Source of the DNA: Clostridiales bacterium
GTDB lineage: Bacteria; Bacillota; Clostridia; Christensenellales; CAG-314
NCBI GenBank assembly: GCA_003537755.1
Contig: DPQS01000008.1
Location: 11,704-67,787 of the forward strand
Length of the DNA: 56,084 nt
Direction of reading: 5' to 3'
The translations under genes were made by a program, and so were the position numbers. This document shows, piece by piece, positions 1-56,084 of the stretch. A model generated the notes under the pieces. It was not told where the DNA came from, did not search any database, and saw nothing but the letters and a program-made list of their open reading frames with translations. Numbering within the stretch: the stretch's first letter is position 1; every line of letters begins with the position of its first letter.

Positions 1-1245
1 GTGGCTGTGACAAAAATTGCCCCTACCTGCGCTGTAAAAAAACTGACCGCCGAAACGGACTTTACGGCAACGGACGGCACTGGTAAAATTCTTTCCGGTA
101 AAGTCGACTGCGTAACGCTTGAACGCGGAAGTCTTTCCGTCGGCGCGAATTACGGCGAGTGTTTGTCCGAAGTTTCCGGCATCTACGGCGTGTACGGATT
201 CGGCAACAAAATTGCCTATGCCGCGGACGGAGGAATATTTGTTGTAAACGATGCGTCGCACGACAAGTTGTTTGCTGCCGACTTCGCGGACAAGCCTTAC
301 ATTTTTGTCGCATGCGGCGAAAATGCGACGGCGTATCTGTTTGCCGACGAAAAACTGTATGTAAGCGGTAGCGGCGACATGCTTGCCGACCTTGCGGGCA
401 GAGTAATTACCGACGCGGCGGTGTGCGGCGGACGATTGTTTTGCGCAATCGGACGAGGTTTGTTTTACGCCGACGTCGGGTCGCGTTGCTTCGGCTATGC
501 GGAAAACGGCGACGGCGGCAAGATAAACTTTTCCTCCGACATTCAGGCACTTTGCGCGTGCGGCGACAAACTGTATGTGTTTGCGGGCGAGGTGTACGTC
601 GTCGAAACGTCCTTCGACCACGAGTACTTTACCGTAAAACGCGTTGCGGCGGCGTTCCGCAAAGTCAATTACGCCGCTATGCTTAACAACAAAATTTATT
701 GCTTTACCTCGGGCGGGTTGTATGCGCTGGACAAACCGTCGGTAAAATTGAAACCGACGCTTGGTAATCCTGCCGAAACGGTATGCCGACCGTGTGCGTT
801 TGACGGTAAACTGTACTTTTGCGACTGTGACGGAACTTATGCCTACGACCCGGAAAGCGGTGCGGAAGAAGTGTCGTCGATGTCATTCACAACCCTTGCT
901 AGCGACGGAAAAAATCTGTACGCCTGCGACGGCACACACGTGTTCAGGCGCGATAATACAGCCCTTGCGCCTGACTGGCAAAGTAAGGCTGTTGACTTCG
1001 GCATTGCAGGCAGAAAGCATCTGCGTAAACTGTCGGTAAAGGGCGTAGGCAGCATTTCCGTGACCGTTTACGGCGGTGGCAGAGAATTTACTTTGCAACT
1101 GGACGATGCCGACGGCACGACGGTGGACGCGCCTTGCTACATTGACGGCAACAGTTTTGTCGTGTATGCCAAATTCGGCGACGATTCGCGCGTGGACAAG
1201 ATAAAACTTGTCGGCGTTTCGTATCAAAAAGAGGTGAACGTATGA
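1..1245 (+). CDS. hypothetical repeat protein, 5' end cut by the window edge; possibly a beta-propeller-like fold
   Basis: Frame is open from base 1 to TGA at 1243-1245. Short motifs of the type GxLY, KLYV, KIYCF, KLYFCD and NLYACDG recur every ~40-50 aa. No family recognised. Confidence 0.45.
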   Translation: MAVTKIAPTCAVKKLTAETDFTATDGTGKILSGKVDCVTLERGSLSVGANYGECLSEVSGIYGVYGFGNKIAYAADGGIFVVNDASHDKLFAADFADKPYIFVACGENATAYLFADEKLYVSGSGDMLADLAGRVITDAAVCGGRLFCAIGRGLFYADVGSRCFGYAENGDGGKINFSSDIQALCACGDKLYVFAGEVYVVETSFDHEYFTVKRVAAAFRKVNYAAMLNNKIYCFTSGGLYALDKPSVKLKPTLGNPAETVCRPCAFDGKLYFCDCDGTYAYDPESGAEEVSSMSFTTLASDGKNLYACDGTHVFRRDNTALAPDWQSKAVDFGIAGRKHLRKLSVKGVGSISVTVYGGGREFTLQLDDADGTTVDAPCYIDGNSFVVYAKFGDDSRVDKIKLVGVSYQKEVNV

Positions 1246-1303
1246 ACAATTTCGTTACAAATCGGCAATTTTTTGCTGCATGCAAACATCGGGAGGGATG
1301 CCT

Positions 1304-2230
1304 ATGAGTATTACCGACGAACGCGCCCGGCAACTTGCCGAACTCGACCAGACCATACGCAAAAAGATTACGGCAATCGACACGAAATACAGTACGTCCT
1401 TTGTCGAGCCTGAGTTGGATTTGCCCGACAGTCTTAATCTCGTGCCGCTTACTTTTACGCCCAAAAGCGACGTACAGATTGCCGATCTTGCCCACGAACA
1501 GGCTTTGCCGAGCTACCTTGTCAAGAAGGATGCCGAAAATCTGTCTTACAGTAAGGCGCTCGACGCCAACACCGCAAGCGTAACGGAAGCAACATACGCA
1601 AACAAGTCAAACCTTGCAAAACTGCTTGCCGCCTACAACAGTGACGTGGCAACGGCTCATCGTCGTCTTGCCGACAACGGACTGCAATTCAGTAGCATTA
1701 TTTATGCCGCCGAAAAGCGTTTGCTTGCCGAGTACAACAACAACGTCGACAAGGAAAACGCCGACTACGCACACAAGTGCGCCGTCCTTGCCACCGCAAA
1801 GCAAAATCTCGACGCAAGGCACACCGAACGGATTACTTATCTTGACAACCAACTTGCCGCGCGTGAAGCGGAACTTGCTACGGAAATCCGTCGGAAGCAG
1901 GAAAACGAACGTCTTGCCGTAACTAAGTACAACGCCGCCCTGGAAGAGCGCGAAGTCAAGTACCAGGCAAGTTGCGCCCGTGCAAGGGAATACGCACGCG
2001 AGGCGGAATATGACCGCGCCCTCGAAGCAAGCAAACTGTATTCCGAATTGGGCGAAACGGGCTTCAACAACCAGATGAAGGCAGAAAAGTTGGCGTGCTG
2101 CCGCTTTTACATGAACGGCCTTACAAAGGAAGAAGCACTTGCCATTGCACAGGGCAGCAGTTTCTATTCCAATGCGCTCGGCACGCACTACCAGACGTTG
2201 TTGCAGTGGATAAACGACAATTTGTCGTAA
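1304..2230 (+). CDS. hypothetical coiled-coil protein
   Basis: ATG at 1304 follows a GGGAGGG Shine-Dalgarno. Long A/E/R/K/L-rich helical stretches are present (e.g. REAELATEIRRKQENERLAVTKYNAALEEREVKYQ). No family recognised. Confidence 0.5.
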   Translation: MSITDERARQLAELDQTIRKKITAIDTKYSTSFVEPELDLPDSLNLVPLTFTPKSDVQIADLAHEQALPSYLVKKDAENLSYSKALDANTASVTEATYANKSNLAKLLAAYNSDVATAHRRLADNGLQFSSIIYAAEKRLLAEYNNNVDKENADYAHKCAVLATAKQNLDARHTERITYLDNQLAAREAELATEIRRKQENERLAVTKYNAALEEREVKYQASCARAREYAREAEYDRALEASKLYSELGETGFNNQMKAEKLACCRFYMNGLTKEEALAIAQGSSFYSNALGTHYQTLLQWINDNLS

Positions 2231-2317
2231 CGGTAACCCGCGTTGCTGCCTTGCGTACGGTTTTCTTTCGCCGCTTAAGCCGTGGTGCGACCGAATATCT
2301 GGCGTAAAATTACAAAC

Positions 2318-2356
2318 GGGGACTGCTGCCAAAATGTGCGGCAGTCCTTTTGGTTG
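2318..2356 (+). terminator. intrinsic terminator after the 1304..2230 gene
   Basis: GGACTGCTG (2320-2328) pairs with CGGCAGTCC (2339-2347), followed by TTTTGGTTGTATTTT. Confidence 0.6.
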
Positions 2357-2418
2357 TATTTTGTCCTCTTTGTTGTGTTCTGTACGTTTGCCGCAAAAAC
2401 GATATTTATCTCAAATAC

Positions 2419-2447
2419 TTGAAAAAAACTTCCGATTAGTGTATAAT
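2419..2447 (+). promoter_or_regulatory. sigma-70-type promoter for the 2521 membrane-protein gene
   Basis: TTGAAA (2419-2424), 17-bp spacer, TATAAT (2442-2447). Confidence 0.5.
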
Positions 2448-2520
2448 TAACTATATTCTTAATACGCGCAGGCAGTACTGTTGCATAGCGGCAGAGGCGG
2501 CGCGTCGGGAGCGGAGGATT

Positions 2521-3342
2521 ATGAGGTACCAGAAGAAGTCCGCCATTGCCTATATGTTTCGTAATTTCTGGCAACTTGTGTTTATTGCGTTGCCTTTTTC
2601 GGTGTTGGTCGGAGTTTTCTGCAACTTCTCCGCCGAAGGTAAATTTGTCGCCGATTTAATCAAAGGCAAACTTGCCATGAGCGATTTCGTCGGCACGTTT
2701 GTCGGTGCGTTTACGGTAGGGCGTTTCGGCAAAAACTGGTTTCTTCCGATAATAATGCTTGTCGTGCTTGCCCTTACCGAAAGCGTGTACGTTGTCAAGA
2801 TTTCACGTCATATGCGTGTGGGTGAACTCAACGTAGCTTCCCCTGCGCAGGTGTTCGGTTTGTTTCCCACAATGCTGATGTATGTGGCGGTGACATATCT
2901 CTGCGCGCAACTGCTCAGTTTCGTACCAGTGGGTGTGGTGCTGTTGCTGCGTTCGGTCAACAACGTCGTTGCGGCAGGCGTACTGTCGCTTGTGGTTACG
3001 TTTGTGTTGTCGGTTGTCGTTTCCTATGTGTTTACCGCGCTTATATGCGCGTTCCAATTCAAGTACTGCGACAACAATCCGTTCAACGTGGCTTTGTCCT
3101 GCTCGGCTCGCTACGTCAACAAGGATACTAAGTTTGTATTGGGATTCATGTTTCTGTATCCCGTGCTGCGTATGATTGTCGCTGCAGTATGCGGCTTTAT
3201 CGACAACCCCGTGCTGTCAATCTTGCTGCAAACGCTGTTTATCTTGTTTTTTACCGTTTACGTTCCCTGCGTGGCCTTCGTCAAGTACTGCGACTACGTC
3301 GGACGTGAACGTCGTGACATCGGACAGGTTATGTTCGGCTGA
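2521..3342 (+). CDS. polytopic membrane protein, unknown function
   Basis: GGAGG lies just upstream of the ATG. Multiple hydrophobic helices are visible (FWQLVFIALPFSVLVGVF, WFLPIIMLVVLALT, LFPTMLMYVAVTYLCAQLLSFVPVGVVLLL, etc.). Confidence 0.6.
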   Translation: MRYQKKSAIAYMFRNFWQLVFIALPFSVLVGVFCNFSAEGKFVADLIKGKLAMSDFVGTFVGAFTVGRFGKNWFLPIIMLVVLALTESVYVVKISRHMRVGELNVASPAQVFGLFPTMLMYVAVTYLCAQLLSFVPVGVVLLLRSVNNVVAAGVLSLVVTFVLSVVVSYVFTALICAFQFKYCDNNPFNVALSCSARYVNKDTKFVLGFMFLYPVLRMIVAAVCGFIDNPVLSILLQTLFILFFTVYVPCVAFVKYCDYVGRERRDIGQVMFG

Positions 3343-3421
3343 GGCAAGCCGCCTCGGAGTTTGTTTGTTTTTCTGCGGCAAACTGCGTGCATGACTATGA
3401 CCGATATTTTTGGAGGAAATT

Positions 3422-4396
3422 ATGACGCTTGGTAAATCGTTACGATTGTCGGCATGCAACTGGAAGGTGCTTGTCAAGTCTGTAATATGTCAGGTGCTGA
3501 TATACGCTTTGGTTGCGGCATTGTGCGCGACGGCTTTTGGCGGCATTATCGCCGAGGTTACCAAAGCTATCGAAAAAAGCGGTATTGTGGATTTTGTAAA
3601 GCAAACTATTGCGCACATAGCGGACGGCACGTTTGACCCTAATACCTTCAGAGACGGCGTGAAGGACATTGTGTCGTCGTTGCAGTCGGCTATCGGCGAC
3701 ATCAAGGGGCTGTTCGGCAGTATGGAAGTAACATACGGAGTGTTGTTGCTTGTTGTGCTTGCTTATCGCATGCTTATTGCCGTCACGGACGTTACGACGG
3801 GGTTTCAGCTTGAAGAATTTATGACCAGCAATGCCACGCGGCCGTTTTCATGGTTCTTTTTCAAAAAACAACGGCAGACGTGGGAATTTTGCGCATTGCA
3901 AATGGTGTTTACGTTGCCGCTTGACATGACTATTGTGTTCGGATGTCTGGGCTTTTATCTGCTGTTTCTTGTCACCTTCCGCTGGTGGACTATTATCCCG
4001 ATTGCAATTGTCGGCGTGTTGCTGTACACCGCGCGTCTTACGCTGTTTGCCTTTTGTCTGCCCGCGGTAGTTACCGAGGGTGTGTCTGTGCGTGAAGCAT
4101 TCAGAACAGGGCTGTCGACGGTGTTCCGTCGTTTCGGTCAGGTGTACGTCAAAACGTTGCTTGTAGTGGTGGTAATGCTTGCGTTCCTTACATGCAGCAT
4201 AGTCTTTATTCCCGACGCTTACGGGCTGAGTTTTTTGGGCGTGTTGCCCGGCTTTGTGCTGTTTTTCGTGCTTAAAAACATCGACATGTGCGAGTACTTC
4301 GAGGCAACAAACCGTCCGTACTTCAGCAAAGTGATGGACGTCGAGGGTACCGAACGCTACATCAGAAAACACGGAAAGCCCGTGACGGAAGACTGA
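3422..4396 (+). CDS. polytopic membrane protein, unknown function
   Basis: ATG at 3422 is preceded by TTGGAGGAAATT. The track ORF starts at 3410 on a non-ATG codon. Several long hydrophobic segments are present (VICQVLIYALVAALCATAFGGII, VLLLVVLAYRMLIAV, WWTIIPIAIVGVLLYTARLTLFAFCL). Confidence 0.6.
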   Translation: MTLGKSLRLSACNWKVLVKSVICQVLIYALVAALCATAFGGIIAEVTKAIEKSGIVDFVKQTIAHIADGTFDPNTFRDGVKDIVSSLQSAIGDIKGLFGSMEVTYGVLLLVVLAYRMLIAVTDVTTGFQLEEFMTSNATRPFSWFFFKKQRQTWEFCALQMVFTLPLDMTIVFGCLGFYLLFLVTFRWWTIIPIAIVGVLLYTARLTLFAFCLPAVVTEGVSVREAFRTGLSTVFRRFGQVYVKTLLVVVVMLAFLTCSIVFIPDAYGLSFLGVLPGFVLFFVLKNIDMCEYFEATNRPYFSKVMDVEGTERYIRKHGKPVTED

Positions 4397-4418
4397 TTAC
4401 GAAAAATTTGAATATAAT

Positions 4419-4454
4419 GACAGCCGTAAGCACGTTGCGGCTGTCGTTTTTTTT
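4419..4454 (+). terminator. intrinsic terminator
   Basis: GACAGCCG (4419-4426) pairs with CGGCTGTC (4438-4445), followed by a G plus T8 run. Confidence 0.7.
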
Positions 4455-4715
4455 GCGATAAAACAATTAAATGGTTATTTTATTTTTTTTTCTTTTTCGA
4501 AGTTACGGATTGACGTTTTTCGAAAATATGCGGACTGCGCGCGTTGACAAACGTCAACGGAAAGATGTCGTTGTTGCATGTGTAGTAACGGTTGTGACGT
4601 GAACGTGTAAGTTGTAAAATTATTTGTGTAGTTTCGTGGAAATGTAAACACAGCCGCAATGTGCGTTGCCCGACATTCGTACAAAAACAATTTGTAAATT
4701 TTTGGCGTAAAGCAG

Positions 4716-4744
4716 TTGCATTTTTACAATGCTTGTTGTATAAT
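4716..4744 (+). promoter_or_regulatory. promoter of tRNA-Pro
   Basis: TTGCAT (4716-4721), 17-bp spacer, TATAAT (4739-4744). The tRNA begins 12 nt downstream. Confidence 0.55.
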
Positions 4745-4755
4745 AATCAAGCATC

Positions 4756-4832
4756 TGGGTGTAGCGCAGTTTGGTAGCGCACTAGACTGGGGGTCTAGGT
4801 GTCGCAGGTTCAAGTCCTGTCACTCAGACCAA
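4756..4832 (+). tRNA. tRNA-Pro (anticodon GGG), CCA encoded
   Basis: Hand-folded cloverleaf: acceptor CTGGGTG/CACTCAG, D arm GCGC-AGTTTGGTA-GCGC, anticodon arm CTAGA-CTGGGGG-TCTAG, T arm GCAGG-TTCAAGT-CCTGT, then A73 and CCA. C1:G72 plus A73 is typical of bacterial tRNA-Pro. Confidence 0.85.
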
Positions 4833-4839
4833 GATAAAA

Positions 4840-4880
4840 AGTCGACATTTTTGCAGAAATAGCGAGTGTCGGCTTTTTTT
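4840..4880 (+). terminator. intrinsic terminator after tRNA-Pro
   Basis: AGTCGACA (4840-4847) pairs with TGTCGGCT (4867-4874, one G.U), followed by a T7 run. Confidence 0.55.
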
Positions 4881-4946
4881 GTCGTCCAAAAATGTGTTAT
4901 AATGTTATTGTGAGAGAAGTTTTAGCTTATTTAAGGAGGTGGAGAT

Positions 4947-5206
4947 TTGAACTATACTAAATTGATCAGAGAATATTGTAAGAACAACAGCGGGGCAATT
5001 TTTGATGTATCAAATTAGAGTTTGATGACGATATAGTAGATTTAGTTGCATTATTAGAGATAATAGATACCGGGTATTCAATGAAAGGCTGTGATTTTAT
5101 GGCTTACAAGAAAACGGTGGATATGCTGCTAAAATCATATTCTGATAATAGCTTTGAGAAAATTGTAAAAGCAATACATTGTATAAACGGTAAAAATTTG
5201 GTATAA
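4947..5206 (+). pseudogene. AT-rich frameshifted remnant of a small gene of unknown family
   Basis: AAGGAGGTGGAG SD precedes a TTG start, giving MNYTKLIREYCKNNSGAIFDVSN and then TAG at 5016-5018. Reading resumes in another frame from 5018 (EFDDDIVDLVALLEIIDTGYSMKGCDF...KNLV, stop at 5204-5206). The GC content is visibly lower than in the neighbours. Confidence 0.3.
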
Positions 5207-5218
5207 TTGTCACGAGTT

Positions 5219-6046
5219 ATGAAAAATCAGACGGAAAATAAAAGTGAAAAATATGGGTTGCCCCACAACAGGTGGCAAGTGTTTGCGGACCGTGTAAAAA
5301 CGCACTTTGGCAAGTTTCTTCTTTGCGGAGTTATTTTGCTGATTTTTTCTTTGCCGCTTTTTGCAGTGAGGATGTACGCCGATATGTCGGTTGCCTCGTT
5401 GTATGACAAATACAAGCAAGGCTTATTTACCGCCGATGAGTACAACGGATCCATCGCAACGATAACGCTTGTGGCGTCGTCGCTCAACGTAGGCGGATTC
5501 CTGATTTTGGCTGTGGGATTGTCGGGATTGGTGCGCCAAGTGCGACAAATGGCGTGGTCGGAGCCGATAGAGTTTTGGCAAGACTTTGCCGTAGGGATTA
5601 AGCAAAACGTCGCTAAATATTTGATAGTGTTTGCCGTGTTGGGGTTACTTAACGCTTTTGACTCGGTAGTGATGCAGATACGTACCGACGTGTTGTCGTA
5701 TATTCCGTTGTGCGTGTACTTATTTGTGATTTTTCCGATTGCTTTGCATATGCTTGTACAAATTGCAATCTACAACCACAAGCCGGGTGACATATTTGTT
5801 ACTTCGGCGTTTGTATATGTTAAAACGTTACCGATATCTGTGTTGTTTGCCGCATTGTTTATGTCATACGGCTTGTTTGATATGATTTCTACGTTTGCCG
5901 TGCGGTACGTTTGTAAAATGCTTTACGTATTGTTTTTGCCTGTCGGTGTACTTGGTTGGTTTTTGTATGTGTGTTCCGCCTTGGACAAATATGTCAACAA
6001 ACAAAGCTACCCGCAATTAGTGGACAAGGGCGTTTGGCGGCTGTAA
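5219..6046 (+). CDS. YesL/DUF624-like integral membrane protein (commonly found beside sugar ABC loci)
   Basis: The N-terminal region FGKFLLCGVILLIFSLPLFAV followed by 5-6 further TM helices resembles DUF624 proteins. The start is uncertain: ATG at 5219 has a weak SD, and a TGGTATAAT extended -10 sits only ~12 nt upstream. Confidence 0.5.
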   Translation: MKNQTENKSEKYGLPHNRWQVFADRVKTHFGKFLLCGVILLIFSLPLFAVRMYADMSVASLYDKYKQGLFTADEYNGSIATITLVASSLNVGGFLILAVGLSGLVRQVRQMAWSEPIEFWQDFAVGIKQNVAKYLIVFAVLGLLNAFDSVVMQIRTDVLSYIPLCVYLFVIFPIALHMLVQIAIYNHKPGDIFVTSAFVYVKTLPISVLFAALFMSYGLFDMISTFAVRYVCKMLYVLFLPVGVLGWFLYVCSALDKYVNKQSYPQLVDKGVWRL

Positions 6047-6060
6047 ATTTAGTTGAATTG

Positions 6061-6118
6061 TTAAAATAATATAACGACCGAGTCAACGTGGAAAGCCGGC
6101 ACTCGGTCGTTAATTTTT
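6061..6118. terminator. bidirectional terminator between convergent genes
   Basis: An 11-bp stem AACGACCGAGT (6073-6083) / ACTCGGTCGTT (6101-6111) is flanked by an A-rich run upstream and AATTTTT downstream. Confidence 0.65.
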
Positions 6119-6279
6119 GCATACGTATCGTATTATTTATTACAATTAACAGTAGTAATCCTATGTTGTAAATATTTTTGTTGTTTGAGTATACGGTTGG
6201 CGACAGGGCGGAGTTTGTGCGTCGAAAGTTTCGTTTCGGATATGTAAGCGCAGATGTTTTTCCGTAGTAAACAAGTGCG

Positions 6280-7110
6280 TTACTTCTTTTTGCGGCGGTA
6301 AAAAGACGGGGCATGAACGAATGTCTTACGAAAAATCTTGCCGAAGTAGTTGTAGTCGTGTATACCGACCTTATTGGCAATGTCCGTCAATGGCTCGTCG
6401 GTATTTTCGATGAGTTCCCTTGCGCCTAACATGCGTTGAGCGGTAATATATTTTTTAGGCGGTATACCGGTGGATTTAACAACGGCTGTGTAAATTTGTT
6501 TTTCCGACATGCAAAACGCTTCGCACAAGGATTCGGAGTCGAGCGGTTTGTCCAAATTTGCTTTGATGTACGGCGCAATGGTGTTTTCAAATACGTTATG
6601 TTTGACGGTAATCAGGTTTTTATTCACTGCGTACTCGAATATGGCAAAGGTCAACTCTTTTATTGCCTCGTACTTTTGTTGGGAAAATCTCGTTGCCTTA
6701 AAGTACAAGTTGCGCATTTCCTTTTCGTTAAGTCCGTACTCGGCGCAGTACTGAGTAATCGCGGCAAGAGATTGTTTTTCCGTACGGGTATCGCGCATCG
6801 GACCGATGACTATGTATCCGTAGATTATTTTTCCCCTTTGCAACTTGATTACCATTTCTTTCATTCCGAAATGGCAAGCATAGTGCATATTGTTGTCGTC
6901 TGATTGCTTTACTTTTTGCATGGCTCCGCTGTCGGAGTTTTTGCAACGATCGGCGTAGTGGCACTTGACCATTTGGCAAAATCGATTGCAAGGTTCGGTA
7001 CAAGCATAGGTGCCTTCAAAGTTTTCGTCATACAGTTGTACGGAAGCTTTTGTAAGGTACCCCAAATGCGTCAATAGCTTTTTTGTCAGTTGTAAATCGA
7101 AATTAAGCAT
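6280..7110 (-). CDS. AraC-family transcriptional regulator with an N-terminal PocR-like sensory domain
   Basis: The C-terminus has an AraC HTH signature (LTDIANKVGIHDYNYFGKIFRKTFVHAPSFYRR). The N-terminal half is Cys/His-rich and PocR-like (YACHFGMKEMVIKL...GYIVIGPMRD). Confidence 0.75.
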   Translation of the reverse strand: MLNFDLQLTKKLLTHLGYLTKASVQLYDENFEGTYACTEPCNRFCQMVKCHYADRCKNSDSGAMQKVKQSDDNNMHYACHFGMKEMVIKLQRGKIIYGYIVIGPMRDTRTEKQSLAAITQYCAEYGLNEKEMRNLYFKATRFSQQKYEAIKELTFAIFEYAVNKNLITVKHNVFENTIAPYIKANLDKPLDSESLCEAFCMSEKQIYTAVVKSTGIPPKKYITAQRMLGARELIENTDEPLTDIANKVGIHDYNYFGKIFRKTFVHAPSFYRRKKK

Positions 7111-7238
7111 GTTTACAGTATATCACACGCAGCGGAAAAATTCAACAAAATAACTAAATAACATAACAAAACTGCTAAATATGGCGAAAAATTACCTACT
7201 ATTTGTCGGTTTTGATACTATAAACGAAATTTGACACG

Positions 7239-7247
7239 TGGTATAAT
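7239..7247 (+). promoter_or_regulatory. extended -10 promoter element upstream of the GH20 gene
   Basis: TGGTATAAT at 7239-7247. There is no good -35 at the proper spacing (the TTGACA at 7231 is too close). Confidence 0.4.
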
Positions 7248-7377
7248 GTTTACGTAAACGAAAAGTGTCACCGAAAGACTATTCTTAGCGGTTAAGTAAC
7301 GATTTGTTTGCTTATAACTGCCCCTATCGGCAAGGTTTTGCCGAAAAGGTGACGCTTTGGTTTCCGAGGAAGAAAAA

Positions 7378-8970
7378 ATGTCGCTAAACAAATTTGGCGC
7401 GCTTGTGTGTTGCGCAAGCAATGGCGTAATGAAACCGACAACGGTAAAAAAACTTGTCGATATATTGGAGAAAATCGGGTACAATTTACTGGAATTGTGC
7501 ATAGACGATCTGTATCGAATTGACGACGAGCCGTTTTTTGGGTACATGCGTGGCGGATACACACATGACGAAATTAAGGATTTAGACGCGTATTGTCGAT
7601 TGCACGGCGTGGAGTTGGTCCCATGTATACAAACGTTGTCGCATTTGGATAATTTGGTAAAACTGCCCGTGTACGCCGACATTGTCGATATTGACAACAT
7701 CATGTTGGTGGACGAGCCTAAAACATACGAGCTTATCGACAAAATGTTTGCATCCATCGCCGCCGATTTTACCACACGCAACGTAAATATCGGTTTTGAC
7801 GAGGCGCAACACGTGGGGCTTGGCAAGTATTTAGACAAGCACGGATACGTAGATAGGCACGAATTGTTGCTTCGTCATCTAAATAAAGTGGTGGAAATCG
7901 CCGCTAAATACGGCTTTAAGGTGCATATGTGGAGCGACATGTTTTACCGTTTGAGTAATCACGGCGAGTACAGTGTGCTTAATCCCGTGTTGCCGCAAAA
8001 GGTAATTGACGGAGTTCCCGACGTGGAGTTGTGCTACTGGGACTACTACAACACCGACGAAGCCATGTATGATGCGATGATGACATCGCACGAGCAATTT
8101 GGTAAGCCGTTGTGGTTTACGTGTGCGGCTTGGACAAGTCAGGGATTTTCCCCGCTCAACCATTACGCCATCAAAACTATCGTGCCGGCAATGAAGCAGG
8201 TGGCAAAACACGGCATCGAAAACGTGTTGGTTGCGTTGTGGGGTGACAACGGACACGATTGCAGTTACTTTTCCGCCTTGCCGGTGTTGTATGCGGCAAA
8301 ACAGTATGCCGAGGGAAATTTCGACGAAGAAAGCATAAAACAAGGATTTGCCGAGACTTTCGGTCTGAGTTACGATGACTTTATGTTGCTTGACGCGCCT
8401 AATGTGACGGGGGACAATGTCGACTACTCCAAACCTTACAGTAGTTGTAAAGCTTTGTTGTTTAGCGATCCGTTTTTAGGTTGGAATGACAATGCCGTCG
8501 CAAATACTTTTTTGCCCGACTACAAACAAATTGCCTTCGAAATTAGTTTGGCAGGCCGACGCAACAAGCGGTACAAATACTTATTTGACAATATGGTTGC
8601 GTTGTGTAACGCTCTTGCTCTTAAAGCGACATTGGGGGTGGATACTCGCAAGGCATATCGTGAAAATGACCGTAAAGCACTGTCTAAACTTCAAAAGAGG
8701 TACATTAAAACGGCAAAAGCGGTGCGTAAGTTTAAGGAAACATTACAAGCCGTGTGGTTTGCCGACAACAAACCATTCGGTTGGGAAATACATGAAATAC
8801 GTTTGGGCGGATTGATTTCGCGGTTAGAAAACTGTGCGGCGCGTATAAAGGACTACGTACAAGGAAAGGAAAACGCCATACAGGAATTGGACGTTGACGT
8901 GTTACCTTACGGCGCAAACAAAGTGGACTGTAACGTGTACAAAGCTCTTGTGAGCGTTTCGCAGTTGTGA
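7378..8970 (+). CDS. GH20-like beta-N-acetylhexosaminidase (cytoplasmic, no signal peptide)
   Basis: GAGGAAG SD precedes ATG 7378. YTHDEIKDLDAYCRLHGVELVPCIQTLSHL and NIGFDEAQHVG (D-E catalytic pair context) resemble the GH20 TIM barrel. Confidence 0.6.
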   Translation: MSLNKFGALVCCASNGVMKPTTVKKLVDILEKIGYNLLELCIDDLYRIDDEPFFGYMRGGYTHDEIKDLDAYCRLHGVELVPCIQTLSHLDNLVKLPVYADIVDIDNIMLVDEPKTYELIDKMFASIAADFTTRNVNIGFDEAQHVGLGKYLDKHGYVDRHELLLRHLNKVVEIAAKYGFKVHMWSDMFYRLSNHGEYSVLNPVLPQKVIDGVPDVELCYWDYYNTDEAMYDAMMTSHEQFGKPLWFTCAAWTSQGFSPLNHYAIKTIVPAMKQVAKHGIENVLVALWGDNGHDCSYFSALPVLYAAKQYAEGNFDEESIKQGFAETFGLSYDDFMLLDAPNVTGDNVDYSKPYSSCKALLFSDPFLGWNDNAVANTFLPDYKQIAFEISLAGRRNKRYKYLFDNMVALCNALALKATLGVDTRKAYRENDRKALSKLQKRYIKTAKAVRKFKETLQAVWFADNKPFGWEIHEIRLGGLISRLENCAARIKDYVQGKENAIQELDVDVLPYGANKVDCNVYKALVSVSQL

Positions 8971-9020
8971 GTGACGGAAAATTCGATCGGTCTTTTGAAA
9001 ACAATGGAAGAAAGCGTAAT

Positions 9021-11180
9021 ATGAAAAAAGGAAGAGTAACAATACCTACCGACGAAAACTTTGTCGAAGGCACAAAAAAGATTGCCGAACTGTGGGGCGC
9101 AGACGCCGTGCGCGATTGTGACGGTACCCGACTGCCCGACAACGCAGCCGACCTTGCCGAAAAAGTGTACAACACCTATTTTATCGTTCGCGGCGACAAC
9201 GAGTGGGGACGGGCGCATCCCGAGGAAGCCCATCGCACGTTCTTGTTGTCGGAGAGGGTGACGGCATTCGGTAACGAAGTGACCGTCGATCCGATGGCAG
9301 ACTACTTTGCCGAGCAGATTTGCCCCGACGTAGAACAAGTGAAGCGTTGGCAGGTTTACGACCGTACAGTAGAGACGATACACACCGATTGGGTGCTTAA
9401 CGACGACAATACGGTGACGATACGTAACGCAACGCCCTACCACGAGTACACGGTAACTTTTATGGCGCGTTTGATTTGGCACCCCGTACAAATATACAAT
9501 TACCTTACCAACAATTGGACTTGCGAAAAGCAGTTGATGTACGATCCGTCCTATCCGTGTACGAAAGGATATATTACTAAGTTCATGCAAGACTGGTGCG
9601 ACGCTCACCCCGAAACAAACGTTGTGCGTTTTACCACGTTTTTGTACCAATTTACGTTGATATTCAACAAGCAAGGCAAGGAAAAGTACGTCGATTGGTT
9701 CGGTTATACTTTGGCGGCTTCCCCTGTATTGTTAGATGAGTTTAGAGCGGAATACGGTTACGAATTGACAGCTGAAGACATTGTAGACGGCGGTTGTTAC
9801 AACAATCCGTTTCGCGTGCCTACCAAAAAGTTTTTGGACTACATGGATTTTGTTTGTCGCAAAGTTACGGAAACGGTACGTAAACTTACCGACATAGTAC
9901 ATGCAAACGGAAAGCAAGCAATGATGTTTCTCGGCGACGATTGGATCGGCGCCGAGCCATACGGAAAATACTTTGCCGATATGAATCTCGACGCGGTTGT
10001 AGGCAGCATAGGCGGAGGAGTTACCGAACGCATGCTTGCCGAGATACCGTCGGTCAAATATCGCGAGGGGCGTTTCTTGCCGTATTTCTTTCCCGATACG
10101 TTTTTTGACGGAAACGAGGACTGTGCAGTTGCCGAACTTGACAAAAATTGGATTACGGCACGTAGAGCTATGTTGCGTTGTCCGCTGGACAGGATGGGTT
10201 TCGGCGGTTACTTGTCGCTTGCCGCCAAGTTTCCGAAATTTGTCAGTCGCGTGGTGGAGCTTTGCGATGAGTTTCGCACAATTTGCGACGCGGCAGGTAA
10301 GCAAAAACCTTTTGCCGCAATTACCGTTGCCGTACTCAATTGTTGGGGCTCTTTGCGCAGTTGGCAAAGTCACATGGTTGCGCACGAGTTGTGGTACCAA
10401 CAAATATATTCCTATCAGGGCGTGTTGGAAAGTCTGTCGGGACAAGCGGTCAATGTAAAATTTATTTCTTTCGACGACGTAGTGAACGGTATCGACGAAA
10501 GTATCGATGTTATTGTCAACGTCGGTGCGGAAAATACCGCATATAGCGGCGGTAAGGAATGGGACAATCCCGTTGTGGCGGAAACAATCCGCAAATGGGT
10601 TGCCGACGGTCACGGCTTTGTCGGTATAGGCGAACCGACCGCATACCAAAAGGACGGACGTTGTTTCGTGCTTGCCGATGTATTGGGCGTAGATAAGGAA
10701 AAAGGGTTTACGCTAAGTGTCGACAAGTATAATATAGAAATTAAGCCGAGTATCATTACACAAGACGTAAAAGGCGAAATCGACTACGGCGAAGATACTA
10801 AAAACATTTATGCTCTTGACGGAACAAGCGTTGCGGATATAACTTTGTCCGACCGTTTTTCGCGCAATGTGAACATCGGAGAGGTAAAAATCGCCTCCAA
10901 TGACTACGGCAAAGGGCGAGGAGTTTATATTGCGGGCTTACCGTACAGCGCACAAAACGCAAGATTGCTTTATCGAGCATTGTATTTTGCGGCGCACAAG
11001 GAAAAGGATATGTACAGAGCGTTTAGTTCCAATCCTCTTACCGAATGCACGTATTATCCCGAAAGCGGCAAATATGCAATCGTCAATAATTCCGACAGCG
11101 AGCAAACAACCGTGTTCTACGATGTCGACGGAGTAAGTAGGCAACTTGTCGTACCGTCGGCAAGTATACTGTGGCTGTAA
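9021..11180 (+). CDS. 1,3-beta-galactosyl-N-acetylhexosamine phosphorylase (galacto-/lacto-N-biose phosphorylase, GH112)
   Basis: The N-terminus MKKGRVTIPTDENFVEGTKKIAELWGADAVRDCDGT and the 719-aa length match my recollection of GH112 LNBP/GnpA proteins. FLGDDWIGAEPYG and RFLPYFFPDTFF blocks are present. Confidence 0.8.
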   Translation: MKKGRVTIPTDENFVEGTKKIAELWGADAVRDCDGTRLPDNAADLAEKVYNTYFIVRGDNEWGRAHPEEAHRTFLLSERVTAFGNEVTVDPMADYFAEQICPDVEQVKRWQVYDRTVETIHTDWVLNDDNTVTIRNATPYHEYTVTFMARLIWHPVQIYNYLTNNWTCEKQLMYDPSYPCTKGYITKFMQDWCDAHPETNVVRFTTFLYQFTLIFNKQGKEKYVDWFGYTLAASPVLLDEFRAEYGYELTAEDIVDGGCYNNPFRVPTKKFLDYMDFVCRKVTETVRKLTDIVHANGKQAMMFLGDDWIGAEPYGKYFADMNLDAVVGSIGGGVTERMLAEIPSVKYREGRFLPYFFPDTFFDGNEDCAVAELDKNWITARRAMLRCPLDRMGFGGYLSLAAKFPKFVSRVVELCDEFRTICDAAGKQKPFAAITVAVLNCWGSLRSWQSHMVAHELWYQQIYSYQGVLESLSGQAVNVKFISFDDVVNGIDESIDVIVNVGAENTAYSGGKEWDNPVVAETIRKWVADGHGFVGIGEPTAYQKDGRCFVLADVLGVDKEKGFTLSVDKYNIEIKPSIITQDVKGEIDYGEDTKNIYALDGTSVADITLSDRFSRNVNIGEVKIASNDYGKGRGVYIAGLPYSAQNARLLYRALYFAAHKEKDMYRAFSSNPLTECTYYPESGKYAIVNNSDSEQTTVFYDVDGVSRQLVVPSASILWL

Positions 11181-11289
11181 TTCGTAAGAAGTATATGTTG
11201 CAGTTTACGCTATTTAACAAGCGAAAGTGACACAAATGAGGGTACAAGTAGTATCCTGTTCCTATTAGGTAAACGGGGAGGTTTTTCAA

Positions 11290-12219
11290 TTGAAATTTAA
11301 TAATGTCGACAACCCGAAACGCAAAAAGATTTTTCGCAGACGATTTTTCATCTTCTGCTTTTTGGCGTTTCCGGTGATTAACTTCCTTATCTTTTACGTG
11401 TACGTCAACTTCGACGCGTTCTTCATGGCTTTTCAACGCCCCGTGACGGGACAAGGATTCGGCGCGACGGTGTGGAGTATGGAAAACTTCAAAACGATAT
11501 TTCGCCTGCTGAGTTTTTCCGAAGACGGCATATTGTGGCAAGCGTTTCTCAATACGGTGTTGTTCTTCCTCGCCGGTATGTTGGTGGGGCTTCCGTTGTC
11601 CATATTGATGAGTTACTTTATCTACAAAAAGATACAAGGTTACAAACTGTTTCGATTTGTCACGTATCTACCCAACATTATTACCAGTTCGGCATTGGTA
11701 ATATTGTTCAAAAACGCCGTCGGTCCCGGTGGTCCGATAGATGCGATCATCACCCAAGCGGGTGGCGAATACATTGATCCGTTGACGGTAAACGAAACGG
11801 CGATTTGGATGATAATCTTCTACTCTGTCAGCTTTGGATTCGGCACAAACCTGATTGTACTAAACGGCGCAATGAGCGGCATCAACAAGGAAATGTTGGA
11901 GGCTGCCGAAATAGATGGTTGCAATTGGTTTAAGGAATTGATTTATATCATTATTCCTTCGGTATGGCCGACAATCAGTACGATAGTGGTACTTGCAACG
12001 GCAGGATTTCTCGGAGCGACGGGACCTATACTTGCCTTTACCAAGGGTACAAACGGCACAATGACTTTGGCTTTTTACATTTACCAACTTGTCAGCGGCG
12101 CAGGTACGGGACAACAGGACGTGTATCTTGCTTCGGCTGTCGGAGTAATCATGACGGTGATTTCCTTCCCGTTGGCATTACTTGTACGTAAGCTGGTGTA
12201 CGGAAAGGAGGAGGCGTAG
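11290..12219 (+). CDS. sugar ABC transporter permease (LplB/YteP type)
   Basis: TTG start follows a GGGGAGG SD. Six TM segments are visible. The EAA loop reads LEAAEIDGCNWFKELIYIIIPSVWP. Confidence 0.8.
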   Translation: MKFNNVDNPKRKKIFRRRFFIFCFLAFPVINFLIFYVYVNFDAFFMAFQRPVTGQGFGATVWSMENFKTIFRLLSFSEDGILWQAFLNTVLFFLAGMLVGLPLSILMSYFIYKKIQGYKLFRFVTYLPNIITSSALVILFKNAVGPGGPIDAIITQAGGEYIDPLTVNETAIWMIIFYSVSFGFGTNLIVLNGAMSGINKEMLEAAEIDGCNWFKELIYIIIPSVWPTISTIVVLATAGFLGATGPILAFTKGTNGTMTLAFYIYQLVSGAGTGQQDVYLASAVGVIMTVISFPLALLVRKLVYGKEEA

Positions 12220-12220
12220 T

Positions 12221-13120
12221 ATGATTAACGCAAATCTGACTCTTTCAAAAAGAAAAAAGTCCGTGTCACGTAACGTCGTATTTACAATAGCTTTTGTACT
12301 GTTGCTGTTGTACACGCTGTACGTATTGTTTTTCTTCGTTTTTGCGTTTGTGTGCGCAACTAAAACGGACAACAGTCGGTACACGCAGGACAAAATAAAC
12401 GACAGACTGTTTAGTTTCGACGGTGGATTTAATCTAAAAAATTTCATTACGGCGTTTGACCAGTTGGAAACGGTCGTGCAAGACTGTTCCTTCGGCAATA
12501 TGTTGTGGAATTCCGTTTGGCGTACCGTCACAAGCTCGGTGCTGTCCATTATGGCAAGTAGCATGGTGTGCTACATTTTGGTGTTTTACCGAAGCAAAAT
12601 GACAAAGTTCGTTTACAACCTCGGTTTGTTTGTGTCGGTTTTACCTGTGTACGGTTCGGCAGGCTCGTCCTACCGATTGTTGTACAACTTGGGACTAATC
12701 AACAATCCGCTAAACATGTTTTTGAGTGTTACGCTGTACGGCGGTTACTTCTTTTACATGTACGCGTTTTTCAAATCGCTCAGTTGGGAGTACGCCGAGG
12801 CTGCATTCGTAGACGGTGCAGGGCACTTTGCGGTGTTTTTCAAAATCATGTTTCCAATGGCGCTTCCGAGCGTGTCGGCGTTGTTTATCATGTCATTTAT
12901 CGCCGGCTGGAACGATTACGAAAGTACCTTGCTACATATGAACAAGTACCCGAATCTTGCCTACGGCGTGTACGCATTCAGCGAAAACCAAAAATACGTG
13001 GCAAATATGCCGGGATTGTTCGCAGGTGTGTTGATTACGCTGATACCCGTGTTGATACTGTTTTTCATATTCCAAAATACGATTATGGAAAAGGTGCATT
13101 TAGGCGGATTGAAAGGATAG
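12221..13120 (+). CDS. sugar ABC transporter permease (LplC/YtcP type)
   Basis: ATG lies 2 nt after the upstream stop and is preceded by GGAGGAGG. The EAA loop reads EYAEAAFVDGAGHFAVFFKIMFPMALP. Confidence 0.8.
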   Translation: MINANLTLSKRKKSVSRNVVFTIAFVLLLLYTLYVLFFFVFAFVCATKTDNSRYTQDKINDRLFSFDGGFNLKNFITAFDQLETVVQDCSFGNMLWNSVWRTVTSSVLSIMASSMVCYILVFYRSKMTKFVYNLGLFVSVLPVYGSAGSSYRLLYNLGLINNPLNMFLSVTLYGGYFFYMYAFFKSLSWEYAEAAFVDGAGHFAVFFKIMFPMALPSVSALFIMSFIAGWNDYESTLLHMNKYPNLAYGVYAFSENQKYVANMPGLFAGVLITLIPVLILFFIFQNTIMEKVHLGGLKG

Positions 13121-13198
13121 ACTGTAACTAAAAATCGCATACGTATCAAAAAAATTGTAACAAAAACAAAGTATTTTTGCTCTTTGGGAGGACTTATT

Positions 13199-14779
13199 AT
13201 GAAGAAGATCGTAGCAATAACGGCGTTGTTGCTTGTGGCGGTACTCGCTCTCGGTTCATTTGCCGCATGTGACCAAAAACCCGACGAAAACACTCTTACT
13301 ATCGAAGCGGTCAATCTCGGTTTCGGCTTGGATTGGTTGTATGCATTAGGGAATGCTTACTCTGCCAAGCATCCGGAGATTAAAGTAGACATCCAGCCCT
13401 TTGTGGGACAAGTCGGCAACGACACGATTAACGGTCACAGCGAGGCGACGGCGGGTTACACCGATATTTTCGTGTTTCGTCCTACAAATTACCATTTCAA
13501 CGCTTACCAAGGTGCGGTCAATACGTCCAAGGGTAAAATCGATTGTCTTTACGCCGATCTTACCGACATTTACACTTCCCCGTACGAAGACGGCTCTACA
13601 ATGAAAAGTAAAATGGATGCCAAGGTGGCGAAGTTCCTCCAAGTAAACGGCAAGTACTACGGCGTAAACTGGGTGGATGACTTTATGGGTATTGTTCGCA
13701 ACAAAGACGCTTGGACGAAACTCGGTTTGACGGACAATGACATTCCCGTGACTACCGACGAGATGTTTTCGTTGTGTGACAAAATTCTTGCCAAAAACCA
13801 AGGTATAGCTCCCTTTATTTACAGCAAAACGGAGGAGTACTACACATCGATTTGGGACATTTGGATGGCTCAATACGAGGGTGAGGAGAAAATGGGCTAT
13901 TTTATTCGCGGTCTCAATCCAATGGGTGAAGCCGACGAAAATTTGTACAGTTTTACAGGTCAAAAAATCGCGTTGGATATGGTAAATAGACTACTTGAAA
14001 AAAACAACAAAAAGTACAAATACCAACACGAAAACAGCGATTCTCTGACATTCACCGACATGCAAAGTTATTTCCTCGAAGGGCAAGCGGCGCTGTGCGT
14101 CAACGGCAGTTGGTTGGAAATAGAAATGAACAAGAGTTTGGCCGGCAAGAAAAACTACAACATAGATTACATCCGTATGCCTGTCGTCAGCGATTTGATT
14201 AAGATCCCCGTTGTCAAAGACGGCGGCGTCAATACCGACGAAAAACTTGCCGAAGTAATCCGCTACGTCGACGCTACGGACAGCGGTGACCAATCGGCAG
14301 TTAAGCCCGAAGGCGTAAGCGAGGAAGCTATTGCTCGTGTACGTGAGGCAAGACATTTTTCCTACACGCGCGGCGGAACCGATCACACGATGGTTGTTGC
14401 CGGCTGGTCGGAAAAAATCGCTTCGGCAAAAGATTTTATCAAATTTATGTATTCCGACGAAGGAATGAAGGTGTACTACAATGCACAGGGCGGCATGACT
14501 TTGCCCGCCAAACTTACAAGTGGCAATTACGACGCATTGCAACTTAGTACATTTACGCAATCGGTAGTGGACGCCATGAAATCGGCGTACTACTCCGAAT
14601 TGTGCTTTGCAAAATCCGCCAAAGTTTATTGTTTGGGCGGTGTAAGTTTCAACTTTACCAACGGCAGCGGTAATTTCGTCAACGAAATGCTTGCGGGTAA
14701 GACCCCCGATACGATCATCAACGCTAACAAAACATATCTCAAACAAAACTGGACGACGATTGCCAACAAGTGTAAGTAA
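13199..14779 (+). CDS. extracellular solute-binding lipoprotein of the ABC importer (large LplA/YtcQ type)
   Basis: Signal peptide with lipobox (MKKIVAITALLLVAVLALGSFAAC). At ~526 aa it has the usual large size of this SBP subclass. Confidence 0.75.
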   Translation: MKKIVAITALLLVAVLALGSFAACDQKPDENTLTIEAVNLGFGLDWLYALGNAYSAKHPEIKVDIQPFVGQVGNDTINGHSEATAGYTDIFVFRPTNYHFNAYQGAVNTSKGKIDCLYADLTDIYTSPYEDGSTMKSKMDAKVAKFLQVNGKYYGVNWVDDFMGIVRNKDAWTKLGLTDNDIPVTTDEMFSLCDKILAKNQGIAPFIYSKTEEYYTSIWDIWMAQYEGEEKMGYFIRGLNPMGEADENLYSFTGQKIALDMVNRLLEKNNKKYKYQHENSDSLTFTDMQSYFLEGQAALCVNGSWLEIEMNKSLAGKKNYNIDYIRMPVVSDLIKIPVVKDGGVNTDEKLAEVIRYVDATDSGDQSAVKPEGVSEEAIARVREARHFSYTRGGTDHTMVVAGWSEKIASAKDFIKFMYSDEGMKVYYNAQGGMTLPAKLTSGNYDALQLSTFTQSVVDAMKSAYYSELCFAKSAKVYCLGGVSFNFTNGSGNFVNEMLAGKTPDTIINANKTYLKQNWTTIANKCK

Positions 14780-14835
14780 GGCATACGTAAGCGAGGCGTG
14801 CCGCGGCAGGGCGTTTCAACAGTGAGGATTTATCA

Positions 14836-17256
14836 ATGAAAAATAAAGTTTTTGCCATTTTGGCGGTAGTTGTATTATGCTTGGGCGCGCTTTGCGCATG
14901 CGTGCCGAAGGACGACCGAGTACCGTACGAAGTGTGGAGTACTTACAACACCGTGAAAGTAATCGGGCAAACTTACAAAAACGACACTTATGACAAACTT
15001 TCGCCTAATTTAAGCGTGCAAATGATGCGTGGTGAGTACGAGGGCGCGCAACTGATTGTCACGTTCAACAAGGGAAGTGGCAAGGTTACGCTGACCAAGG
15101 GCGAATTATCCGACGAAAAAGGCAATAAAATCCCCGACGAAGCAGTGTCGGTGTACAGACAGATGTACACGCAAATCGACCGCAACTACAACGGAGGAAC
15201 AACCTTTGTCGCGGGAGATAAAATCCCCGATATGCTTTTACCGGAGGAAACCGCGGTTACTTACGGCAAGGACGGCTACACAGCGGACACAAACCAAGCG
15301 TTTACGGTGGAAATTTGCTCGGACAATCTCGCAAGCGGTGTGTACAGCGGCAACTTTGTACTGACGGTGGACGGCGAACAAACGCTTGTACCCGTTTCCG
15401 TTACGGTGTGGGACATCAAACTTGACGGCAAAAGCGAATTTATGTCGAGTTTCCTCATCTACCGCGAATATATGGCTTACGGCGAGTACCGCAACGACAA
15501 GCAAATTACCGACAATTACGTGGAGTTTTTGACGAGATACAACGTGGATAGTTACGTCGTGCGTGACAACCACGAAGCCGAGCGTTTTAGCGAAAGCCTA
15601 CAAAATTACGTCGACAACAAACGGGTAACGAGCATTGTAATTCCCGTGGATTTTCAACTGAATTACGTTGCAAGCAAGGGAAATGTGCAGTTTGACGAAG
15701 CATTGAGATATATTACCGAACTTGCCTTGGCAAGTACCGACGACAATTGTCTTGTCGAACACGCCTATTTTTACCCGTCAACCTACGACGAGGCGGACAT
15801 TTTCCCCGAGCGCGTTGCTAAATCAAAAGAGTTTTTCGCCGAAGGCGGATTGTATTTTCAAACTCTCGACGCGGCAGTGGAAATGCTTCAAAACAACGAA
15901 ACTTACATGCAAAAGTCGGAGACTCTGCGTGTTCGCGTCGAACAAGCGATACGCAATATACCTGCAGTGTTTACCAATGTAAAATACGTTGCCGAGTGGG
16001 TGTCCGACTTAACCGACGCAACCTTTTGCCCTTACGTGAGTGTATTTGACAATTACGCTACGCTACAACGCTACCAGGATCAATCGGCAGGCGTCAACGG
16101 CAATTTGTGGACATACACTTGCAACGCCACAAACTATCCCTATCCTACCTTGGATATCGACGACGTAACACTCGGTATACGCGTAAACGGTTGGTTTAAC
16201 AAAGCCTACGGTATCAACGGATATTTGTATTGGTCGGTAAACAAGTATCACTCCAACTTTGAAGATCGTCCCAATGCGCATGTCAATCCATACGACGACG
16301 CCTATCGAGGCGGACATAGTAACGGTGACGGTTGGTTGTTGTACCCGGGCACATATTACGACAGCGAATATCCATTTGCCACACTTCGCTTGACGGCTTA
16401 CCGTGACGGTGTAGATGACTACAATATGCTGACCGTTTACCAACGTAAGATAGACCGACTTGCTCAGAAATACGGAGTGGATGTCAATTTTTCTGACTAC
16501 GTAAACGACCTTTACGACGGCTTGTTTAAAGGTACGGTGGTGTACGAAAATGCAGACAAATTACTGTACGACGCTCGCGAGACGCTGGCGCAACGTATAC
16601 TTGCGCTTAACAACTCCGACAACTTGCTTGTTTCGAGTATTCGGCAAGACGACAAAACAACGATGAACGTTTATTCTACGGCAACTAACGTCAAGATTGA
16701 CGGTAAAAATGTCGTTGGTACCGCTTGCGGCGAAGGTTACTTGTACACCGCAAGTTGCGGAAAGGAAAAGCATACGTTTGAAATTGACACGGGTGTACGC
16801 AAAGTAAACTACGACGTGGCTGCGCACGTTACGTTACTAAGTACTTCGGCAAAACTTTCCGAAGGCAGTAATTACGACAAGGCAACGAACGTATTTACGA
16901 TAAAGTCGATTGACGGCGAACTGAAAGACTTGTATCGTCCGTATATAAGACTTGCTGTAGACAACGTAAAGCGCGCAACCAAAATGTACTTTAATTACGC
17001 AAACTTCTCCGATGAGGAAACGGAAATTCGCATACGTATTAAAAATTCCGACGGAACAAACGTCGAAGTAAGCACCAATTACTGCGCAGGAAACTCTTCA
17101 CGAAAAGTGGAAATCACCCTTGCCGACGATATAGATTGGAGTATTGCGGCCTACGTGGAAATCAGTTTCGACAACGTTGTGTTGCATGACGGCGAGTACG
17201 TGCTTGCACCCGACCGACATATTACGCTGTCCGACCTGTGGTTGGACGTGATGTAG
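14836..17256 (+). CDS. DUF4091 / GH123-like glycoside hydrolase lipoprotein
   Basis: Lipobox LGALCAC. Blocks GEYEGAQLIV, YLYWSVNKY, GDGWLLYPG and LRLTAYRDGVDDYNML resemble DUF4091 (the GH123 catalytic region). Confidence 0.55.
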   Translation: MKNKVFAILAVVVLCLGALCACVPKDDRVPYEVWSTYNTVKVIGQTYKNDTYDKLSPNLSVQMMRGEYEGAQLIVTFNKGSGKVTLTKGELSDEKGNKIPDEAVSVYRQMYTQIDRNYNGGTTFVAGDKIPDMLLPEETAVTYGKDGYTADTNQAFTVEICSDNLASGVYSGNFVLTVDGEQTLVPVSVTVWDIKLDGKSEFMSSFLIYREYMAYGEYRNDKQITDNYVEFLTRYNVDSYVVRDNHEAERFSESLQNYVDNKRVTSIVIPVDFQLNYVASKGNVQFDEALRYITELALASTDDNCLVEHAYFYPSTYDEADIFPERVAKSKEFFAEGGLYFQTLDAAVEMLQNNETYMQKSETLRVRVEQAIRNIPAVFTNVKYVAEWVSDLTDATFCPYVSVFDNYATLQRYQDQSAGVNGNLWTYTCNATNYPYPTLDIDDVTLGIRVNGWFNKAYGINGYLYWSVNKYHSNFEDRPNAHVNPYDDAYRGGHSNGDGWLLYPGTYYDSEYPFATLRLTAYRDGVDDYNMLTVYQRKIDRLAQKYGVDVNFSDYVNDLYDGLFKGTVVYENADKLLYDARETLAQRILALNNSDNLLVSSIRQDDKTTMNVYSTATNVKIDGKNVVGTACGEGYLYTASCGKEKHTFEIDTGVRKVNYDVAAHVTLLSTSAKLSEGSNYDKATNVFTIKSIDGELKDLYRPYIRLAVDNVKRATKMYFNYANFSDEETEIRIRIKNSDGTNVEVSTNYCAGNSSRKVEITLADDIDWSIAAYVEISFDNVVLHDGEYVLAPDRHITLSDLWLDVM

Positions 17257-17266
17257 GAGGTGCGAA

Positions 17267-20200
17267 ATGAACAAGAAAAATAACATTGTTTGCGCTTTAA
17301 TTGTGTTGGTATTTGTCGTAACGTGCTTGACGTTTGCGGCATGCGACAAAAAAGACGACAACATTGTACCTCCTGCTCCTGCCGATCCTACTCTGATTAC
17401 GAGTTTTGAAAACGTGGACGATTTATATGCTCTTACGGCAATAGAAATTGCGCCGAACGACGAGTACAAATTGGGCGTCAACTCCGACAAAAACCATGTC
17501 AGCGACGGCGAAGCAAGCCTTCGTTACACCTTTGCGTCGGGCGGCTCGCATCTGTTTTGTCAGTATATTGCCGACAGTCATTTGTCGGACTTGGACGTAA
17601 CAAAGTTAAGCGCCGTTTCATTGGACTTTTTCAATACGTCGGACACGGAACAAATCGTAACTTTGTCTGTTACTACAAGCAGCGGAGCGGCATTGTTCAG
17701 CAAGCAACAAAGTCTGTCGCCCAATGCTAAAACTACCGTCGTTTACGATGAGTTGGGATCGTTTTCGTACAAGAGAAAAGCAAACGTAGCAGGATTTTCC
17801 TTCCGTTTTGATGTGGAAAGCCCTGTTACGATATATGTGGATAACATGCGCGTAACTCTCGGTGCAAGCGATGTTCCGCCGGAGGACTTCAACGCATTCA
17901 CCGAAGGCATAGTAAACGTGCCGGAACAGCCCGTGACAACGGAAACTCTCGATCAAAACATTGCGTTTTTGGATGCCGTTGGCTATGCTCGACAACTTTA
18001 CGACGGGCTTGTCGACAAAACCACGGCAAAAGCTGCCAACGTTCAGCTGCTCAAAAAATATGAAACATTGGCAAACGGTTATGCCGCACTGTACACGCCG
18101 CGTAACGACACCGACATTGTCGACAAATGGGAGTACGGCGTAGGGCTTACCGTCGGTACGGATGTAGACAAAGATTACGGAGCAATGTGGTCAATTGTTG
18201 TCAACGCTAAGCGCGACGGAGAACAAAGTCTCCGATTTACCGACGTAAGCGTGGACGGATTCGGCGAAGCCGTGATGTACGTATACAATCCTACGGAATA
18301 CCAATTGCAATACAGTCTAAGCGGCGGATGGCAATCCTTCGGCGCCGAGCGCGGAAAGTTGTCGCAAGGCGAGTGGAACAAAATATCTTTCAACGCAAGT
18401 CTTGTCGAAAACGATACCGTCGGTTCGTTGTTTATGATTGTGTCTCGTATGGAAAACGGCGTGCGTATGCCCTTTGACGGAGTGTTCGGTTTCAGCGCAA
18501 TCTACGGCGTACCTGCAAGTATTGTGGCAAAACCGATAATTGACGAAATAGCCACGTTGCCCGTTGTAGAGGAAATCGGTTTGACAAACAAAGCCGAAGT
18601 CGGTACCGTTCGCGCGCATTACGACAATTTGTCGAGATCTGCCAAGGCGGCGGTTACTAATTACAAAAAATTGTCCGAAGCGGAAAATAAAATAGCCGAT
18701 ATCGAGGCACAAACTCTGGACGACAAAATAAGCGTACTTGTAGCAACCGAAGTAACGCAAGCCAATGCGGCGGTTTGTTTCGACAAAACCGTCGAGTTGT
18801 ACAACGAGTACCGCGCGTTAAGCAACCTTGCATACGGTAAAGTGACAAAAATAGGGGAGCTAAACACATTTAAAAAATATCTTGACGGCTATCTTCCTAC
18901 GATTGTCAAGGATATGACGGACAATTTGCCGTCGGCGGATCTTGCCGACTTCCCGAAGGTTGTCGACAAGCTAAATCAAATATTGCAACTATTCGATTTG
19001 TTGGACGAAGAGGATCGACAAAACATCGACGTCGACAAATTGGCAAAGTACAAATCGATGGCTTCCGATTACGCTTTGTTGTACGATTTTACCGACGACA
19101 ATCTCGGTAAGATAAGTATTACTACCGACTTCGGCAATGCTTGGCAAGGGACAATGACTACGCAAACGGACGTCGACTACGGCAATGTGCTTGTTTGCGA
19201 TGTTAAAGGCGGTCATGCGGGCGATTTTTCTCGTAATGCCGAGTTCCGAGTTCGTGACACTTCCGTCAAGACGGCAAAGTACGAAAAGATAGTATTTTAC
19301 GTCTACTGCCCGATTGATCAGGCGATGTTCAGGTGCTATCCGTCAAACTGGAAAAATCCTTACGACGTTAAACTGTCGGCAAATGCGTGGAACAAAATCG
19401 AAGTCGACGCGTCGTTGTTTGTCGACGGAACGCTGGACGGAATGTTTTTCCTGTTTATTTCCAAGGAGGGTACGCAACCTGTCGGAGTGTGGAAGGTTTC
19501 CGATTTCTTCGGATATGTCGACAGGGAAACTACAAACAAACTTGTCAGTGGTTTCGTCGACGTTGTAAACGCTTTACCCGAAACAGCCCAACTTACCCTT
19601 GCCGACGAAGCAATGGTAAACCAAGCAACGGAATTGTACCGACAATTCAAGCCTTATTGCATCAATTACATTTCGCAAGCGGTACTTAACAAATATAAAC
19701 GCGCCGTGGATAAACTGGCGGAACTTAAACAAGCGAGTGTATTAGACAAGCTTACCTCGATGGTAAACGATTTGACGGAAAATTCCGGCGGGGAAGAAGT
19801 GTATGCGGCATTGTACTATTACACGTCCCTATCCAAGGCACTACAAAAGCAGGTTGACGAAGCTGTCGTAAGTAAACTAATCAATATGGTGGAAACCTCC
19901 GGAGTAAAGTTTGCCGCCGCGTTGGATGCCGACGTGCGAAATTTTGGCGCAAATTACGATTTTCCGAGGCAACTGTCCAAACTCAAAGTTCTGTCGGATA
20001 TTATCAACGGCTTATCCGACGAAGTATATGCTTTGCTGTCGACGGAAACTTCGACTACCATTTCGGCTCTTAACAAAATAGGTAAAAAATATGCCGTTGT
20101 CGCAAACGTAGGCGGCGATGTTGTTGTCGACGAACAATACGGCAATGCTTATCGATTGACCGTCAAACCCGAAGCACCCGAACAAAATAACTTGCTTACC

Positions 20201-20479
20201 CTTGCTAAGGGAACGGCAAGCGGCAAAAACATAGTATTCTACGTGTATCGTCCCGACGCCGCAAGCGATGCTTTTTTGTACTTTGCAGGACAAAACAACG
20301 TGTGGACGTCCACGGACAAAACGTCGGTGACAATTTCTGCCGACGGTTGGACAAGAGTGGAATTTGCGGCAGAGGACGTTGTAAATGCCGATTGGACAAC
20401 ATATTGGTATATTTATCTCAAAGACAAGAATGTTTCGGAAGAAAGTGGTTGGCTGATAAGTGACATTTACGCCTATTAA
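17267..20479 (+). CDS. 1070-aa surface lipoprotein of unknown family (beta-sandwich-like modules separated by helical linkers)
   Basis: Lipobox LTFAAC after a GGAGG SD. Recurrent modules occur, such as EAVMYVYNPTEYQLQY...W...EWNKISF and KNIVFYVYRPDAAS...GWTRVEF. No catalytic motif recognised. Confidence 0.65.
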   Translation: MNKKNNIVCALIVLVFVVTCLTFAACDKKDDNIVPPAPADPTLITSFENVDDLYALTAIEIAPNDEYKLGVNSDKNHVSDGEASLRYTFASGGSHLFCQYIADSHLSDLDVTKLSAVSLDFFNTSDTEQIVTLSVTTSSGAALFSKQQSLSPNAKTTVVYDELGSFSYKRKANVAGFSFRFDVESPVTIYVDNMRVTLGASDVPPEDFNAFTEGIVNVPEQPVTTETLDQNIAFLDAVGYARQLYDGLVDKTTAKAANVQLLKKYETLANGYAALYTPRNDTDIVDKWEYGVGLTVGTDVDKDYGAMWSIVVNAKRDGEQSLRFTDVSVDGFGEAVMYVYNPTEYQLQYSLSGGWQSFGAERGKLSQGEWNKISFNASLVENDTVGSLFMIVSRMENGVRMPFDGVFGFSAIYGVPASIVAKPIIDEIATLPVVEEIGLTNKAEVGTVRAHYDNLSRSAKAAVTNYKKLSEAENKIADIEAQTLDDKISVLVATEVTQANAAVCFDKTVELYNEYRALSNLAYGKVTKIGELNTFKKYLDGYLPTIVKDMTDNLPSADLADFPKVVDKLNQILQLFDLLDEEDRQNIDVDKLAKYKSMASDYALLYDFTDDNLGKISITTDFGNAWQGTMTTQTDVDYGNVLVCDVKGGHAGDFSRNAEFRVRDTSVKTAKYEKIVFYVYCPIDQAMFRCYPSNWKNPYDVKLSANAWNKIEVDASLFVDGTLDGMFFLFISKEGTQPVGVWKVSDFFGYVDRETTNKLVSGFVDVVNALPETAQLTLADEAMVNQATELYRQFKPYCINYISQAVLNKYKRAVDKLAELKQASVLDKLTSMVNDLTENSGGEEVYAALYYYTSLSKALQKQVDEAVVSKLINMVETSGVKFAAALDADVRNFGANYDFPRQLSKLKVLSDIINGLSDEVYALLSTETSTTISALNKIGKKYAVVANVGGDVVVDEQYGNAYRLTVKPEAPEQNNLLTLAKGTASGKNIVFYVYRPDAASDAFLYFAGQNNVWTSTDKTSVTISADGWTRVEFAAEDVVNADWTTYWYIYLKDKNVSEESGWLISDIYAY

Positions 20480-20543
20480 AACGTGCTTTATGTAGCGTTG
20501 TACTACTGAAAATCTACAACAAATAAAAACAAGGAGAAATGCT

Positions 20544-23500
20544 ATGAACAAAAAACTTTCACTGTTAATTTGTTTGGCGGTACTTGCGGTATGTTTGTTC
20601 GGGGCGGTGGCGTGCGAGATGCACGAACACGACTACGTGGAACACGCCGCTGTTGTCGCAACATGCGACAAGGCAGGCAACGAATTGTACTACACTTGCA
20701 ACGGTTGCGACAAGTTGTTTGACAAAGACAAGCAGGAAATCGCATCTGTGCCGACAATCGAAGCCAAGGGACATGTTTACAACCAACACCCCGCCGTCAG
20801 TGCAACATGTACGGCGGACGGTAACGAGTTGTATTACACGTGCGACGTTTGCAAAAAGATTTTCGACAAAGACAAGAATGAAATCGATTTAGTTCCAACG
20901 GTAACCAAGGGGGAACACGCCTACAAGGAAGTTGCAGCGAAAGAGCCGACTTGTACTGAGGCAGGCAACGAATTGTACTACACGTGCGAAGGCTGCAACG
21001 GTTTGTTTGACAAGGACAAAAAGCCCATTGCCGAAATACCTGTGATTCCTGCCAAAAACCACGCGTATCACAAAGTGGAAGAAAAGGCCGCTACATGTGA
21101 AGCCGAAGGAAACCAAGAGTATTACACATGCGACAACGGATGCGGACAATTGTTTGACAAAGATAAAAAGGAAATAACCGCAATTCCGTCTATCCCTGCA
21201 AACGGGCATAAGTATGTCAAGCATGACGCGGTTGCCGCCACTTGCGAAATTGACGGTAATGAGGCATACTTCTCTTGTGAAAACTGCACAAAGCTGTTTG
21301 ATGTCGACAAAAAGGAAATTGAAAAAATCGTCGTAATACCCGCAACGGGACACGCATTCGGCTGGGAAAAAGACGAAGCTAACCATACGGCGGAATTGAA
21401 ATGTATACACGACGGTTGCACTAAGAGTAAAGGTACGATAAAAACGAGGCTTGGCGAGGAAGACCGCTTGATTGTCGATTACGACAGTGACGGTAATTTG
21501 ACCTACGACCTTAACAAATTCGGACAGGGTTTGTTTGCCGTCAACGTCAGTTTTGACAACAAGACGATTGTTTTTGAAAATGCGCAAGCCGATACAATGA
21601 CCGTTGGCATACAGCAATTGTTTGCGCACTCGGTAAAAATGGGCAAAGTGTCGGTAACCATTTCCGTTAAAATGGATGAAGGACCTACGATTTACGTAGA
21701 CGCGCCAATTACTCTTGCCAAACTGATAAACAACGTTGACGACCTGATTGCGATTCGTCCTGTCGTTATCGACGGTAGAGCAACCGTTACGGGCGGTGTT
21801 GTGACGGAACAAGACGGCCATAAAATTGTCACTCGTTATTACTATTTGCTTACATCCGATTTTAACGGCAAAACTCGCACGGAGGAAACAAGCGTGTTTG
21901 GCGAAGGCATTGCCGACACCGGCTACACGAGCGGTGACGCAAAGAGCGGTTTTGTAGGCGTGTTTGACGGAAACGGTCATACTATCAAAAACTTTACGCT
22001 TAACGTGCGCGGATTCTTCGGACATGTGGGCGGCGGTACTATCGACAACGTCACGTTTGAAAACATCGTGTTAAACAATGCCGACAGCGCAGTTTTTGGT
22101 AAGTTGATGGATGCGACCGTGACAAACGTTACGATCAAAAATGTGGAAACAGCAGTTAAACTGTCGGATACGTCGGGCATTGTGGCTTATCACGAAATAT
22201 TCGGTAGTAAGATAAACAAGTTGAACATCGACTTGACCGACGGAAAAGCCGCAGGACATATTTTTGCAAGGCAACTTACCGACGGAACGGGCGAGTGGAA
22301 AGCAAATGATTTCAGCGATATTGTAGTTAAAACCAATTACGACTTAAAGTTGTCACTTACTGCAACTCAGGCTTTGACGGACAACATTAGCGGCGTTTCG
22401 GTAAAATTCAATCCGTTTACCGTGGCTAAACCCGCCGCAGACCAAACTACATTCTACTACACCGGACACCAACTGACGTACAACGTCACGGAAAACGCAT
22501 TGTACACGGTGTCGGGCAACAAACAAACGGAAATAGGTTCCTACACGGTTACGGTAACGCTTAAACCCTACGACGGACTGACTTGGGAAGACGGTACAAC
22601 CGCCGAAGTGACTTTTACTTTTGAAATCGTGGAAATGACGGATTCCGCCGCTGCGGACCTTGCACAAGCGTTTGCAAACAAAGTGACCGCACTCAACGGA
22701 CAATTGCTGTTGCCGCGCGACAAAATGGCGGTGGAAGGGCTTGTTGCCGACTACGAAGTGTTGCACGACAAGGTAAAAGCGTTGCTTACCGACGTCAAGA
22801 CGGCATTGGACGGAATGAAAGCGCAAGCCGACAAGTATACGCAGTTGGAAGTGGTGTTTATCGATTGTATTCGTACCGCACTAAAAGATTACGAAAAATA
22901 TTACATCGTATTTAACAATCACACCGACGCGGAAATCAGCGTTTTCTTGGGCGGAAATACAACAAACGGCAAATGGGAACAAACCAATCAGACAAAAATA
23001 GCGGCTAACACTTTGGCACAAATTGACTATCCCTCCGTGTATGCGGAAGCCGGAAATATTTACATTTATGTAAACGGTGTCGATATAAACAGCGGTAGCG
23101 GATATGTATTCTTTGTATACGGCTACTTGGATGCGCAAGCAAATGTCGAAGCTCTTAAAGCATTTACCGACGCTTTGAACGCATTTGAAACGGGCGCTTT
23201 GACGATTGCAGACGAAGCAAAAGTTGTTGCGGCTCGAACTGCATACGACGCCTTGTCTGCATTTGTCAAAAAACAAGTAACCGAGGAACAACTGACAAAA
23301 TTAGTTAATGCGGAAAATGAAATCCTCGTTGCTAAGAATAAAGCCGCGGCAAAGACCGTTGCGGACATGATTGACGCTCTTACAAACGACAGCACCGCCG
23401 AGGAAGTGGTTGCGACAAGCAATGCTTACGACAATCTGACCGCCGCGCAAAAGGCATATATTTCCGAGGCTCAGTTGGCTGCATTGCAAGCACAGGTAAT

Positions 23501-24437
23501 GCGTGTGGAAGAAGCCGTAGTGCAAGCCAAAGCCGACACGTTCAAAGCAAAAGTGGACGCGCTCGGTACGCCGACATTCCCCAAGGATAAACATGCCGTG
23601 GAAGCATTGGCAGCGGAATACAATGCATTGGAAGAAACGGTACAAGCAAAGTTGACGGAAACAAAAGCGAAGTTGGACGGATATGTCCAAGAGGCGGCAA
23701 AATACGTAGAGTTGGAAGCGACATTCGGTAGCGACAGAATTATAAGCACTTTCTCCGGGTATGACGAGTATTACCTTGTAATTTACAATCCGAAGGATAC
23801 GGCTGTCAATTTCTACTATTCCGGCACTGCCAGCAGTTGGGCAGCTTGCGGACAAACGACTTTGCCAAGCAAGAGTTACACTCAAATCATTTATGATAAG
23901 CGTTTCGTATCGGCGGGCGATGCGTATGTATATGGTGACAACGCAACGATTAACTTCAACGATACCGAAAGTGGCTGGATTTGCAATGTTTACGGCAGAA
24001 AAAACGAGGCTGGTGCGGAAGTCGTTGCTTTGTCTGTAAATGGAACGACAGATGACCCGACACACGGAAAAGTGCTTTTGACTGATGTAAAGAAACCCTC
24101 CGATGAAGAATGGGGACACGACAATGGCGGATACCTTATAAAATGGGGTTCTATGACTGTCACACAAATTGCCCAACTTAAAAAGTTCGACAATGTGTAT
24201 GTGTATGTATACAACCCGGCTGATGTGGCTGTAGGCTTCTATTTTTCTGATAATGTTAGTTGGGCGGCACTTGATAGAACCGTTATCGCTGCCAAAAGCT
24301 GGGCAAAAATTTCATTGTCTCAATTACTTGCACTGGATAATGGCTTTACGACTGTCTATGTTAATGCCGAACAAAATACCGAGGGCTTTGTTTATGAAGG
24401 TTGGATGATTTCCGATTTCTACGGCACTGCAAAGTAA
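20544..24437 (+). CDS. 1297-aa surface lipoprotein with N-terminal Cys/His tandem repeats and modules shared with the preceding protein
   Basis: Lipobox FGAVAC. Five ~48-aa repeats sit at the N-terminus. Later modules (YYIVFNNHTDAEISVF, YYLVIYNPKDTAVNFYY, VYVYVYNPADVAVGFYF) echo those of 17267..20479. Confidence 0.65.
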   Translation: MNKKLSLLICLAVLAVCLFGAVACEMHEHDYVEHAAVVATCDKAGNELYYTCNGCDKLFDKDKQEIASVPTIEAKGHVYNQHPAVSATCTADGNELYYTCDVCKKIFDKDKNEIDLVPTVTKGEHAYKEVAAKEPTCTEAGNELYYTCEGCNGLFDKDKKPIAEIPVIPAKNHAYHKVEEKAATCEAEGNQEYYTCDNGCGQLFDKDKKEITAIPSIPANGHKYVKHDAVAATCEIDGNEAYFSCENCTKLFDVDKKEIEKIVVIPATGHAFGWEKDEANHTAELKCIHDGCTKSKGTIKTRLGEEDRLIVDYDSDGNLTYDLNKFGQGLFAVNVSFDNKTIVFENAQADTMTVGIQQLFAHSVKMGKVSVTISVKMDEGPTIYVDAPITLAKLINNVDDLIAIRPVVIDGRATVTGGVVTEQDGHKIVTRYYYLLTSDFNGKTRTEETSVFGEGIADTGYTSGDAKSGFVGVFDGNGHTIKNFTLNVRGFFGHVGGGTIDNVTFENIVLNNADSAVFGKLMDATVTNVTIKNVETAVKLSDTSGIVAYHEIFGSKINKLNIDLTDGKAAGHIFARQLTDGTGEWKANDFSDIVVKTNYDLKLSLTATQALTDNISGVSVKFNPFTVAKPAADQTTFYYTGHQLTYNVTENALYTVSGNKQTEIGSYTVTVTLKPYDGLTWEDGTTAEVTFTFEIVEMTDSAAADLAQAFANKVTALNGQLLLPRDKMAVEGLVADYEVLHDKVKALLTDVKTALDGMKAQADKYTQLEVVFIDCIRTALKDYEKYYIVFNNHTDAEISVFLGGNTTNGKWEQTNQTKIAANTLAQIDYPSVYAEAGNIYIYVNGVDINSGSGYVFFVYGYLDAQANVEALKAFTDALNAFETGALTIADEAKVVAARTAYDALSAFVKKQVTEEQLTKLVNAENEILVAKNKAAAKTVADMIDALTNDSTAEEVVATSNAYDNLTAAQKAYISEAQLAALQAQVMRVEEAVVQAKADTFKAKVDALGTPTFPKDKHAVEALAAEYNALEETVQAKLTETKAKLDGYVQEAAKYVELEATFGSDRIISTFSGYDEYYLVIYNPKDTAVNFYYSGTASSWAACGQTTLPSKSYTQIIYDKRFVSAGDAYVYGDNATINFNDTESGWICNVYGRKNEAGAEVVALSVNGTTDDPTHGKVLLTDVKKPSDEEWGHDNGGYLIKWGSMTVTQIAQLKKFDNVYVYVYNPADVAVGFYFSDNVSWAALDRTVIAAKSWAKISLSQLLALDNGFTTVYVNAEQNTEGFVYEGWMISDFYGTAK
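20622..21350 (+). repeat. five in-frame tandem repeats of ~144-150 bp (48-50 aa) encoding an H...TC...GN.LYYTC..C..LFDKDK.EI...P mini-domain
   Basis: Aligned by eye: aa 27-76, 77-124, 125-172, 173-221 and 222-269 of the 20544 ORF. A sixth degenerate copy follows (HAFGWEKDEANHTAELKCIHDGC). Confidence 0.85.
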
Positions 24438-24451
24438 CGCAAAATTCATTT

Positions 24452-24483
24452 TGACCCACCGGGTTTTTCGGCTCGGTGGGTCA
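24452..24483 (+). terminator. stem-loop after the 1297-aa gene (probable terminator, weak U-tract)
   Basis: TGACCCACCG (24452-24461) pairs with CGGTGGGTCA (24474-24483). The downstream T-run is poor. Confidence 0.5.
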
Positions 24484-24556
24484 ACTAAATTGTAAGTTTT
24501 TCGCCAGACGTCGAGTTTGTCGGCGTTTGTCAAAGCACTTGACAATCAACAAGCTA

Positions 24557-24585
24557 TTGAAAACAACGTGCTTGTATGGTACAAT
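24557..24585 (+). promoter_or_regulatory. promoter of the GH38 operon
   Basis: TTGAAA (24557-24562), 17-bp spacer, and an extended -10 TGGTACAAT (24577-24585). Confidence 0.55.
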
Positions 24586-24621
24586 TACTTTACGACAATT
24601 TTGTATCGGAGTTTTGGAATA

Positions 24622-27600
24622 ATGATTACACCGAATATCGAAGAAAAACTTTCTACCGTTTGTAGTAAACTTAACGCATTGCAACAGGTTGCCAAAATCG
24701 ATTTGGACGTAGTTTACACCCCGTGTGACGCCGAGTGCCGCCACACATTGCCCGTCAAACGCACCGATTGGCAACCGTTTGTCCACCCGTACTATCTGTT
24801 TGAACAAAACAAATACTATTGGTTCCGTGCCAAGTTTACCGTGCCGAAGTTGCAGGCGCACCAAAAAGCATATTTGTGCGTGGAAACTTTTATCGGCGGC
24901 GTGGCAAGTACAATTCGTCCGCAGGGATTGCTGTACCTCAACGGAAAGGAAGTCTGCGGCATAGATATCAAACATACCGATGTATTGCTTGACGGCGCAG
25001 GCGAATACGAAATGTACTTGCATTTTTACACGCACGTGTTTGGTACGGGCTTTCCGTTGTACTTCAGTGTTAAAATTCGCGATGAGCGTATTACGCAAGC
25101 ATATTACGACTTTAATGTGCCATTTTCTGCAGTTAAACTGCTAAACTTGCGTACTAACGAATTGACTCGCAGTCTTACCGTGTTGGAAAAAGCAACAAAT
25201 ATCGTGGATTTTCGCAATCCCTATTCCGAAGAGTTTTATGTTTCTGTCGAGCAAGCATGCGATTACTTGAAGCGCGAGTACTACGGTGTGTCGGGTGGCA
25301 GTTTTAATACGGCTTTATGTGTGGGGCATACTCACATAGACGTTGCGTGGTTGTGGAATTTGGAACAAACTCGGCAAAAGGTCGAGCGCAGTTTTTCGAC
25401 GGTCTTGAAACTTATGGACGAGTACCCCGAATACCGCTTTATGATGTCGCAGCCGCAACTTTTTGCCTATCTCAAACAGACCGATTCCGAATTGTTTACT
25501 CGCGTAAAACAACGCATACAGGAAGGTCGTTGGGAGGTGGACGGCGCAATGTGGCTGGAAGCCGACACCAATCTGACTTGCGGCGAAAGCCTTGTGCGAC
25601 AAATGATGTACGGGCAAAGATTTTTCCCCGACGAGTTTGGGATTGACTGTACGTGCGTGTGGCTACCCGACGTATTCGGTTACAGCGGACAACTTCCGCA
25701 AATAATGGCAAAAAGCGGCATAAAACGTTTTGTTACGGCAAAAATAGGTTGGAACGACACCGACCGCTTCCCGTATGATGTATTCGATTGGTACGGTATC
25801 GACGGTAGCAAGGTGTTTGCGTATTTGTTGTCTACGTCCGACACCGATCCGCGCAACGGCGTTTACGACCGTACATACACAAGCTATTGCGAGCCGCTAA
25901 CGGCAAAAAGCGCGCTCGGCACATGGAATCGTTTCCAACAAAAGGACTTTACCGACAGCGTAATCATGAGTTACGGATACGGCGACGGCGGTGGCGGCCC
26001 GACGAGAGAAGATTTGGAACGTCAACGTAGACTTTCTTGCGGTCTATTGGGGATACCGAAAACAAAAATTTCAAGTTTACACGAAGCGTTGGACGTGGTG
26101 GAAAGCAATTTCCGTAGGTCGTGCGAGGAACTCAGACGTGTGCCGAAGTGGCACGGGGAGTTGTATTTCGAGTTTCATCGCGGTACATTGACAAGCGTTC
26201 CACGAGTAAAGAAGAATAATCGCATGGCGGAAATCGCCTTAATAAACGCCGAACAGTTGTCCGTAATGGCAAACAAGCTTTGCGGCGTCTTGTATCCTGC
26301 GGAACAAATCGAACGCAACTGGAAAGTGGCATTACTTAATCAATTCCATGATATTTTGCCCGGTTCGGCGGTGGAAGCAGTTTACGCGGACAGCGACAAG
26401 CAGTATGCCGAGTTGTTTGCCGAAACGGGAAAAATTACCAAAAACGCATTGCAATCTATTGCCGAAAATGTTGACGCGGAAGGAAAAACGGTGGTATTCA
26501 ACAATACGCCGTTTACTGCCAACGGCACGGTAACATTGAACGGAAAAACGCATATTGTGCGTGATATTTCTGCGCACGGATACAATGTTATTGACATCGA
26601 TTGCAGTGACCGAAGTTGCGGCGATAAAGTGCAAGTCGGCGACAAAATGTTGCAAAATTCCTACTACGTACTAACCTTTTCAAACGACGGAAGCGTTGTA
26701 AACCTGCTTGACAAACGTAATAACAGGCAAATCGTACCCGACGGGCAACAGCTTAACCAATTTGTCGCTTACGATGACATGCCGTTTGAGTACGACAATT
26801 GGGAAATGGCACCTTACCACAAGCAAAAGAGTCGGACATTATCGGAAAACGCCACCTTTGCCCCAATTGACGACGGGGACAGAAAGGGTTTTGAGATTGT
26901 CAAAAAGTACGGCAACTCTACAATCACGCAACGTGTCTGGTTGTACAATGACGGTATCGAACGCATCGACTTTGACACCGATGTGGTTTGGCGTGAAAAG
27001 GGACAACTGCTCAAAGTGCGCTTCCCGTTGGACGTAGTGTGCGACAACGCTCGTTACGACATTCAGTTCGGAAGCGTTTTACGTAGCACTCATGACAATA
27101 CAAGTTGGGACAGCGCGCGATTCGAATCGGTTGCGCACAAGTGGGTGGATATGTCCGAAGGTGGTTACGGCGTTGCGCTGCTCAACAACGGCAAATATGG
27201 TTTCGGGACGGAATACAACGTGTTGACGATGACCATTGTCAAAAGCGGCAGCTTTCCTTACGACGGCGCAAGCGATGTGGTGCCGAGCTTTACTTATTCG
27301 CTCTTGCCACATGCAAAAGACTACACAAACGGCGTAGTAAGTGCCGCTTACGTGCTTAATAATCCGTTTACTGTCGCAAAAGGCGGTAGCGGACAACTGC
27401 CGCAAAACTTTTCGTTGGTATCGACAAACGACGGCGGTCTAGTGTGCGAAACGGTCAAAAAAGCTGAGTGCGGTAAAGGCACTGTGGTGCGCGTGTACGA
27501 AGCCAACGGAGCACGACACAATGCGACCATTACATTTGGAGTGCCTGTCGATAAGGCGTTTTTGTGCGATCTCAATGAAAAAGAAATACAACAACTGACT

Positions 27601-27666
27601 ACTCAAAACAACGGCGTAAATATTACAATCAAACCATTTGAAATATTGACGATAAAGGTATTATGA
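24622..27666 (+). CDS. GH38 alpha-mannosidase
   Basis: GGAG SD precedes ATG 24622. The track ORF start at 24517 would include the promoter. GHTHIDVAWLW, EYPEYRFMMSQPQLF and the ~1014-aa length are typical of bacterial GH38. Confidence 0.85.
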   Translation: MITPNIEEKLSTVCSKLNALQQVAKIDLDVVYTPCDAECRHTLPVKRTDWQPFVHPYYLFEQNKYYWFRAKFTVPKLQAHQKAYLCVETFIGGVASTIRPQGLLYLNGKEVCGIDIKHTDVLLDGAGEYEMYLHFYTHVFGTGFPLYFSVKIRDERITQAYYDFNVPFSAVKLLNLRTNELTRSLTVLEKATNIVDFRNPYSEEFYVSVEQACDYLKREYYGVSGGSFNTALCVGHTHIDVAWLWNLEQTRQKVERSFSTVLKLMDEYPEYRFMMSQPQLFAYLKQTDSELFTRVKQRIQEGRWEVDGAMWLEADTNLTCGESLVRQMMYGQRFFPDEFGIDCTCVWLPDVFGYSGQLPQIMAKSGIKRFVTAKIGWNDTDRFPYDVFDWYGIDGSKVFAYLLSTSDTDPRNGVYDRTYTSYCEPLTAKSALGTWNRFQQKDFTDSVIMSYGYGDGGGGPTREDLERQRRLSCGLLGIPKTKISSLHEALDVVESNFRRSCEELRRVPKWHGELYFEFHRGTLTSVPRVKKNNRMAEIALINAEQLSVMANKLCGVLYPAEQIERNWKVALLNQFHDILPGSAVEAVYADSDKQYAELFAETGKITKNALQSIAENVDAEGKTVVFNNTPFTANGTVTLNGKTHIVRDISAHGYNVIDIDCSDRSCGDKVQVGDKMLQNSYYVLTFSNDGSVVNLLDKRNNRQIVPDGQQLNQFVAYDDMPFEYDNWEMAPYHKQKSRTLSENATFAPIDDGDRKGFEIVKKYGNSTITQRVWLYNDGIERIDFDTDVVWREKGQLLKVRFPLDVVCDNARYDIQFGSVLRSTHDNTSWDSARFESVAHKWVDMSEGGYGVALLNNGKYGFGTEYNVLTMTIVKSGSFPYDGASDVVPSFTYSLLPHAKDYTNGVVSAAYVLNNPFTVAKGGSGQLPQNFSLVSTNDGGLVCETVKKAECGKGTVVRVYEANGARHNATITFGVPVDKAFLCDLNEKEIQQLTTQNNGVNITIKPFEILTIKVL

Positions 27667-29795
27667 CAACGAAATTTCAGCTTAAAAATCAATCGTTACT
27701 GTGCGTAAATATGTCGGCGGGGTGCTTCGATGACGTAATTGTACGCGGAAAGAAGATAAATTGCGGCAAAGTCGGTTTGTTTGCAGTCAAGCTTAGACGC
27801 CATGACGGCAGCGGTGTGATTGTTTCCGTCGATGACTGTGTTTTTATGGGATTCGACGGCAAAACGGCAACCTACTTTAACGACAATGTGGATATTGCGG
27901 TACATTTTTGCGTTTCACCCGACGGTGGCGCATTATTGTTGCGTGCCGACGTGTCTAACAAAACCGATTTGCTTGTCGAGTGGGTGGAGTTGATGTCCGT
28001 CTGTGTGGGTGGTAAACTACGTGACGAGCAAGGCGGTTCGGGTGCGATAGTGTATCCTTTCAACGAGGGCGGACTTGTTACTAATATGGCTTTTCGTGAA
28101 AGTATGCCCTACCGTTACGACGAACCGCGGTACCCGAGTAAAAGCGGCTATTCGATTTTTCCGAATATGATTTGTTCACAATTTTTAGCATACGTATCAC
28201 AAAATTGCGGACTTTACCTGGGTATGCACGACCCCCAACGCACGACAAAACATATTGATTTTTGCTACCGAGGGAACGACATTAAGTTGCAGTTGCGTAC
28301 TTTTTGCAACGTCGACTACGGGCAAAACTACGCGATGTCGTTTGACTGCGTAATGCAACCCTTTGTCGGTGATTGGCAAGATGCGTGCGAGATTTATCGC
28401 GATTGGTTTGAAAACAACTTGCCTACGGGATTGACCAAAATCGTTGCAAACAAAGATCTTCCCGATTGGTACCACAAGTCGCCCGTTACGGTTATTTATC
28501 CCGTCAGGGGACGTAAGGACACGGGAGACATGACTCCTAACGGCATGTATCCCTACGTAAACGGATTGTCGTTTTTGCAAGAAACGGCTACATCTACAAA
28601 CAGCCCCGTCATGGCACTCTTGATGCATTGGGAGGGCACTGCGCCATGGGCTCCGCCGTATGTTTGGCAACCGTTTGGCGGCGAGAAAAAGTTTGGCGAT
28701 TTTTTGCAACAGGCACATGACAAGCACATGCTTGTAGGGCTGTATATGAGCGGCATGGGCTACACGCTTAAAAGTAATGTTTTGCCCGATTACGACCGCA
28801 CTACGGATTTCGAACGCGACAACATTGCCGATATTGTGTGTGCCGACAGTGACGGAAGTAAGAAAGGTGTTATTTGTCCTCAACAACGCGTCGGGTACGA
28901 CCTTTGTCCTGCATGCGACAAAAGCAAACAAATTATGTCTGACGAAATCGGCAAATTGTGTAAGTTCGGCGTCGATTACGTTCAAGCGTTGGATCAAAAC
29001 CATGGCGGAGTAAGTTACTTTTGTTTCAGTGACAAACACGGGCATGTCCCTGCGCCGGGCAAGTGGCAAGCGGAGGAAACATGCAAAATGCTCGACCGCG
29101 TCCATACCTACGGAGCTTTGTTGGGTTGCGAATCGGCAGCGAGCGAACCGATGATAGCACACCTGCCGTACAGCGACAGCCGTTTTCAACTAAATTTGTA
29201 CGTCGGTACGCCTATACCCGTTTACAGTTATATTTACCACGAGTATGTCAACAATTTTATGGGCAATCAAGTGTGTGCCATGCTAAACAAGGTGGAGGAA
29301 AGTTACACCTACCGCCTTGCTTACAGCTTTACTGCGGGTGACATGCTGAGCCTTGTTACGCTTGGCGACGGCAAGGTGGAGTACAGCTGGGACGATTGGA
29401 TTGCGCCTCACGACAAAACCGTCGACAAGCAAGTTGCGTATGACTTCATCCGTACGCTCAACGGTTGGCGACAAGGCGCGGCGGGAAAGTATTTGCACCT
29501 CGGGCGAATGACCAAGCCCGTGAGGGTGACTTGCGGCAAACAGCACTTTACCCTTGACGACGGCAGTGCCTACACTCCCGCCGAAGTACTCACAACGGCG
29601 TATAAACTCGGCAAAACGACATTGCAGTTTGTCGTCAATTACAATAGGTACGAAGTGACTGTAAAGTTGCCCCAAACATTGGGCGGCTATCTCGACAACA
29701 ACCTAACGGAACAATTTGACCCGACCGACACGATGACGATTGCGCCCTTGTCTGTGGTGGCGTTGAAGCTGGACGATTCTGCAAAAAAGTTGTGA
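27663..29795 (+). CDS. 710-aa enzyme-like protein of unassigned family (possible novel glycoside hydrolase; vaguely DUF6259-like)
   Basis: The ATGA overlap with the GH38 stop suggests translational coupling. There is no signal peptide. Conserved-looking blocks include LYLGMHD, HWEGTAPWAPPYVWQPFGG and QALDQNHGG. The family is not recognised with confidence. Confidence 0.55.
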   Translation: MTTKFQLKNQSLLCVNMSAGCFDDVIVRGKKINCGKVGLFAVKLRRHDGSGVIVSVDDCVFMGFDGKTATYFNDNVDIAVHFCVSPDGGALLLRADVSNKTDLLVEWVELMSVCVGGKLRDEQGGSGAIVYPFNEGGLVTNMAFRESMPYRYDEPRYPSKSGYSIFPNMICSQFLAYVSQNCGLYLGMHDPQRTTKHIDFCYRGNDIKLQLRTFCNVDYGQNYAMSFDCVMQPFVGDWQDACEIYRDWFENNLPTGLTKIVANKDLPDWYHKSPVTVIYPVRGRKDTGDMTPNGMYPYVNGLSFLQETATSTNSPVMALLMHWEGTAPWAPPYVWQPFGGEKKFGDFLQQAHDKHMLVGLYMSGMGYTLKSNVLPDYDRTTDFERDNIADIVCADSDGSKKGVICPQQRVGYDLCPACDKSKQIMSDEIGKLCKFGVDYVQALDQNHGGVSYFCFSDKHGHVPAPGKWQAEETCKMLDRVHTYGALLGCESAASEPMIAHLPYSDSRFQLNLYVGTPIPVYSYIYHEYVNNFMGNQVCAMLNKVEESYTYRLAYSFTAGDMLSLVTLGDGKVEYSWDDWIAPHDKTVDKQVAYDFIRTLNGWRQGAAGKYLHLGRMTKPVRVTCGKQHFTLDDGSAYTPAEVLTTAYKLGKTTLQFVVNYNRYEVTVKLPQTLGGYLDNNLTEQFDPTDTMTIAPLSVVALKLDDSAKKL

Positions 29796-29823
29796 TACCC
29801 GACAATGTAGAAAGGTGAAAAAT

Positions 29824-31236
29824 ATGATTCGTTATCTGTATCCGACAAAAATTAAAGAAGTGGAAAACGTTATAAACGCAGACGGTTTATTTCACAAAAA
29901 AGACTTGCAAATAGGGCTTAACGAACCGGACATTGTTAAGTTTCAGCCGAATTCCGCGATTGTGTTGGACTTCGGAAAGGAAATAAGGGGCGGCGTGCGG
30001 ATATTGACATACGAAACGCAAGACATCAAGTGCGTTCGCATTCGCATACGATTCGGAGAGTCGCTTTCGGAGTGCTTTGCCGAACTCGGTGAGAAAAATG
30101 CCACAAACGACCACTCGCCGCGCGATATCGAAGCGGATTTGTCTGCTTGGTCGGATTTGTGTTTCGGCGACACCGGATTCCGCTTTGTGCGGATCGATTC
30201 GCTGTCCGACGGGTGGTTTTGCGTAAAATCGATTGTAGCAAAGTCGTACGAACTAAACAAACAACCTATCTACTCCTATGACGGCAACGATAAGCTTGTT
30301 TCGGCCATATTCGACGCTGCCAAACGGACGATAGACTTGTGTTCAGTCGGGCAATACGTGTACGACGGTATTAAGCGCGACAGACTGGTGTGGGTAGGTG
30401 ATATGTATCCCGAGATGTTGGCTCTTACTACATTGTACGGTAGCTTCCCCGCATTGGAACGCTCGCTGAATTTTGCTAAGAAACAGTATCCTCTTCCGCA
30501 ATTTATGTACAATATGCCGACGTATTCCTTGTGGTGGATTTTGCTTGTTTGCGATTACTACGACAAAACAAGCAAGAAGGAATTTTTGTCCGACAAACTC
30601 GAGTATATGTTTGAACTGTTGAAACTTTTTGACAAAAGAATCGGCGTTGACGGCAAACTTGATTTGAACAATTGTTTTGTTGATTGGCCAAGCGTCGGCA
30701 GTGTAGACGAGTACATCGGTGCAGTATTTATAGCAATTGCGGCTTACAAAAAGGGTATTGCTTTGCTTGCAAAATTCGGATTCGATGTCAGTTCGTTTGA
30801 AATGTCGCTATCGGCATTATTCCAAAACGAGTTTGCCGTCTGCGAACTGAAACAAGTTGTCGGATTGAAATATTTTGCGCTCGGACAGATTTCCGACGAT
30901 GATTATGCTTTGCTTGTGCGTGACGGTGCGCAAGGATTTTCCACTTTTATGAGTTGGTTTATTTTGGAAGCAATAGCCTCTCGTGACAAAGCTCTTGCGG
31001 TTAAACTTATGAAAGAGTACTACAGCGGGATGTTGGCGGTAGGAGCAACAACTTTTTTTGAAGACTTCGATTTGAGGTGGTTGCAAAACTCGTCGGTGCT
31101 TGACGAATTGCCGAAACAAGGACGGAAAGATATTCACGGCGATTTCGGCGCGCATTGCTACGTGGGGTTTCGCCATAGTTTGTGCCACGGGTGGTCAAGC
31201 GGCGTGATAGCGTTTATCAAAACTCATTGTGAATGA
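29824..31236 (+). CDS. six-hairpin (alpha/alpha)6 glycoside hydrolase, GH78 alpha-L-rhamnosidase-like
   Basis: YDGIKRDRLVWVGDMYPE resembles the D-x-x-RDR-x-x-W-x-GD block of the bacterial rhamnosidase six-hairpin domain. The C-terminal HGWSSG also fits. Confidence 0.5.
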   Translation: MIRYLYPTKIKEVENVINADGLFHKKDLQIGLNEPDIVKFQPNSAIVLDFGKEIRGGVRILTYETQDIKCVRIRIRFGESLSECFAELGEKNATNDHSPRDIEADLSAWSDLCFGDTGFRFVRIDSLSDGWFCVKSIVAKSYELNKQPIYSYDGNDKLVSAIFDAAKRTIDLCSVGQYVYDGIKRDRLVWVGDMYPEMLALTTLYGSFPALERSLNFAKKQYPLPQFMYNMPTYSLWWILLVCDYYDKTSKKEFLSDKLEYMFELLKLFDKRIGVDGKLDLNNCFVDWPSVGSVDEYIGAVFIAIAAYKKGIALLAKFGFDVSSFEMSLSALFQNEFAVCELKQVVGLKYFALGQISDDDYALLVRDGAQGFSTFMSWFILEAIASRDKALAVKLMKEYYSGMLAVGATTFFEDFDLRWLQNSSVLDELPKQGRKDIHGDFGAHCYVGFRHSLCHGWSSGVIAFIKTHCE

Positions 31237-31283
31237 GTGCGTATCGCAACACATACAACAATAAAACTAAATAAATGCAACCC

Positions 31284-31328
31284 AAAGCAAGGTTTTGCAC
31301 CGATTGGCGCAGAGCCTTGCTTTTTTTA
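31284..31328 (+). terminator. intrinsic terminator closing the first glycan locus
   Basis: AAAGCAAGG (31284-31292) pairs with CCTTGCTTT (31315-31323), and the T-run continues to 31327. Confidence 0.65.
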
Positions 31329-31470
31329 TGTCTAAAAAAAGCGTAATTTCATACTTGAAGTCTGTCGGACGATAAGCACCGTCCAACAGGACTTGAACCT
31401 CGAACCAAGGAAATAAAAACCGTGAGAAAAGCTCAAAATCGTGGTGTCGCTTAACTTGTACACCCTGCTC

Positions 31471-31499
31471 TTTACATTCGTATAGATTTATGCTATAAT
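31471..31499 (+). promoter_or_regulatory. promoter of the WYL-DUF2971 operon
   Basis: TTTACA (31471-31476), 17-bp spacer, TATAAT (31494-31499). Confidence 0.55.
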
Positions 31500-31537
31500 A
31501 TGGTTAACTAAAATGGGAGAGGTATAGGAGTCGGTCG

Positions 31538-32539
31538 ATGAAGCAAGAGAAAGCGTACAAAATAAAACTCATAAAAATCCTTGAGATACTGCGCCAAGAT
31601 TCGGACGAAGACCATTACATAGAGTCCACGGAAATATTGTCCAAACTCGCCACTATGGGCATAGAGTGCGACAGGCGAACGCTGTACGGAGATATTGACG
31701 TTCTCAATGATTTCGGGTACGAAGTATTGTGCGAGAAGAACCCCGGCAAGCCGAATAAGTATTGCGTGGTGGATCGCAGCTTTGACGTCCCGGAACTTCG
31801 CATTCTTATGGACGCAGTGCAGGCATCGAGTTTTATTACACCGAGCAAAACCGAGGTCCTATTAGATAAAATAGCCGACCTTGGCGGTAGCCACCGTGCG
31901 GAACTCTTGCGGAGTAATATCGTAAAATTCAATACGACAAAGAGCGCAAACGAAAGCATTTTTTATTCGATAAGCGAAATCAACTTGGCGATAGAGAACA
32001 ATAAGAAAGTTTCGTTTGAATACTTCGACTTCAACTCAAAGCATGAGCGAGTATATAGACGAAACGGGAAACGGTATTTCGTCAATCCGCTTGCCACAAT
32101 TTATGACGATGACAACTACTACCTGATATGCTACTACGGAAGATTTGAGGGTGTGGTGCATTATCGCATAGACCGCATGGACCATGTCGAAATGGTCGTT
32201 AATCAACCTATAGACGTATATAAAGGCGAGCCGATCGATTTGAAAAGGCACAAAAAGACCTTGTTCGGAATGTTCCAAGGCGAAGAACAGTTGGTAGAGT
32301 TCCAAGCCGACGCAAGCATTTTAGATCCGATATTTGATATCTTCGGAGATAAGGTGGAAATCACCCCGGACGAGAACTGCAAACTGCGTTTCAAAGCGGC
32401 GGTGCGGTTGAGTCCAACGTTTTACGGTTGGTGCTTGTCGTTTGGAGATAAACTGCAAGTGGTCGGACCTGACGAAGTGGTAGAAAAAATAAAAGAGTAT
32501 GTTATAAATTTAGTTAAAATATATCAAGGTGATTTATGA
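31538..32539 (+). CDS. HTH-WYL-domain transcriptional regulator (BrxR/CapW-like architecture)
   Basis: AGGAG SD is present. The N-terminal winged-HTH-like region reads KLIKILEILRQDSDEDHYIESTEILSKL. The WYL-type core reads YYLICYYGRFEGVVHYRIDRM. A ~100-aa C-terminal extension follows. Confidence 0.8.
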   Translation: MKQEKAYKIKLIKILEILRQDSDEDHYIESTEILSKLATMGIECDRRTLYGDIDVLNDFGYEVLCEKNPGKPNKYCVVDRSFDVPELRILMDAVQASSFITPSKTEVLLDKIADLGGSHRAELLRSNIVKFNTTKSANESIFYSISEINLAIENNKKVSFEYFDFNSKHERVYRRNGKRYFVNPLATIYDDDNYYLICYYGRFEGVVHYRIDRMDHVEMVVNQPIDVYKGEPIDLKRHKKTLFGMFQGEEQLVEFQADASILDPIFDIFGDKVEITPDENCKLRFKAAVRLSPTFYGWCLSFGDKLQVVGPDEVVEKIKEYVINLVKIYQGDL

Positions 32540-33492
32540 CGCAGTCAAAAGAAATCAAAACTATTAACGATAAAATGAAAGGTAATACTTCCACTGTTCC
32601 AAGAACATTATTCAAATACCGTCCGTTTGATGAACACACATACGATATGCTTGAAAATGAATATTTATACTTATGTCCAGCAAAAAAATTAGACGATCCA
32701 AGTGAATGTGTGGTCTCTTTTGATGTTCAAGACTATATTGATATACAGACAAATCAACTAACAAAATATTGTGTTGAGCAAATTATGGAATCAATACGGG
32801 ACCATACAGGTGATGTGAACTTTAGACGGATCCAAAGTATCATTGCAAGCATAATGACTCCAGACGGCTTAGTAAAAAGAAATTGGTTATTGGATGCATC
32901 GTTTGAATTACAAGAACTTGCTCCGAATGCCGATATTGTTTCCTTGGTAAATATGCTTGGGAATATTCCTGAGAGTATTAATGATAAACAAGTGCGAGAG
33001 CAAATAGAGCAGTTGTTTATAAGGGCGGCAAAGGCTCGCGAACAATTTGGCGTTTGTTCATTAACAACAGAAAAAAACGACAGTGCTATGTGGAAAGATT
33101 ATGCAAATGACGGTACTGGATATTGTGTTGAATACGACTTGTTAAATTATAAATATTTAGAATTGCTGCTTCCCGTGGTTTATAATGAACAGCGTGAAAA
33201 TAATGTTTTAATGAATATCGTCTGTGATTTTATAGGTCAAATGATTATTGGCATGAGCAATGGACAAATTGATGCAGATCGTTCGAGATATTTGAGAATG
33301 TTTTTGGCGAAGGATTTAAAATGGCAATATCAAAAAGAGTGGAGATTGATTGGAAATGCTGGGCAAAAAATACAAGCGCCTTCAATTAAGGCTGTTTATT
33401 TGGGGAAAAATGTTCAAGCGGTAAATGCAAATAAAATGGAAAAATTTTGTAATGAGAATCAAATATTAATGAAAAAAAGTGGTGGAGAATAA
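32536..33492 (+). CDS. DUF2971-family protein
   Basis: ATGA overlap with the regulator's stop. Three hallmark blocks are present: LFKYRPFDEHTYDMLENEYLYLCPAKKLDDPSEC, GVCSLTTEKNDSAMWKDYANDGTGYCVEYD and KDLKWQYQKEWRLIG. The gene is very AT-rich. Confidence 0.75.
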   Translation: MTQSKEIKTINDKMKGNTSTVPRTLFKYRPFDEHTYDMLENEYLYLCPAKKLDDPSECVVSFDVQDYIDIQTNQLTKYCVEQIMESIRDHTGDVNFRRIQSIIASIMTPDGLVKRNWLLDASFELQELAPNADIVSLVNMLGNIPESINDKQVREQIEQLFIRAAKAREQFGVCSLTTEKNDSAMWKDYANDGTGYCVEYDLLNYKYLELLLPVVYNEQRENNVLMNIVCDFIGQMIIGMSNGQIDADRSRYLRMFLAKDLKWQYQKEWRLIGNAGQKIQAPSIKAVYLGKNVQAVNANKMEKFCNENQILMKKSGGE

Positions 33493-33496
33493 ATCT

Positions 33497-34372
33497 ATGA
33501 CAATCGCAGATATTATTCAAATTATTTTAGGGGTACTGTCGCTAATAGCAACGGTTGCGGTATCGATTGTTATTGCTCGTGTAGAAACTAAAAGGGCAAA
33601 GAGACAGCATACGGAAGCAATACAGCAGCAAGTCAAAGAGTTTGTGATGGACAATGAGTCGGAGATAGATTATTTGCCATTATGCGTCTTTGCGAATGCA
33701 GTATCGCCGTATGCGGCAAATAAACGGCAAATATATAACCGTTTCAATAGGTGTACGGAAGAAGTCCAAATTGAAATACTGCGCCACCAAAATATTCCGA
33801 TTGGACTAATTAAGGATAAGAACGTTCTTGATAAATGTCTCGATTCCTTCGATGAACAGGCATTGGAAACCGAACTATGGGAAAGGTCGTGGCTTTATGA
33901 CGGCGGGAAGTATTTCCACAGAGCGATTGACTATTATAGGGAAATGGCGGTAGATGATGACAATCCTCACATTTTCGAGATACCAAGACTTAATGAGTCG
34001 CTCGCAAAGGCATTCCCGGACTTCAAGGCGGACTTAACTCTTTATATGGATAGATACTTGGAATTTGTTCTTCGTGATCAAGACGATACGAAAGACTTGC
34101 CAGAAAAACTTCCGCAAATTCCGCCCTTTACAGCTATAGATAGTTTTGTGGGAGTTGGCAACTGTGATGAGCCGACATTGTGTTTTTGGATGATGCGGTT
34201 CATTACAAGCGGTTGTTTGGCATTTTGGCATCATAAATTGGTTGCCGACCGTGATGCCGATTGGAGACAATTGAACATCGGAGATGGTGTGATAGAAACA
34301 TACGAAGATATGTATTACGATACATTGATGATGCTATACACGACTTATGCTAATATTAAGGAGGAAAATTGA
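33497..34372 (+). CDS. membrane-anchored protein of unknown function (one N-terminal TM helix plus a ~265-aa acidic domain)
   Basis: GGTGGAG SD precedes ATG 33497, 4 nt after the upstream stop. The TM helix reads IIQIILGVLSLIATVAVSIVIA. No recognisable domain. Confidence 0.65.
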   Translation: MTIADIIQIILGVLSLIATVAVSIVIARVETKRAKRQHTEAIQQQVKEFVMDNESEIDYLPLCVFANAVSPYAANKRQIYNRFNRCTEEVQIEILRHQNIPIGLIKDKNVLDKCLDSFDEQALETELWERSWLYDGGKYFHRAIDYYREMAVDDDNPHIFEIPRLNESLAKAFPDFKADLTLYMDRYLEFVLRDQDDTKDLPEKLPQIPPFTAIDSFVGVGNCDEPTLCFWMMRFITSGCLAFWHHKLVADRDADWRQLNIGDGVIETYEDMYYDTLMMLYTTYANIKEEN

Positions 34373-34450
34373 AGATTTTTATTGAAATAGTAACAGCTCT
34401 ATGGCAAGCCTTTTGGGGAACGATGAAAGCGTTCGGCACGGCCATTTGTT

Positions 34451-34693
34451 TTGGAACAATTATGCGGTTTAGACGATATTTCTTACAGACCCATGATGGG
34501 AGAATATATTATCTATTATCGCGGCAAAATCGTCGGCGGAATATATGACGACAGATTGCTTGTAAAGAAAACGAAATCCGCCTTGGAACTAATGCCTGCC
34601 GCCATTTGTGATTTTCCGTACGAGGGGGCGAAAGAAATGCTGCTTGTAGACAAAATCGACAACAAAGAGTTCCTTAAAAAAAAAACTATTTGA
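34451..34693 (+). pseudogene. truncated TfoX_N-domain gene fragment
   Basis: LDDISYRPMMGEYIIYYRGKIVGGIYDDRLLVKKTKSALELMP...PYEGAKEMLLVDKIDNKEFLKK matches the TfoX N-terminal domain. The usual ~15-20 N-terminal residues are missing (in-frame TGA at 34424-34426, and only a TTG start is available). The ORF ends right after an A-homopolymer. Confidence 0.6.
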
Positions 34694-34890
34694 TGCAATG
34701 TACAAAGAATTATCTTTATGGTAAAATATATTATGTAATGAGTTTACAAAAGAAAAATGCGTTTGGCTGCATTTTGCCGGAATGTCTGTGCGCCGGATGA
34801 TGGTTTTGCAATGTGCTGCAAAAACGACGATTAACAAAAGCGAGTTGAAAGTTGCAATAGATAATAAATAAAATCAAGGAGGAAAACAGA

Positions 34891-35547
34891 ATGAAAACAA
34901 TTACGGTAAAAGGGGTAGGCAACGTGCAGGTGAAGCCCGATCTTGTTGTGGTGTCGATGAATCTTGAAACAATAGACGCGGAATACGGCGCGGCAATGGA
35001 ACGTGCCGCGGGAAAAATCGAAAAGCTGGACGACGCACTCGGCAAGGTGGGCTTTGAAAAACATTCCGTCAAGACGACGAATTTCGACGTGCATACGGAA
35101 TACGACAGCGTTAAAAACAAGGACGGCAAGTATGAACGCGTTTTTCTCGGATACGAGTGCAGCCACAGGCTTAAGGTAGAGTTCGATTTCGACGTGAAAC
35201 GTCTTGCCGACGTGCTGTCCGCGCTTGCCGCATGCGATGTCGCACCCGAGTTGTCCGTTGCATTTACGGTCAAAAATCCCGAAGCCGTTTCGGCGGAGCT
35301 GTTGCGCAGTGCAACGAAAAACGCCTGCGAAAAGGCGGAAATTTTGTGTAACGCATCCGGCAGAAAACTTGGCGATTTGCTGTCTATCGACTACAACTGG
35401 GGCGAACTTAACGTGTATTCTGATACGGGATACGGTGTAGAACGCGCATGCCTTATGAAGGCAAGTCCGTCGTTGCAAAACATCGACATAGAGCCCGACG
35501 ACATCGATACGAGAGATTCTGCCACATTTGTTTGGGAAATCGCCTGA
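34891..35547 (+). CDS. SIMPL/DUF541-domain protein
   Basis: AAGGAGG SD is present. MKTITVKGVGNVQVKPDLVVVSMNLE... and the ~218-aa length are typical of SIMPL (DUF541) proteins. Confidence 0.7.
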   Translation: MKTITVKGVGNVQVKPDLVVVSMNLETIDAEYGAAMERAAGKIEKLDDALGKVGFEKHSVKTTNFDVHTEYDSVKNKDGKYERVFLGYECSHRLKVEFDFDVKRLADVLSALAACDVAPELSVAFTVKNPEAVSAELLRSATKNACEKAEILCNASGRKLGDLLSIDYNWGELNVYSDTGYGVERACLMKASPSLQNIDIEPDDIDTRDSATFVWEIA

Positions 35548-35716
35548 CGTCACGAAAAAACGTATACGTATGCAAAAATCGTGGAAATTTTGCCGATATT
35601 TTTGCGAAAAAGCGGCAGTAAATCGTGGCTGTAAAACCGCACACATTGCCGCATGTCGGCAAAAATAAGAGAGAAAAAATGAAAGTAATTGCAAAAAAAT
35701 CTACAGGCAACGCAAT

Positions 35717-36244
35717 ATGGGTCGGCTTTTGGCTGTTCTGCTAATAATCGGCATGGTGATGATAATTGTTTCTTTGTTTATGCCGTCCGAAGAACGTGAA
35801 TCAAATGCATACTATGTGCTTGATGCATTTCTGCTTATTGTCGGTATTGTAGGAGTAATTGCGTGCCTTGTGTGGGTGCACGCCGTCAGAAGTTTGCCCA
35901 AGGTGTTGATTTCGCTTGACGACAACGACAACCTTGTGTTGTACGACGGAAGGGTGATTCCAATTGCGTGCGTGTTTAACGTGACTGCGGAAAACTACCG
36001 TTCAGGCATCTACCGCGGTTTCAAGCAGACTTCGGGCTGTATTACATTGTGTGTTACGGAAAGTTTTTGCAGCAGCAACGCGATATGCGACGGCGTTAAC
36101 CCTGACGCACATCCTGTTTACGATGAAATTGAAATCACACATGTTGCATTTTGTGAAGAAGTGCAGACTACGATTGTAAATCTTGTCCGGCAGGTTAGAA
36201 ACGGACAAAAGGCGTCGCTTCCCGAAACATACGATTTTTGCTAA
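35717..36244 (+). CDS. small membrane protein with two N-terminal TM helices, unknown function
   Basis: The TM helices read LLAVLLIIGMVMIIVSLF and AFLLIVGIVGVIACLVWV. The SD is weak, so the start is uncertain. Confidence 0.45.
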   Translation: MGRLLAVLLIIGMVMIIVSLFMPSEERESNAYYVLDAFLLIVGIVGVIACLVWVHAVRSLPKVLISLDDNDNLVLYDGRVIPIACVFNVTAENYRSGIYRGFKQTSGCITLCVTESFCSSNAICDGVNPDAHPVYDEIEITHVAFCEEVQTTIVNLVRQVRNGQKASLPETYDFC

Positions 36245-36399
36245 GCCGCCTTGGCGCAAAATCGATTGTGCCTTTGCGGGCGTGGTGCGGAAGCATGCGC
36301 AGGGCAGCAAATTTAATGTTGTCTGAATGTAATTTTGCTTGTCAAAAGGGCAACAATGATGTAAAATAAAGTCGTAAAAATTCTAAGGAGGTGTATCCT

Positions 36400-36585
36400 A
36401 TGATTACGAAGGATATGCGTATCGTTGACGTATTGCAAGTTAAGCCGCAAGCCGCTCAGGTTTTCGGAAGTTATGGTATGGGTTGCATCCATTGCCTTCT
36501 TGCGCATCAGGAAACTGTTGAAGAAGCAGCCGCAGTGCACGGCGTGGATGTAAACGAGATGCTCGCTCAACTTAACGCTCTGTAA
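36400..36585 (+). CDS. DUF1858-domain protein (hybrid-cluster-protein-associated redox disulfide domain)
   Basis: AAGGAGG SD precedes ATG 36400. MITKDMRIVDVLQVKPQAAQVFGSYGMGCIHC...ETVEEAAAVHGVDVNEMLAQLN closely matches the DUF1858 pattern. Confidence 0.8.
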   Translation: MITKDMRIVDVLQVKPQAAQVFGSYGMGCIHCLLAHQETVEEAAAVHGVDVNEMLAQLNAL

Positions 36586-36766
36586 GAGGGCGCATATCGG
36601 CACATCTTGACACTGCGTGGGTGTTCGCGCTCAACTCATGTACGTCCAAGTACACTTATTTCGCGCGTCCGCCCCTGCTGTGTCAATCTGCACCAATCTG
36701 CGCCCTCTTACACTTATGTGTAATGGATTGTGTTACCGTCTTTCACATTCGTCTGCGCCCTCTTAC
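36582..36766. repeat. small element with terminal inverted repeats, plus an extra direct copy of one arm
   Basis: GTAAGAGGGCGCA (36582-36594) is the reverse complement of TGCGCCCTCTTAC (36699-36711 and 36754-36766). Inner TTGACAC boxes lie exactly 12 nt inside both arms. The 15-mer TCTGCGCCCTCTTAC is repeated directly 55 bp apart. Confidence 0.6.
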
Positions 36767-36810
36767 GCGTAGGCGTAACGGATGTGGCAAACTGAATTGC
36801 AAAGTATAAA

Positions 36811-36840
36811 ACGGCGTGAAAAAATCACGTCGTTTTTTCT
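36811..36840 (+). terminator. intrinsic terminator
   Basis: A 9-bp stem ACGGCGTGA (36811-36819) / TCACGTCGT (36825-36833) with an A5 loop, followed by TTTTTTCTTTT. Confidence 0.7.
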
Positions 36841-36849
36841 TTTGTTGTA

Positions 36850-36878
36850 TTGACCTCGGGTGCGCGCCGTGGTATAAT
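36850..36878 (+). promoter_or_regulatory. promoter of the 36904 gene
   Basis: TTGACC (36850-36855), 17-bp spacer, TATAAT (36873-36878) with a TGG extended -10. Confidence 0.6.
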
Positions 36879-36903
36879 GTAATGCGAAGAGAGGTGTCAC
36901 GCT

Positions 36904-37377
36904 ATGGACAACAACTATTTTGAACGCGGCAAACAGGTACTGGAAGAAAACTTCGGTCACATGGTGGAAATGTGTCTTGCTTCCACGGCAAACAACAACC
37001 TGTCAATCAGGGATTTGCACGCGGTGTACATTGACGGCAAGGTGTATGTGCTAAGCCGCAACGGCAACAAACTTATGCACGACATTGCAATTTGCCCAAA
37101 CGTTGCTTTGTGCCACGGACCACATTCCATGCTTGGCACTGCACGCAGTATCGGGCACCCCGCCGAGCCGCAAAACGCGCTTATTCGCAAACGCCTTAAG
37201 CGCGAGTTCAGCCTGGATTACGACGAGTACGTGGACGAAAGTAACCCCGACATGCGCATTGTGGAAATCACCCTTACGCACGCCGAAACTTACACCCGTT
37301 ACCATCACTACGACATCGACTTTGTTGCGCAAACGACGGTCCGCGACCACACTCAGCCCGCGTTTATTTACCGCTGA
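36904..37377 (+). CDS. pyridoxamine 5'-phosphate oxidase-like (FMN-binding split-barrel) family protein
   Basis: The 157-aa size and general pattern (MCLASTANNNLSIRDLHAVYIDGKVYVLSR...) resemble PNPOx-like split-barrel proteins. This is a weak call. Confidence 0.45.
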   Translation: MDNNYFERGKQVLEENFGHMVEMCLASTANNNLSIRDLHAVYIDGKVYVLSRNGNKLMHDIAICPNVALCHGPHSMLGTARSIGHPAEPQNALIRKRLKREFSLDYDEYVDESNPDMRIVEITLTHAETYTRYHHYDIDFVAQTTVRDHTQPAFIYR

Positions 37378-37642
37378 TTTGTGTAGCGGTCGTAGCTCGG
37401 TTTTGTCAACAAAAAATGCATACGTAGTGCAATTTTGACGACAAAAACATTGATTTGGCAACTTGCCGAGAAGATTTCCGTTAAATGTAATTGTAAAATA
37501 AAGTCAGTAATTTTATTTAGCGCGTTTGTCGATACTTCCAACTAATGCAAAAACGCATTTGTTGCAAAAGTGCGTGGCTGCTTCCCGGTGTTTGTAGTGA
37601 GACGCGTATATTTCAATATTAGTTGTAACCAATATCGATTGT

Positions 37643-37678
37643 AAAAAAACGTCGGCAGAAAATTCTGTCGACGTTTTT
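37643..37678. terminator. bidirectional terminator (serves rnpB on the minus strand)
   Basis: A 9-bp stem CGTCGGCAG (37650-37658) / CTGTCGACG (37665-37673) is flanked by A7 upstream and T5 downstream. Confidence 0.7.
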
Positions 37679-37682
37679 AATG

Positions 37683-38018
37683 GTGTAAGAGTTCAGTCTG
37701 TAAGCCGAGTTCTGTATTAGACGGTTATCTTTCTACGGCTGTCGTTACCGACAGTCTCCAGCGAGTATGTCGAGATGCCGAGCAGGCATTTGTTCTCATT
37801 TCTTGCACCGAGTGGGGTTTACATGCACGCATTGTCACCAAAACGTGTGTGGGCTCTTACCCCGCATTTCCACCCTTACAACGCAAGCGTTGCGGTATAT
37901 TTCTGTTGCACTTTCCTTGAAGTCGCCTTCACAGGCCGTTAGCCTGCACTCTTGCTCTGTGGTGCTCGGACTTTCCTCGTAGGCTTGCGCCCACGCAACC
38001 GTCCGGCTGTCTCTTACT
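37683..38018 (-). ncRNA. rnpB: RNase P RNA, bacterial type A
   Basis: The reverse complement contains GAGGAAAGTCCGAGC, AGTGCAACAGAAA, GTAAGGGTGGAAATGCGGGGTAAGAGCCCAC, GTAAACCCCACTCGGTGCAAG and ACAGAACTCGGCTTACAG. P1 pairs GTAAGAG (5') with CTCTTAC (3'). Confidence 0.9.
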
Positions 38019-38023
38019 AAAAT

Positions 38024-38052
38024 ATTGTACAACCTTGTTTTGTTCTTGTCAA
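38024..38052 (-). promoter_or_regulatory. rnpB promoter
   Basis: On the minus strand: TTGACA (38052-38047), 17-bp spacer, TACAAT (38029-38024). Confidence 0.65.
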
Positions 38053-38192
38053 GTCGGCGCGGACAATTGTATTGTTGTTTTGGTTTTTCGCGAAGTCTAT
38101 CATTTGTTGATACCGAAAAATCGCAAAAAAAACGCCAAAGCGGTGGGCTTCGGCGTTTGTGTTTACTTTGTTTAGTTGTCGTTTGCGTTTGG

Positions 38193-39245
38193 TTAGCAGG
38201 ATTGGTTTTCCGCGTTTTCGGTAGCGGTGTAATTGTCGCTTGGATTGTCGCTGCTCAACGCGGCTTTGTCACCGGGTATTTTTCCGTCGTCAGTCGTGAC
38301 GGTGGGCGCAACGTTGCTACCGGCGGTTTTCTTTTTGCCGAGTGTGGGAAGCACTTCCACAAGTACCACTGCGGCAATTACCATAAGTCCGCCCGCAAGC
38401 ATGTTCCAACTGAACACGTCAATTCCTGCAATCAGTGACAAAACCGCGCCGACGGGGCTTTCACAACCCATAATCAACGCCGTTTCCGACGAACTGAGGT
38501 GCTGTTGCGAGTAGGTTTGTGCAAAGTAGGCAAACGCCGTGCCGCCAAGCGTTACCGTTATCAGTCGCCATATGCCGTAACTCGGGTCCATGGTAAGGTT
38601 GCTGTAATTGCCGCTTTCAAAAATCAGCGTTGCCGCGACAAACAAAATTGCCGCAGTGCCGACTTGTACCGTAGTGAATGAGTACAGGTCAACTTTTTTG
38701 AGGGAAATTTCGCTCCACACGATTTGCAACGAAAAAAGAAACGCGCTTGCCAACGTAATCATGTCGCCGCCGAGTGTGTCGGTAAATTCCACCACGCCGC
38801 CGTCAAAGTTGAGCAGTGCCAAGCCGACAATTGCAACGCCCACGCCAACCAGCGTCCACACACTGGGACGTTTTTTGAACATTGCCCATGCGATAAAGGG
38901 AACAAAAACCACGTAAGCGGCGGTAAAAAATCCGCTGTGGGCAGGGGTGCTCAGGTTTAGTCCCGTCAGTTGCAGGTGGAACGCGACAAACAGAAACACG
39001 CCGCCGATTGCACCGTAGGCAAACGTTTGTTTGTTCCACTTGATTTTTTTCCAAAATATCAGCGGAAAAACAATCGCGGATACGCCGAAGCGGATTGCGT
39101 TAAGCAAAATCGGTGTTTGGGTAAATGTCGTTTTCAGAAGTTGGTCGTTAAGTACAAAGCCTGCGCCCCACACTAGTGCCGTCAGCGACAGCATTACAAG
39201 CGCGGCAATATGTTGTTTTTTTGCTGTGTTCAACAATGTGTGCAC
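38193..39245 (-). CDS. EamA/DMT-superfamily transporter with a ~50-aa hydrophilic C-terminal tail
   Basis: Ten TM segments in two EamA-like halves (ALVMLSLTALVWGAGFV...; GVAIVGLALLNF). The GTG at 39245 lacks an SD. A TTG at 39236 preceded by GAGGTG is an alternative start. Confidence 0.75.
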   Translation of the reverse strand: MHTLLNTAKKQHIAALVMLSLTALVWGAGFVLNDQLLKTTFTQTPILLNAIRFGVSAIVFPLIFWKKIKWNKQTFAYGAIGGVFLFVAFHLQLTGLNLSTPAHSGFFTAAYVVFVPFIAWAMFKKRPSVWTLVGVGVAIVGLALLNFDGGVVEFTDTLGGDMITLASAFLFSLQIVWSEISLKKVDLYSFTTVQVGTAAILFVAATLIFESGNYSNLTMDPSYGIWRLITVTLGGTAFAYFAQTYSQQHLSSSETALIMGCESPVGAVLSLIAGIDVFSWNMLAGGLMVIAAVVLVEVLPTLGKKKTAGSNVAPTVTTDDGKIPGDKAALSSDNPSDNYTATENAENQSC

Positions 39246-39477
39246 CTCAATGGTCAGTTTAATTGCGTAATTTGCAGGATAAACCTGCGTGGCGGTGCGG
39301 CGTCGGGTAGGTAACTGCGCCGCGTAAAGTTGCTTTTTTCGATGTGCCGGAAGCGCGTTAAAAAAACAACTTTATGGCGAACATTCGCACGAAAGACGGT
39401 GAATAAACATCCCGTCGTTGCTGCTGCGAACGGAAAAGCGACATATGCAAAGGCAAAACGACTGTATTTGCAACTTT

Positions 39478-39575
39478 ATAAAAAAATAAACGACAAAACT
39501 AATATTAGTCTGTCGTTTCTCGTTCAAGGGCGAACGGACACGGGATTGCTCCCACGTTTCCCTCGATATATCGTT
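39478..39575 (-). ncRNA. candidate ~95-nt structured RNA (riboswitch-like leader or sRNA) ending in an intrinsic terminator
   Basis: It lies downstream of a perfect consensus promoter. P1 UCGAGGG/CCCUUGA encloses an 8-bp helix capped by a GCAA tetraloop. A competing CGUUC/GAACG hairpin is possible. The terminator hairpin (39488-39518) is followed by AUUUUUUUAU. Confidence 0.35.
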
Positions 39576-39581
39576 TGTATT

Positions 39582-39610
39582 ATTATATGCAAAGCAAATT
39601 TTTTTGTCAA
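39582..39610 (-). promoter_or_regulatory. perfect consensus sigma-70 promoter
   Basis: On the minus strand: TTGACA (39610-39605), 17-bp spacer, TATAAT (39587-39582). Confidence 0.65.
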
Positions 39611-39778
39611 ATAATTTTTCTGTTTTTGGTTCTTGGCGGTGACAATACGGCGCAAAATGTTTATTTTGGGAGTAAAATGTGTCTTTTTTGATAGAAAAAT
39701 CGGTGTTTCGGCCGGAAATTAACCCTATTGATACATATAAATAATGAAAAAATAGGTATCGAATTTTCAATTTTGATG

Positions 39779-39787
39779 TGATATAAT
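39779..39787 (+). promoter_or_regulatory. extended -10 element upstream of the YhhN gene
   Basis: TGATATAAT at 39779-39787, with no clear -35. Confidence 0.4.
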
Positions 39788-39875
39788 GTAAATGTATTAG
39801 CGAACGCGTGTTTACTAAACTTTCGGCTATGTCCGCCAGGTGAAGTAGAACGTTTTTGTACTTACAGGGGAAAAT

Positions 39876-40532
39876 ATGAAACCTTACAAAATTGCAATGC
39901 TGGCGTTGTTTGCCGTCGGCGTAATTACATTGATTGTGCTCAAGGCGTTAAACTTCGGCAGCCGTCGTCGCGGCGTTGTCAAATGCGTGTGTTCCGCGCT
40001 GTTTGTCGCGATGGCGGCGGTCAACTTCGTCGACTCAATTTACGAGTTGCGCGCGTTGGCGCTTCTCGGTGTGGCATTTGCGGCACTCGGCGATGTTCTT
40101 CTGGTGTTTATGGACAAACGCCTGTATTTCCTGATGGGCGTGGTCAGTTTTTCATGCGCAAGCCTGTGCCTGTCGATGTACAGTTTCTTCACATTCGGCT
40201 GGCAGTGGTGGTTTGTATTCATCTTCGTTGCGTTTGTGTCAGGTCTGAGTGTCGGACAGGTGTTTAAGGTAATCGATTTCGGGCGTAGCGTAGTGTATCT
40301 CAACATTTACAGCGGTCTTGTCGCACTGTGCGGAAGTCTTGGTTTTACGCTGTTGGTACAAGGAGCGGGCGACCTTCCGTCTTTCCTTTTCGGCATGGGG
40401 TGTTTTATGTATTTTATCAGCGACATCTGCCTGGGATTGTATCTGTACACCTTTAAGCACAACCGTCTCGTAGATTGCATAAATACGATGCTGTACTTCC
40501 CCGGGCTTATGCTTGTGGCTCTGTCTTTGTAA
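39876..40532 (+). CDS. YhhN-family (lysoplasmalogenase-like) membrane protein
   Basis: Eight TM helices in a 218-aa protein. AALGDVLLV and FMYFISDICLG resemble the two conserved YhhN/TMEM86 motifs. Confidence 0.65.
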   Translation: MKPYKIAMLALFAVGVITLIVLKALNFGSRRRGVVKCVCSALFVAMAAVNFVDSIYELRALALLGVAFAALGDVLLVFMDKRLYFLMGVVSFSCASLCLSMYSFFTFGWQWWFVFIFVAFVSGLSVGQVFKVIDFGRSVVYLNIYSGLVALCGSLGFTLLVQGAGDLPSFLFGMGCFMYFISDICLGLYLYTFKHNRLVDCINTMLYFPGLMLVALSL

Positions 40533-40876
40533 GTTGCGGACGGACATTTTGTCACGTGCGTTTGTTGCAAGGCATCACGGCAACGGCTCAAAAACATTCT
40601 TCGCGCTTAAATGCCGAGTTTTTGTTTTTGTCGCCGAAAAATGTATACGTATGCAAAATTTCATGACATAATTATTGTATTTTTACGCCTTCTTGTTTGT
40701 AAAATCCTGTACGGAGTTGAACACGAAAGGCGTTTTTTTTGCGTTTTTTTTGTGATTTGCAGGAAACGAAAGTCGGTCAATATTTTTTATTATTTTTTGC
40801 AAAGCCCCCGAGTGTTATTTCGATTTGCAGGTATTAGCGAACAAAGAAACAAAAAATTTATTTTTCCTTAAACGTA

Positions 40877-40905
40877 TTGACGTGGCGCACCATCGGTGCT
40901 AAAAT
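40877..40905 (+). promoter_or_regulatory. promoter upstream of the 41005 transporter gene
   Basis: TTGACG (40877-40882), 17-bp spacer, TAAAAT (40900-40905). Confidence 0.55.
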
Positions 40906-40911
40906 AAGTAT

Positions 40912-40943
40912 GGTTGAGTGTGATATCGATATCACACTCAACC
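40912..40943. promoter_or_regulatory. 32-bp perfect palindrome at the predicted transcription start; candidate operator
   Basis: GGTTGAGTGTGATATC|GATATCACACTCAACC is perfectly self-complementary. It has a central CG and TGTGA...TCACA arms, as in LacI/GalR-type operators. Confidence 0.6.
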
Positions 40944-41004
40944 ACAACGACACTGTTTCGTCCGCATTGCAGCGGCGGTATTGTCTGATTAGGGGTTTAC
41001 AAAA

Positions 41005-41889
41005 ATGCAACTTTTGCTTCTTGTTGCAATTCCGCTTCTGGGCACGGTCAAGGTGCTGTTTCAGGGCAAAGCGGTCAAAGGTTACGTGGAAAGTTTGCGT
41101 GACAGTCTGACGCTCGGCTCGGTTACATTTGCAACAATCGCTGTTTGCCTTGCTGCAATTTACCTGCGTGGCGTTCCGTCGCAGACAACTTTGTGGCTGG
41201 GCGTATTGCTTGGCGTGTGCAACGTCACCTTTCAGGTATGTTACAACGTGGCAATGATTAAGGGACCTGTGTCTCTTACGGGCGTTTGCGCCAATTTCAG
41301 CATTATTGTGCCGCTTGCGGTGGGTTTTACCGTTCTCGGTGAACAATTGACCGTCGCCAAGGGCGTTGGCATTGTGTTGATTTTTGTCGCTTTTGTGCTG
41401 CTGCAACGCAAGAACGATGACAAAAAGGTGAATGTGGTGTGGCTGCTTCTGACCGTTGCGACCATGCTTGCGGCAGGCGTAAGCAACGTGGTCATGTCTG
41501 TGTTCAAAACTTTGCCCGTGGCGGAGGAGCGCAACCTGCTCATAGTCGTAAGTAACATTGTATCCGCCGTCGTCAGCATACTGTGTGCCGTAATTTGCGG
41601 CGCGGCAAAGCGGACGTCGGGCGAACGGTTGCTCAAACCTATGTGTCGTGGTTCGTTGCTTTTTGCAATGGCGTCGGGCTTGACGCTGGCGGTGTATCAG
41701 CCGCTTAGCATGTTTGCCCTTACAATGGTAGATGTGTCGGTGTACTACCCCGTAACGGGCGCGTTGGCGGTAATTTTCCTTATGCTGTCGGGCATACCGG
41801 TGTTCAAAGAAAAGCCGACGGTAAAGCAGATAACAGGCGTGTGTCTGGGTGCATGCGCGATAGTGCTGCTCAATTTGCAGAATGCGTGA
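41005..41889 (+). CDS. 10-TM DMT-superfamily permease (possible sugar uptake permease)
   Basis: Two similar 5-TM halves each end in a G-x-x-L-T/x-x-x-G-I/V-x-L-I pattern (LGEQLTVAKGVGIVLIFVAFVLL; FKEKPTVKQITGVCLGACAIVLL). The substrate is unknown. Confidence 0.55.
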   Translation: MQLLLLVAIPLLGTVKVLFQGKAVKGYVESLRDSLTLGSVTFATIAVCLAAIYLRGVPSQTTLWLGVLLGVCNVTFQVCYNVAMIKGPVSLTGVCANFSIIVPLAVGFTVLGEQLTVAKGVGIVLIFVAFVLLQRKNDDKKVNVVWLLLTVATMLAAGVSNVVMSVFKTLPVAEERNLLIVVSNIVSAVVSILCAVICGAAKRTSGERLLKPMCRGSLLFAMASGLTLAVYQPLSMFALTMVDVSVYYPVTGALAVIFLMLSGIPVFKEKPTVKQITGVCLGACAIVLLNLQNA

Positions 41890-41991
41890 CGCAAAGACTG
41901 ACGACATCATGACGTAATTGTAGTGGCGAAAAACAATATTGAAAACCATTCAAGACAAACAATTGAAAACAAATAAAAAGGAAAAGAAAAA

Positions 41992-43131
41992 ATGATTACT
42001 CAACCTAAAGTCAAGTCTGTTCGTTTTGTCAACTTCACCTCGGGCGAAAAAGCCCCCGTAAACACGCTCAGGTGGGACGTAAACGGAACCGATCTCGGCA
42101 TACCGGTGTACAGCGCGAAGGAAAACGCCTTGTGGCTTTTTTACGGCGACACATTTGCAACGCCGCTGCCGTCCGACGTAAACTGGCGCGGCACGGTAAT
42201 CGGCAAAACGCACAATTTCGACTTCTCTCACGGCGTCATGTACAGCGGATTTGTGCCCGACGACGCCGGCAACGCGCTGGGACTCATCGTGCATCACAAG
42301 TCGGACAACGAGGAATACTACGAACGCACCAAAATTTGTCAGGGCGCGGTGGAAGTAGACGGCGTTATGTACGCATTTTACGAGTCTATCCGTCACTGGG
42401 GCGAACCTGGCTATTGGGACGTCAACTACTCCGGCGCAATCAAGTCCCGTGACGGCGGCAAAACGTGGCAACGCGTGTACGACCTTACGTGGACGGCGGA
42501 CAACGACAAGTATCGCGACGTCGTGAAACGCCTTGCCGAAGAGGACGTGGACATGCAACCGAGCGGCGTGACGGTGGACGTCGACAAGCATTTTTGCCCT
42601 GCGTTCGGTCAGATGTACCCGATTTACGGCAAGGACGGCTACGTGTATGTGTACGGTCGTCGCGGCGGCAGACAGTACGGCGCAACAATCGCGCGCGTTG
42701 CCCAACAAAACATCGAACGCTTTGACGAGTACGAGTATTACGTAAACGACAACGGAGTAAGAAGTTGGGTAAAGGGCGCGGACGGGCTTGCCGCAATAAA
42801 CGCGCACGAACGCGAAAGTTACGTCGTTGACCTGCCCGTCAGCAATTTTTCCGTCGCTTACAACAATTACCTCGGCGGCTGGATAGCAATGTACTACAAG
42901 CCCGCTCGCGGGATTGTCATGCGCGTTGCGCCCACGCCCTACGGACCTTTCGGCGACGAAACGGACGTACTGTTGCCCTCGGAAAAACTGCCTTGCGGCA
43001 AAATCGGCTTGTACGGCGGTTTCACTCACGAACTTATGAGCGCAAACGCAGGCAAAACAATCTACTTCATTGCTTCACAGTGGAACACCGAAGCGTACTG
43101 CTCGGAATTGTTTGAACTTTGCTTTGAGTAG
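41992..43131 (+). CDS. DUF4185-domain protein (GH183-like), cytoplasmic paralog 1
   Basis: No signal peptide. Blocks GTDLGIPVY, LWLFYGDTF, NWRGTVIG, VDGVMYAFYESI...WDVNYSG, GYVYVYGRRGG and LYGGFTHE are shared with the two paralogs downstream. Confidence 0.6.
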   Translation: MITQPKVKSVRFVNFTSGEKAPVNTLRWDVNGTDLGIPVYSAKENALWLFYGDTFATPLPSDVNWRGTVIGKTHNFDFSHGVMYSGFVPDDAGNALGLIVHHKSDNEEYYERTKICQGAVEVDGVMYAFYESIRHWGEPGYWDVNYSGAIKSRDGGKTWQRVYDLTWTADNDKYRDVVKRLAEEDVDMQPSGVTVDVDKHFCPAFGQMYPIYGKDGYVYVYGRRGGRQYGATIARVAQQNIERFDEYEYYVNDNGVRSWVKGADGLAAINAHERESYVVDLPVSNFSVAYNNYLGGWIAMYYKPARGIVMRVAPTPYGPFGDETDVLLPSEKLPCGKIGLYGGFTHELMSANAGKTIYFIASQWNTEAYCSELFELCFE

Positions 43132-43208
43132 GCTTTGAGTTGTAAAATAAAAACGCGTTTGTTTGAGCGCGTTCGGCTGAATTTGTTAAAAATCTACGGA
43201 GGTAAAAA

Positions 43209-44588
43209 ATGAAAAAGGCTACAAGTATTTTGTTGCTGTTGGCACTTGTTGCGACATTGGCGTGTGCGCTTGTCGCATGTAATCCTGCCGACGAAGAGTG
43301 GTACGTCGAGGAAGGCGCGGAAGTAATCAATGTCTATCTGCGCGACTTCGAAGAGTGGTCCAACAACTACACGATTGACGCAATTCGTCGTTTCAACAGC
43401 AATCTGACGGACGGTATTCAGGTGGAGTACACGTTGCTGCTTGCGGACCAGTACGAAAACAAGGTTCAATCCGACCGCGAAGCAGGCAAAGCACCCGACG
43501 TGTACCTTATCAGTTACGGCAACCTGCTTACGGCAATCAACTACAACTACATTTTGCCCCTCGAAAACGTGTTGTCGCAAAAGATGATTGATGACATTTC
43601 CGAAAGTGCGAAAAATTACGTTTATCTCAAAGAGCACTTGTACGCCGCTCCCTTCTGCTTCGAGCCGAGCATTATGCTGTTTTACAGCAAAAAGGCGTTT
43701 GCCGCTGCAGGGGTAACTTCCGCACCCGAAACATACGCCGAAATGCTGGACGCATGCGCAAAAATCAAGCCGACGCTCAGCAAAGCGCAGTACGTGGTGG
43801 GCACGCCCAAGGGACTGCCTATGGGCTGGGCTAACATCGGTCAGTTCTACAATGCGGCAGGCGGCAATCTGCCACTGTCCGATGACTGGAGCGAAAGCCT
43901 TGTAATGCAAAACAAGGAAGGATACAAGTCTTTCCTTAATTACTACACGTCGCTGTACACCAAAGGTTACACGCCCTTGCAGGATTGCGCCGGCGGTTAC
44001 AACGAAATCATCCGCGAAGTGTGCGAAGGTCGTGCCGCAATGACATTTGCAGGCAGTTACGCCGTAAGCACAATCTACGACGAATACCCCGAGTGCGTTG
44101 ACGACATCGAAGTTGCGGTAGTTCCCACCATGGACGGCACCAGCAACGTCGCGACCACGACAAACGGCGGTTGGTCGTACGTACTTGACGCAGCCACGGC
44201 AAAACGCACCGGCGCAGACGGACGTACTCATGCCGAACTTGCCGCAAAATTCCTTGAATTTCTGCTTACCGACAGCGAAGTCGCGCCGGAATACTTTGAA
44301 AAGGCAAACTACTGCAAATCGGCAGGTTACAACAGTGTAATTGTCGCAACCGGCAAAGAGGGCGAGAGCAACAAATACTACGCCGAAATCGCTCGCGCGG
44401 CAAGCAATGCAATCGCAACGCCGCTGTACAACTACGACATCACGACGGAATGCTCCAAGATGATCGAAGAAATGGTAATCAACGGCAAATCAGCCGATCA
44501 GGTGATAACCACATTCGACAACATGGTGAAGCAAATAATCAGGCAAAGCGGACTTGCGGGCAACAACCCTGCCTACCGCGGTAATTAG
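43209..44588 (+). CDS. extracellular solute-binding lipoprotein (carbohydrate ABC importer)
   Basis: GGAGG SD is present. The signal and lipobox read MKKATSILLLLALVATLACALVAC. The ~459-aa size is typical of family-1 sugar SBPs. Confidence 0.8.
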   Translation: MKKATSILLLLALVATLACALVACNPADEEWYVEEGAEVINVYLRDFEEWSNNYTIDAIRRFNSNLTDGIQVEYTLLLADQYENKVQSDREAGKAPDVYLISYGNLLTAINYNYILPLENVLSQKMIDDISESAKNYVYLKEHLYAAPFCFEPSIMLFYSKKAFAAAGVTSAPETYAEMLDACAKIKPTLSKAQYVVGTPKGLPMGWANIGQFYNAAGGNLPLSDDWSESLVMQNKEGYKSFLNYYTSLYTKGYTPLQDCAGGYNEIIREVCEGRAAMTFAGSYAVSTIYDEYPECVDDIEVAVVPTMDGTSNVATTTNGGWSYVLDAATAKRTGADGRTHAELAAKFLEFLLTDSEVAPEYFEKANYCKSAGYNSVIVATGKEGESNKYYAEIARAASNAIATPLYNYDITTECSKMIEEMVINGKSADQVITTFDNMVKQIIRQSGLAGNNPAYRGN

Positions 44589-44599
44589 TCGAGGATAAA

Positions 44600-45526
44600 A
44601 TGACTGCGAAAAGTAAAACAAAAGCGGTGCACGCGGGCTCAAAAAAGTTTACCTACCGTTACAAGTGGTGGGCTTACGGAATGATGCTTCCTGCCTTCGC
44701 ACTGCTGACGATATTCGTCATTACGCCCTTTGTCATGGCTGTGTACCGCAGTTTCACCGACTACTCGGCGTACAACGAAAACATCAAATTTGTGTGGTTT
44801 GAGAACTACGTCACCATTTTGTCCGACGTGTCATTTATCAAGTCACTCGGCAACGTGGTACTTATGACGGTGATTTATGCCGTGCTGATGTTTGTGTTGT
44901 CATTCCTGTTTGCGTTGTTGCTGACCAAACTTACACCCAAAATGGCAAATGTGGCAAAGGTCGTCACCTATCTGCCCTTTATGTTGTCGGGCATACTGCT
45001 GTCGGTAATTTTCATATTCCTGTTCAGTCAGAACGGTCTGTTCAATGCGCTGAGAATGTCGCACGACGCAGACGGAATTTCCTTCGCAACGGACGGAATA
45101 TGGCCGTACGTAATTATTATTTTGCCTTTGTTGTGGGGCGGTTTCGGGTACAACTCGCTTGTAATGTACGCAGGGCTACTCAACATTCCCAACGCTTACT
45201 ACGAAGCGGCGGAAATCGACGGCGCAAACGGTTGGAACAAACAGTGGGGCATTACAATCCCCAATATGAAAAACTACTTCGTGCTTATCATCATCAACCT
45301 TATTACGGGCGGACTGCAGATGTTTGAGTTGCCCTTGATGATGACGAGCGGTGGACCGTTGGAAAAAACGCTTACGCCCGTTTTGTTTATCTTCTGGCAA
45401 AAGAGCAACCCCAGTATTCCCGAAAGTGCCGTCGTGGCAGGCGCGATACTAATCATGATACCCATTGCCGCAATCAACCTGATTGTGTTCAAGTTGATAC
45501 GGTCGGAAAAATCCGTTGACGAATAA
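44600..45526 (+). CDS. sugar ABC transporter permease (MalF-like)
   Basis: Six TM segments. The EAA loop reads YYEAAEIDGANGWNKQWGITIPNMK. Confidence 0.85.
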   Translation: MTAKSKTKAVHAGSKKFTYRYKWWAYGMMLPAFALLTIFVITPFVMAVYRSFTDYSAYNENIKFVWFENYVTILSDVSFIKSLGNVVLMTVIYAVLMFVLSFLFALLLTKLTPKMANVAKVVTYLPFMLSGILLSVIFIFLFSQNGLFNALRMSHDADGISFATDGIWPYVIIILPLLWGGFGYNSLVMYAGLLNIPNAYYEAAEIDGANGWNKQWGITIPNMKNYFVLIIINLITGGLQMFELPLMMTSGGPLEKTLTPVLFIFWQKSNPSIPESAVVAGAILIMIPIAAINLIVFKLIRSEKSVDE

Positions 45527-45537
45527 GGAGGCATACA

Positions 45538-46446
45538 GTGAGTAAAACAACTAAATATGCCCCCGAGGTCGCCGACCTTATGCAGAAGAACGCCGACAAA
45601 TCGGCTCGCGCAAGACGTTTACGCACGGCGCGTAAAGTGCTGTTTGCAGTAATTGCCGTGGTGGTTATGGTCGTGGTGGCGTTTCCGATAGTGTGGGTTG
45701 TGACGGGCGCATTCAAGGGTTACAAAGAAATCTGGGACATTCCGCCGCATTGGTGGCCGAAAAACTTCACCTGGGACAACTTCAAGACGGTGTTCAAGGT
45801 GGACAGACAGACCAACTTCGGCATGACGCTGCTAAGTACCGGTGCCGTCGCGCTTATGGCTACGGCAGGTTCGCTGTTTGTCAACACTCTGGCGGCATAC
45901 GTTTTTGCGCGGATAGAGTTTCCGTTCAAAAAGGTGCTGTGGGCGTTGTATCTGTTTCCGATGTTCGTGCCCGGCATTACAATCCTGCTGACCTCGCTTA
46001 AGGTGGTCAACTCGCTGGGATTGGTAGACTCGATCTGGGTGCTTGTGGTGCCAGGTCTTGCCAGCGCGTATCAGACATTCTTTTTCCGTCAGTTTTTCCT
46101 CGGTGTGCCTGCTTCATACGAAGAGGCTGCCGAACTGGACGGTTGCAACAAACTGCAGATATTTTTCAAAATATTCCTGCCCATGTCGGCAACGCCGCTT
46201 GTTATTCAGGGCGTAAACATCTTTCTCGCCCACTGGAACAGTTACATGTGGCCCGCGCTTACGGTAACGGGCAACACAAACCTTATGCAGGTAATGCAGG
46301 TAATAGCGTCTTTCCGCACAAGGTACGCAGGCAACTACGGCGTAGTAATCGCCGCTTCGCTCATCAGCATGACGGTACCTACGCTGATATTCATCTTCGC
46401 ACAGAAGAAAATCGTACAGGGCATCGCATTGTCCGGCATTAAATAA
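45538..46446 (+). CDS. sugar ABC transporter permease (MalG-like)
   Basis: GTG start follows an AAGGAGG SD. The EAA loop reads YEEAAELDGCNKLQIFFKIFLPMS. Confidence 0.85.
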   Translation: MSKTTKYAPEVADLMQKNADKSARARRLRTARKVLFAVIAVVVMVVVAFPIVWVVTGAFKGYKEIWDIPPHWWPKNFTWDNFKTVFKVDRQTNFGMTLLSTGAVALMATAGSLFVNTLAAYVFARIEFPFKKVLWALYLFPMFVPGITILLTSLKVVNSLGLVDSIWVLVVPGLASAYQTFFFRQFFLGVPASYEEAAELDGCNKLQIFFKIFLPMSATPLVIQGVNIFLAHWNSYMWPALTVTGNTNLMQVMQVIASFRTRYAGNYGVVIAASLISMTVPTLIFIFAQKKIVQGIALSGIK

Positions 46447-46466
46447 AGTTTTTGGGAGAGTACAAA

Positions 46467-47555
46467 ATGAATTTGTCAAATCTTAGCAATATTTTCAAAA
46501 AGAGAGATTTTACTCGCAAACGTCTTACCAGTTACGACAAGACGGGCGGAAACGACGACCGTCTGCACATCGCACCCGGTCAGACCGTCACGATTGCAAC
46601 CGACCGCGGCGCAGGCGTAATTACACACATCTGGACTACGCTTCTCAACGCACCCGAATGGGAACGCAACTGCCTCAGAAAAATCGTCGTTACCATGTAC
46701 TGGGACGACAGCGATCACCCGTCGGTACAGGCACCTATCGGCGACTTTTTCGGTATGGGGCACGCAATGAGCAAGAACTATGTTTCCGCGCCTTTGCAAA
46801 TGAGTCCCGAAAACGGACGCGGCTTCAACTGCTGGTGGCCGATGCCCTTCAAAAAGAGTTTCCGTATCGACATCACCAACGAGTGCAACACCGAATTGTT
46901 GTTCTACTTCTACGTCGATTACGAAATTCACGCGCAAGCCGACCCCGACGCGATGTACTTCCACGCGCTGTGGAACAGACAACTGACCGTCGGACACGAC
47001 AAGGCAAACTTTGAAAACCACGACAAATGGTGCTTTACGGGCAACAACCTTGACGGCAGCGAAAACTACGTCATTCTTGACGCGGAAGGCGAAGGCATTT
47101 ACTGCGGTTGCAACCTTGGCATACACAACCTTGACCAGACCAAACACTGGAACTGGTGGGGCGAGGGCGACGACATGATTTTCGTGGACGGCGCAAAGGT
47201 GCCCACATTCAACGGCACCGGCTCGGAAGACTACATCAACACTTCGTGGTGTCCCCAACAGGAATACAACGCACCCTATCACGGAATTATCCTCGGAGGA
47301 ACGGAAAACTGGGGTGGCAAAATCGCCGTTTACCGTTACCACATTCAGGATCCGATCAACTTCAACAAGTCCGTCAAGGTTACAATCGAACACGGACACA
47401 ACAACAATCGCAGCGACGACTGGTCAAGCGTGGCTTACTGGTACCAGACGAGTATTCACAGCGCGTTTGCACCTATCGCGCCCGTTGCCGAACGTATGCC
47501 CGTTGACGAAAACGCATTGAAGTGGGGCGACACGCCGATACTGGAAAAGGTGTAA
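46467..47555 (+). CDS. DUF2961 / GH172-family glycoside hydrolase (cytoplasmic)
   Basis: GGGAGAG SD precedes ATG 46467. LTSYDKTGGNDDRLHIAPGQTVTIATDRGAGVITHIWTT and GEGDDMIFVDG...GTGSEDY match my recollection of the DUF2961 jelly-roll family. Confidence 0.75.
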   Translation: MNLSNLSNIFKKRDFTRKRLTSYDKTGGNDDRLHIAPGQTVTIATDRGAGVITHIWTTLLNAPEWERNCLRKIVVTMYWDDSDHPSVQAPIGDFFGMGHAMSKNYVSAPLQMSPENGRGFNCWWPMPFKKSFRIDITNECNTELLFYFYVDYEIHAQADPDAMYFHALWNRQLTVGHDKANFENHDKWCFTGNNLDGSENYVILDAEGEGIYCGCNLGIHNLDQTKHWNWWGEGDDMIFVDGAKVPTFNGTGSEDYINTSWCPQQEYNAPYHGIILGGTENWGGKIAVYRYHIQDPINFNKSVKVTIEHGHNNNRSDDWSSVAYWYQTSIHSAFAPIAPVAERMPVDENALKWGDTPILEKV

Positions 47556-47669
47556 ACAAAGGTCTTACGGATTGTGCAGTACAACGCCCGCAGCAAAATA
47601 CCCGTTGCAGGGGTTGTATTGCTACCCGACGTGGTAAATCCGAAAAATAAAAAACAAGGAGAAAGAAAA

Positions 47670-50258
47670 ATGAAACACGGCAAATCAATGAGAATGCTTT
47701 GCGTTGTTTTGGCTTTGACAATCGTACTCGGCTGTTGCGCGTTTACCGCTTTGGCAGAAGACAGTACGCTTGAACTGTGGGCTGCTCTTACCGCAGACGG
47801 CACGGACTACTTCACTCAGACGGGTGACGCGGCGGCGCAGGTCTACAAGGAAAGTAAGGGCGAACAAAGCAACAAGTTTATCCGTATCACAGCAGGTAAC
47901 AGCGGCAAACAGTGGGGCTCGTTCGGGCTTAACACCGACGTACTTGCCACGGCAGGACAGTACCGCGTAGAGTTTGACGCCCGTATTCCCGAGGACTACA
48001 ACTCCGACAACTTCTACATCGCGGCGTACTTCCCCACTGTTTCCAAGACCCTTGCGGGCAGCAAAGAAGCACTGACGGCAATTATGGGCGAGGCAAACGA
48101 GTGGGGCTTCAGACACATCGTTGCGGAACTTGACGTGACAGGCTCGGGCGCAAGCGTGTTGAAATTCGGTCTTAACTGCGCAAACGGCAGTTACATCGAC
48201 ATCGACAACGTGGCAGTTTACAAGCGTACTTCCGACGTATCCTACGGCACGGAAAACCTTGCAGGCGCAAACTGCGACTTCGAAGAGTTTATGGAAAAGG
48301 GCGGCAGTAAAACTTTGACCGCCGACTGGGACAACTATCCTTTCCGCGCGGCAGCAGACGCAGGCACGGCAAGCCTTGTGTACCTTACCGAAACGAGTGC
48401 GGGAGTGCGTCTGAATCGTGAAACGACAGGCTTCGCTTCCTTCGTCAAGGACTCCGTCAAAGGCTACGCGGCAGGCACCTACACGGCGCGCGTTACGTTG
48501 ATTGCAGACAGCGGATTTACCACCGACAACATCGGTTGCCGTATCAACAAAGACGGCGGTACGCTTGCCGACAACATCAGCCTGACCGGCGCAATTACCG
48601 CAGACGGCAGGACGGAAAGCGTACTTACGGGCACCTACACAGTTGAGGCTTACGCCGAATGGACGCACTTCAACATGTGGTGCAACATCACGACGGCGGG
48701 CAAAGGTCTGACAATTACCAAGATTGAAATTCTCAATGCCGAAGGTAACAACATCGACACTCGCGGCGACCTCAGCAAAATAAGCGTTCCCTCGACGGAA
48801 ACCCTTACCGGACTTGTTTCGAAAGGTTGGGCGCACGGCTACTATGTACCCGAAAGCGACTTTGCTACGACAAGCATTGTCAAGGACGGCGACGACATCG
48901 TGCTTAAAATGGCACCGAGCGGCAGCGGTATTGCATTTACTTCTGTTACAAAGTCTGTCGACACGACAAAGATTTTGCCGGGCAAAACTTACGCAATCAG
49001 ACTGTCCGTCAAGGGCGGAAGTAAGTTTGCTACCAACAACTTCGGCTTCGGTTTGCCGACAAACAACATGGGACGTATCGAAAGCACGATTTCTTACGCG
49101 GGCATTTCTGCTACGGAAAGCGTAGTAAGCGGACTTATCACCCTTCCTGCAAACGCTGTGCTGATGGGCAACATGGACATCTGGCTGAGCAACAACGGGC
49201 TTACCGACGCGGACAACTATCTGCTTGTGGACGACATCGAAATCGTAACCGTGTCCGACGCTACGTTCAGCGCGGATCTCATCAAGGGCGAAGACGAAAC
49301 TTCTGTCGGCGCAATGGAACACATCGAATACGTACAGCAACCTGCCCTTCGCGAAACGCCCTCGGTAGACGGACTGTACAAGGCAATGCTGTTTAAGCAA
49401 GGCGACTTCGAAAACTACGACGAAGGCTTTACTTTCGGCGAAGCAAACGCTTACACGGCTTACTGGGGCAGCGTAAATCTCGACGCGCCAGGAAAAGTAG
49501 TGAAGGACGGCACAAACAAAGTTGCAAAAATCGCTTGGGACGGCAACACGAACCACAGATATTCTTCTATGTACATTCTTACCGACCCCGACGAAATGGC
49601 AACTGAAGGCGCGGTGTTCGAACTGACGTTCAGTTACAAACTGACAGGTAATTCCGCCCTTGCAAACGTGGCGTTTATCGGCGCAAGCAACAGTTCGGAT
49701 TTCTGTATGGACCTTGACGCGGTAAAAGGCGCAGGTACCTACTACACAAGCGGCGCAAATATGGACATTTACCGCTACTACGTGACAGAAAGCGATGTTG
49801 AAGGCTGGTTTAATGTACGTTTGGTATTCAAGGCTAACATCGGTCTCAAGATGCGCAGCAACTCTGTACGTTTCCTGCTCGACACGGCGCAGAACAATGA
49901 CAACGCGCTGTACATCGACAACGTAAACCTTGCGCTGTACGAAGCGGAATGCACTCACCACGTTGACGAAAACGCCGACGCCAAGTGCGACAAGTGCAAT
50001 GCGACGTTGGAATGCACCAATCACGTAGACGCCAACAATGACGGCAAGTGCGACATCTGCGGCAAACAATTGCCTTGCACCGAACACACAGACGCAAACA
50101 ACGACGGAAAATGCGACAAGTGCGGAGCAGACATGCCCAAGGAAGAAAAGAAGGGCTGCTTCGGCGTTGTTGAAATCGGCGGCGCGGCACTCATGTCTGT
50201 ACTGGCTCTCGCGGCGGTAGTGCTTGCGGCAAAACGTCCTTCGAGGAGACAAAAATGA
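47670..50258 (+). CDS. secreted multi-CBM-like surface protein with Cys/His/Asp repeats and a C-terminal TM anchor
   Basis: AAGGAG SD precedes ATG 47670. The signal peptide reads ...GCCAFTALA-EDS. Four CBM4/9/22-style module ends are seen (YIDIDNVAVYK, LTITKIEILN, LLVDDIEIVTV, LYIDNVNLALYE). The C-terminal hydrophobic helix GGAALMSVLALAAVVLAA is followed by KRPSRRQK. Confidence 0.65.
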   Translation: MKHGKSMRMLCVVLALTIVLGCCAFTALAEDSTLELWAALTADGTDYFTQTGDAAAQVYKESKGEQSNKFIRITAGNSGKQWGSFGLNTDVLATAGQYRVEFDARIPEDYNSDNFYIAAYFPTVSKTLAGSKEALTAIMGEANEWGFRHIVAELDVTGSGASVLKFGLNCANGSYIDIDNVAVYKRTSDVSYGTENLAGANCDFEEFMEKGGSKTLTADWDNYPFRAAADAGTASLVYLTETSAGVRLNRETTGFASFVKDSVKGYAAGTYTARVTLIADSGFTTDNIGCRINKDGGTLADNISLTGAITADGRTESVLTGTYTVEAYAEWTHFNMWCNITTAGKGLTITKIEILNAEGNNIDTRGDLSKISVPSTETLTGLVSKGWAHGYYVPESDFATTSIVKDGDDIVLKMAPSGSGIAFTSVTKSVDTTKILPGKTYAIRLSVKGGSKFATNNFGFGLPTNNMGRIESTISYAGISATESVVSGLITLPANAVLMGNMDIWLSNNGLTDADNYLLVDDIEIVTVSDATFSADLIKGEDETSVGAMEHIEYVQQPALRETPSVDGLYKAMLFKQGDFENYDEGFTFGEANAYTAYWGSVNLDAPGKVVKDGTNKVAKIAWDGNTNHRYSSMYILTDPDEMATEGAVFELTFSYKLTGNSALANVAFIGASNSSDFCMDLDAVKGAGTYYTSGANMDIYRYYVTESDVEGWFNVRLVFKANIGLKMRSNSVRFLLDTAQNNDNALYIDNVNLALYEAECTHHVDENADAKCDKCNATLECTNHVDANNDGKCDICGKQLPCTEHTDANNDGKCDKCGADMPKEEKKGCFGVVEIGGAALMSVLALAAVVLAAKRPSRRQK
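49950..50138 (+). repeat. three in-frame 63-bp (21-aa) tandem repeats C-T-x-H-x-D-x-N-x-D-x-K-C-D-x-C
   Basis: The repeats are CTHHVDENADAKCDKCNATLE, CTNHVDANNDGKCDICGKQLP and CTEHTDANNDGKCDKCGADMP. Confidence 0.85.
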
Positions 50259-51508
50259 GTAACAAATTAAGGTTTGCGGCAATTGTGATGTGCGCCGTAA
50301 TTGCTTTGTCGGTGGTGGGGCTTGTCGCTTGTAACGGTGACAACCCCGATACGCCCGACAATCCGGACAAGCCCGAACCCACCCCTATCGGCACGCCGCT
50401 CAAAGTTTATTCCGACAAAATTTCGTCGGTTTACGACGTGGCAATGCTGACAGGACCGAGTGGCAAAACAAACACCCATGCCGACTGGGGCATAGGCGGC
50501 ACCGACCTCGGTTTTCCGTACTACGACGCTACAAACAACAAGATGATGTTTCTGTTCGGCGACACCTTTTCTTCCGTAAACAAAGGCAATGCCGGCTGGC
50601 GCAGTAACGTGCTGGGCGTGACGAGCGACTTCGACGCAAGCGACGGCATCACATTTGACAGTTTTGTCTGCAACATGCCGGGCATGGCTAAGCAGGTTAT
50701 CGACTCGGTGCACGACACAAGCAACGAGGGCGAGTACACAAGTATTCCCACGGGCGGTATCGAACTTAACGGTACGCATTACGTGTTTTACATGGCAATC
50801 AAGGATTGGCAATACAACACCTGGAATGTCAACTACTGCAACGTTGCCAAGTCCACCGACGGCAAAAACTTTGTCAAGATGAACAACCTGTACTGGCTCA
50901 ACTCTTCTGCGAAAAACAGCCGTGCCGAAGCAAACGTCATGAGTACTCTCGGCGTAAGCAAAGCCGATGCGGCGGGTCACGTTGCGCCTGCGTTTATGCA
51001 GATTTTCCCCTACATTTACGGCGACTACGTGTACATGTTCGGGCTTCCCAGCGGAAGAAGCGGCGGAGTGAAACTTGCGCGCGTGCTGAAAGCGGACATA
51101 GAAAGTTTTGACAAGTATCAGTACTACTACGACGGCAACTGGTACACAGGCGCGGAAGGGCTTGCCAAGGTCAAGGACGAAATGGACGAAGCCTCGTATG
51201 TGGTCTTGCCCACCGTCGGCGAAGTGTGCGTGTCTTACAACAAGTACCTTGAGGCGCACATGATGACCTACTACACCAACAACAAAATCGTGTTCCGCAC
51301 GTCCAAGGACCTTGTAAAGTGGTCCAGGGCGGAAACAATCGTCACCAATGCGGAATTTTTGCAACTGTATGGCGGTTTTACGCACGAAAAGTACACAAGC
51401 GACGACGGCAAGACGGTGTATCTCATGTTGTCCAAGTGGTACAACTACGTCGATTCGAGCGACCCGACGGGTTACAACGTGCGAGTACTTAGTTTTACAT
51501 TAAACTAA
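50255..51508 (+). CDS. DUF4185-domain (GH183-like) lipoprotein, extracellular paralog 2
   Basis: ATGA overlap with the upstream stop. Lipobox VVGLVAC followed by a Pro/Asp-rich linker (NGDNPDTPDNPDKPEPTP). Blocks GGTDLGFPYY, MMFLFGDTF, GWRSNVLG, GDYVYMFGLPSGRSGG and LYGGFTHE are present. Confidence 0.6.
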   Translation: MSNKLRFAAIVMCAVIALSVVGLVACNGDNPDTPDNPDKPEPTPIGTPLKVYSDKISSVYDVAMLTGPSGKTNTHADWGIGGTDLGFPYYDATNNKMMFLFGDTFSSVNKGNAGWRSNVLGVTSDFDASDGITFDSFVCNMPGMAKQVIDSVHDTSNEGEYTSIPTGGIELNGTHYVFYMAIKDWQYNTWNVNYCNVAKSTDGKNFVKMNNLYWLNSSAKNSRAEANVMSTLGVSKADAAGHVAPAFMQIFPYIYGDYVYMFGLPSGRSGGVKLARVLKADIESFDKYQYYYDGNWYTGAEGLAKVKDEMDEASYVVLPTVGEVCVSYNKYLEAHMMTYYTNNKIVFRTSKDLVKWSRAETIVTNAEFLQLYGGFTHEKYTSDDGKTVYLMLSKWYNYVDSSDPTGYNVRVLSFTLN

Positions 51509-51523
51509 TCCGTTATTAACTGA

Positions 51524-51556
51524 TAAGGCAGTCGGATTTCGTATTCGGCTGCCTTA
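51524..51556 (+). other. 13-bp stem-loop after the lipoprotein gene (terminator-like but without a U-tract)
   Basis: TAAGGCAGTCGGA (51524-51536) pairs with TTCGGCTGCCTTA (51544-51556, two G.U pairs). The following sequence CAACTAAAACG lacks a T-run. Confidence 0.4.
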
Positions 51557-51569
51557 CAACTAAAACGAT

Positions 51570-51599
51570 GTTGACAAAATGTCAACAAAATAGTATTAT
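51570..51599 (+). promoter_or_regulatory. promoter with a palindrome overlapping the -35 (candidate operator)
   Basis: TTGACA (51571-51576), 17-bp spacer, TATTAT (51594-51599). GTTGACA-AAA-TGTCAAC (51570-51586) is an inverted repeat with 7-bp arms. Confidence 0.5.
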
Positions 51600-51613
51600 T
51601 TCAGGAGAGCATT

Positions 51614-52735
51614 ATGTCGTATGTAATTTATCCCAAAACAAAGCATGTGGCAAAAATCAAGGAATTGTCTGTGCTTCTCGGAAGCAAGGCGTACAGCCCG
51701 ACGACAAAATACAACGTCGGCGGCAGCGACCTCGGCATACCGTGCTACGACGACAAGCGCGGCAAAATGTACTTCTGGTTCGGCGACACTTTCCGTGAGG
51801 AAAACCTGATCGGCAGTGACTGGCGCAGCAACACCGTGGGCATCTCGCAATGCAAGGATTTGTCCGAGGGCATTGTGTGGGACGAGTTTTTGTGCGACGA
51901 CGACGGCAAAGCGGTGGAAGTTACCAATTCCAAAAAGACGGAAAACGACCTTTGCGAGGAAGTGACAAACATCCCGACCGGCGCAATCTGTGTAGGCGGC
52001 GTGCATTACATGTTTTACATGTCCATTGCCAAGTGGCTTCCCGGCATCGGCTGGATTGTCAACTACAATGGCGTAATGAAGTCCGTTGACGGCAAGCACT
52101 TTACGCGGTGCAAAGAAATGTACTTTACCTGCGCCAACAAGGAAGTTGCGACAAGGCTTCTCGGGATAAGCGACGACGACTACGAGGCGCATTTGCATCC
52201 CGGCTTCGCGCAGGTTTTTCCCATTCTTGCCAATGACGGCTACGTGTATCTGTTCGGACTTGAGGCAGGAAGACACGGCGGCGTCAAGCTGGCACGCGTA
52301 AAGCCGGGCGACATCGAGGATATGAGCAGGTACGAATATTTTTTGAAGGACGGCAGTTATCTGCGCGGCGACGAAGGGCGCGTTCGCTCGGCAAACGAGG
52401 ACTGCGAAATAGTGCCGCCCGACGTAGGAGAAATTTCCGTATGCTACAGCCGCTATCTCGGCAAATACGTAATGACCTACCTGTCCGACAAACCTTGTTC
52501 GAGGGAAACGCCCGGCATCGTCATGCGCGTAAGCGACAATCTGACAGAGTGGAGCGAAGCGGAATTAGTGCTTAGCTATTACGACTACTACAAGTTGTAC
52601 GGCGGCTTTATGCACGAAAGACTTGCCTCCGACGACGGTAAAAAAATGTACATGTTGTTGTCGCAGTGGACTTCGCCGCGCAAGCGCGACCACGGCTACA
52701 ACGTAAAACTAATGGAGATTACACTTAAAAAATGA
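51614..52735 (+). CDS. DUF4185-domain protein (GH183-like), cytoplasmic paralog 3
   Basis: AGGAGAG SD is present and there is no signal peptide. Blocks GGSDLGIPCY, MYFWFGDTF, DWRSNTVG, DGYVYLFGLEAGRHGG and LYGGFMHE are present. Confidence 0.6.
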   Translation: MSYVIYPKTKHVAKIKELSVLLGSKAYSPTTKYNVGGSDLGIPCYDDKRGKMYFWFGDTFREENLIGSDWRSNTVGISQCKDLSEGIVWDEFLCDDDGKAVEVTNSKKTENDLCEEVTNIPTGAICVGGVHYMFYMSIAKWLPGIGWIVNYNGVMKSVDGKHFTRCKEMYFTCANKEVATRLLGISDDDYEAHLHPGFAQVFPILANDGYVYLFGLEAGRHGGVKLARVKPGDIEDMSRYEYFLKDGSYLRGDEGRVRSANEDCEIVPPDVGEISVCYSRYLGKYVMTYLSDKPCSRETPGIVMRVSDNLTEWSEAELVLSYYDYYKLYGGFMHERLASDDGKKMYMLLSQWTSPRKRDHGYNVKLMEITLKK

Positions 52736-53727
52736 CAATTGACGAAATTGCACGTATGACGGGCTATTCGCGGGCGACGGTGGCAAGGGCACTGTCGGGC
52801 AAGGGCTATTGCGGCAAAGACAAAAAGGAACAAATTCTGCGCGTTGCAAAGGAGGGCGGCTACCGCCCCAATTACTCTGCGCGGTGTCTGAGAGAAGACA
52901 AAACAAACAGAATACTGGTGTGCTTGCCCAACTTCAACAACTCTTTCTACTTCGACCTTGTCAGCGGACTTACGGAAAAGTTTGCCGAAAGCGGTTACTG
53001 CGTGATGCTGTTTGACAGCGGCGGCGATTCGCAAAAGGAACTTGAAAGCATAAACATGCTCAACCAGAAATATTGCGACGGACTGGTGTTTGTTTCGTTG
53101 GACTTCAACGACGACAACATCGCGGCGGTGCGTGCTTCGGGGCGACCTGTGGTGCTGACAAACCGTTACCTGGGACTGCGCGACGACGACAATTTCGACT
53201 ACGTGTACCTTGACCACGAAAAGGCAATGTACAAGGCAACGACCCACCTTATCGATTGCGGTTGCAAACGCATTGCGCTGTTTGTAGGTAACGACGAACA
53301 ACAGACCTCGCGTGAACGTACTCAGGGTTACTACGCCGCGCTTAACGAACGCGGAATTGCCGTTGACAAAAGCCTTGTCATTGACGCGGGTTTTAAGGAG
53401 GACGTTGCGGCGACGAAGTTTGCCGAACTGGCAGGCGGCGGCGCGGATTTTGACGGCGTAATTGCTGCAAGCGACCTTATGGGTATGGGTATTTACCGGG
53501 CGGCAAAAAGTTGCAATCTGCAGATAGGGCGCGACTTCAAAATGGTGTCGTTTGACAACACCGATTTTACGACAATTGCCACGCCGGGTATTACGTCCAT
53601 CGACATGCGACAAAGGGAAATAGGTGCCAATGCCGCAATGCTGCTTACCGAGCGTATTCGCGGACGTAAGCAAAGCAAAACGGTAGTACTTGAACCGCGC
53701 GTAATCGTGCGCGATTCGTCAAGATAG
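52732..53727 (+). CDS. LacI/GalR-family transcriptional regulator
   Basis: ATGA overlap with the upstream stop. The N-terminal HTH reads MTIDEIARMTGYSRATVARALSG. The periplasmic-binding-protein-like core has the usual blocks (ILVCLPNFNNSFY, RIALFVG, VSFDN). Confidence 0.85.
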   Translation: MTIDEIARMTGYSRATVARALSGKGYCGKDKKEQILRVAKEGGYRPNYSARCLREDKTNRILVCLPNFNNSFYFDLVSGLTEKFAESGYCVMLFDSGGDSQKELESINMLNQKYCDGLVFVSLDFNDDNIAAVRASGRPVVLTNRYLGLRDDDNFDYVYLDHEKAMYKATTHLIDCGCKRIALFVGNDEQQTSRERTQGYYAALNERGIAVDKSLVIDAGFKEDVAATKFAELAGGGADFDGVIAASDLMGMGIYRAAKSCNLQIGRDFKMVSFDNTDFTTIATPGITSIDMRQREIGANAAMLLTERIRGRKQSKTVVLEPRVIVRDSSR

Positions 53728-53774
53728 GACAAACAATCGGCTGAAATTTTACGGTTTTGAAAAGGACTGAAATT

Positions 53775-54365
53775 ATGTACAAAGATTTACTTACGGAATT
53801 TATGACGGCGGAGAAAAACGCCGTAGACGAACTTATACGACAGACGGGAAAGCAGTACGACAAAGTAATCGACGCGCTTCTCGGGTGCCGCGGCAAAGTG
53901 GTGTTTTTCGGCATAGGCAAAAGCGGACACATCGGCGCGAAACTTGCCGCAACCTTTGCCAGCACCGGCACGCCTGCTATGTTTGTACATGCGGCGGAAG
54001 CGCGCCACGGCGACTTCGGCATGATCGAGCAGCGTGACGTTGTAATTTTGCTTTCCCACAGCGGGACGACAAGTGAAACGACGTCTGCGGTAGCCTCGCT
54101 TAAAAACATCGGTTGCAAGACCATTGCCTTTTGCAAGAGTGCCGACAGCCTGCTTGCCAGGGAGTGCGACCTTGCAATCAACTACCCATTTGACAAGGAA
54201 GCCGACCGCATGGGCGTAGCACCCAGCAGCAGTACCACGGTACAACTGGTGCTTGGCGACGCGATCGGGCTTACGCTGTCCGCGCTCAAGGGCTTTACAC
54301 GAGAAGATTTTCACAAGTTTCACCCGGGCGGCGCACTGGGCAAAATGCTGGAGGAACACAAATGA
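53775..54365 (+). CDS. single-SIS-domain D-arabinose 5-phosphate isomerase (KpsF/GutQ-like, no CBS domains)
   Basis: VVFFGIGKSGHIGAKLAATFASTGTPAMFVHAAEARHGDFGM, VVILLSHSGTTSET and APSSSTTVQLVLGDA match the API SIS-domain signature. The protein ends at ~196 aa, before any CBS pair. Confidence 0.7.
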   Translation: MYKDLLTEFMTAEKNAVDELIRQTGKQYDKVIDALLGCRGKVVFFGIGKSGHIGAKLAATFASTGTPAMFVHAAEARHGDFGMIEQRDVVILLSHSGTTSETTSAVASLKNIGCKTIAFCKSADSLLARECDLAINYPFDKEADRMGVAPSSSTTVQLVLGDAIGLTLSALKGFTREDFHKFHPGGALGKMLEEHK

Positions 54366-55276
54366 GCGTACTTGTAGTAGGCAGTTTTGTAACAGACCTT
54401 GTCGCGCTGTGCGAACGCGCACCCGAGGCAGGCGAAACATTGCACGGCAAAGAGTTTAATATCTACCTCGGTGGCAAAGGCGCAAATCAGGCTGTTGCGG
54501 CAAAGCGCATGGGCGCAGACGTGACGATGGTAGGGTGTGTAGGTAACGACATTTTCGGTGACGACTTTGTAAAGACATTTACCGAAGAAGGTTTTGACAC
54601 GCAGTACATCAAACGCACGAGCAACGCTCGTACGGGTTGCAGCCTTGTTACCCTTGAAACCAACGGACAAAACCGCATCTGTATGACACCGGGAGCAAAT
54701 CTCGAGTTTACGACCGACGACCTGTATGCGCTGGAAAGCCTTGTAGAAAAGGCAAACATAGTGGTGACTCAATGCGAAATGCGTCCCGAGATAGTTGACG
54801 AACTGGCAAAACTTTGCACAAAACACAACAAAAAATTTGTGCTGAATCCTGCCCCTGCCCGCACGTTCAAGGGCGAAACGCTTGCGGCGTGCTACGTAAT
54901 ATCGCCCAACGAAACGGAACTGGGGGTAATAGTGGGTCGCACGCTTAACACCGACGAAGAGTTTGTGTCCGCAGCAAAGGAACTGCTTACAAAGGGCGTA
55001 AAGAACGTAATAGTTACGCTTGGCAGCCGCGGAAGCCTGCTCGTAAACGCAGATACTACGCAGATTGTGCCTGCCATGAAAGTGAAAGCGGTGGACACGG
55101 TAGGCGCAGGCGACTCGTTTACCGGCTCGCTTGCGGCGTTCCTTGACGAAGGAAAGGATGTGTTGTCGGCGATGAAACTTAGTACGATTGTGGGCGGCTT
55201 GCAGGTACAGAAGCACGGTGCGATTCCGTCCATGCCCTACCGCGCGGAAGTGGACAAAGTGGCAAACGGCAAGTAA
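54362..55276 (+). CDS. ribokinase-family (PfkB) pentose kinase
   Basis: ATGA overlap with the upstream stop. GGKGANQAVAAKRMGA (ribokinase signature 1) and DTVGAGDSFTGSLAAF (signature 2) are present. The N-terminus reads VVGSFVTD. Confidence 0.8.
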   Translation: MSVLVVGSFVTDLVALCERAPEAGETLHGKEFNIYLGGKGANQAVAAKRMGADVTMVGCVGNDIFGDDFVKTFTEEGFDTQYIKRTSNARTGCSLVTLETNGQNRICMTPGANLEFTTDDLYALESLVEKANIVVTQCEMRPEIVDELAKLCTKHNKKFVLNPAPARTFKGETLAACYVISPNETELGVIVGRTLNTDEEFVSAAKELLTKGVKNVIVTLGSRGSLLVNADTTQIVPAMKVKAVDTVGAGDSFTGSLAAFLDEGKDVLSAMKLSTIVGGLQVQKHGAIPSMPYRAEVDKVANGK

Positions 55277-55415
55277 CATGTTGCCTTGCTCGGTAACGAA
55301 AAAATTGATACGTATACGAAAATCCTTTACAAATTGTTGATTGTTTTCTTGAAATCGTGCAAATTGTGTGTGGCTTTCCTGAAGTAATAAAAAACGAATA
55401 AAAAGAATAAATACG

Positions 55416-55456
55416 AAAAGCGACGATTTTACACTGCGTAAAGTCGTCGCTTTTTG
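55416..55456 (+). terminator. intrinsic terminator closing the second glycan locus
   Basis: AAAAGCGACGA (55416-55426) pairs with TCGTCGCTTTT (55444-55454), and the T-run runs through 55455. Confidence 0.7.
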
Positions 55457-55460
55457 GAAT

Positions 55461-55496
55461 TAAATAAAAAAATACGCGGCATCATTGCTGCGTATT
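55461..55496 (-). terminator. minus-strand intrinsic terminator
   Basis: A 10-bp stem AATACGCGGC (55471-55480) / GCTGCGTATT (55487-55496). The A-run at 55462-55470 gives a U-tract on the minus strand. Confidence 0.55.
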
Positions 55497-55518
55497 AGTT
55501 GTTGCGACGTAATCGAAC

Positions 55519-55550
55519 GCCGCCGAAAATGGTGACTCATAGGGGACTCG
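55519..55550 (-). repeat. 32-nt perfect direct copy of the tRNA-Glu 3' end plus its 11-nt downstream flank
   Basis: GCCGCCGAAAATGGTGACTCATAGGGGACTCG occurs at 55519-55550 and again at 55700-55731. The second copy overlaps the last 21 nt of tRNA-Glu. Confidence 0.85.
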
Positions 55551-55644
55551 TCCCAAGCGAGGCGCAGGGTAAGCGTAGTGCAACGGAGCGCTACGTTATT
55601 TCGTACTCTCCTATTAGGAAAGACAAGGCGGCAAGGCATTTGGA

Positions 55645-55686
55645 AAAAACAAAAAACGTAGCCTCTGCGCTACGAGTTTTGTTTTC
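55645..55686. terminator. bidirectional terminator directly downstream of tRNA-Glu
   Basis: CGTAGC (55657-55662) pairs with GCTACG (55669-55674). A-runs lie upstream and AGTTTTGTTTT lies downstream. Confidence 0.5.
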
Positions 55687-55710
55687 GACTACAGCCGTAG
55701 CCGCCGAAAA

Positions 55711-55786
55711 TGGTGACTCATAGGGGACTCGAACCCCTGTTCTCGCCGTGAGAGGGCGATGTCCTAGGCCGCTAGACTAATGAGCC
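55711..55786 (-). tRNA. tRNA-Glu (anticodon CTC), CCA encoded
   Basis: The reverse complement folds as acceptor GGCTCAT/ATGAGTC, D arm GTCT-AGCGGCCTA-GGAC, anticodon arm TCGCC-CTCTCAC-GGCGA, T arm AGGGG-TTCGAGT-CCCCT, then A and CCA. Confidence 0.85.
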
Positions 55787-56084
55787 GCATTTGTAATAAG
55801 TTGTCAGCAGGCAATGCCGTAACAACTTGCCGTATTATATTACCACAACGACAAGGCAAAAGTCAACGTTTTTGCGGTAAAATTTTGCGAGCAGGCTACT
55901 TTGCATAACTTATTGCAGCGTTCGTTTCTTTGTGTTATAATTGCAATAGTACATTTGCGAAGGAAAACAAAATCAAAAAGTTGCCATTGAAAGTCCCGGA
56001 TTATGAGGGCTGGAACAAGCTGTAACAGAATAGAGCAAACCGTTGACGTACAGTGAGCGTCGTTTAACGCATAATTAGCCGCCG

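Follow-up and report, generated by a model that had tools for sequence, protein, structure and literature searches.

A mobile WYL-headed cassette with separable DUF2971 and undescribed membrane-anchored cargo genes in a Clostridiales bacterium

Proteins of the DUF2971 family are already known to block phages. Aristaios, a validated single-gene system found on Lactococcus plasmids, consists of a DUF2971 protein of 316 aa that acts by abortive infection (PMC11381338), and DUF2971 has been predicted to be a DarT/AbiGi-like ADP-ribosyltransferase, with DarT of the DarTG system being its nearest neighbour in published profile comparisons along with AbiGi and Tox-ART-HYD1 (PMC12522546). Among the regulators with WYL and WCX domains, BrxR acts as a repressor and recognises inverted repeats, its homologs lying together with defence systems in 48% of cases (PMC9122601), and CapW senses single-stranded DNA (PMC11662680). 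For genes embedded in a type I restriction–modification (R-M) locus, PrrC is the precedent; it lies in a type IC locus and senses the inhibition of R-M (PMC12707154). Here, a cassette was analysed in a 56,084-nucleotide stretch of the genome of a Clostridiales bacterium (GCA_003537755.1 DPQS01000008.1:11704-67787), hereafter called the window. The reading that we prefer, with a probability of roughly 0.6, is a mobile mini defence island of ~3 kb (~31443–34448) in which a WYL regulator is followed by two independent cargo genes, and not a two-component system. The new part of it is the family of gene 3. The features of the locus are given in Table 1.

Table 1. Positions of the cassette features, counted from the first nucleotide of the window.
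Feature	Coordinates	Strand	Basis
Left-flank segment, common to some cassette copies only	31320..31442	+	blastn homology, promoter alignment
Candidate operator palindrome	31443..31464	no strand	motif search, alignment of cassettes
Sigma-70-type promoter, TTTACA-17-TATAAT with extended -10 TG	31471..31499	+	hexamer scan, cassette alignment
Gene 1, WYL-WCX transcription regulator, 333 aa, probable N-terminal winged HTH	31538..32539	+	Pfam, PADLOC, profile
Gene 2, DUF2971 protein, 318 aa, PDC-S31 / Aristaios family, predicted ADP-ribosyltransferase-fold effector	32536..33492	+	
Gene 3, undescribed family, 291 aa, N-terminal transmembrane helix and acidic helical domain	33497..34372	+	
Gene 4 remnant, truncated small membrane-protein gene	34369..34448	+	translations compared with intact copies

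The initial annotation had described a single operon with an HTH-WYL-WCX-type regulator at its head, and this description is supported by the promoter and the three coupled genes. The promoter was reproduced with 11 of 12 matches and the TG extension, and it was found to be the sole site of such quality in a 5-kb scan (30800–35800). Its -35 and -10 hexamers are both kept in an alignment of 13 related cassettes, in which the upstream DNA is otherwise unrelated. The 4-nt overlap of genes 1 and 2 (ATGA) and the 4-nt spacer between the TAA stop of gene 2 (33490–33492) and the ATG of gene 3 were also reproduced. A mechanical ORF call put the start of gene 3 at a GTG (33479–34372); the ATG at 33497 is backed by the alignment of homologs. 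The palindrome upstream of the promoter and the truncated fourth gene were both absent from the initial annotation.

Gene 1 matched the Pfam models of WYL (PF13280; 4.4e-9, 36.7 bits against a cut-off of 21.8, residues 146–219) and WCX (PF25583; 3.4e-6, 27.8 bits against 23.9, residues 274–321) as well as the ‘WYL’ model of PADLOC (1.3e-22), and its HTH_11 match stayed below the Pfam cut-off (E = 0.011, 16 bits against 25). The earlier label of a “BrxR/CapW-like” regulator holds for the domain architecture, as gene 1 has WYL and WCX above the thresholds in a protein of ~330 aa (PMC9122601, PMC11662680) and precedes defence-type genes at their 5' end, and as a conserved palindrome adjoins the promoter of gene 1, in a manner that looks autoregulatory. 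The label fails for the sequence relationship. A profile of gene 1 aligned over residues 177–323 with the WYL and WCX region of DriD-type PDB chains (7u02, 7tzv, 8tp8) at ~1e-6 and also matched PafC, but none of the BrxR or CapW chains in PDB at E ≤ 10, and a phmmer search of gene 1 against PDB returned zero matches.

The palindrome is imperfect in the window (GGTGTC-N9-GnACACC) and ends 6 nt before the -35 hexamer. Its motif matched the window once, with 0 matches expected from 100 shuffles, and was present in 19 of the 166 fetched loci, all 19 being identified WYL-cassette loci or copies of the window locus. It lies ~70–75 nt upstream of the WYL start in the aligned cassettes and is perfect in three of them (L078, L084 and L148), where it reads GGTGTCCGC-AAAT-GCGGACACC. 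The palindrome is thus put forward as a candidate operator of the WYL regulator. The regulator, transcribed from a strong promoter, would probably bind this element and so autoregulate the operon, and, in analogy to CapW, BrxR, and DriD, a signal of infection or of DNA damage, for example single-stranded DNA, may be sensed by its WYL domain, upon which expression would go up. In E. fergusonii, the BrxR site is downstream of the -10, whereas the palindrome of gene 1 is upstream of the -35. Because it does not lie over the core promoter and the closest solved relatives of gene 1 include the activator DriD, the regulator could be an activator rather than a repressor.

The same observations bear on a reading in which the locus has no role in defence and belongs to an ordinary regulon for stress or DNA damage that a DriD-like WYL activator controls, with two genes of unrelated function hitchhiking in it. 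The DriD-type and PafC proteins, the closest solved relatives, do control DNA-damage responses, and a palindrome upstream of the -35 is at the typical position for an activator. However, the matches of gene 2 are to the HMM of a defence candidate and to a family with validated defence function (PMC11381338), both cargo families occur predominantly in R-M and other defence neighbourhoods and on mobile DNA, and the cassette itself is mobile and patchily distributed, which leaves this reading hardly credible.

The assignment of gene 2 to DUF2971 was reproduced with Pfam PF11185 (4.8e-8, 34.7 bits against a cut-off of 22), and stronger matches were obtained with the PADLOC candidate PDC-S31 (PDLC04990; 1.4e-32, residues 22–314) and with phrog_1762 (3.3e-32). 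The profiles therefore placed gene 2 in the PDC-S31/Aristaios family; gene 3 was placed in no family. Two expectations of the initial annotation had to be given up here: that DUF2971 with its partner might not be a named system, as a DUF2971 protein is the validated single-gene Aristaios (PMC11381338), and that the effector chemistry would be new, as the DarT/AbiGi-like ADP-ribosyltransferase prediction for DUF2971 has been published (PMC12522546). Gene 2 resembles Aristaios in its Pfam family, in its length (318 versus 316 aa), in its strong match to the PDC-S31 HMM, in its occurrence on mobile DNA in Bacillota, and in the invariance within its subfamily of the Tyr and [Q/E]-x-E expected of the predicted ADP-ribosyltransferase core, this comparison with the Aristaios protein (pUCCL641_199) being at the family and HMM level. 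In a tblastn search of PLSDB with gene 2, Lactococcus records were absent at a cut-off as loose as E ≤ 10. Gene 2 differs from Aristaios in being under a WYL regulator and beside a second cargo gene, and in belonging to a subfamily found for the most part inside type I R-M operons.

An alignment of 34 relatives of gene 2 showed K27-Y28-R29, G195-Y196-C197-x-E199, and Q266-x-E268-W-R to be invariant. Of these, Y196 (motif II Tyr) and Q266-x-E268 (motif III) would belong to the predicted active-site core, the third motif being Q-x-E in gene 2 as against the E-x-E reported family-wide (PMC12522546). When the model of gene 2 was searched with Foldseek, the best E-value was 0.3 and thus non-significant; DarT, pierisin, and Tpt1 appeared in the non-significant tail, the DarT entries with a TM score by target of ~0.3. 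In contrast to DarT, gene 2 has large helical inserts between the core strands, and in contrast to DarTG no macrodomain antitoxin (DarG) is adjacent to it; gene 3 has neither a macro domain nor a known fold, and neither a macro domain nor any other Pfam match was found in gene 3 and the small fourth ORF. On the basis of the published family-level predictions and the Aristaios phenotype, gene 2 would most likely use NAD+ to ADP-ribosylate DNA or an essential protein, leading to abortive infection. It is predicted to act against phages as a single gene, and the fact that its subfamily occurs mostly without gene 3 supports this indirectly.

The initial annotation had described gene 3 as a protein with one N-terminal hydrophobic helix and an acidic remainder that could not be placed, and both points were borne out (pI 4.5–4.7). 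The transmembrane helix and a stalk span about residues 3–52 and are followed by an acidic, all-helical domain of about 240–250 aa. No family match was found in Pfam, PADLOC, NCBIfam, or PHROGs, and the AF2 model (pLDDT 89.8, pTM 0.84) had no structural match in PDB or BFVD. The first search for homologs gave 46 clusters, and a profile search gave 464 representatives at 50% identity. Gene 3 is therefore the founding member here of an undescribed family, and this is the new part of the locus. Positive charges follow the helix, from which the acidic domain is predicted to be cytoplasmic, and gene 3 would most likely work as a lone sensor or effector at the inner face of the membrane. The anchor is not common to the whole family, as it is replaced by a soluble N-terminal domain in ~40% of the full-length relatives and by a TIR domain in one (P0218; TIR_2 1e-18). 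A TIR gene is also found directly upstream of gene 3 in L023/L024. The relatives present the same domain behind other N-terminal modules, and they occupy the variable slot of type I R-M operons, prophage ends, and moron positions in tail modules.

Known Sie proteins carry a single N-terminal membrane anchor, as does gene 3, and homologs of gene 3 immediately follow the tape-measure gene of phage tail modules (L001-3, L009) or lie beside paired serine recombinases on IMG/VR contigs (L079-81), with one match in a faecal phage record. Gene 3 could accordingly be read as a prophage-type superinfection-exclusion or moron membrane protein that blocks DNA entry or a membrane step and is not an abortive-infection or defence-island effector. 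An entry-blocking membrane protein, however, does not fit with relatives in which the anchor is replaced by a soluble or a TIR domain; the charge after the helix predicts a cytoplasmic domain, and the genomic copies are mostly in R-M operons and not in prophages. We consider superinfection exclusion very unlikely.

The defence-type nature of the cargo, claimed earlier, is borne out by the PDC-S31 match of gene 2 and by the setting of both families, which are embedded in defence islands and, mostly, in type I R-M operons. Of the 56 gene 3 clusters, 24 had a component of type I R-M within 2.5 kb, as did 27 of the 49 DUF2971 clusters, and the neighbours of gene 3 homologs included HsdS in 10/52 and HsdR in 10/54, all of these being raw counts with no matched background. 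Further neighbours of gene 3 homologs were PDC-S15, S57, S19, S02, and S22, TIR, Mrr, Fic, and methyltransferases. The two cargo families are most often found between hsdS and hsdR or beside hsdR, a position in hsd operons that prrC also occupies (PMC12707154), and they are frequently coupled in translation to hsdR through start/stop overlaps; for gene 3 homologs, overlaps of 4–11 nt with the start of hsdR are common.

This arrangement and the PrrC precedent (PMC12707154), together with the TIR fusion and TIR adjacency, which point to a suicide effector as a partner of the gene 3 domain, would agree with gene 3, and possibly gene 2, being a PrrC-like guardian of type I R-M that stays silent until a phage anti-restriction protein disables the complex and then causes abortive infection, the WYL cassette being a secondary home that is independent of R-M. 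Defence genes of many unrelated kinds, however, generally land in type I R-M operons, and a location there does not by itself amount to functional dependence. In the window, the cassette has glycoside-hydrolase, TfoX_N, and SIMPL genes as its immediate neighbours, none of them R-M; many members of the families occur in phages, near recombinases, or alone, and the cargo genes resemble PrrC and RloC in neither sequence nor domains. These observations make such a guardian a distinctly improbable explanation. A wider conjecture, which we offer as speculative, is that the helical domain of gene 3 may stand for a new and fairly widespread family of immune sensors or regulators among the Bacillota of the gut and their phages, in which the N-terminal output module (membrane helix, soluble domain, TIR) is exchangeable and which is preferentially wired into type I R-M operons as a guardian that would sense restriction failure or a phage anti-restriction factor and trigger membrane- or NAD-based abortive infection, the DUF2971 enzyme being a frequent co-resident that follows the same logic.

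The claim that the two downstream genes form one module was contradicted by their distribution, as they separate freely and each family occurs mostly without the other. The gene 1 regulator is 89% identical to that of locus L010, and in a blastn comparison the L010 cassette differs from the window by a precise indel of ~980 bp, between 32503 and 33484, that comprises gene 2. The same regulator is at the head of cassettes with both genes, cassettes with gene 3 and no DUF2971 gene (L010, L012), and cassettes with the DUF2971 gene and no gene 3 (L085/86, L148/162, L163). When the co-localisation of the homologs was checked, a DUF2971 gene was within 2.5 kb in only 3 of 56 gene 3 clusters and gene 3 in only 6 of 49 DUF2971 clusters, and in the same database the DUF2971 subfamily had about six times as many clusters as the family of gene 3 (296 versus 46). 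The initial annotation is thus partly undercut by its own tests, the genes being not consistently co-localised and gene 2 belonging to a named system. Its claim of a low G+C content was reproduced, with 34.0% in gene 2 against 47.4% in the window. Genes 1 and 3 have 43.6% and 41.1%, respectively, and the upstream and downstream genes 45.1% and 50.7%. The difference between 34% and the 41–44% of its neighbours suggests separate origins, and gene 2 is read as a separately acquired cassette gene.

These results were weighed against the model of the initial annotation, a single new defence system made up of genes 2 and 3, in which, for example, a DUF2971 effector and an anchored sensor, antitoxin, or partner are under a BrxR-like repressor. 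The tight coupling through the 4-nt spacer and the conservation of the trio across many human-gut contigs speak for it, and the pair recurs in two arrangements, gene 2 then gene 3 behind the WYL gene, and gene 3 then gene 2 between hsdS and hsdR in the type I R-M operons of distant relatives (L013-16, L105, L107, L111). Between these arrangements, the gene 3 proteins are 33% identical and the DUF2971 proteins 50%, in a DUF2971 family that is otherwise very diverse. Some functional synergy is therefore possible, as the adjacency recurs with diverged sequences. Nevertheless, either gene is found alone under the same regulator and operator, the partner is rarely close by and the two families differ in size as given above, the two genes are split by another gene in L004, their G+C contents differ, and Aristaios functions as a single gene (PMC11381338). 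A two-part system is, on balance, unlikely, and we favour a mini defence island with independent cargo.

Horizontal mobility of this island, as claimed earlier, is seen in the recurrence of the cassette with unrelated flanks. The blastn homology to L010, L017, and L078 is confined to ~31320/31443–34448, and the flanks differ in every locus. The trio was present in many human-gut contigs (L017, L078, L082-84, L087-93, L164, L165/166), and copies of the cassette adjoin serine recombinases or type I R-M genes or lie on IMG/VR contigs. In the window, the island would have been inserted between the glycoside-hydrolase gene and the TfoX_N gene of a human-gut Bacillota chromosome. On its left side, the homology to L010 starts exactly at the palindrome (31443) and that to L017 at 31320; the left segment was present in only four loci of the promoter alignment (L017, L087, L091, L093). 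It contains a terminator-like hairpin (31319–31342) and a second imperfect hairpin, as found by an inverted-repeat search, and had no match in Rfam. On the right side, the homology stops at 34448, within gene 4. The TTG start of this remnant overlaps the stop of gene 3 and is preceded by AGGAGG. When the translations from L010, L078, L087, L095, L164, L085, and L086 were compared with the window, the intact copies were found to be of 74–75 aa with two hydrophobic segments, and in the window ~26 codons are kept, after which the frame enters unrelated flank DNA up to 34548.

The open reading frame calls and the sequence reproduced the layout proposed in the initial annotation, in which a WYL regulator (gene 1), a DUF2971 protein (gene 2) and a membrane-anchored protein (gene 3) are encoded on one strand behind a single promoter. 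Genes 1 and 2 overlap by the ATGA at 32536–32539, and the TAA stop of gene 2 at 33490 is followed by the gene 3 ATG at 33497. Promoter matches of lower quality were as frequent as in shuffled sequences, and therefore the true support for the promoter comes from its −35 and −10 hexamers, which were conserved in 13 related cassettes whose DNA further upstream is otherwise unrelated. The low G+C of the operon was confirmed, with 34.0% in gene 2, 43.6% in gene 1 and 41.1% in gene 3, against 45–51% in the flanking genes and 47.4% in the whole window. The WYL domain of gene 1 and the DUF2971 domain of gene 2 were confirmed by Pfam, and gene 3, which could not be placed by reading alone, had no match in Pfam, PADLOC, NCBIfam or PHROGs.

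Features of the cassette and its borders in window coordinates
Feature	Coordinates	Details
Left segment	31320–31442	~120 nt; two hairpins including GCTTTTTTTA/TAAAAAAAGC; T-arm-like GGACTTGAACC motif
Palindrome GGTGTC-N9-GnACACC	31443–31464	Ends 6 nt before −35 hexamer; conserved; candidate operator
Promoter TTTACA-17-TATAAT	31471–31499	TG extension; sole 11/12 site in 5-kb scan
Gene 1	31538–32539	ORF call, 333 aa; same strand as genes 2 and 3
Gene 2	32536–33492	ORF call, 318 aa; same strand as genes 1 and 3
Gene 3	33479–34372	Mechanical call; ATG 33497 backed by homologs, giving 291 aa
Fourth-gene remnant	34369–34548	TTG start overlaps gene 3 stop and follows AGGAGG
TfoX_N ORF	34451–34693	80 aa; Pfam 2.9e-8; directly after cassette border

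The initial annotation had taken genes 2 and 3 as one module under the WYL regulator, which was not borne out by the related loci. When the window was compared by blastn with locus L010, whose gene 3 protein is 93% identical, the homology was confined to 31443–32503 and 33484–34448, and thus the DUF2971 gene is a precise ~980-bp indel at the regulator/gene 3 junction. The WYL gene is also followed directly by gene 3 in the more distant locus L012 (gene 3 59% identical), and WYL-DUF2971 cassettes without gene 3 were found in L085/86, L148/162 and L163. Of the gene 3 clusters, 3/56 had a DUF2971 gene at a distance of up to 2.5 kb, and gene 3 lay equally close to the DUF2971 subfamily of gene 2 in 6/49 clusters; the same database held 296 clusters of this subfamily versus 46 of gene 3. 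Embedding in type I restriction-modification (R-M) operons was seen for 27 of the 49 subfamily clusters. No cryptic gene 3 relatives were found beside these embedded genes: a search with the gene 3 HMM at a cut-off as loose as E ≤ 10 did not match their other neighbours of 260–290 aa. Some link between the two genes is favoured by their recurrence in diverged relatives in reverse order, gene 3 and then gene 2, between hsdS and hsdR, with gene 2 proteins 50% and gene 3 proteins 33% identical. We read genes 2 and 3 as two families with a common niche and host range and not as an obligate two-component system, with synergy between them being possible. The cassette illustrates how defence genes move as single-gene units behind a regulator-operator-promoter head that is itself portable, and how they also pass from WYL heads to the slot between hsdS and hsdR in type I R-M operons or the other way. 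In the L085 and L086 cassettes, which keep a small fourth gene, the DUF2971 gene (1662–2609 and 1418–2365, respectively) is broken up into two or three ORFs and is probably a pseudogene, which suggests that the effector is decaying or being selected against.

The match of gene 2 to the PADLOC candidate PDC-S31 (1.4e-32) spanned almost the full protein, and gene 2 also matched phrog_1762 of PHROGs. In a separate study, DUF2971 was classified among the DarT/AbiGi-like ADP-ribosyltransferases, within the H-Y-E clade (PMC12522546). On its sequence, gene 2 is thus assigned to a known kind, the tie to Aristaios, a validated single-gene DUF2971 anti-phage system, being through the DUF2971 family and not through direct alignment. 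The expectations that the effector chemistry would be new and that DUF2971 belongs to no named system are therefore not supported. Gene 1 likewise belongs to a known kind, and a three-gene system of new chemistry is not supported either. Overall, the observations of the initial annotation are confirmed and its interpretation holds in part. The residues K27-Y28-R29, G195-Y196-C197-x-E199 and Q266-x-E268-W-R were invariant in 34 gene 2 relatives. The structure model of gene 2 was good (pLDDT 86) and had a best Foldseek E-value of 0.3, with Pierisin-1, Tpt1 and DarT solely in the non-significant tail, and the gene 2 profile had no sequence match among solved structures. These results locate the DUF2971/Aristaios family, which has been little studied, in Clostridia of the human gut, mostly within R-M operons.

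In gene 1, WYL and WCX were both found by Pfam and the HTH was below threshold. The repressor BrxR binds inverted repeats in its own promoter and stands at the head of various defence islands (PMC9122601), and CapW senses ssDNA (PMC11662680). The architecture and context of gene 1 fit such regulators, and its earlier naming as BrxR/CapW-like stands at the level of domain architecture. In the PDB, its profile matched PafC and, at about 1e-6, DriD-type WYL proteins, and neither BrxR nor CapW; as a single sequence it had no match among solved structures. The palindrome that is the candidate operator occurs once in the window, where 0 occurrences are expected, and in 19 of the 166 fetched loci, all of them WYL-cassette loci or copies of the locus found in the window. 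It lies ~70–75 nt 5′ of the WYL start in the aligned cassettes, homology to the L010 cassette starts exactly at it, and in the L078/L084/L148 lineage it is perfect with different inner bases. The near-consensus promoter favours gene 1 as a repressor, and the position of the palindrome upstream of the −35 box is compatible with activation too.

The first search with gene 3 returned 46 clusters, all metagenomic, unnamed and free of Pfam domains, and a profile search found 464 relatives among 1.84 billion representatives (363 at E ≤ 1e-10). The AlphaFold model is all-helical (pLDDT 89.8, pTM 0.84), with residues 3–52 forming a single long N-terminal helix made up of the membrane segment and a stalk. 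With a pI of 4.7 the protein is acidic, and the basic RVETKRAKRQH after the helix predicts, by the positive-inside rule, a cytoplasmic domain. Structure searches of the PDB (best E = 2.3, TM < 0.2) and BFVD gave no neighbour for the model, the profile had no sequence match in the PDB, and HEPN, HD and Fic signatures, sought by eye among the conserved residues, were not found. Among the best 150 of the 464 representatives, 61 were membrane-anchored proteins of about 290 aa, 42 carried a soluble N-terminal extension of >100 aa and no anchor, 32 were partial or fragmentary, nine had a short N-terminus with no transmembrane helix called, five had two N-terminal helices and one combined the anchor with a C-terminal membrane extension. 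The soluble extensions form two homology groups with no Pfam domain; those of 150–250 aa in long homologs likewise gave none, and our impression is only that their first ~60 residues resemble an Xre-type HTH. In the N-extended metagenomic relative P0218 (640 aa), a TIR_2 domain (E = 1e-18) precedes the gene 3 domain in one fused protein, and a separate TIR gene stands directly 5′ of the gene 3 homolog within type I R-M operons (L023 7219–7983, where the two ORFs overlap, and L024 1166–1918). Fusion and adjacency together make a Rosetta-stone-type link between TIR and the gene 3 domain.

The gene 3 homologs came from 61 species-level genomes, all of gut-type Bacillota, and four IMG/VR contigs. 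Once these had been dereplicated to 56 clusters, HsdS was the −1 neighbour in 10/52 and HsdR the +1 neighbour in 10/54, the gene 3 stop often overlapping the hsdR start by 4–11 nt, and a type I R-M component was within 2.5 kb in 24/56. Further neighbours included PDC-S15, S57, S19, S02 and S22, TIR, Mrr, Fic, KAP NTPase, Eco57I-type enzymes and DNA methyltransferases. Other homologs directly follow the tape-measure gene in phage tail modules (L001–3, L009), adjoin paired serine recombinases on viral contigs (L079–81) or stand alone (L006–8). There is good support for gene 3 as a candidate new defence-associated family, which is well delimited, confidently modelled, of no known fold and strongly associated with R-M, and which includes a TIR fusion. 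It offers a concrete candidate for the experimental discovery of a new anti-phage mechanism, possibly a new kind of R-M guardian. In L012, just 3′ of the WYL-gene 3 pair, a type I R-M operon encodes an unusual 805-aa HsdM-like methyltransferase with an ADP-ribosylglycohydrolase domain (PF03747; 4659–7076), and ADP-ribosylation-type genes recur in that neighbourhood. A protein of 331 aa that faintly matches AbiTii (L004/L005, 6949–7944) lies between the gene 3 homolog and DUF2971 as a third passenger of the hsdS-hsdR slot.

Beside the observed anatomy, modularity, mobility and context of the cassette, we infer all activities of its proteins as follows. Gene 1 at the palindrome would set the expression of the translationally coupled operon, which would rise upon an infection or DNA-damage cue. 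The DUF2971 enzyme would then ADP-ribosylate nucleic acid or an essential protein and abort the infection and, independently, the membrane-tethered gene 3 protein would act as a sensor or effector at the inner membrane face.

The sequence shared with other cassettes stops at 34448, where the fourth gene, of which ~26 codons are left in the window, gives way to unrelated DNA. Elsewhere it is intact and encodes a conserved 74–75-aa protein with two hydrophobic segments (L010 4214–4441, L078 8395–8619, L087, L095, L164 and the L085/86 cassettes that lack gene 3); ~8 codons are left in L017 and L091. The flanks consist of chromosomal glycan-utilisation genes on the 5′ side and TfoX_N and SIMPL genes on the 3′ side, and the TfoX_N gene may be the one beside which the cassette inserted. 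An empty insertion site was not found, the GTG-start flank protein having no record in the search and both contigs with the exact SIMPL flank, from human-gut samples, carrying the cassette; the insertion borders therefore come from cassette-to-cassette comparison only. The left segment is common to some copies only (L017, L087, L091, L093) and may consist of a terminator and a recombination scar. Its GGACTTGAACC motif at about 31390 was considered as a tRNA T-arm or tRNA-derived attachment site and rejected, as ARAGORN found no tRNA; Rfam gave no match over 31000–35000.

Many glycan-degradation genes were noticed at 7357–11180 and 24517–31236, including GH20 hexosaminidase, lacto-N-biose phosphorylase, GH38 alpha-mannosidase, DUF6259 and a rhamnosidase-like six-hairpin protein, which fits a host that forages on gut mucin or on milk glycans. 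A 1297-aa ORF at 20544–24437 has no significant Pfam domain and a sub-threshold RYYR-CCHC match, with further large ORFs nearby (14836–17256 and 17267–20479). A second stretch of lower G+C (41–43%) at 4001–8000, starting right after tRNA-Pro (4755–4831), holds an unannotated 279-aa ORF (5207–6046) and a PocR/AraC-type regulator (6280–7110, minus strand), and may be another acquired segment.

Follow-up and report, generated by a model that had tools for sequence, protein, structure and literature searches.

A predicted D-arabinan utilization operon with a candidate kinase-first route for D-arabinose in a human-gut Clostridia bacterium

D-Arabinan is an unusual sugar polymer of the cell walls of mycobacteria and corynebacteria. 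Its breakdown is described for a PUL of Microbacterium arabinogalactanolyticum (Shimokawa et al. 2023, PMC10509167), whose genes are induced by D-arabinose and cell-wall extract and which includes an exo-β-D-arabinofuranosidase of family GH116, and for PUL42 of Dysgonomonas gadei (PMC10115798; bioRxiv 10.64898/2026.08.13.744632). The sole GH183 activity on record is that of an endo-D-arabinanase (PMC10115798, PMC10509167), with D33, D51, and E243 as the defined residues (PMC10509167), and in EndoMA1 mutating the glutamate E243 nearly abolishes activity. Here we compare with these systems an operon of an uncultured Clostridia species, lying in a 56-kb stretch of DNA (56,084 nt) that we refer to as the window.

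Layout and control of the operon

The operon contains 12 co-oriented genes on the + strand (41005-55276, ~14 kb), as judged from the ORF list, Pfam, and NCBIfam, coding for three GH183/DUF4185 proteins, one GH172/DUF2961 protein, an ABC importer, a four-domain surface protein, a LacI repressor, a SIS isomerase, and a ribokinase-type kinase; the first gene codes for an additional permease. The whole row lies behind one promoter-like site and one candidate operator and is closed by a strong terminator. A preliminary description of this DNA had placed the same twelve genes at these positions, several joined by 4-nt ATGA overlaps (50255, 52732, and 54362), and both the genes and the overlaps are present.

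40877..40905, + strand: promoter-like site, TTGACG-17-TAAAAT with a TG extended -10; 10/12 matches in a consensus scan
40912..40943, no strand: candidate LacI-family operator, a perfect 32-nt palindrome with core TGTGATATCGATATCACA at 40919-40936
41005..41889, + strand: EamA/DMT-family permease, first gene of the operon; 294 aa; Pfam EamA 1.8e-10
41992..43131, + strand: GH183a, cytoplasmic DUF4185/GH183 paralog; 379 aa; PF13810 200 bits; no signal peptide
43209..44588, + strand: SBP_bac_1/8 lipoprotein of a CUT1-type sugar ABC importer (Pfam); lipobox LVAC
44600-45526 and 45538-46446, + strand: two BPD_transp_1 permeases (Pfam)
46467..47555, + strand: cytoplasmic GH172 (DUF2961); PF11175 281 bits
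47670..50258, + strand: surface protein; 862 aa; signal peptide and C-terminal TM anchor
50255..51508, + strand: GH183 lipoprotein; 417 aa; PF13810 230 bits; lipobox LVAC
51571..51599, + strand: internal promoter-like site, TTGACA-17-TATTAT; 11/12 matches, the best of the region
51614..52735, + strand: GH183c, cytoplasmic DUF4185/GH183 paralog; 373 aa; PF13810 220 bits; no signal peptide
52732..53727, + strand: LacI-family repressor; LacI HTH and Peripla_BP domains (Pfam)
53775..54365, + strand: single-SIS D-arabinose-5-phosphate isomerase; 196 aa; KdsD/KpsF-like, without a CBS pair
54362..55276, + strand: ribokinase-family PfkB kinase; 304 aa; TIGR02152 338.7 bits
55414..55456, + strand: intrinsic terminator, a 19-bp stem followed by a U run

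Three of these starts differ from those of the ORFs: the surface protein begins at 47670 (ORF 47574-50258), which gives it a signal peptide, and the GH172 and the isomerase probably begin at ATG 46467 and at 53775 (ORF starts 46452 and 53757, respectively).

The first gene begins 100 bp downstream of the promoter-like site, the -35 box of which coincides with the start coordinate (40877) of the preliminary description. The adjoining palindrome is unique in the window and gave no hits in 100 shuffles, and exact copies of its core, TGAYATCGATRTCA, lie upstream of locus genes in the related loci L007 (twice), L011, and L017, whereas chance alone would give ~0.02 exact matches in 1.57 Mb. LacI orthologs with 38-47% identity are found in related loci with the common operator motif, and we predict that LacI represses the 40877 promoter through the palindrome until an arabinose-derived inducer arrives. 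The internal promoter-like site overlaps another palindrome, TGTTGACAAAATGTCAACA, at 51569-51587. The terminator RNA folds at -27.4 kcal/mol (z = -8.9), with 0/200 shuffles equally stable. The EamA permease has a conserved counterpart (77%) in L003 alone, a Clostridia MAG from the Hadza gut and the closest of the genomes; an identical locus is present on a human gut metagenome contig.

Capture, import, and hydrolysis of the glycan

From the genes present, their conserved residues, and their genomic surroundings, we propose that this is a LacI-controlled operon with which an uncultured human-gut Clostridia species would use D-arabinan or α-D-arabinofuranosyl oligosaccharides, and we put the probability of this reading, with the whole mechanism that follows, at about 0.7. 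The preliminary description had likewise read the locus as a D-arabinofuranoside utilization system, which GH116 neighbors and FucI/FGGY genes in sister loci and the GH172 residues strongly support.

The hydrolases fall where that description had put them, with Pfam models assigning three proteins to DUF4185 (GH183), all above the PF13810 cut-off of 39.5 bits and all matching EndoMA1 (8hhv), and one to DUF2961 (GH172); as it had also claimed, one GH183 is a lipoprotein, and the other two and the GH172 lack a signal peptide. The lipoprotein (6e-29 to EndoMA1) conserves D33, D51, and E243 and is predicted to be an extracellular endo-α-D-arabinofuranase; its gene is translationally coupled to that of the surface protein through the ATGA overlap. 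GH183c (3.4e-22) also has the complete triad, whereas GH183a (2.7e-22) keeps D33 and D51 equivalents and has an N in place of E243, the third essential carboxylate, as do its orthologs in L003 and L014. The missing Glu of GH183a counts against the D-arabinan reading. In the cytoplasm the two paralogs would shorten imported oligosaccharides, from which the GH172 would take off terminal α-1,5-D-Araf.

The GH172 keeps the catalytic residues E270, E291, D292, W267, and W298 (reference set from PMC8605356), and its PDB matches include 4kq7 (1e-83), αFFase1 (7v1v, 3e-73), Dg79/DgGH172c (8ah3, 4e-71), and ExoMA1 (1e-31). The nearly equal matches to αFFase1 and Dg79 would fit an operon for α-D-fructofuranosides (difructose dianhydrides or caramel-type sugars, for instance), with an αFFase1-like GH172, a PfkB fructokinase, and a SIS hexose-phosphate isomerase; fructofuranosidases do exist within GH172 (PMC8605356), and dietary sugars of this kind reach the human gut, the habitat of the host. 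However, the enzyme lacks the αFFase1 +1-subsite residues E85 and K147, needed there for inulobiose/DFA I activity, and has the 'WCP' Cys, which in BACUNI_00161 was described as clashing with Fruf. Dg79, the closest characterized relative of the enzyme, shares this motif and is a selective exo-α-1,5-D-arabinofuranosidase with no DFA I activity. The three GH183 genes, belonging to a family known only for endo-D-arabinanase activity, also argue against fructofuranoside use, as do the KdsD-like SIS protein with all its API residues, the kinase, to which the fructokinase model gives just 84 bits (cut-off 450), and the FucI, FGGY kinase, transketolase, and GH116 genes of sister loci. We thus consider fructofuranosides a very improbable substrate, and predict that the GH172 is an exo-α-1,5-D-arabinofuranosidase of the Dg79 rather than the caramel/DFA type.

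The surface protein has four β-sandwich CBM-like domains and three Cys-rich CxxxxDxNxDGKCDxC repeats. It had been called a multi-CBM protein with a signal peptide and a C-terminal anchor; both of the latter are there, but the CBM assignment is supported at the level of the fold and by no sequence model, as no Pfam family matches and the sole hit is CBM_4_9 at E=0.068. An AF2 model of moderate quality (pLDDT 72, pTM 0.40) gave Foldseek hits to a CBM22 tandem (4xup, 2.5e-9), SGBP-B (7kwb), and EndoMA1 (8ic1, 8e-5), and from these folds we propose a role in glycan capture. Homologs number only five among 5.8 billion proteins; a partially similar protein (26-32%) adjoins the GH183 lipoprotein gene in related loci, directly upstream in L004, L005, L007, L008, and L010. 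That the protein matches no curated CBM family, and that the kinase exceeds the ribokinase equivalog cut-off (see below), both count against the D-arabinan reading. Outside the cell, the anchored protein and the co-translated GH183 lipoprotein would bind and endo-cleave α-1,5-D-arabinan, and the products would enter through the lipoprotein SBP and two permeases. Matches to SBP_bac_1/8 and BPD_transp_1 agree with the importer type previously named; in the PDB, only distant oligosaccharide-binding SBPs match. A motif scan found no LSGGQ-type ABC signature anywhere in the 56-kb window, and hence the importer has no ATPase at the locus, as had been noted; a shared MsmK/MalK-type ATPase encoded elsewhere may power it. 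The related locus L083 has a MalK-like ATPase inside the cluster.

We find the SBP-permease-permease-GH172-GH183 module again in no fewer than 15 loci in Bacillota and Acholeplasmataceae. The earlier statement that such a locus is undescribed outside Bacteroidota and Actinobacteria fits the searchable literature, but the arrangement is widespread in Bacillota genomes and not special to this organism. GH116 adjoins GH183 in four of the loci (L016, L017, L018, and L033). The present locus has neither GH116 nor a second GH172 type. As annotated, its enzymes could not take the β-1,2 caps off mycobacterial arabinan, and the α-1,3 branches would probably stay in place as well; the natural substrate may thus be another D-Araf glycan or one of simpler structure.

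The polymer would probably come from arabinogalactan or lipoarabinomannan that Corynebacterium, Mycobacterium, and relatives have shed, or from other D-Araf glycans. A target that is not of the mycobacterial type, such as linear α-1,5-D-Araf chains like those of Pseudomonas pilins, D-Araf O-antigens, gut-bacterial capsules, or a furanosidic glycan not yet described, overlaps with the D-arabinan reading in that the mechanism is alike and the polymer source differs. It would suit a sole, α-1,5-selective GH172 without GH116 or a broad-specificity partner, the two cytoplasmic GH183 paralogs, one with an altered catalytic residue, and the tiny, lineage-specific surface-protein family, and D-Araf does occur in some LPS structures and pilins (Al-Jourani et al., PMC10115798). 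Yet every GH183 assayed so far acts on the arabinan of AG and/or LAM, with pilin oligosaccharides cleaved by some of them only, GH116 is present in related Bacillota loci, and a GDSL esterase fusion in L005 would fit esterified actinobacterial arabinan; we regard such a target as rather unlikely.

Entry of D-arabinose into central metabolism

Under the D-arabinan reading, the last two genes would complete catabolism. The SIS protein is a single-SIS A5P isomerase, as previously claimed: it matches the NCBIfam models for KdsD (8.7e-56) and KpsF/GutQ (3.8e-54), with 6-phospho-3-hexuloisomerase at only 2.7e-9; its PDB matches are 5uqi (6.5e-58), the E. coli KdsD SIS domain (2xhz, 1e-38), and B. 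fragilis 3etn (1e-31); CBS domains are absent, and all API residues (K59, H88, E111, E152, and H193) are conserved. The description of its partner as a ribokinase-like kinase also stands, with a score above the TIGR02152 equivalog cut-off (299.65) and conserved sugar-binding residues D16, K43, N46, E143, and D255; such a protein would consequently receive an ordinary ribokinase annotation. Its lid has Ser at the E. coli RK A98 position and Val at I100, positions that face the arabinose 2-OH (PMC9604405). Position 98 is Ala in 4/4 characterized RKs, these four sequences being the entire canonical background, and Ser or Gly in nine of the 12 SIS-linked kinases, with Ala retained in three. The A98G change in E. 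coli RK raises kcat for D-arabinose 15-fold (PMC9604405), and human RK converts D-arabinose to D-Ara-5-P (PMC11591822).

We propose that the kinase is a D-arabinofuranose 5-kinase, phosphorylating O5, and the route appears to run from D-arabinose through D-arabinose-5-P to D-ribulose-5-P and the pentose-phosphate pathway; the location of the isomerase gene beside a kinase in a catabolic glycan operon implies the A5P to Ru5P direction. We found no description of a kinase-then-isomerase route for D-arabinose in the literature.

Alternatively, the operon could serve D-arabinan while its last two genes code for an ordinary ribokinase and an anabolic or regulatory A5P isomerase making A5P for a surface glycan or signal, with D-arabinose catabolized by enzymes elsewhere, for example by the fucose pathway. 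In favor of this reading, the kinase passes the equivalog threshold with every ribose-binding residue in place, a SIS homolog in Companilactobacillus has no PfkB neighbor, and known APIs serve biosynthesis (of Kdo and capsule and in phage DNA arabinosylation; PMC13326640). Against this, SIS and PfkB form an adjacent pair in nine GH183- or GH172-containing loci and in three RbsD-linked cassettes (RbsD/FucU-SIS-PfkB), of which that of Sporolactobacillus terrae adds an MFS transporter, transaldolase, transketolase, and LacI. The pair occurs in the window, L003-L007, L017, and L082, and an L-fucose/D-arabinose isomerase (FucI) in L009, L013-L016, L018, L024, and L033, accompanied by an FGGY kinase in L016, L018, and L024; none of the loci compared has both FucI and the pair, and in the Lachnospiraceae locus L017, PfkB and SIS lie directly upstream of DUF6259, the slot that FucI fills in L033. 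L082 and L087 also contain transketolase or transaldolase genes; in L082, transketolase lies between SIS and PfkB. The 4-nt overlap of the two genes inside a LacI-controlled operon and the altered lid residue 98 in 9/12 kinases also weigh against an anabolic pair, which we judge unlikely. No cultured strain is represented among the SIS/PfkB loci recovered.

Comparison with described systems

Cech et al. reportedly described a single-SIS API of C. tetani in 2017. The isomerase of the window resembles the single-SIS APIs in size (~196-200 aa) and in having one SIS and no CBS domain (PDB 5uqi/5vhu; B. fragilis 3etn); however, known APIs are biosynthetic or, in Gram-positives, without an assigned role, whereas this one lies in a catabolic operon. 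The kinase shares its fold and its sugar-binding and catalytic residues with bacterial RbsK (TIGR02152; E. coli 1rkd), but lies outside an rbs operon, is paired with an API, and has Ser/Val at A98/I100.

Like the present locus, Dysgonomonas PUL42 is from the human gut and combines GH183 endo- with GH172 exo-enzymes, among them Dg79, which the GH172 of the window resembles. PUL42 is a Bacteroidota SusC/D-type system with periplasmic processing, three GH172 enzymes of differing linkage preference, and a fucose isomerase for D-arabinose catabolism, in contrast to the ABC importer, cytoplasmic processing, single GH172, and absence of a fucose isomerase here.

The Microbacterium PUL, although from an actinobacterium and not a Clostridia species, has the Gram-positive layout in common with the window: several GH183 paralogs, secreted endo-enzymes, a cytoplasmic GH172, a CUT1-type ABC importer with an SBP_bac_8-type SBP, and genes taking D-arabinose into the pentose-phosphate pathway. 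It differs in that two of the three GH183 paralogs of the window are cytoplasmic, in that the CBM-like domain is fused to EndoMA1 instead of forming a separate anchored four-domain protein, and in the catabolic step, given for Microbacterium as 'an isomerase and a kinase' (PMC10509167) and here consisting of a ribokinase-type kinase and an A5P isomerase. Loci of this type occur in other organisms as well, and the predicted architecture of the present one follows the known Gram-positive model.

Organisation, control and surroundings of the operon

The twelve co-oriented genes of the preliminary description are present on the + strand as one compact transcription unit (40877-55456); every family named there was confirmed by Pfam and NCBIfam, and the three ATGA overlaps are real. 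We consider it probable (about 0.72) that together they form a D-arabinan utilisation system; every activity is predicted from the genes present, their conserved residues, the topology of the proteins and the context in other genomes.

Features of the operon (window coordinates; families by Pfam/NCBIfam)
40877-40905, +, sigma-70-like promoter (TTGACG-17-TAAAAT, with TG before the -10 box)
40912-40943, perfect 32-nt palindrome downstream of this promoter, candidate operator
41005-41889, +, EamA permease
41992-43131, +, DUF4185 protein (GH183a)
43209-44588, +, substrate-binding protein (SBP_bac_1/8)
44600-45526 and 45538-46446, +, two BPD_transp_1 permeases
46452-47555, +, DUF2961 protein (GH172), likely true start 46467
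47574-50258, +, surface protein of no family, likely true start 47670
50255-51508, +, DUF4185 protein (GH183 lipoprotein)
51614-52735, +, DUF4185 protein (GH183c)
52732-53727, +, LacI regulator
53757-54365, +, KdsD-like SIS-domain protein without CBS domains, likely true start 53775
54362-55276, +, PfkB kinase, above the NCBI ribokinase equivalog cut-off (NCBIfam)

The last stop codon is followed by a hairpin whose 19-bp stem ends in a U run (-27.4 kcal/mol, z = -8.9 by RNA folding). The core of the candidate operator, TGTGATATCGATATCACA, occurs once in the window and in none of 100 shuffles. Related loci were recovered from other genomes by a GH183 profile scan of one genome per species, followed by tblastn of the twelve window proteins against these loci. 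Exact copies of the 14-nt palindrome core TGAYATCGATRTCA were found in three of them (two in L007, one each in L011 and L017), with a chance expectation of ~0.02 in the 1.57 Mb examined; all four copies are intergenic and in front of locus genes. L007, L011 and L017 each also encode a LacI ortholog (38-47% identity). Together this supports a predicted LacI regulon conserved among related loci.

A second promoter-like site (51571-51599; TTGACA-17-TATTAT) lies between the GH183 lipoprotein and GH183c genes and, with 11 of 12 matches, is the best in the region; it could drive separate transcription of GH183c, LacI, SIS and kinase genes. Its -35 box is within a 19-nt palindrome, TGTTGACAAAATGTCAACA, such that the whole feature spans 51569-51599, and an imperfect hairpin (~51528-51554) lies upstream; a second regulator may act at this internal site.

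The G+C content of 42001-54000, within the operon, is 0.50-0.53, compared with 0.42-0.49 in most of the remaining window, which is compatible with horizontal acquisition and does not demonstrate it. An exact 32-nt direct repeat is present at 55519-55550 and 55700-55731, the latter copy covering the 3′ end of a tRNA-Glu(CTC) gene (55711-55786, - strand); the former is a stray tRNA 3′ fragment, possibly the scar of an integration event. The idea of a tRNA-bounded island found no support and was rejected, as these are the only two copies in the window, 181 bp apart, with none upstream of the locus. An Rfam search of 40000-56084 returned nothing beyond the tRNA. The stretch 31538-34372 is low in G+C (0.38, versus 0.45-0.52 elsewhere) and may be an islet of defence or mobile genes: its products are a small membrane protein, a DUF2971 protein and a regulator with a WYL/WCX domain.

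A contig of 66 kb from a human gut metagenome carries an identical locus, and 90%-identity clusters of the locus proteins have 100 to 330 member sequences each. Among species-representative genomes the closest is a MAG recovered from Hadza gut samples ('uncultured Clostridia bacterium'), in which gene order is preserved with 73-95% amino-acid identity. A separate host-glycan cluster with its own ABC importer lies upstream of the operon, which fits a gut glycan forager:

7357-31236, +, glycan cluster with GH20-like protein, GH112 lacto-N-biose phosphorylase, two permeases, SBP, GH123-like protein and GH38 alpha-mannosidase

This cluster, which resembles a system for host N-glycans or one of mucin type, also includes two very large proteins of no family (1070 and 1297 aa), a GH78-like protein and a DUF6259 protein whose tail is GH42C-like.

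Glycoside hydrolases and the surface protein

All three DUF4185 proteins belong to GH183 as proposed, with PF13810 scores of 200 (GH183a), 230 (lipoprotein) and 220 bits (GH183c) against a gathering cut-off of 39.5. Each matches the crystal-structure sequence of EndoMA1, the endo-alpha-D-arabinanase of Microbacterium arabinogalactanolyticum (6e-29 for the lipoprotein, 2.7e-22 for GH183a and 3.4e-22 for GH183c), and its D33 (nucleophile) and D51 (acid/base) are retained in all three paralogs, in TDLG and FGDTF motifs. The roles of these residues and of the third essential carboxylate, E243, come from the EndoMA1 study (PMC10509167). At the E243 position the lipoprotein and GH183c have Glu; GH183a has Asn, as do its orthologs in two related loci, forming a cytoplasmic subclade as judged by pairwise identities.

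Asn-bearing GH183 proteins, all with both catalytic Asp residues
Window, 41992-43131 (N in PVSNFSV)
L003, 979-2118
L014, 9992-11140

In EndoMA1, E243A and E243Q nearly abolish activity (PMC10509167), and DgGH4185b with the equivalent Glu-to-Ala change is still active (PMC10115798). We also note GH183 relatives (33-34% identity) in three loci (L027, L029 and L035) whose contigs were assigned to MAGs labelled Candidatus Thorarchaeota or 'uncultured archaeon'; these genes may be truly archaeal or may be there through faulty binning.

The DUF2961 protein likewise falls in GH172, at 280.7 bits to PF11175 (gathering cut-off 27), and for the identical protein the precomputed domain matches comprise GH172_1st, GH172_dom and GH172_2nd. 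Its structure matches are BACUNI_00161 (1e-83), the GH172 fructofuranosidase alphaFFase1 (3e-73), the Dysgonomonas gadei GH172 Dg79/DgGH172c (4e-71) and the Microbacterium ExoMA1 (1e-31). The catalytic pair E270/E291 together with D292, W267 and W298 (alphaFFase1 numbering; roles from PMC8605356) is identical in the window enzyme. The +1-subsite residues E85 and K147, which alphaFFase1 needs for inulobiose/DFA I (PMC8605356), fall in alphaFFase1-specific insertions, both of which the window protein lacks. Directly after W298 the window protein shares a Cys ('WCP') with BACUNI_00161 and Dg79, where the alphaFFase1 type has a Gly that gives room for the extra C1 hydroxymethyl group of Fruf; the BACUNI_00161 Cys is reported to clash with fructofuranose (PMC8605356). 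The window GH172 thus departs from alphaFFase1-type DFA I synthase/hydrolases at both places. Dg79 itself acts selectively as an exo-alpha-1,5-D-arabinofuranosidase and lacks DFA I activity. We reject the fructofuranoside/DFA reading on these subsite residues, on the family scores of the kinase and isomerase and on the neighbouring genes.

The 862-aa surface protein had been described as multi-CBM, which is reasonable at the level of fold and does not stand as a sequence-family assignment, there being no curated CBM family to place it in. Pfam and NCBIfam searches yield no family, the only match being to CBM_4_9 at E=0.068 (14 bits, versus a cut-off of 25.9), and a search of 5.8 billion proteins found just five relatives. 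Its AF2 model (pLDDT 72) has four beta-sandwich domains, for which Foldseek matches include a CBM22 tandem, other CBM-like jelly rolls, a Bacteroides surface glycan-binding protein and EndoMA1 (8ic1, 8e-5). The last match presumably runs through the putative CBM domain of EndoMA1, which bound arabinotetraose in the crystal (PMC10509167). The modelled likeness to the CBM22 tandem and EndoMA1 is a resemblance, not membership of CBM4/9/22-like families, and the surface protein would represent a new candidate family of D-arabinan-binding proteins. In two related loci the gene directly after that of the GH183 lipoprotein encodes a product containing a CBM_4_9-like region (L005 11222-13681 and L004 7729-9411); the L005 protein also has a C-terminal GDSL esterase domain and could remove ester groups (succinyl, mycolyl) from arabinan.

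Protein topology divides these components between cell surface and cytoplasm. The SBP and the 417-aa DUF4185 protein both have an LVAC lipobox, and the surface protein begins with a signal peptide and ends in a TM helix followed by a basic tail; in GH183a, GH183c and GH172 the N-terminus leads directly into the catalytic domain. We propose that the CBM-like surface protein would capture the polymer for extracellular endo-cleavage by the GH183 lipoprotein. Oligosaccharides would be imported by the ABC system with an ATPase from elsewhere in the genome, the ABC ATPase signature being absent from the entire window as the preliminary description had it, and then trimmed in the cytoplasm by GH183a, GH183c and a GH172 predicted to be alpha-1,5-selective. 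The PfkB kinase would phosphorylate the released D-arabinofuranose, and the SIS protein would convert the kinase product to Ru5P.

As annotated, such a locus, with neither GH116 nor a broad-specificity GH172, should leave beta-1,2 caps uncut, and probably alpha-1,3 branch points too. The exo-beta-D-arabinofuranosidase of the Microbacterium locus belongs to GH116 (PMC10509167), and a tblastn search of the whole window found no relative of this family. The system may be confined to alpha-1,5 stretches that are linear or to a different D-Araf glycan, other genomic loci may contribute, or the cytoplasmic GH183 paralogs, including the form with Asn for E243, may have new non-endo specificities that replace the missing GH116 and second GH172.

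Related loci and the proposed fate of D-arabinose

A block of SBP, two permeases, GH172, in some cases a surface protein, and GH183 recurs in Oscillospiraceae, Christensenellaceae, Lachnospiraceae and other Clostridia, in Herbinix, Anaerotaenia torta and Paenibacillus lautus, and in soil Bacillota MAGs and one Acholeplasmataceae MAG. With versions in dozens of Bacillota genomes, this type of locus is not peculiar to the window. In four loci (L016, L017, L018 and L033) a GH116 gene follows GH183.

The loci differ most informatively in their catabolic genes. The L-fucose/D-arabinose isomerase FucI is encoded in eight Bacillota loci (L009, L013-L016, L018, L024 and L033), three of which also have an FGGY kinase; the SIS and PfkB pair is present in the window, L003-L007, L017 and L082, and none of the recovered loci has both. 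The cultured species Anaerotaenia torta (DSM 100431) and Paenibacillus lautus represent the FucI route, and L017 is from a Lachnospiraceae genome. L017 and L033 share the order DUF6259-SBP-permeases-GH183-GH116, with 69-75% identity in DUF6259 and GH116, and the slot directly upstream of DUF6259 is occupied by FucI in L033 and by PfkB and SIS in L017. Fucose isomerase is the most abundant carbohydrate-active protein in D. gadei growing on D-arabinan. From this exchange within a slot, the mutual exclusion and the D. gadei abundance, it is most likely that both alternatives do the same job, conversion of D-arabinose to D-ribulose-5-P.

The SIS protein matches the KdsD model at 8.7e-56 and was aligned to 5uqi, the E. 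coli KdsD SIS domain (2xhz) and the B. fragilis A5P isomerase (API). All five of K59, H88, E111, E152 and H193, in the numbering of the E. coli KdsD literature, are present in the 2xhz and 5uqi alignments. At 196 aa it covers only the first 153 of 268 positions of TIGR00393, scoring 184.1 bits (cut-off 203.7), and has no C-terminal CBS tandem, and is therefore predicted to be of the single-SIS API subtype. A role as a 6-phospho-3-hexuloisomerase or in another SIS function was rejected, the RuMP_HxlB match being 2.7e-9 versus 8.7e-56 for KdsD.

The kinase scores 338.7 bits to TIGR02152 (cut-off 299.65) and keeps D16, G42, K43, N46, E143 and D255; lid residue A98 is Ser. The E. coli ribokinase (RK) sequence used in this lid alignment agrees in numbering with PMC9604405. 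Ribokinases can phosphorylate D-arabinose at O5, and human RK is in preparative use for this (PMC11591822). E. coli RK acts poorly on D-arabinose, but its kcat rises 15-fold with the lid mutation A98G, since A98, I100 and I110 point towards the 2-OH of the sugar (PMC9604405). Position 98 is Ala in all four characterised RKs compared (E. coli, human, V. cholerae and S. aureus); of the twelve SIS-linked kinases aligned, six have Ser there (including the window's), three Gly and three Ala. This pattern is no more than suggestive, the background set of four RKs being small.

The contexts of SIS homologs lend additional support to the proposed kinase plus isomerase pathway. In L082 a transketolase gene lies between SIS and PfkB, and L083 has the order DUF6259-GH172-...-MalK-like ATPase-SIS-PfkB. 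Stand-alone RbsD/FucU-SIS-PfkB cassettes are found in three loci (L084 880-2869, L085 7567-9525 and L087 7505-13917); in Sporolactobacillus terrae, genes for an MFS transporter, transaldolase, transketolase and LacI come after the cassette, and in two other loci its neighbours are an amidohydrolase and an ABC transporter of the Bmp type, a hint that the pentose may come from a nucleoside-like or other source. A pyranase/mutarotase would be needed by a free-sugar furanose-kinase pathway, and in glycan loci GH172 would give the furanose directly (for the anomer data, see PMC10509167). We regard a kinase-first D-arabinose pathway through PfkB and SIS as moderately likely. We lean slightly towards the fuller proposal that the kinase and single-SIS API form a pathway from D-arabinofuranose via D-arabinose-5-P to D-ribulose-5-P, displacing the fucose-isomerase route in D-arabinan loci of some Bacillota and occurring also as free-sugar RbsD/FucU-SIS-PfkB cassettes, as in Sporolactobacillus.

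Two further proteins recur in these loci. The first, a DUF6259 protein of ~735-770 aa with 43-69% identity across Bacillota GH183/GH172 loci, is a candidate uncharacterised D-arabinan-active enzyme.

Recurrent DUF6259 genes (also in L013, L015, L016 and L018)
L011, 12211-14436
L017, 4244-6451
L024, 14331-16571
L033, 2853-5060
L083, 2216-4528

The gene is directly upstream of SBP in L013, L015-L018 and L033, and lies between ABC permease genes and a GH gene in L011 and L083 (GH172) and in L024 (second GH183). The window's own DUF6259 protein (27663-29795) is unrelated: we rejected it as part of the D-arabinan system, as it has no tblastn similarity to the related-locus proteins and belongs to the upstream host-glycan cluster. 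The second, a 672-aa protein of no Pfam family, adjoins GH183 in L024 (18608-20626), L019 (~4646) and Bacteroidota L026, L042, L048 and L062 (51-57% identity), and may be a further unannotated component common to Bacillota and Bacteroidota loci.

Comparison with known D-arabinan systems

The cell envelope of mycobacteria and corynebacteria has D-arabinan as its scaffold. To our knowledge, no enzyme that cuts D-arabinan was found before 2023, and the known sources are limited to Actinomycetota, Bacteroidota, Myxococcus, one actinophage and one parasitic member of the Patescibacteria. If our reading is true, D-arabinan foraging extends to Clostridia and other Bacillota, including a species recovered from human gut metagenome assemblies, and the cytoplasmic GH183 paralogs and the E-to-N variant would be new enzyme variants for dissecting lipoarabinomannan and arabinogalactan. 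A kinase-first pathway, if true, would explain A5P isomerases in Gram-positive bacteria that make no Kdo, and the comparative data render the long-standing question of their role there testable.

We found no description of a Bacillota D-arabinan locus in the Microbacterium or D. gadei papers, a 2026 GH172 preprint, or the searchable literature since 2023 on D-arabinan and D-arabinofuranosidases, a body of text outside which most subscription journals lie and in which absence is no proof. The same searchable literature, again with most subscription journals beyond its coverage, yielded no description of a D-arabinose kinase/API catabolic route. The D-arabinose-induced Microbacterium PUL is defined by a GH183, GH172 and GH116 triad (PMC10509167), and the window locus resembles it in combining a secreted GH183, an ABC importer and a cytoplasmic GH172 in one regulated cluster; unlike it, the window locus carries no GH116. 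What is new here is the phylum, the accessory set and a different, apparently undescribed downstream pathway, in a locus whose architecture is that of the Microbacterium Gram-positive PUL and whose predicted enzymology is that of D. gadei PUL42.
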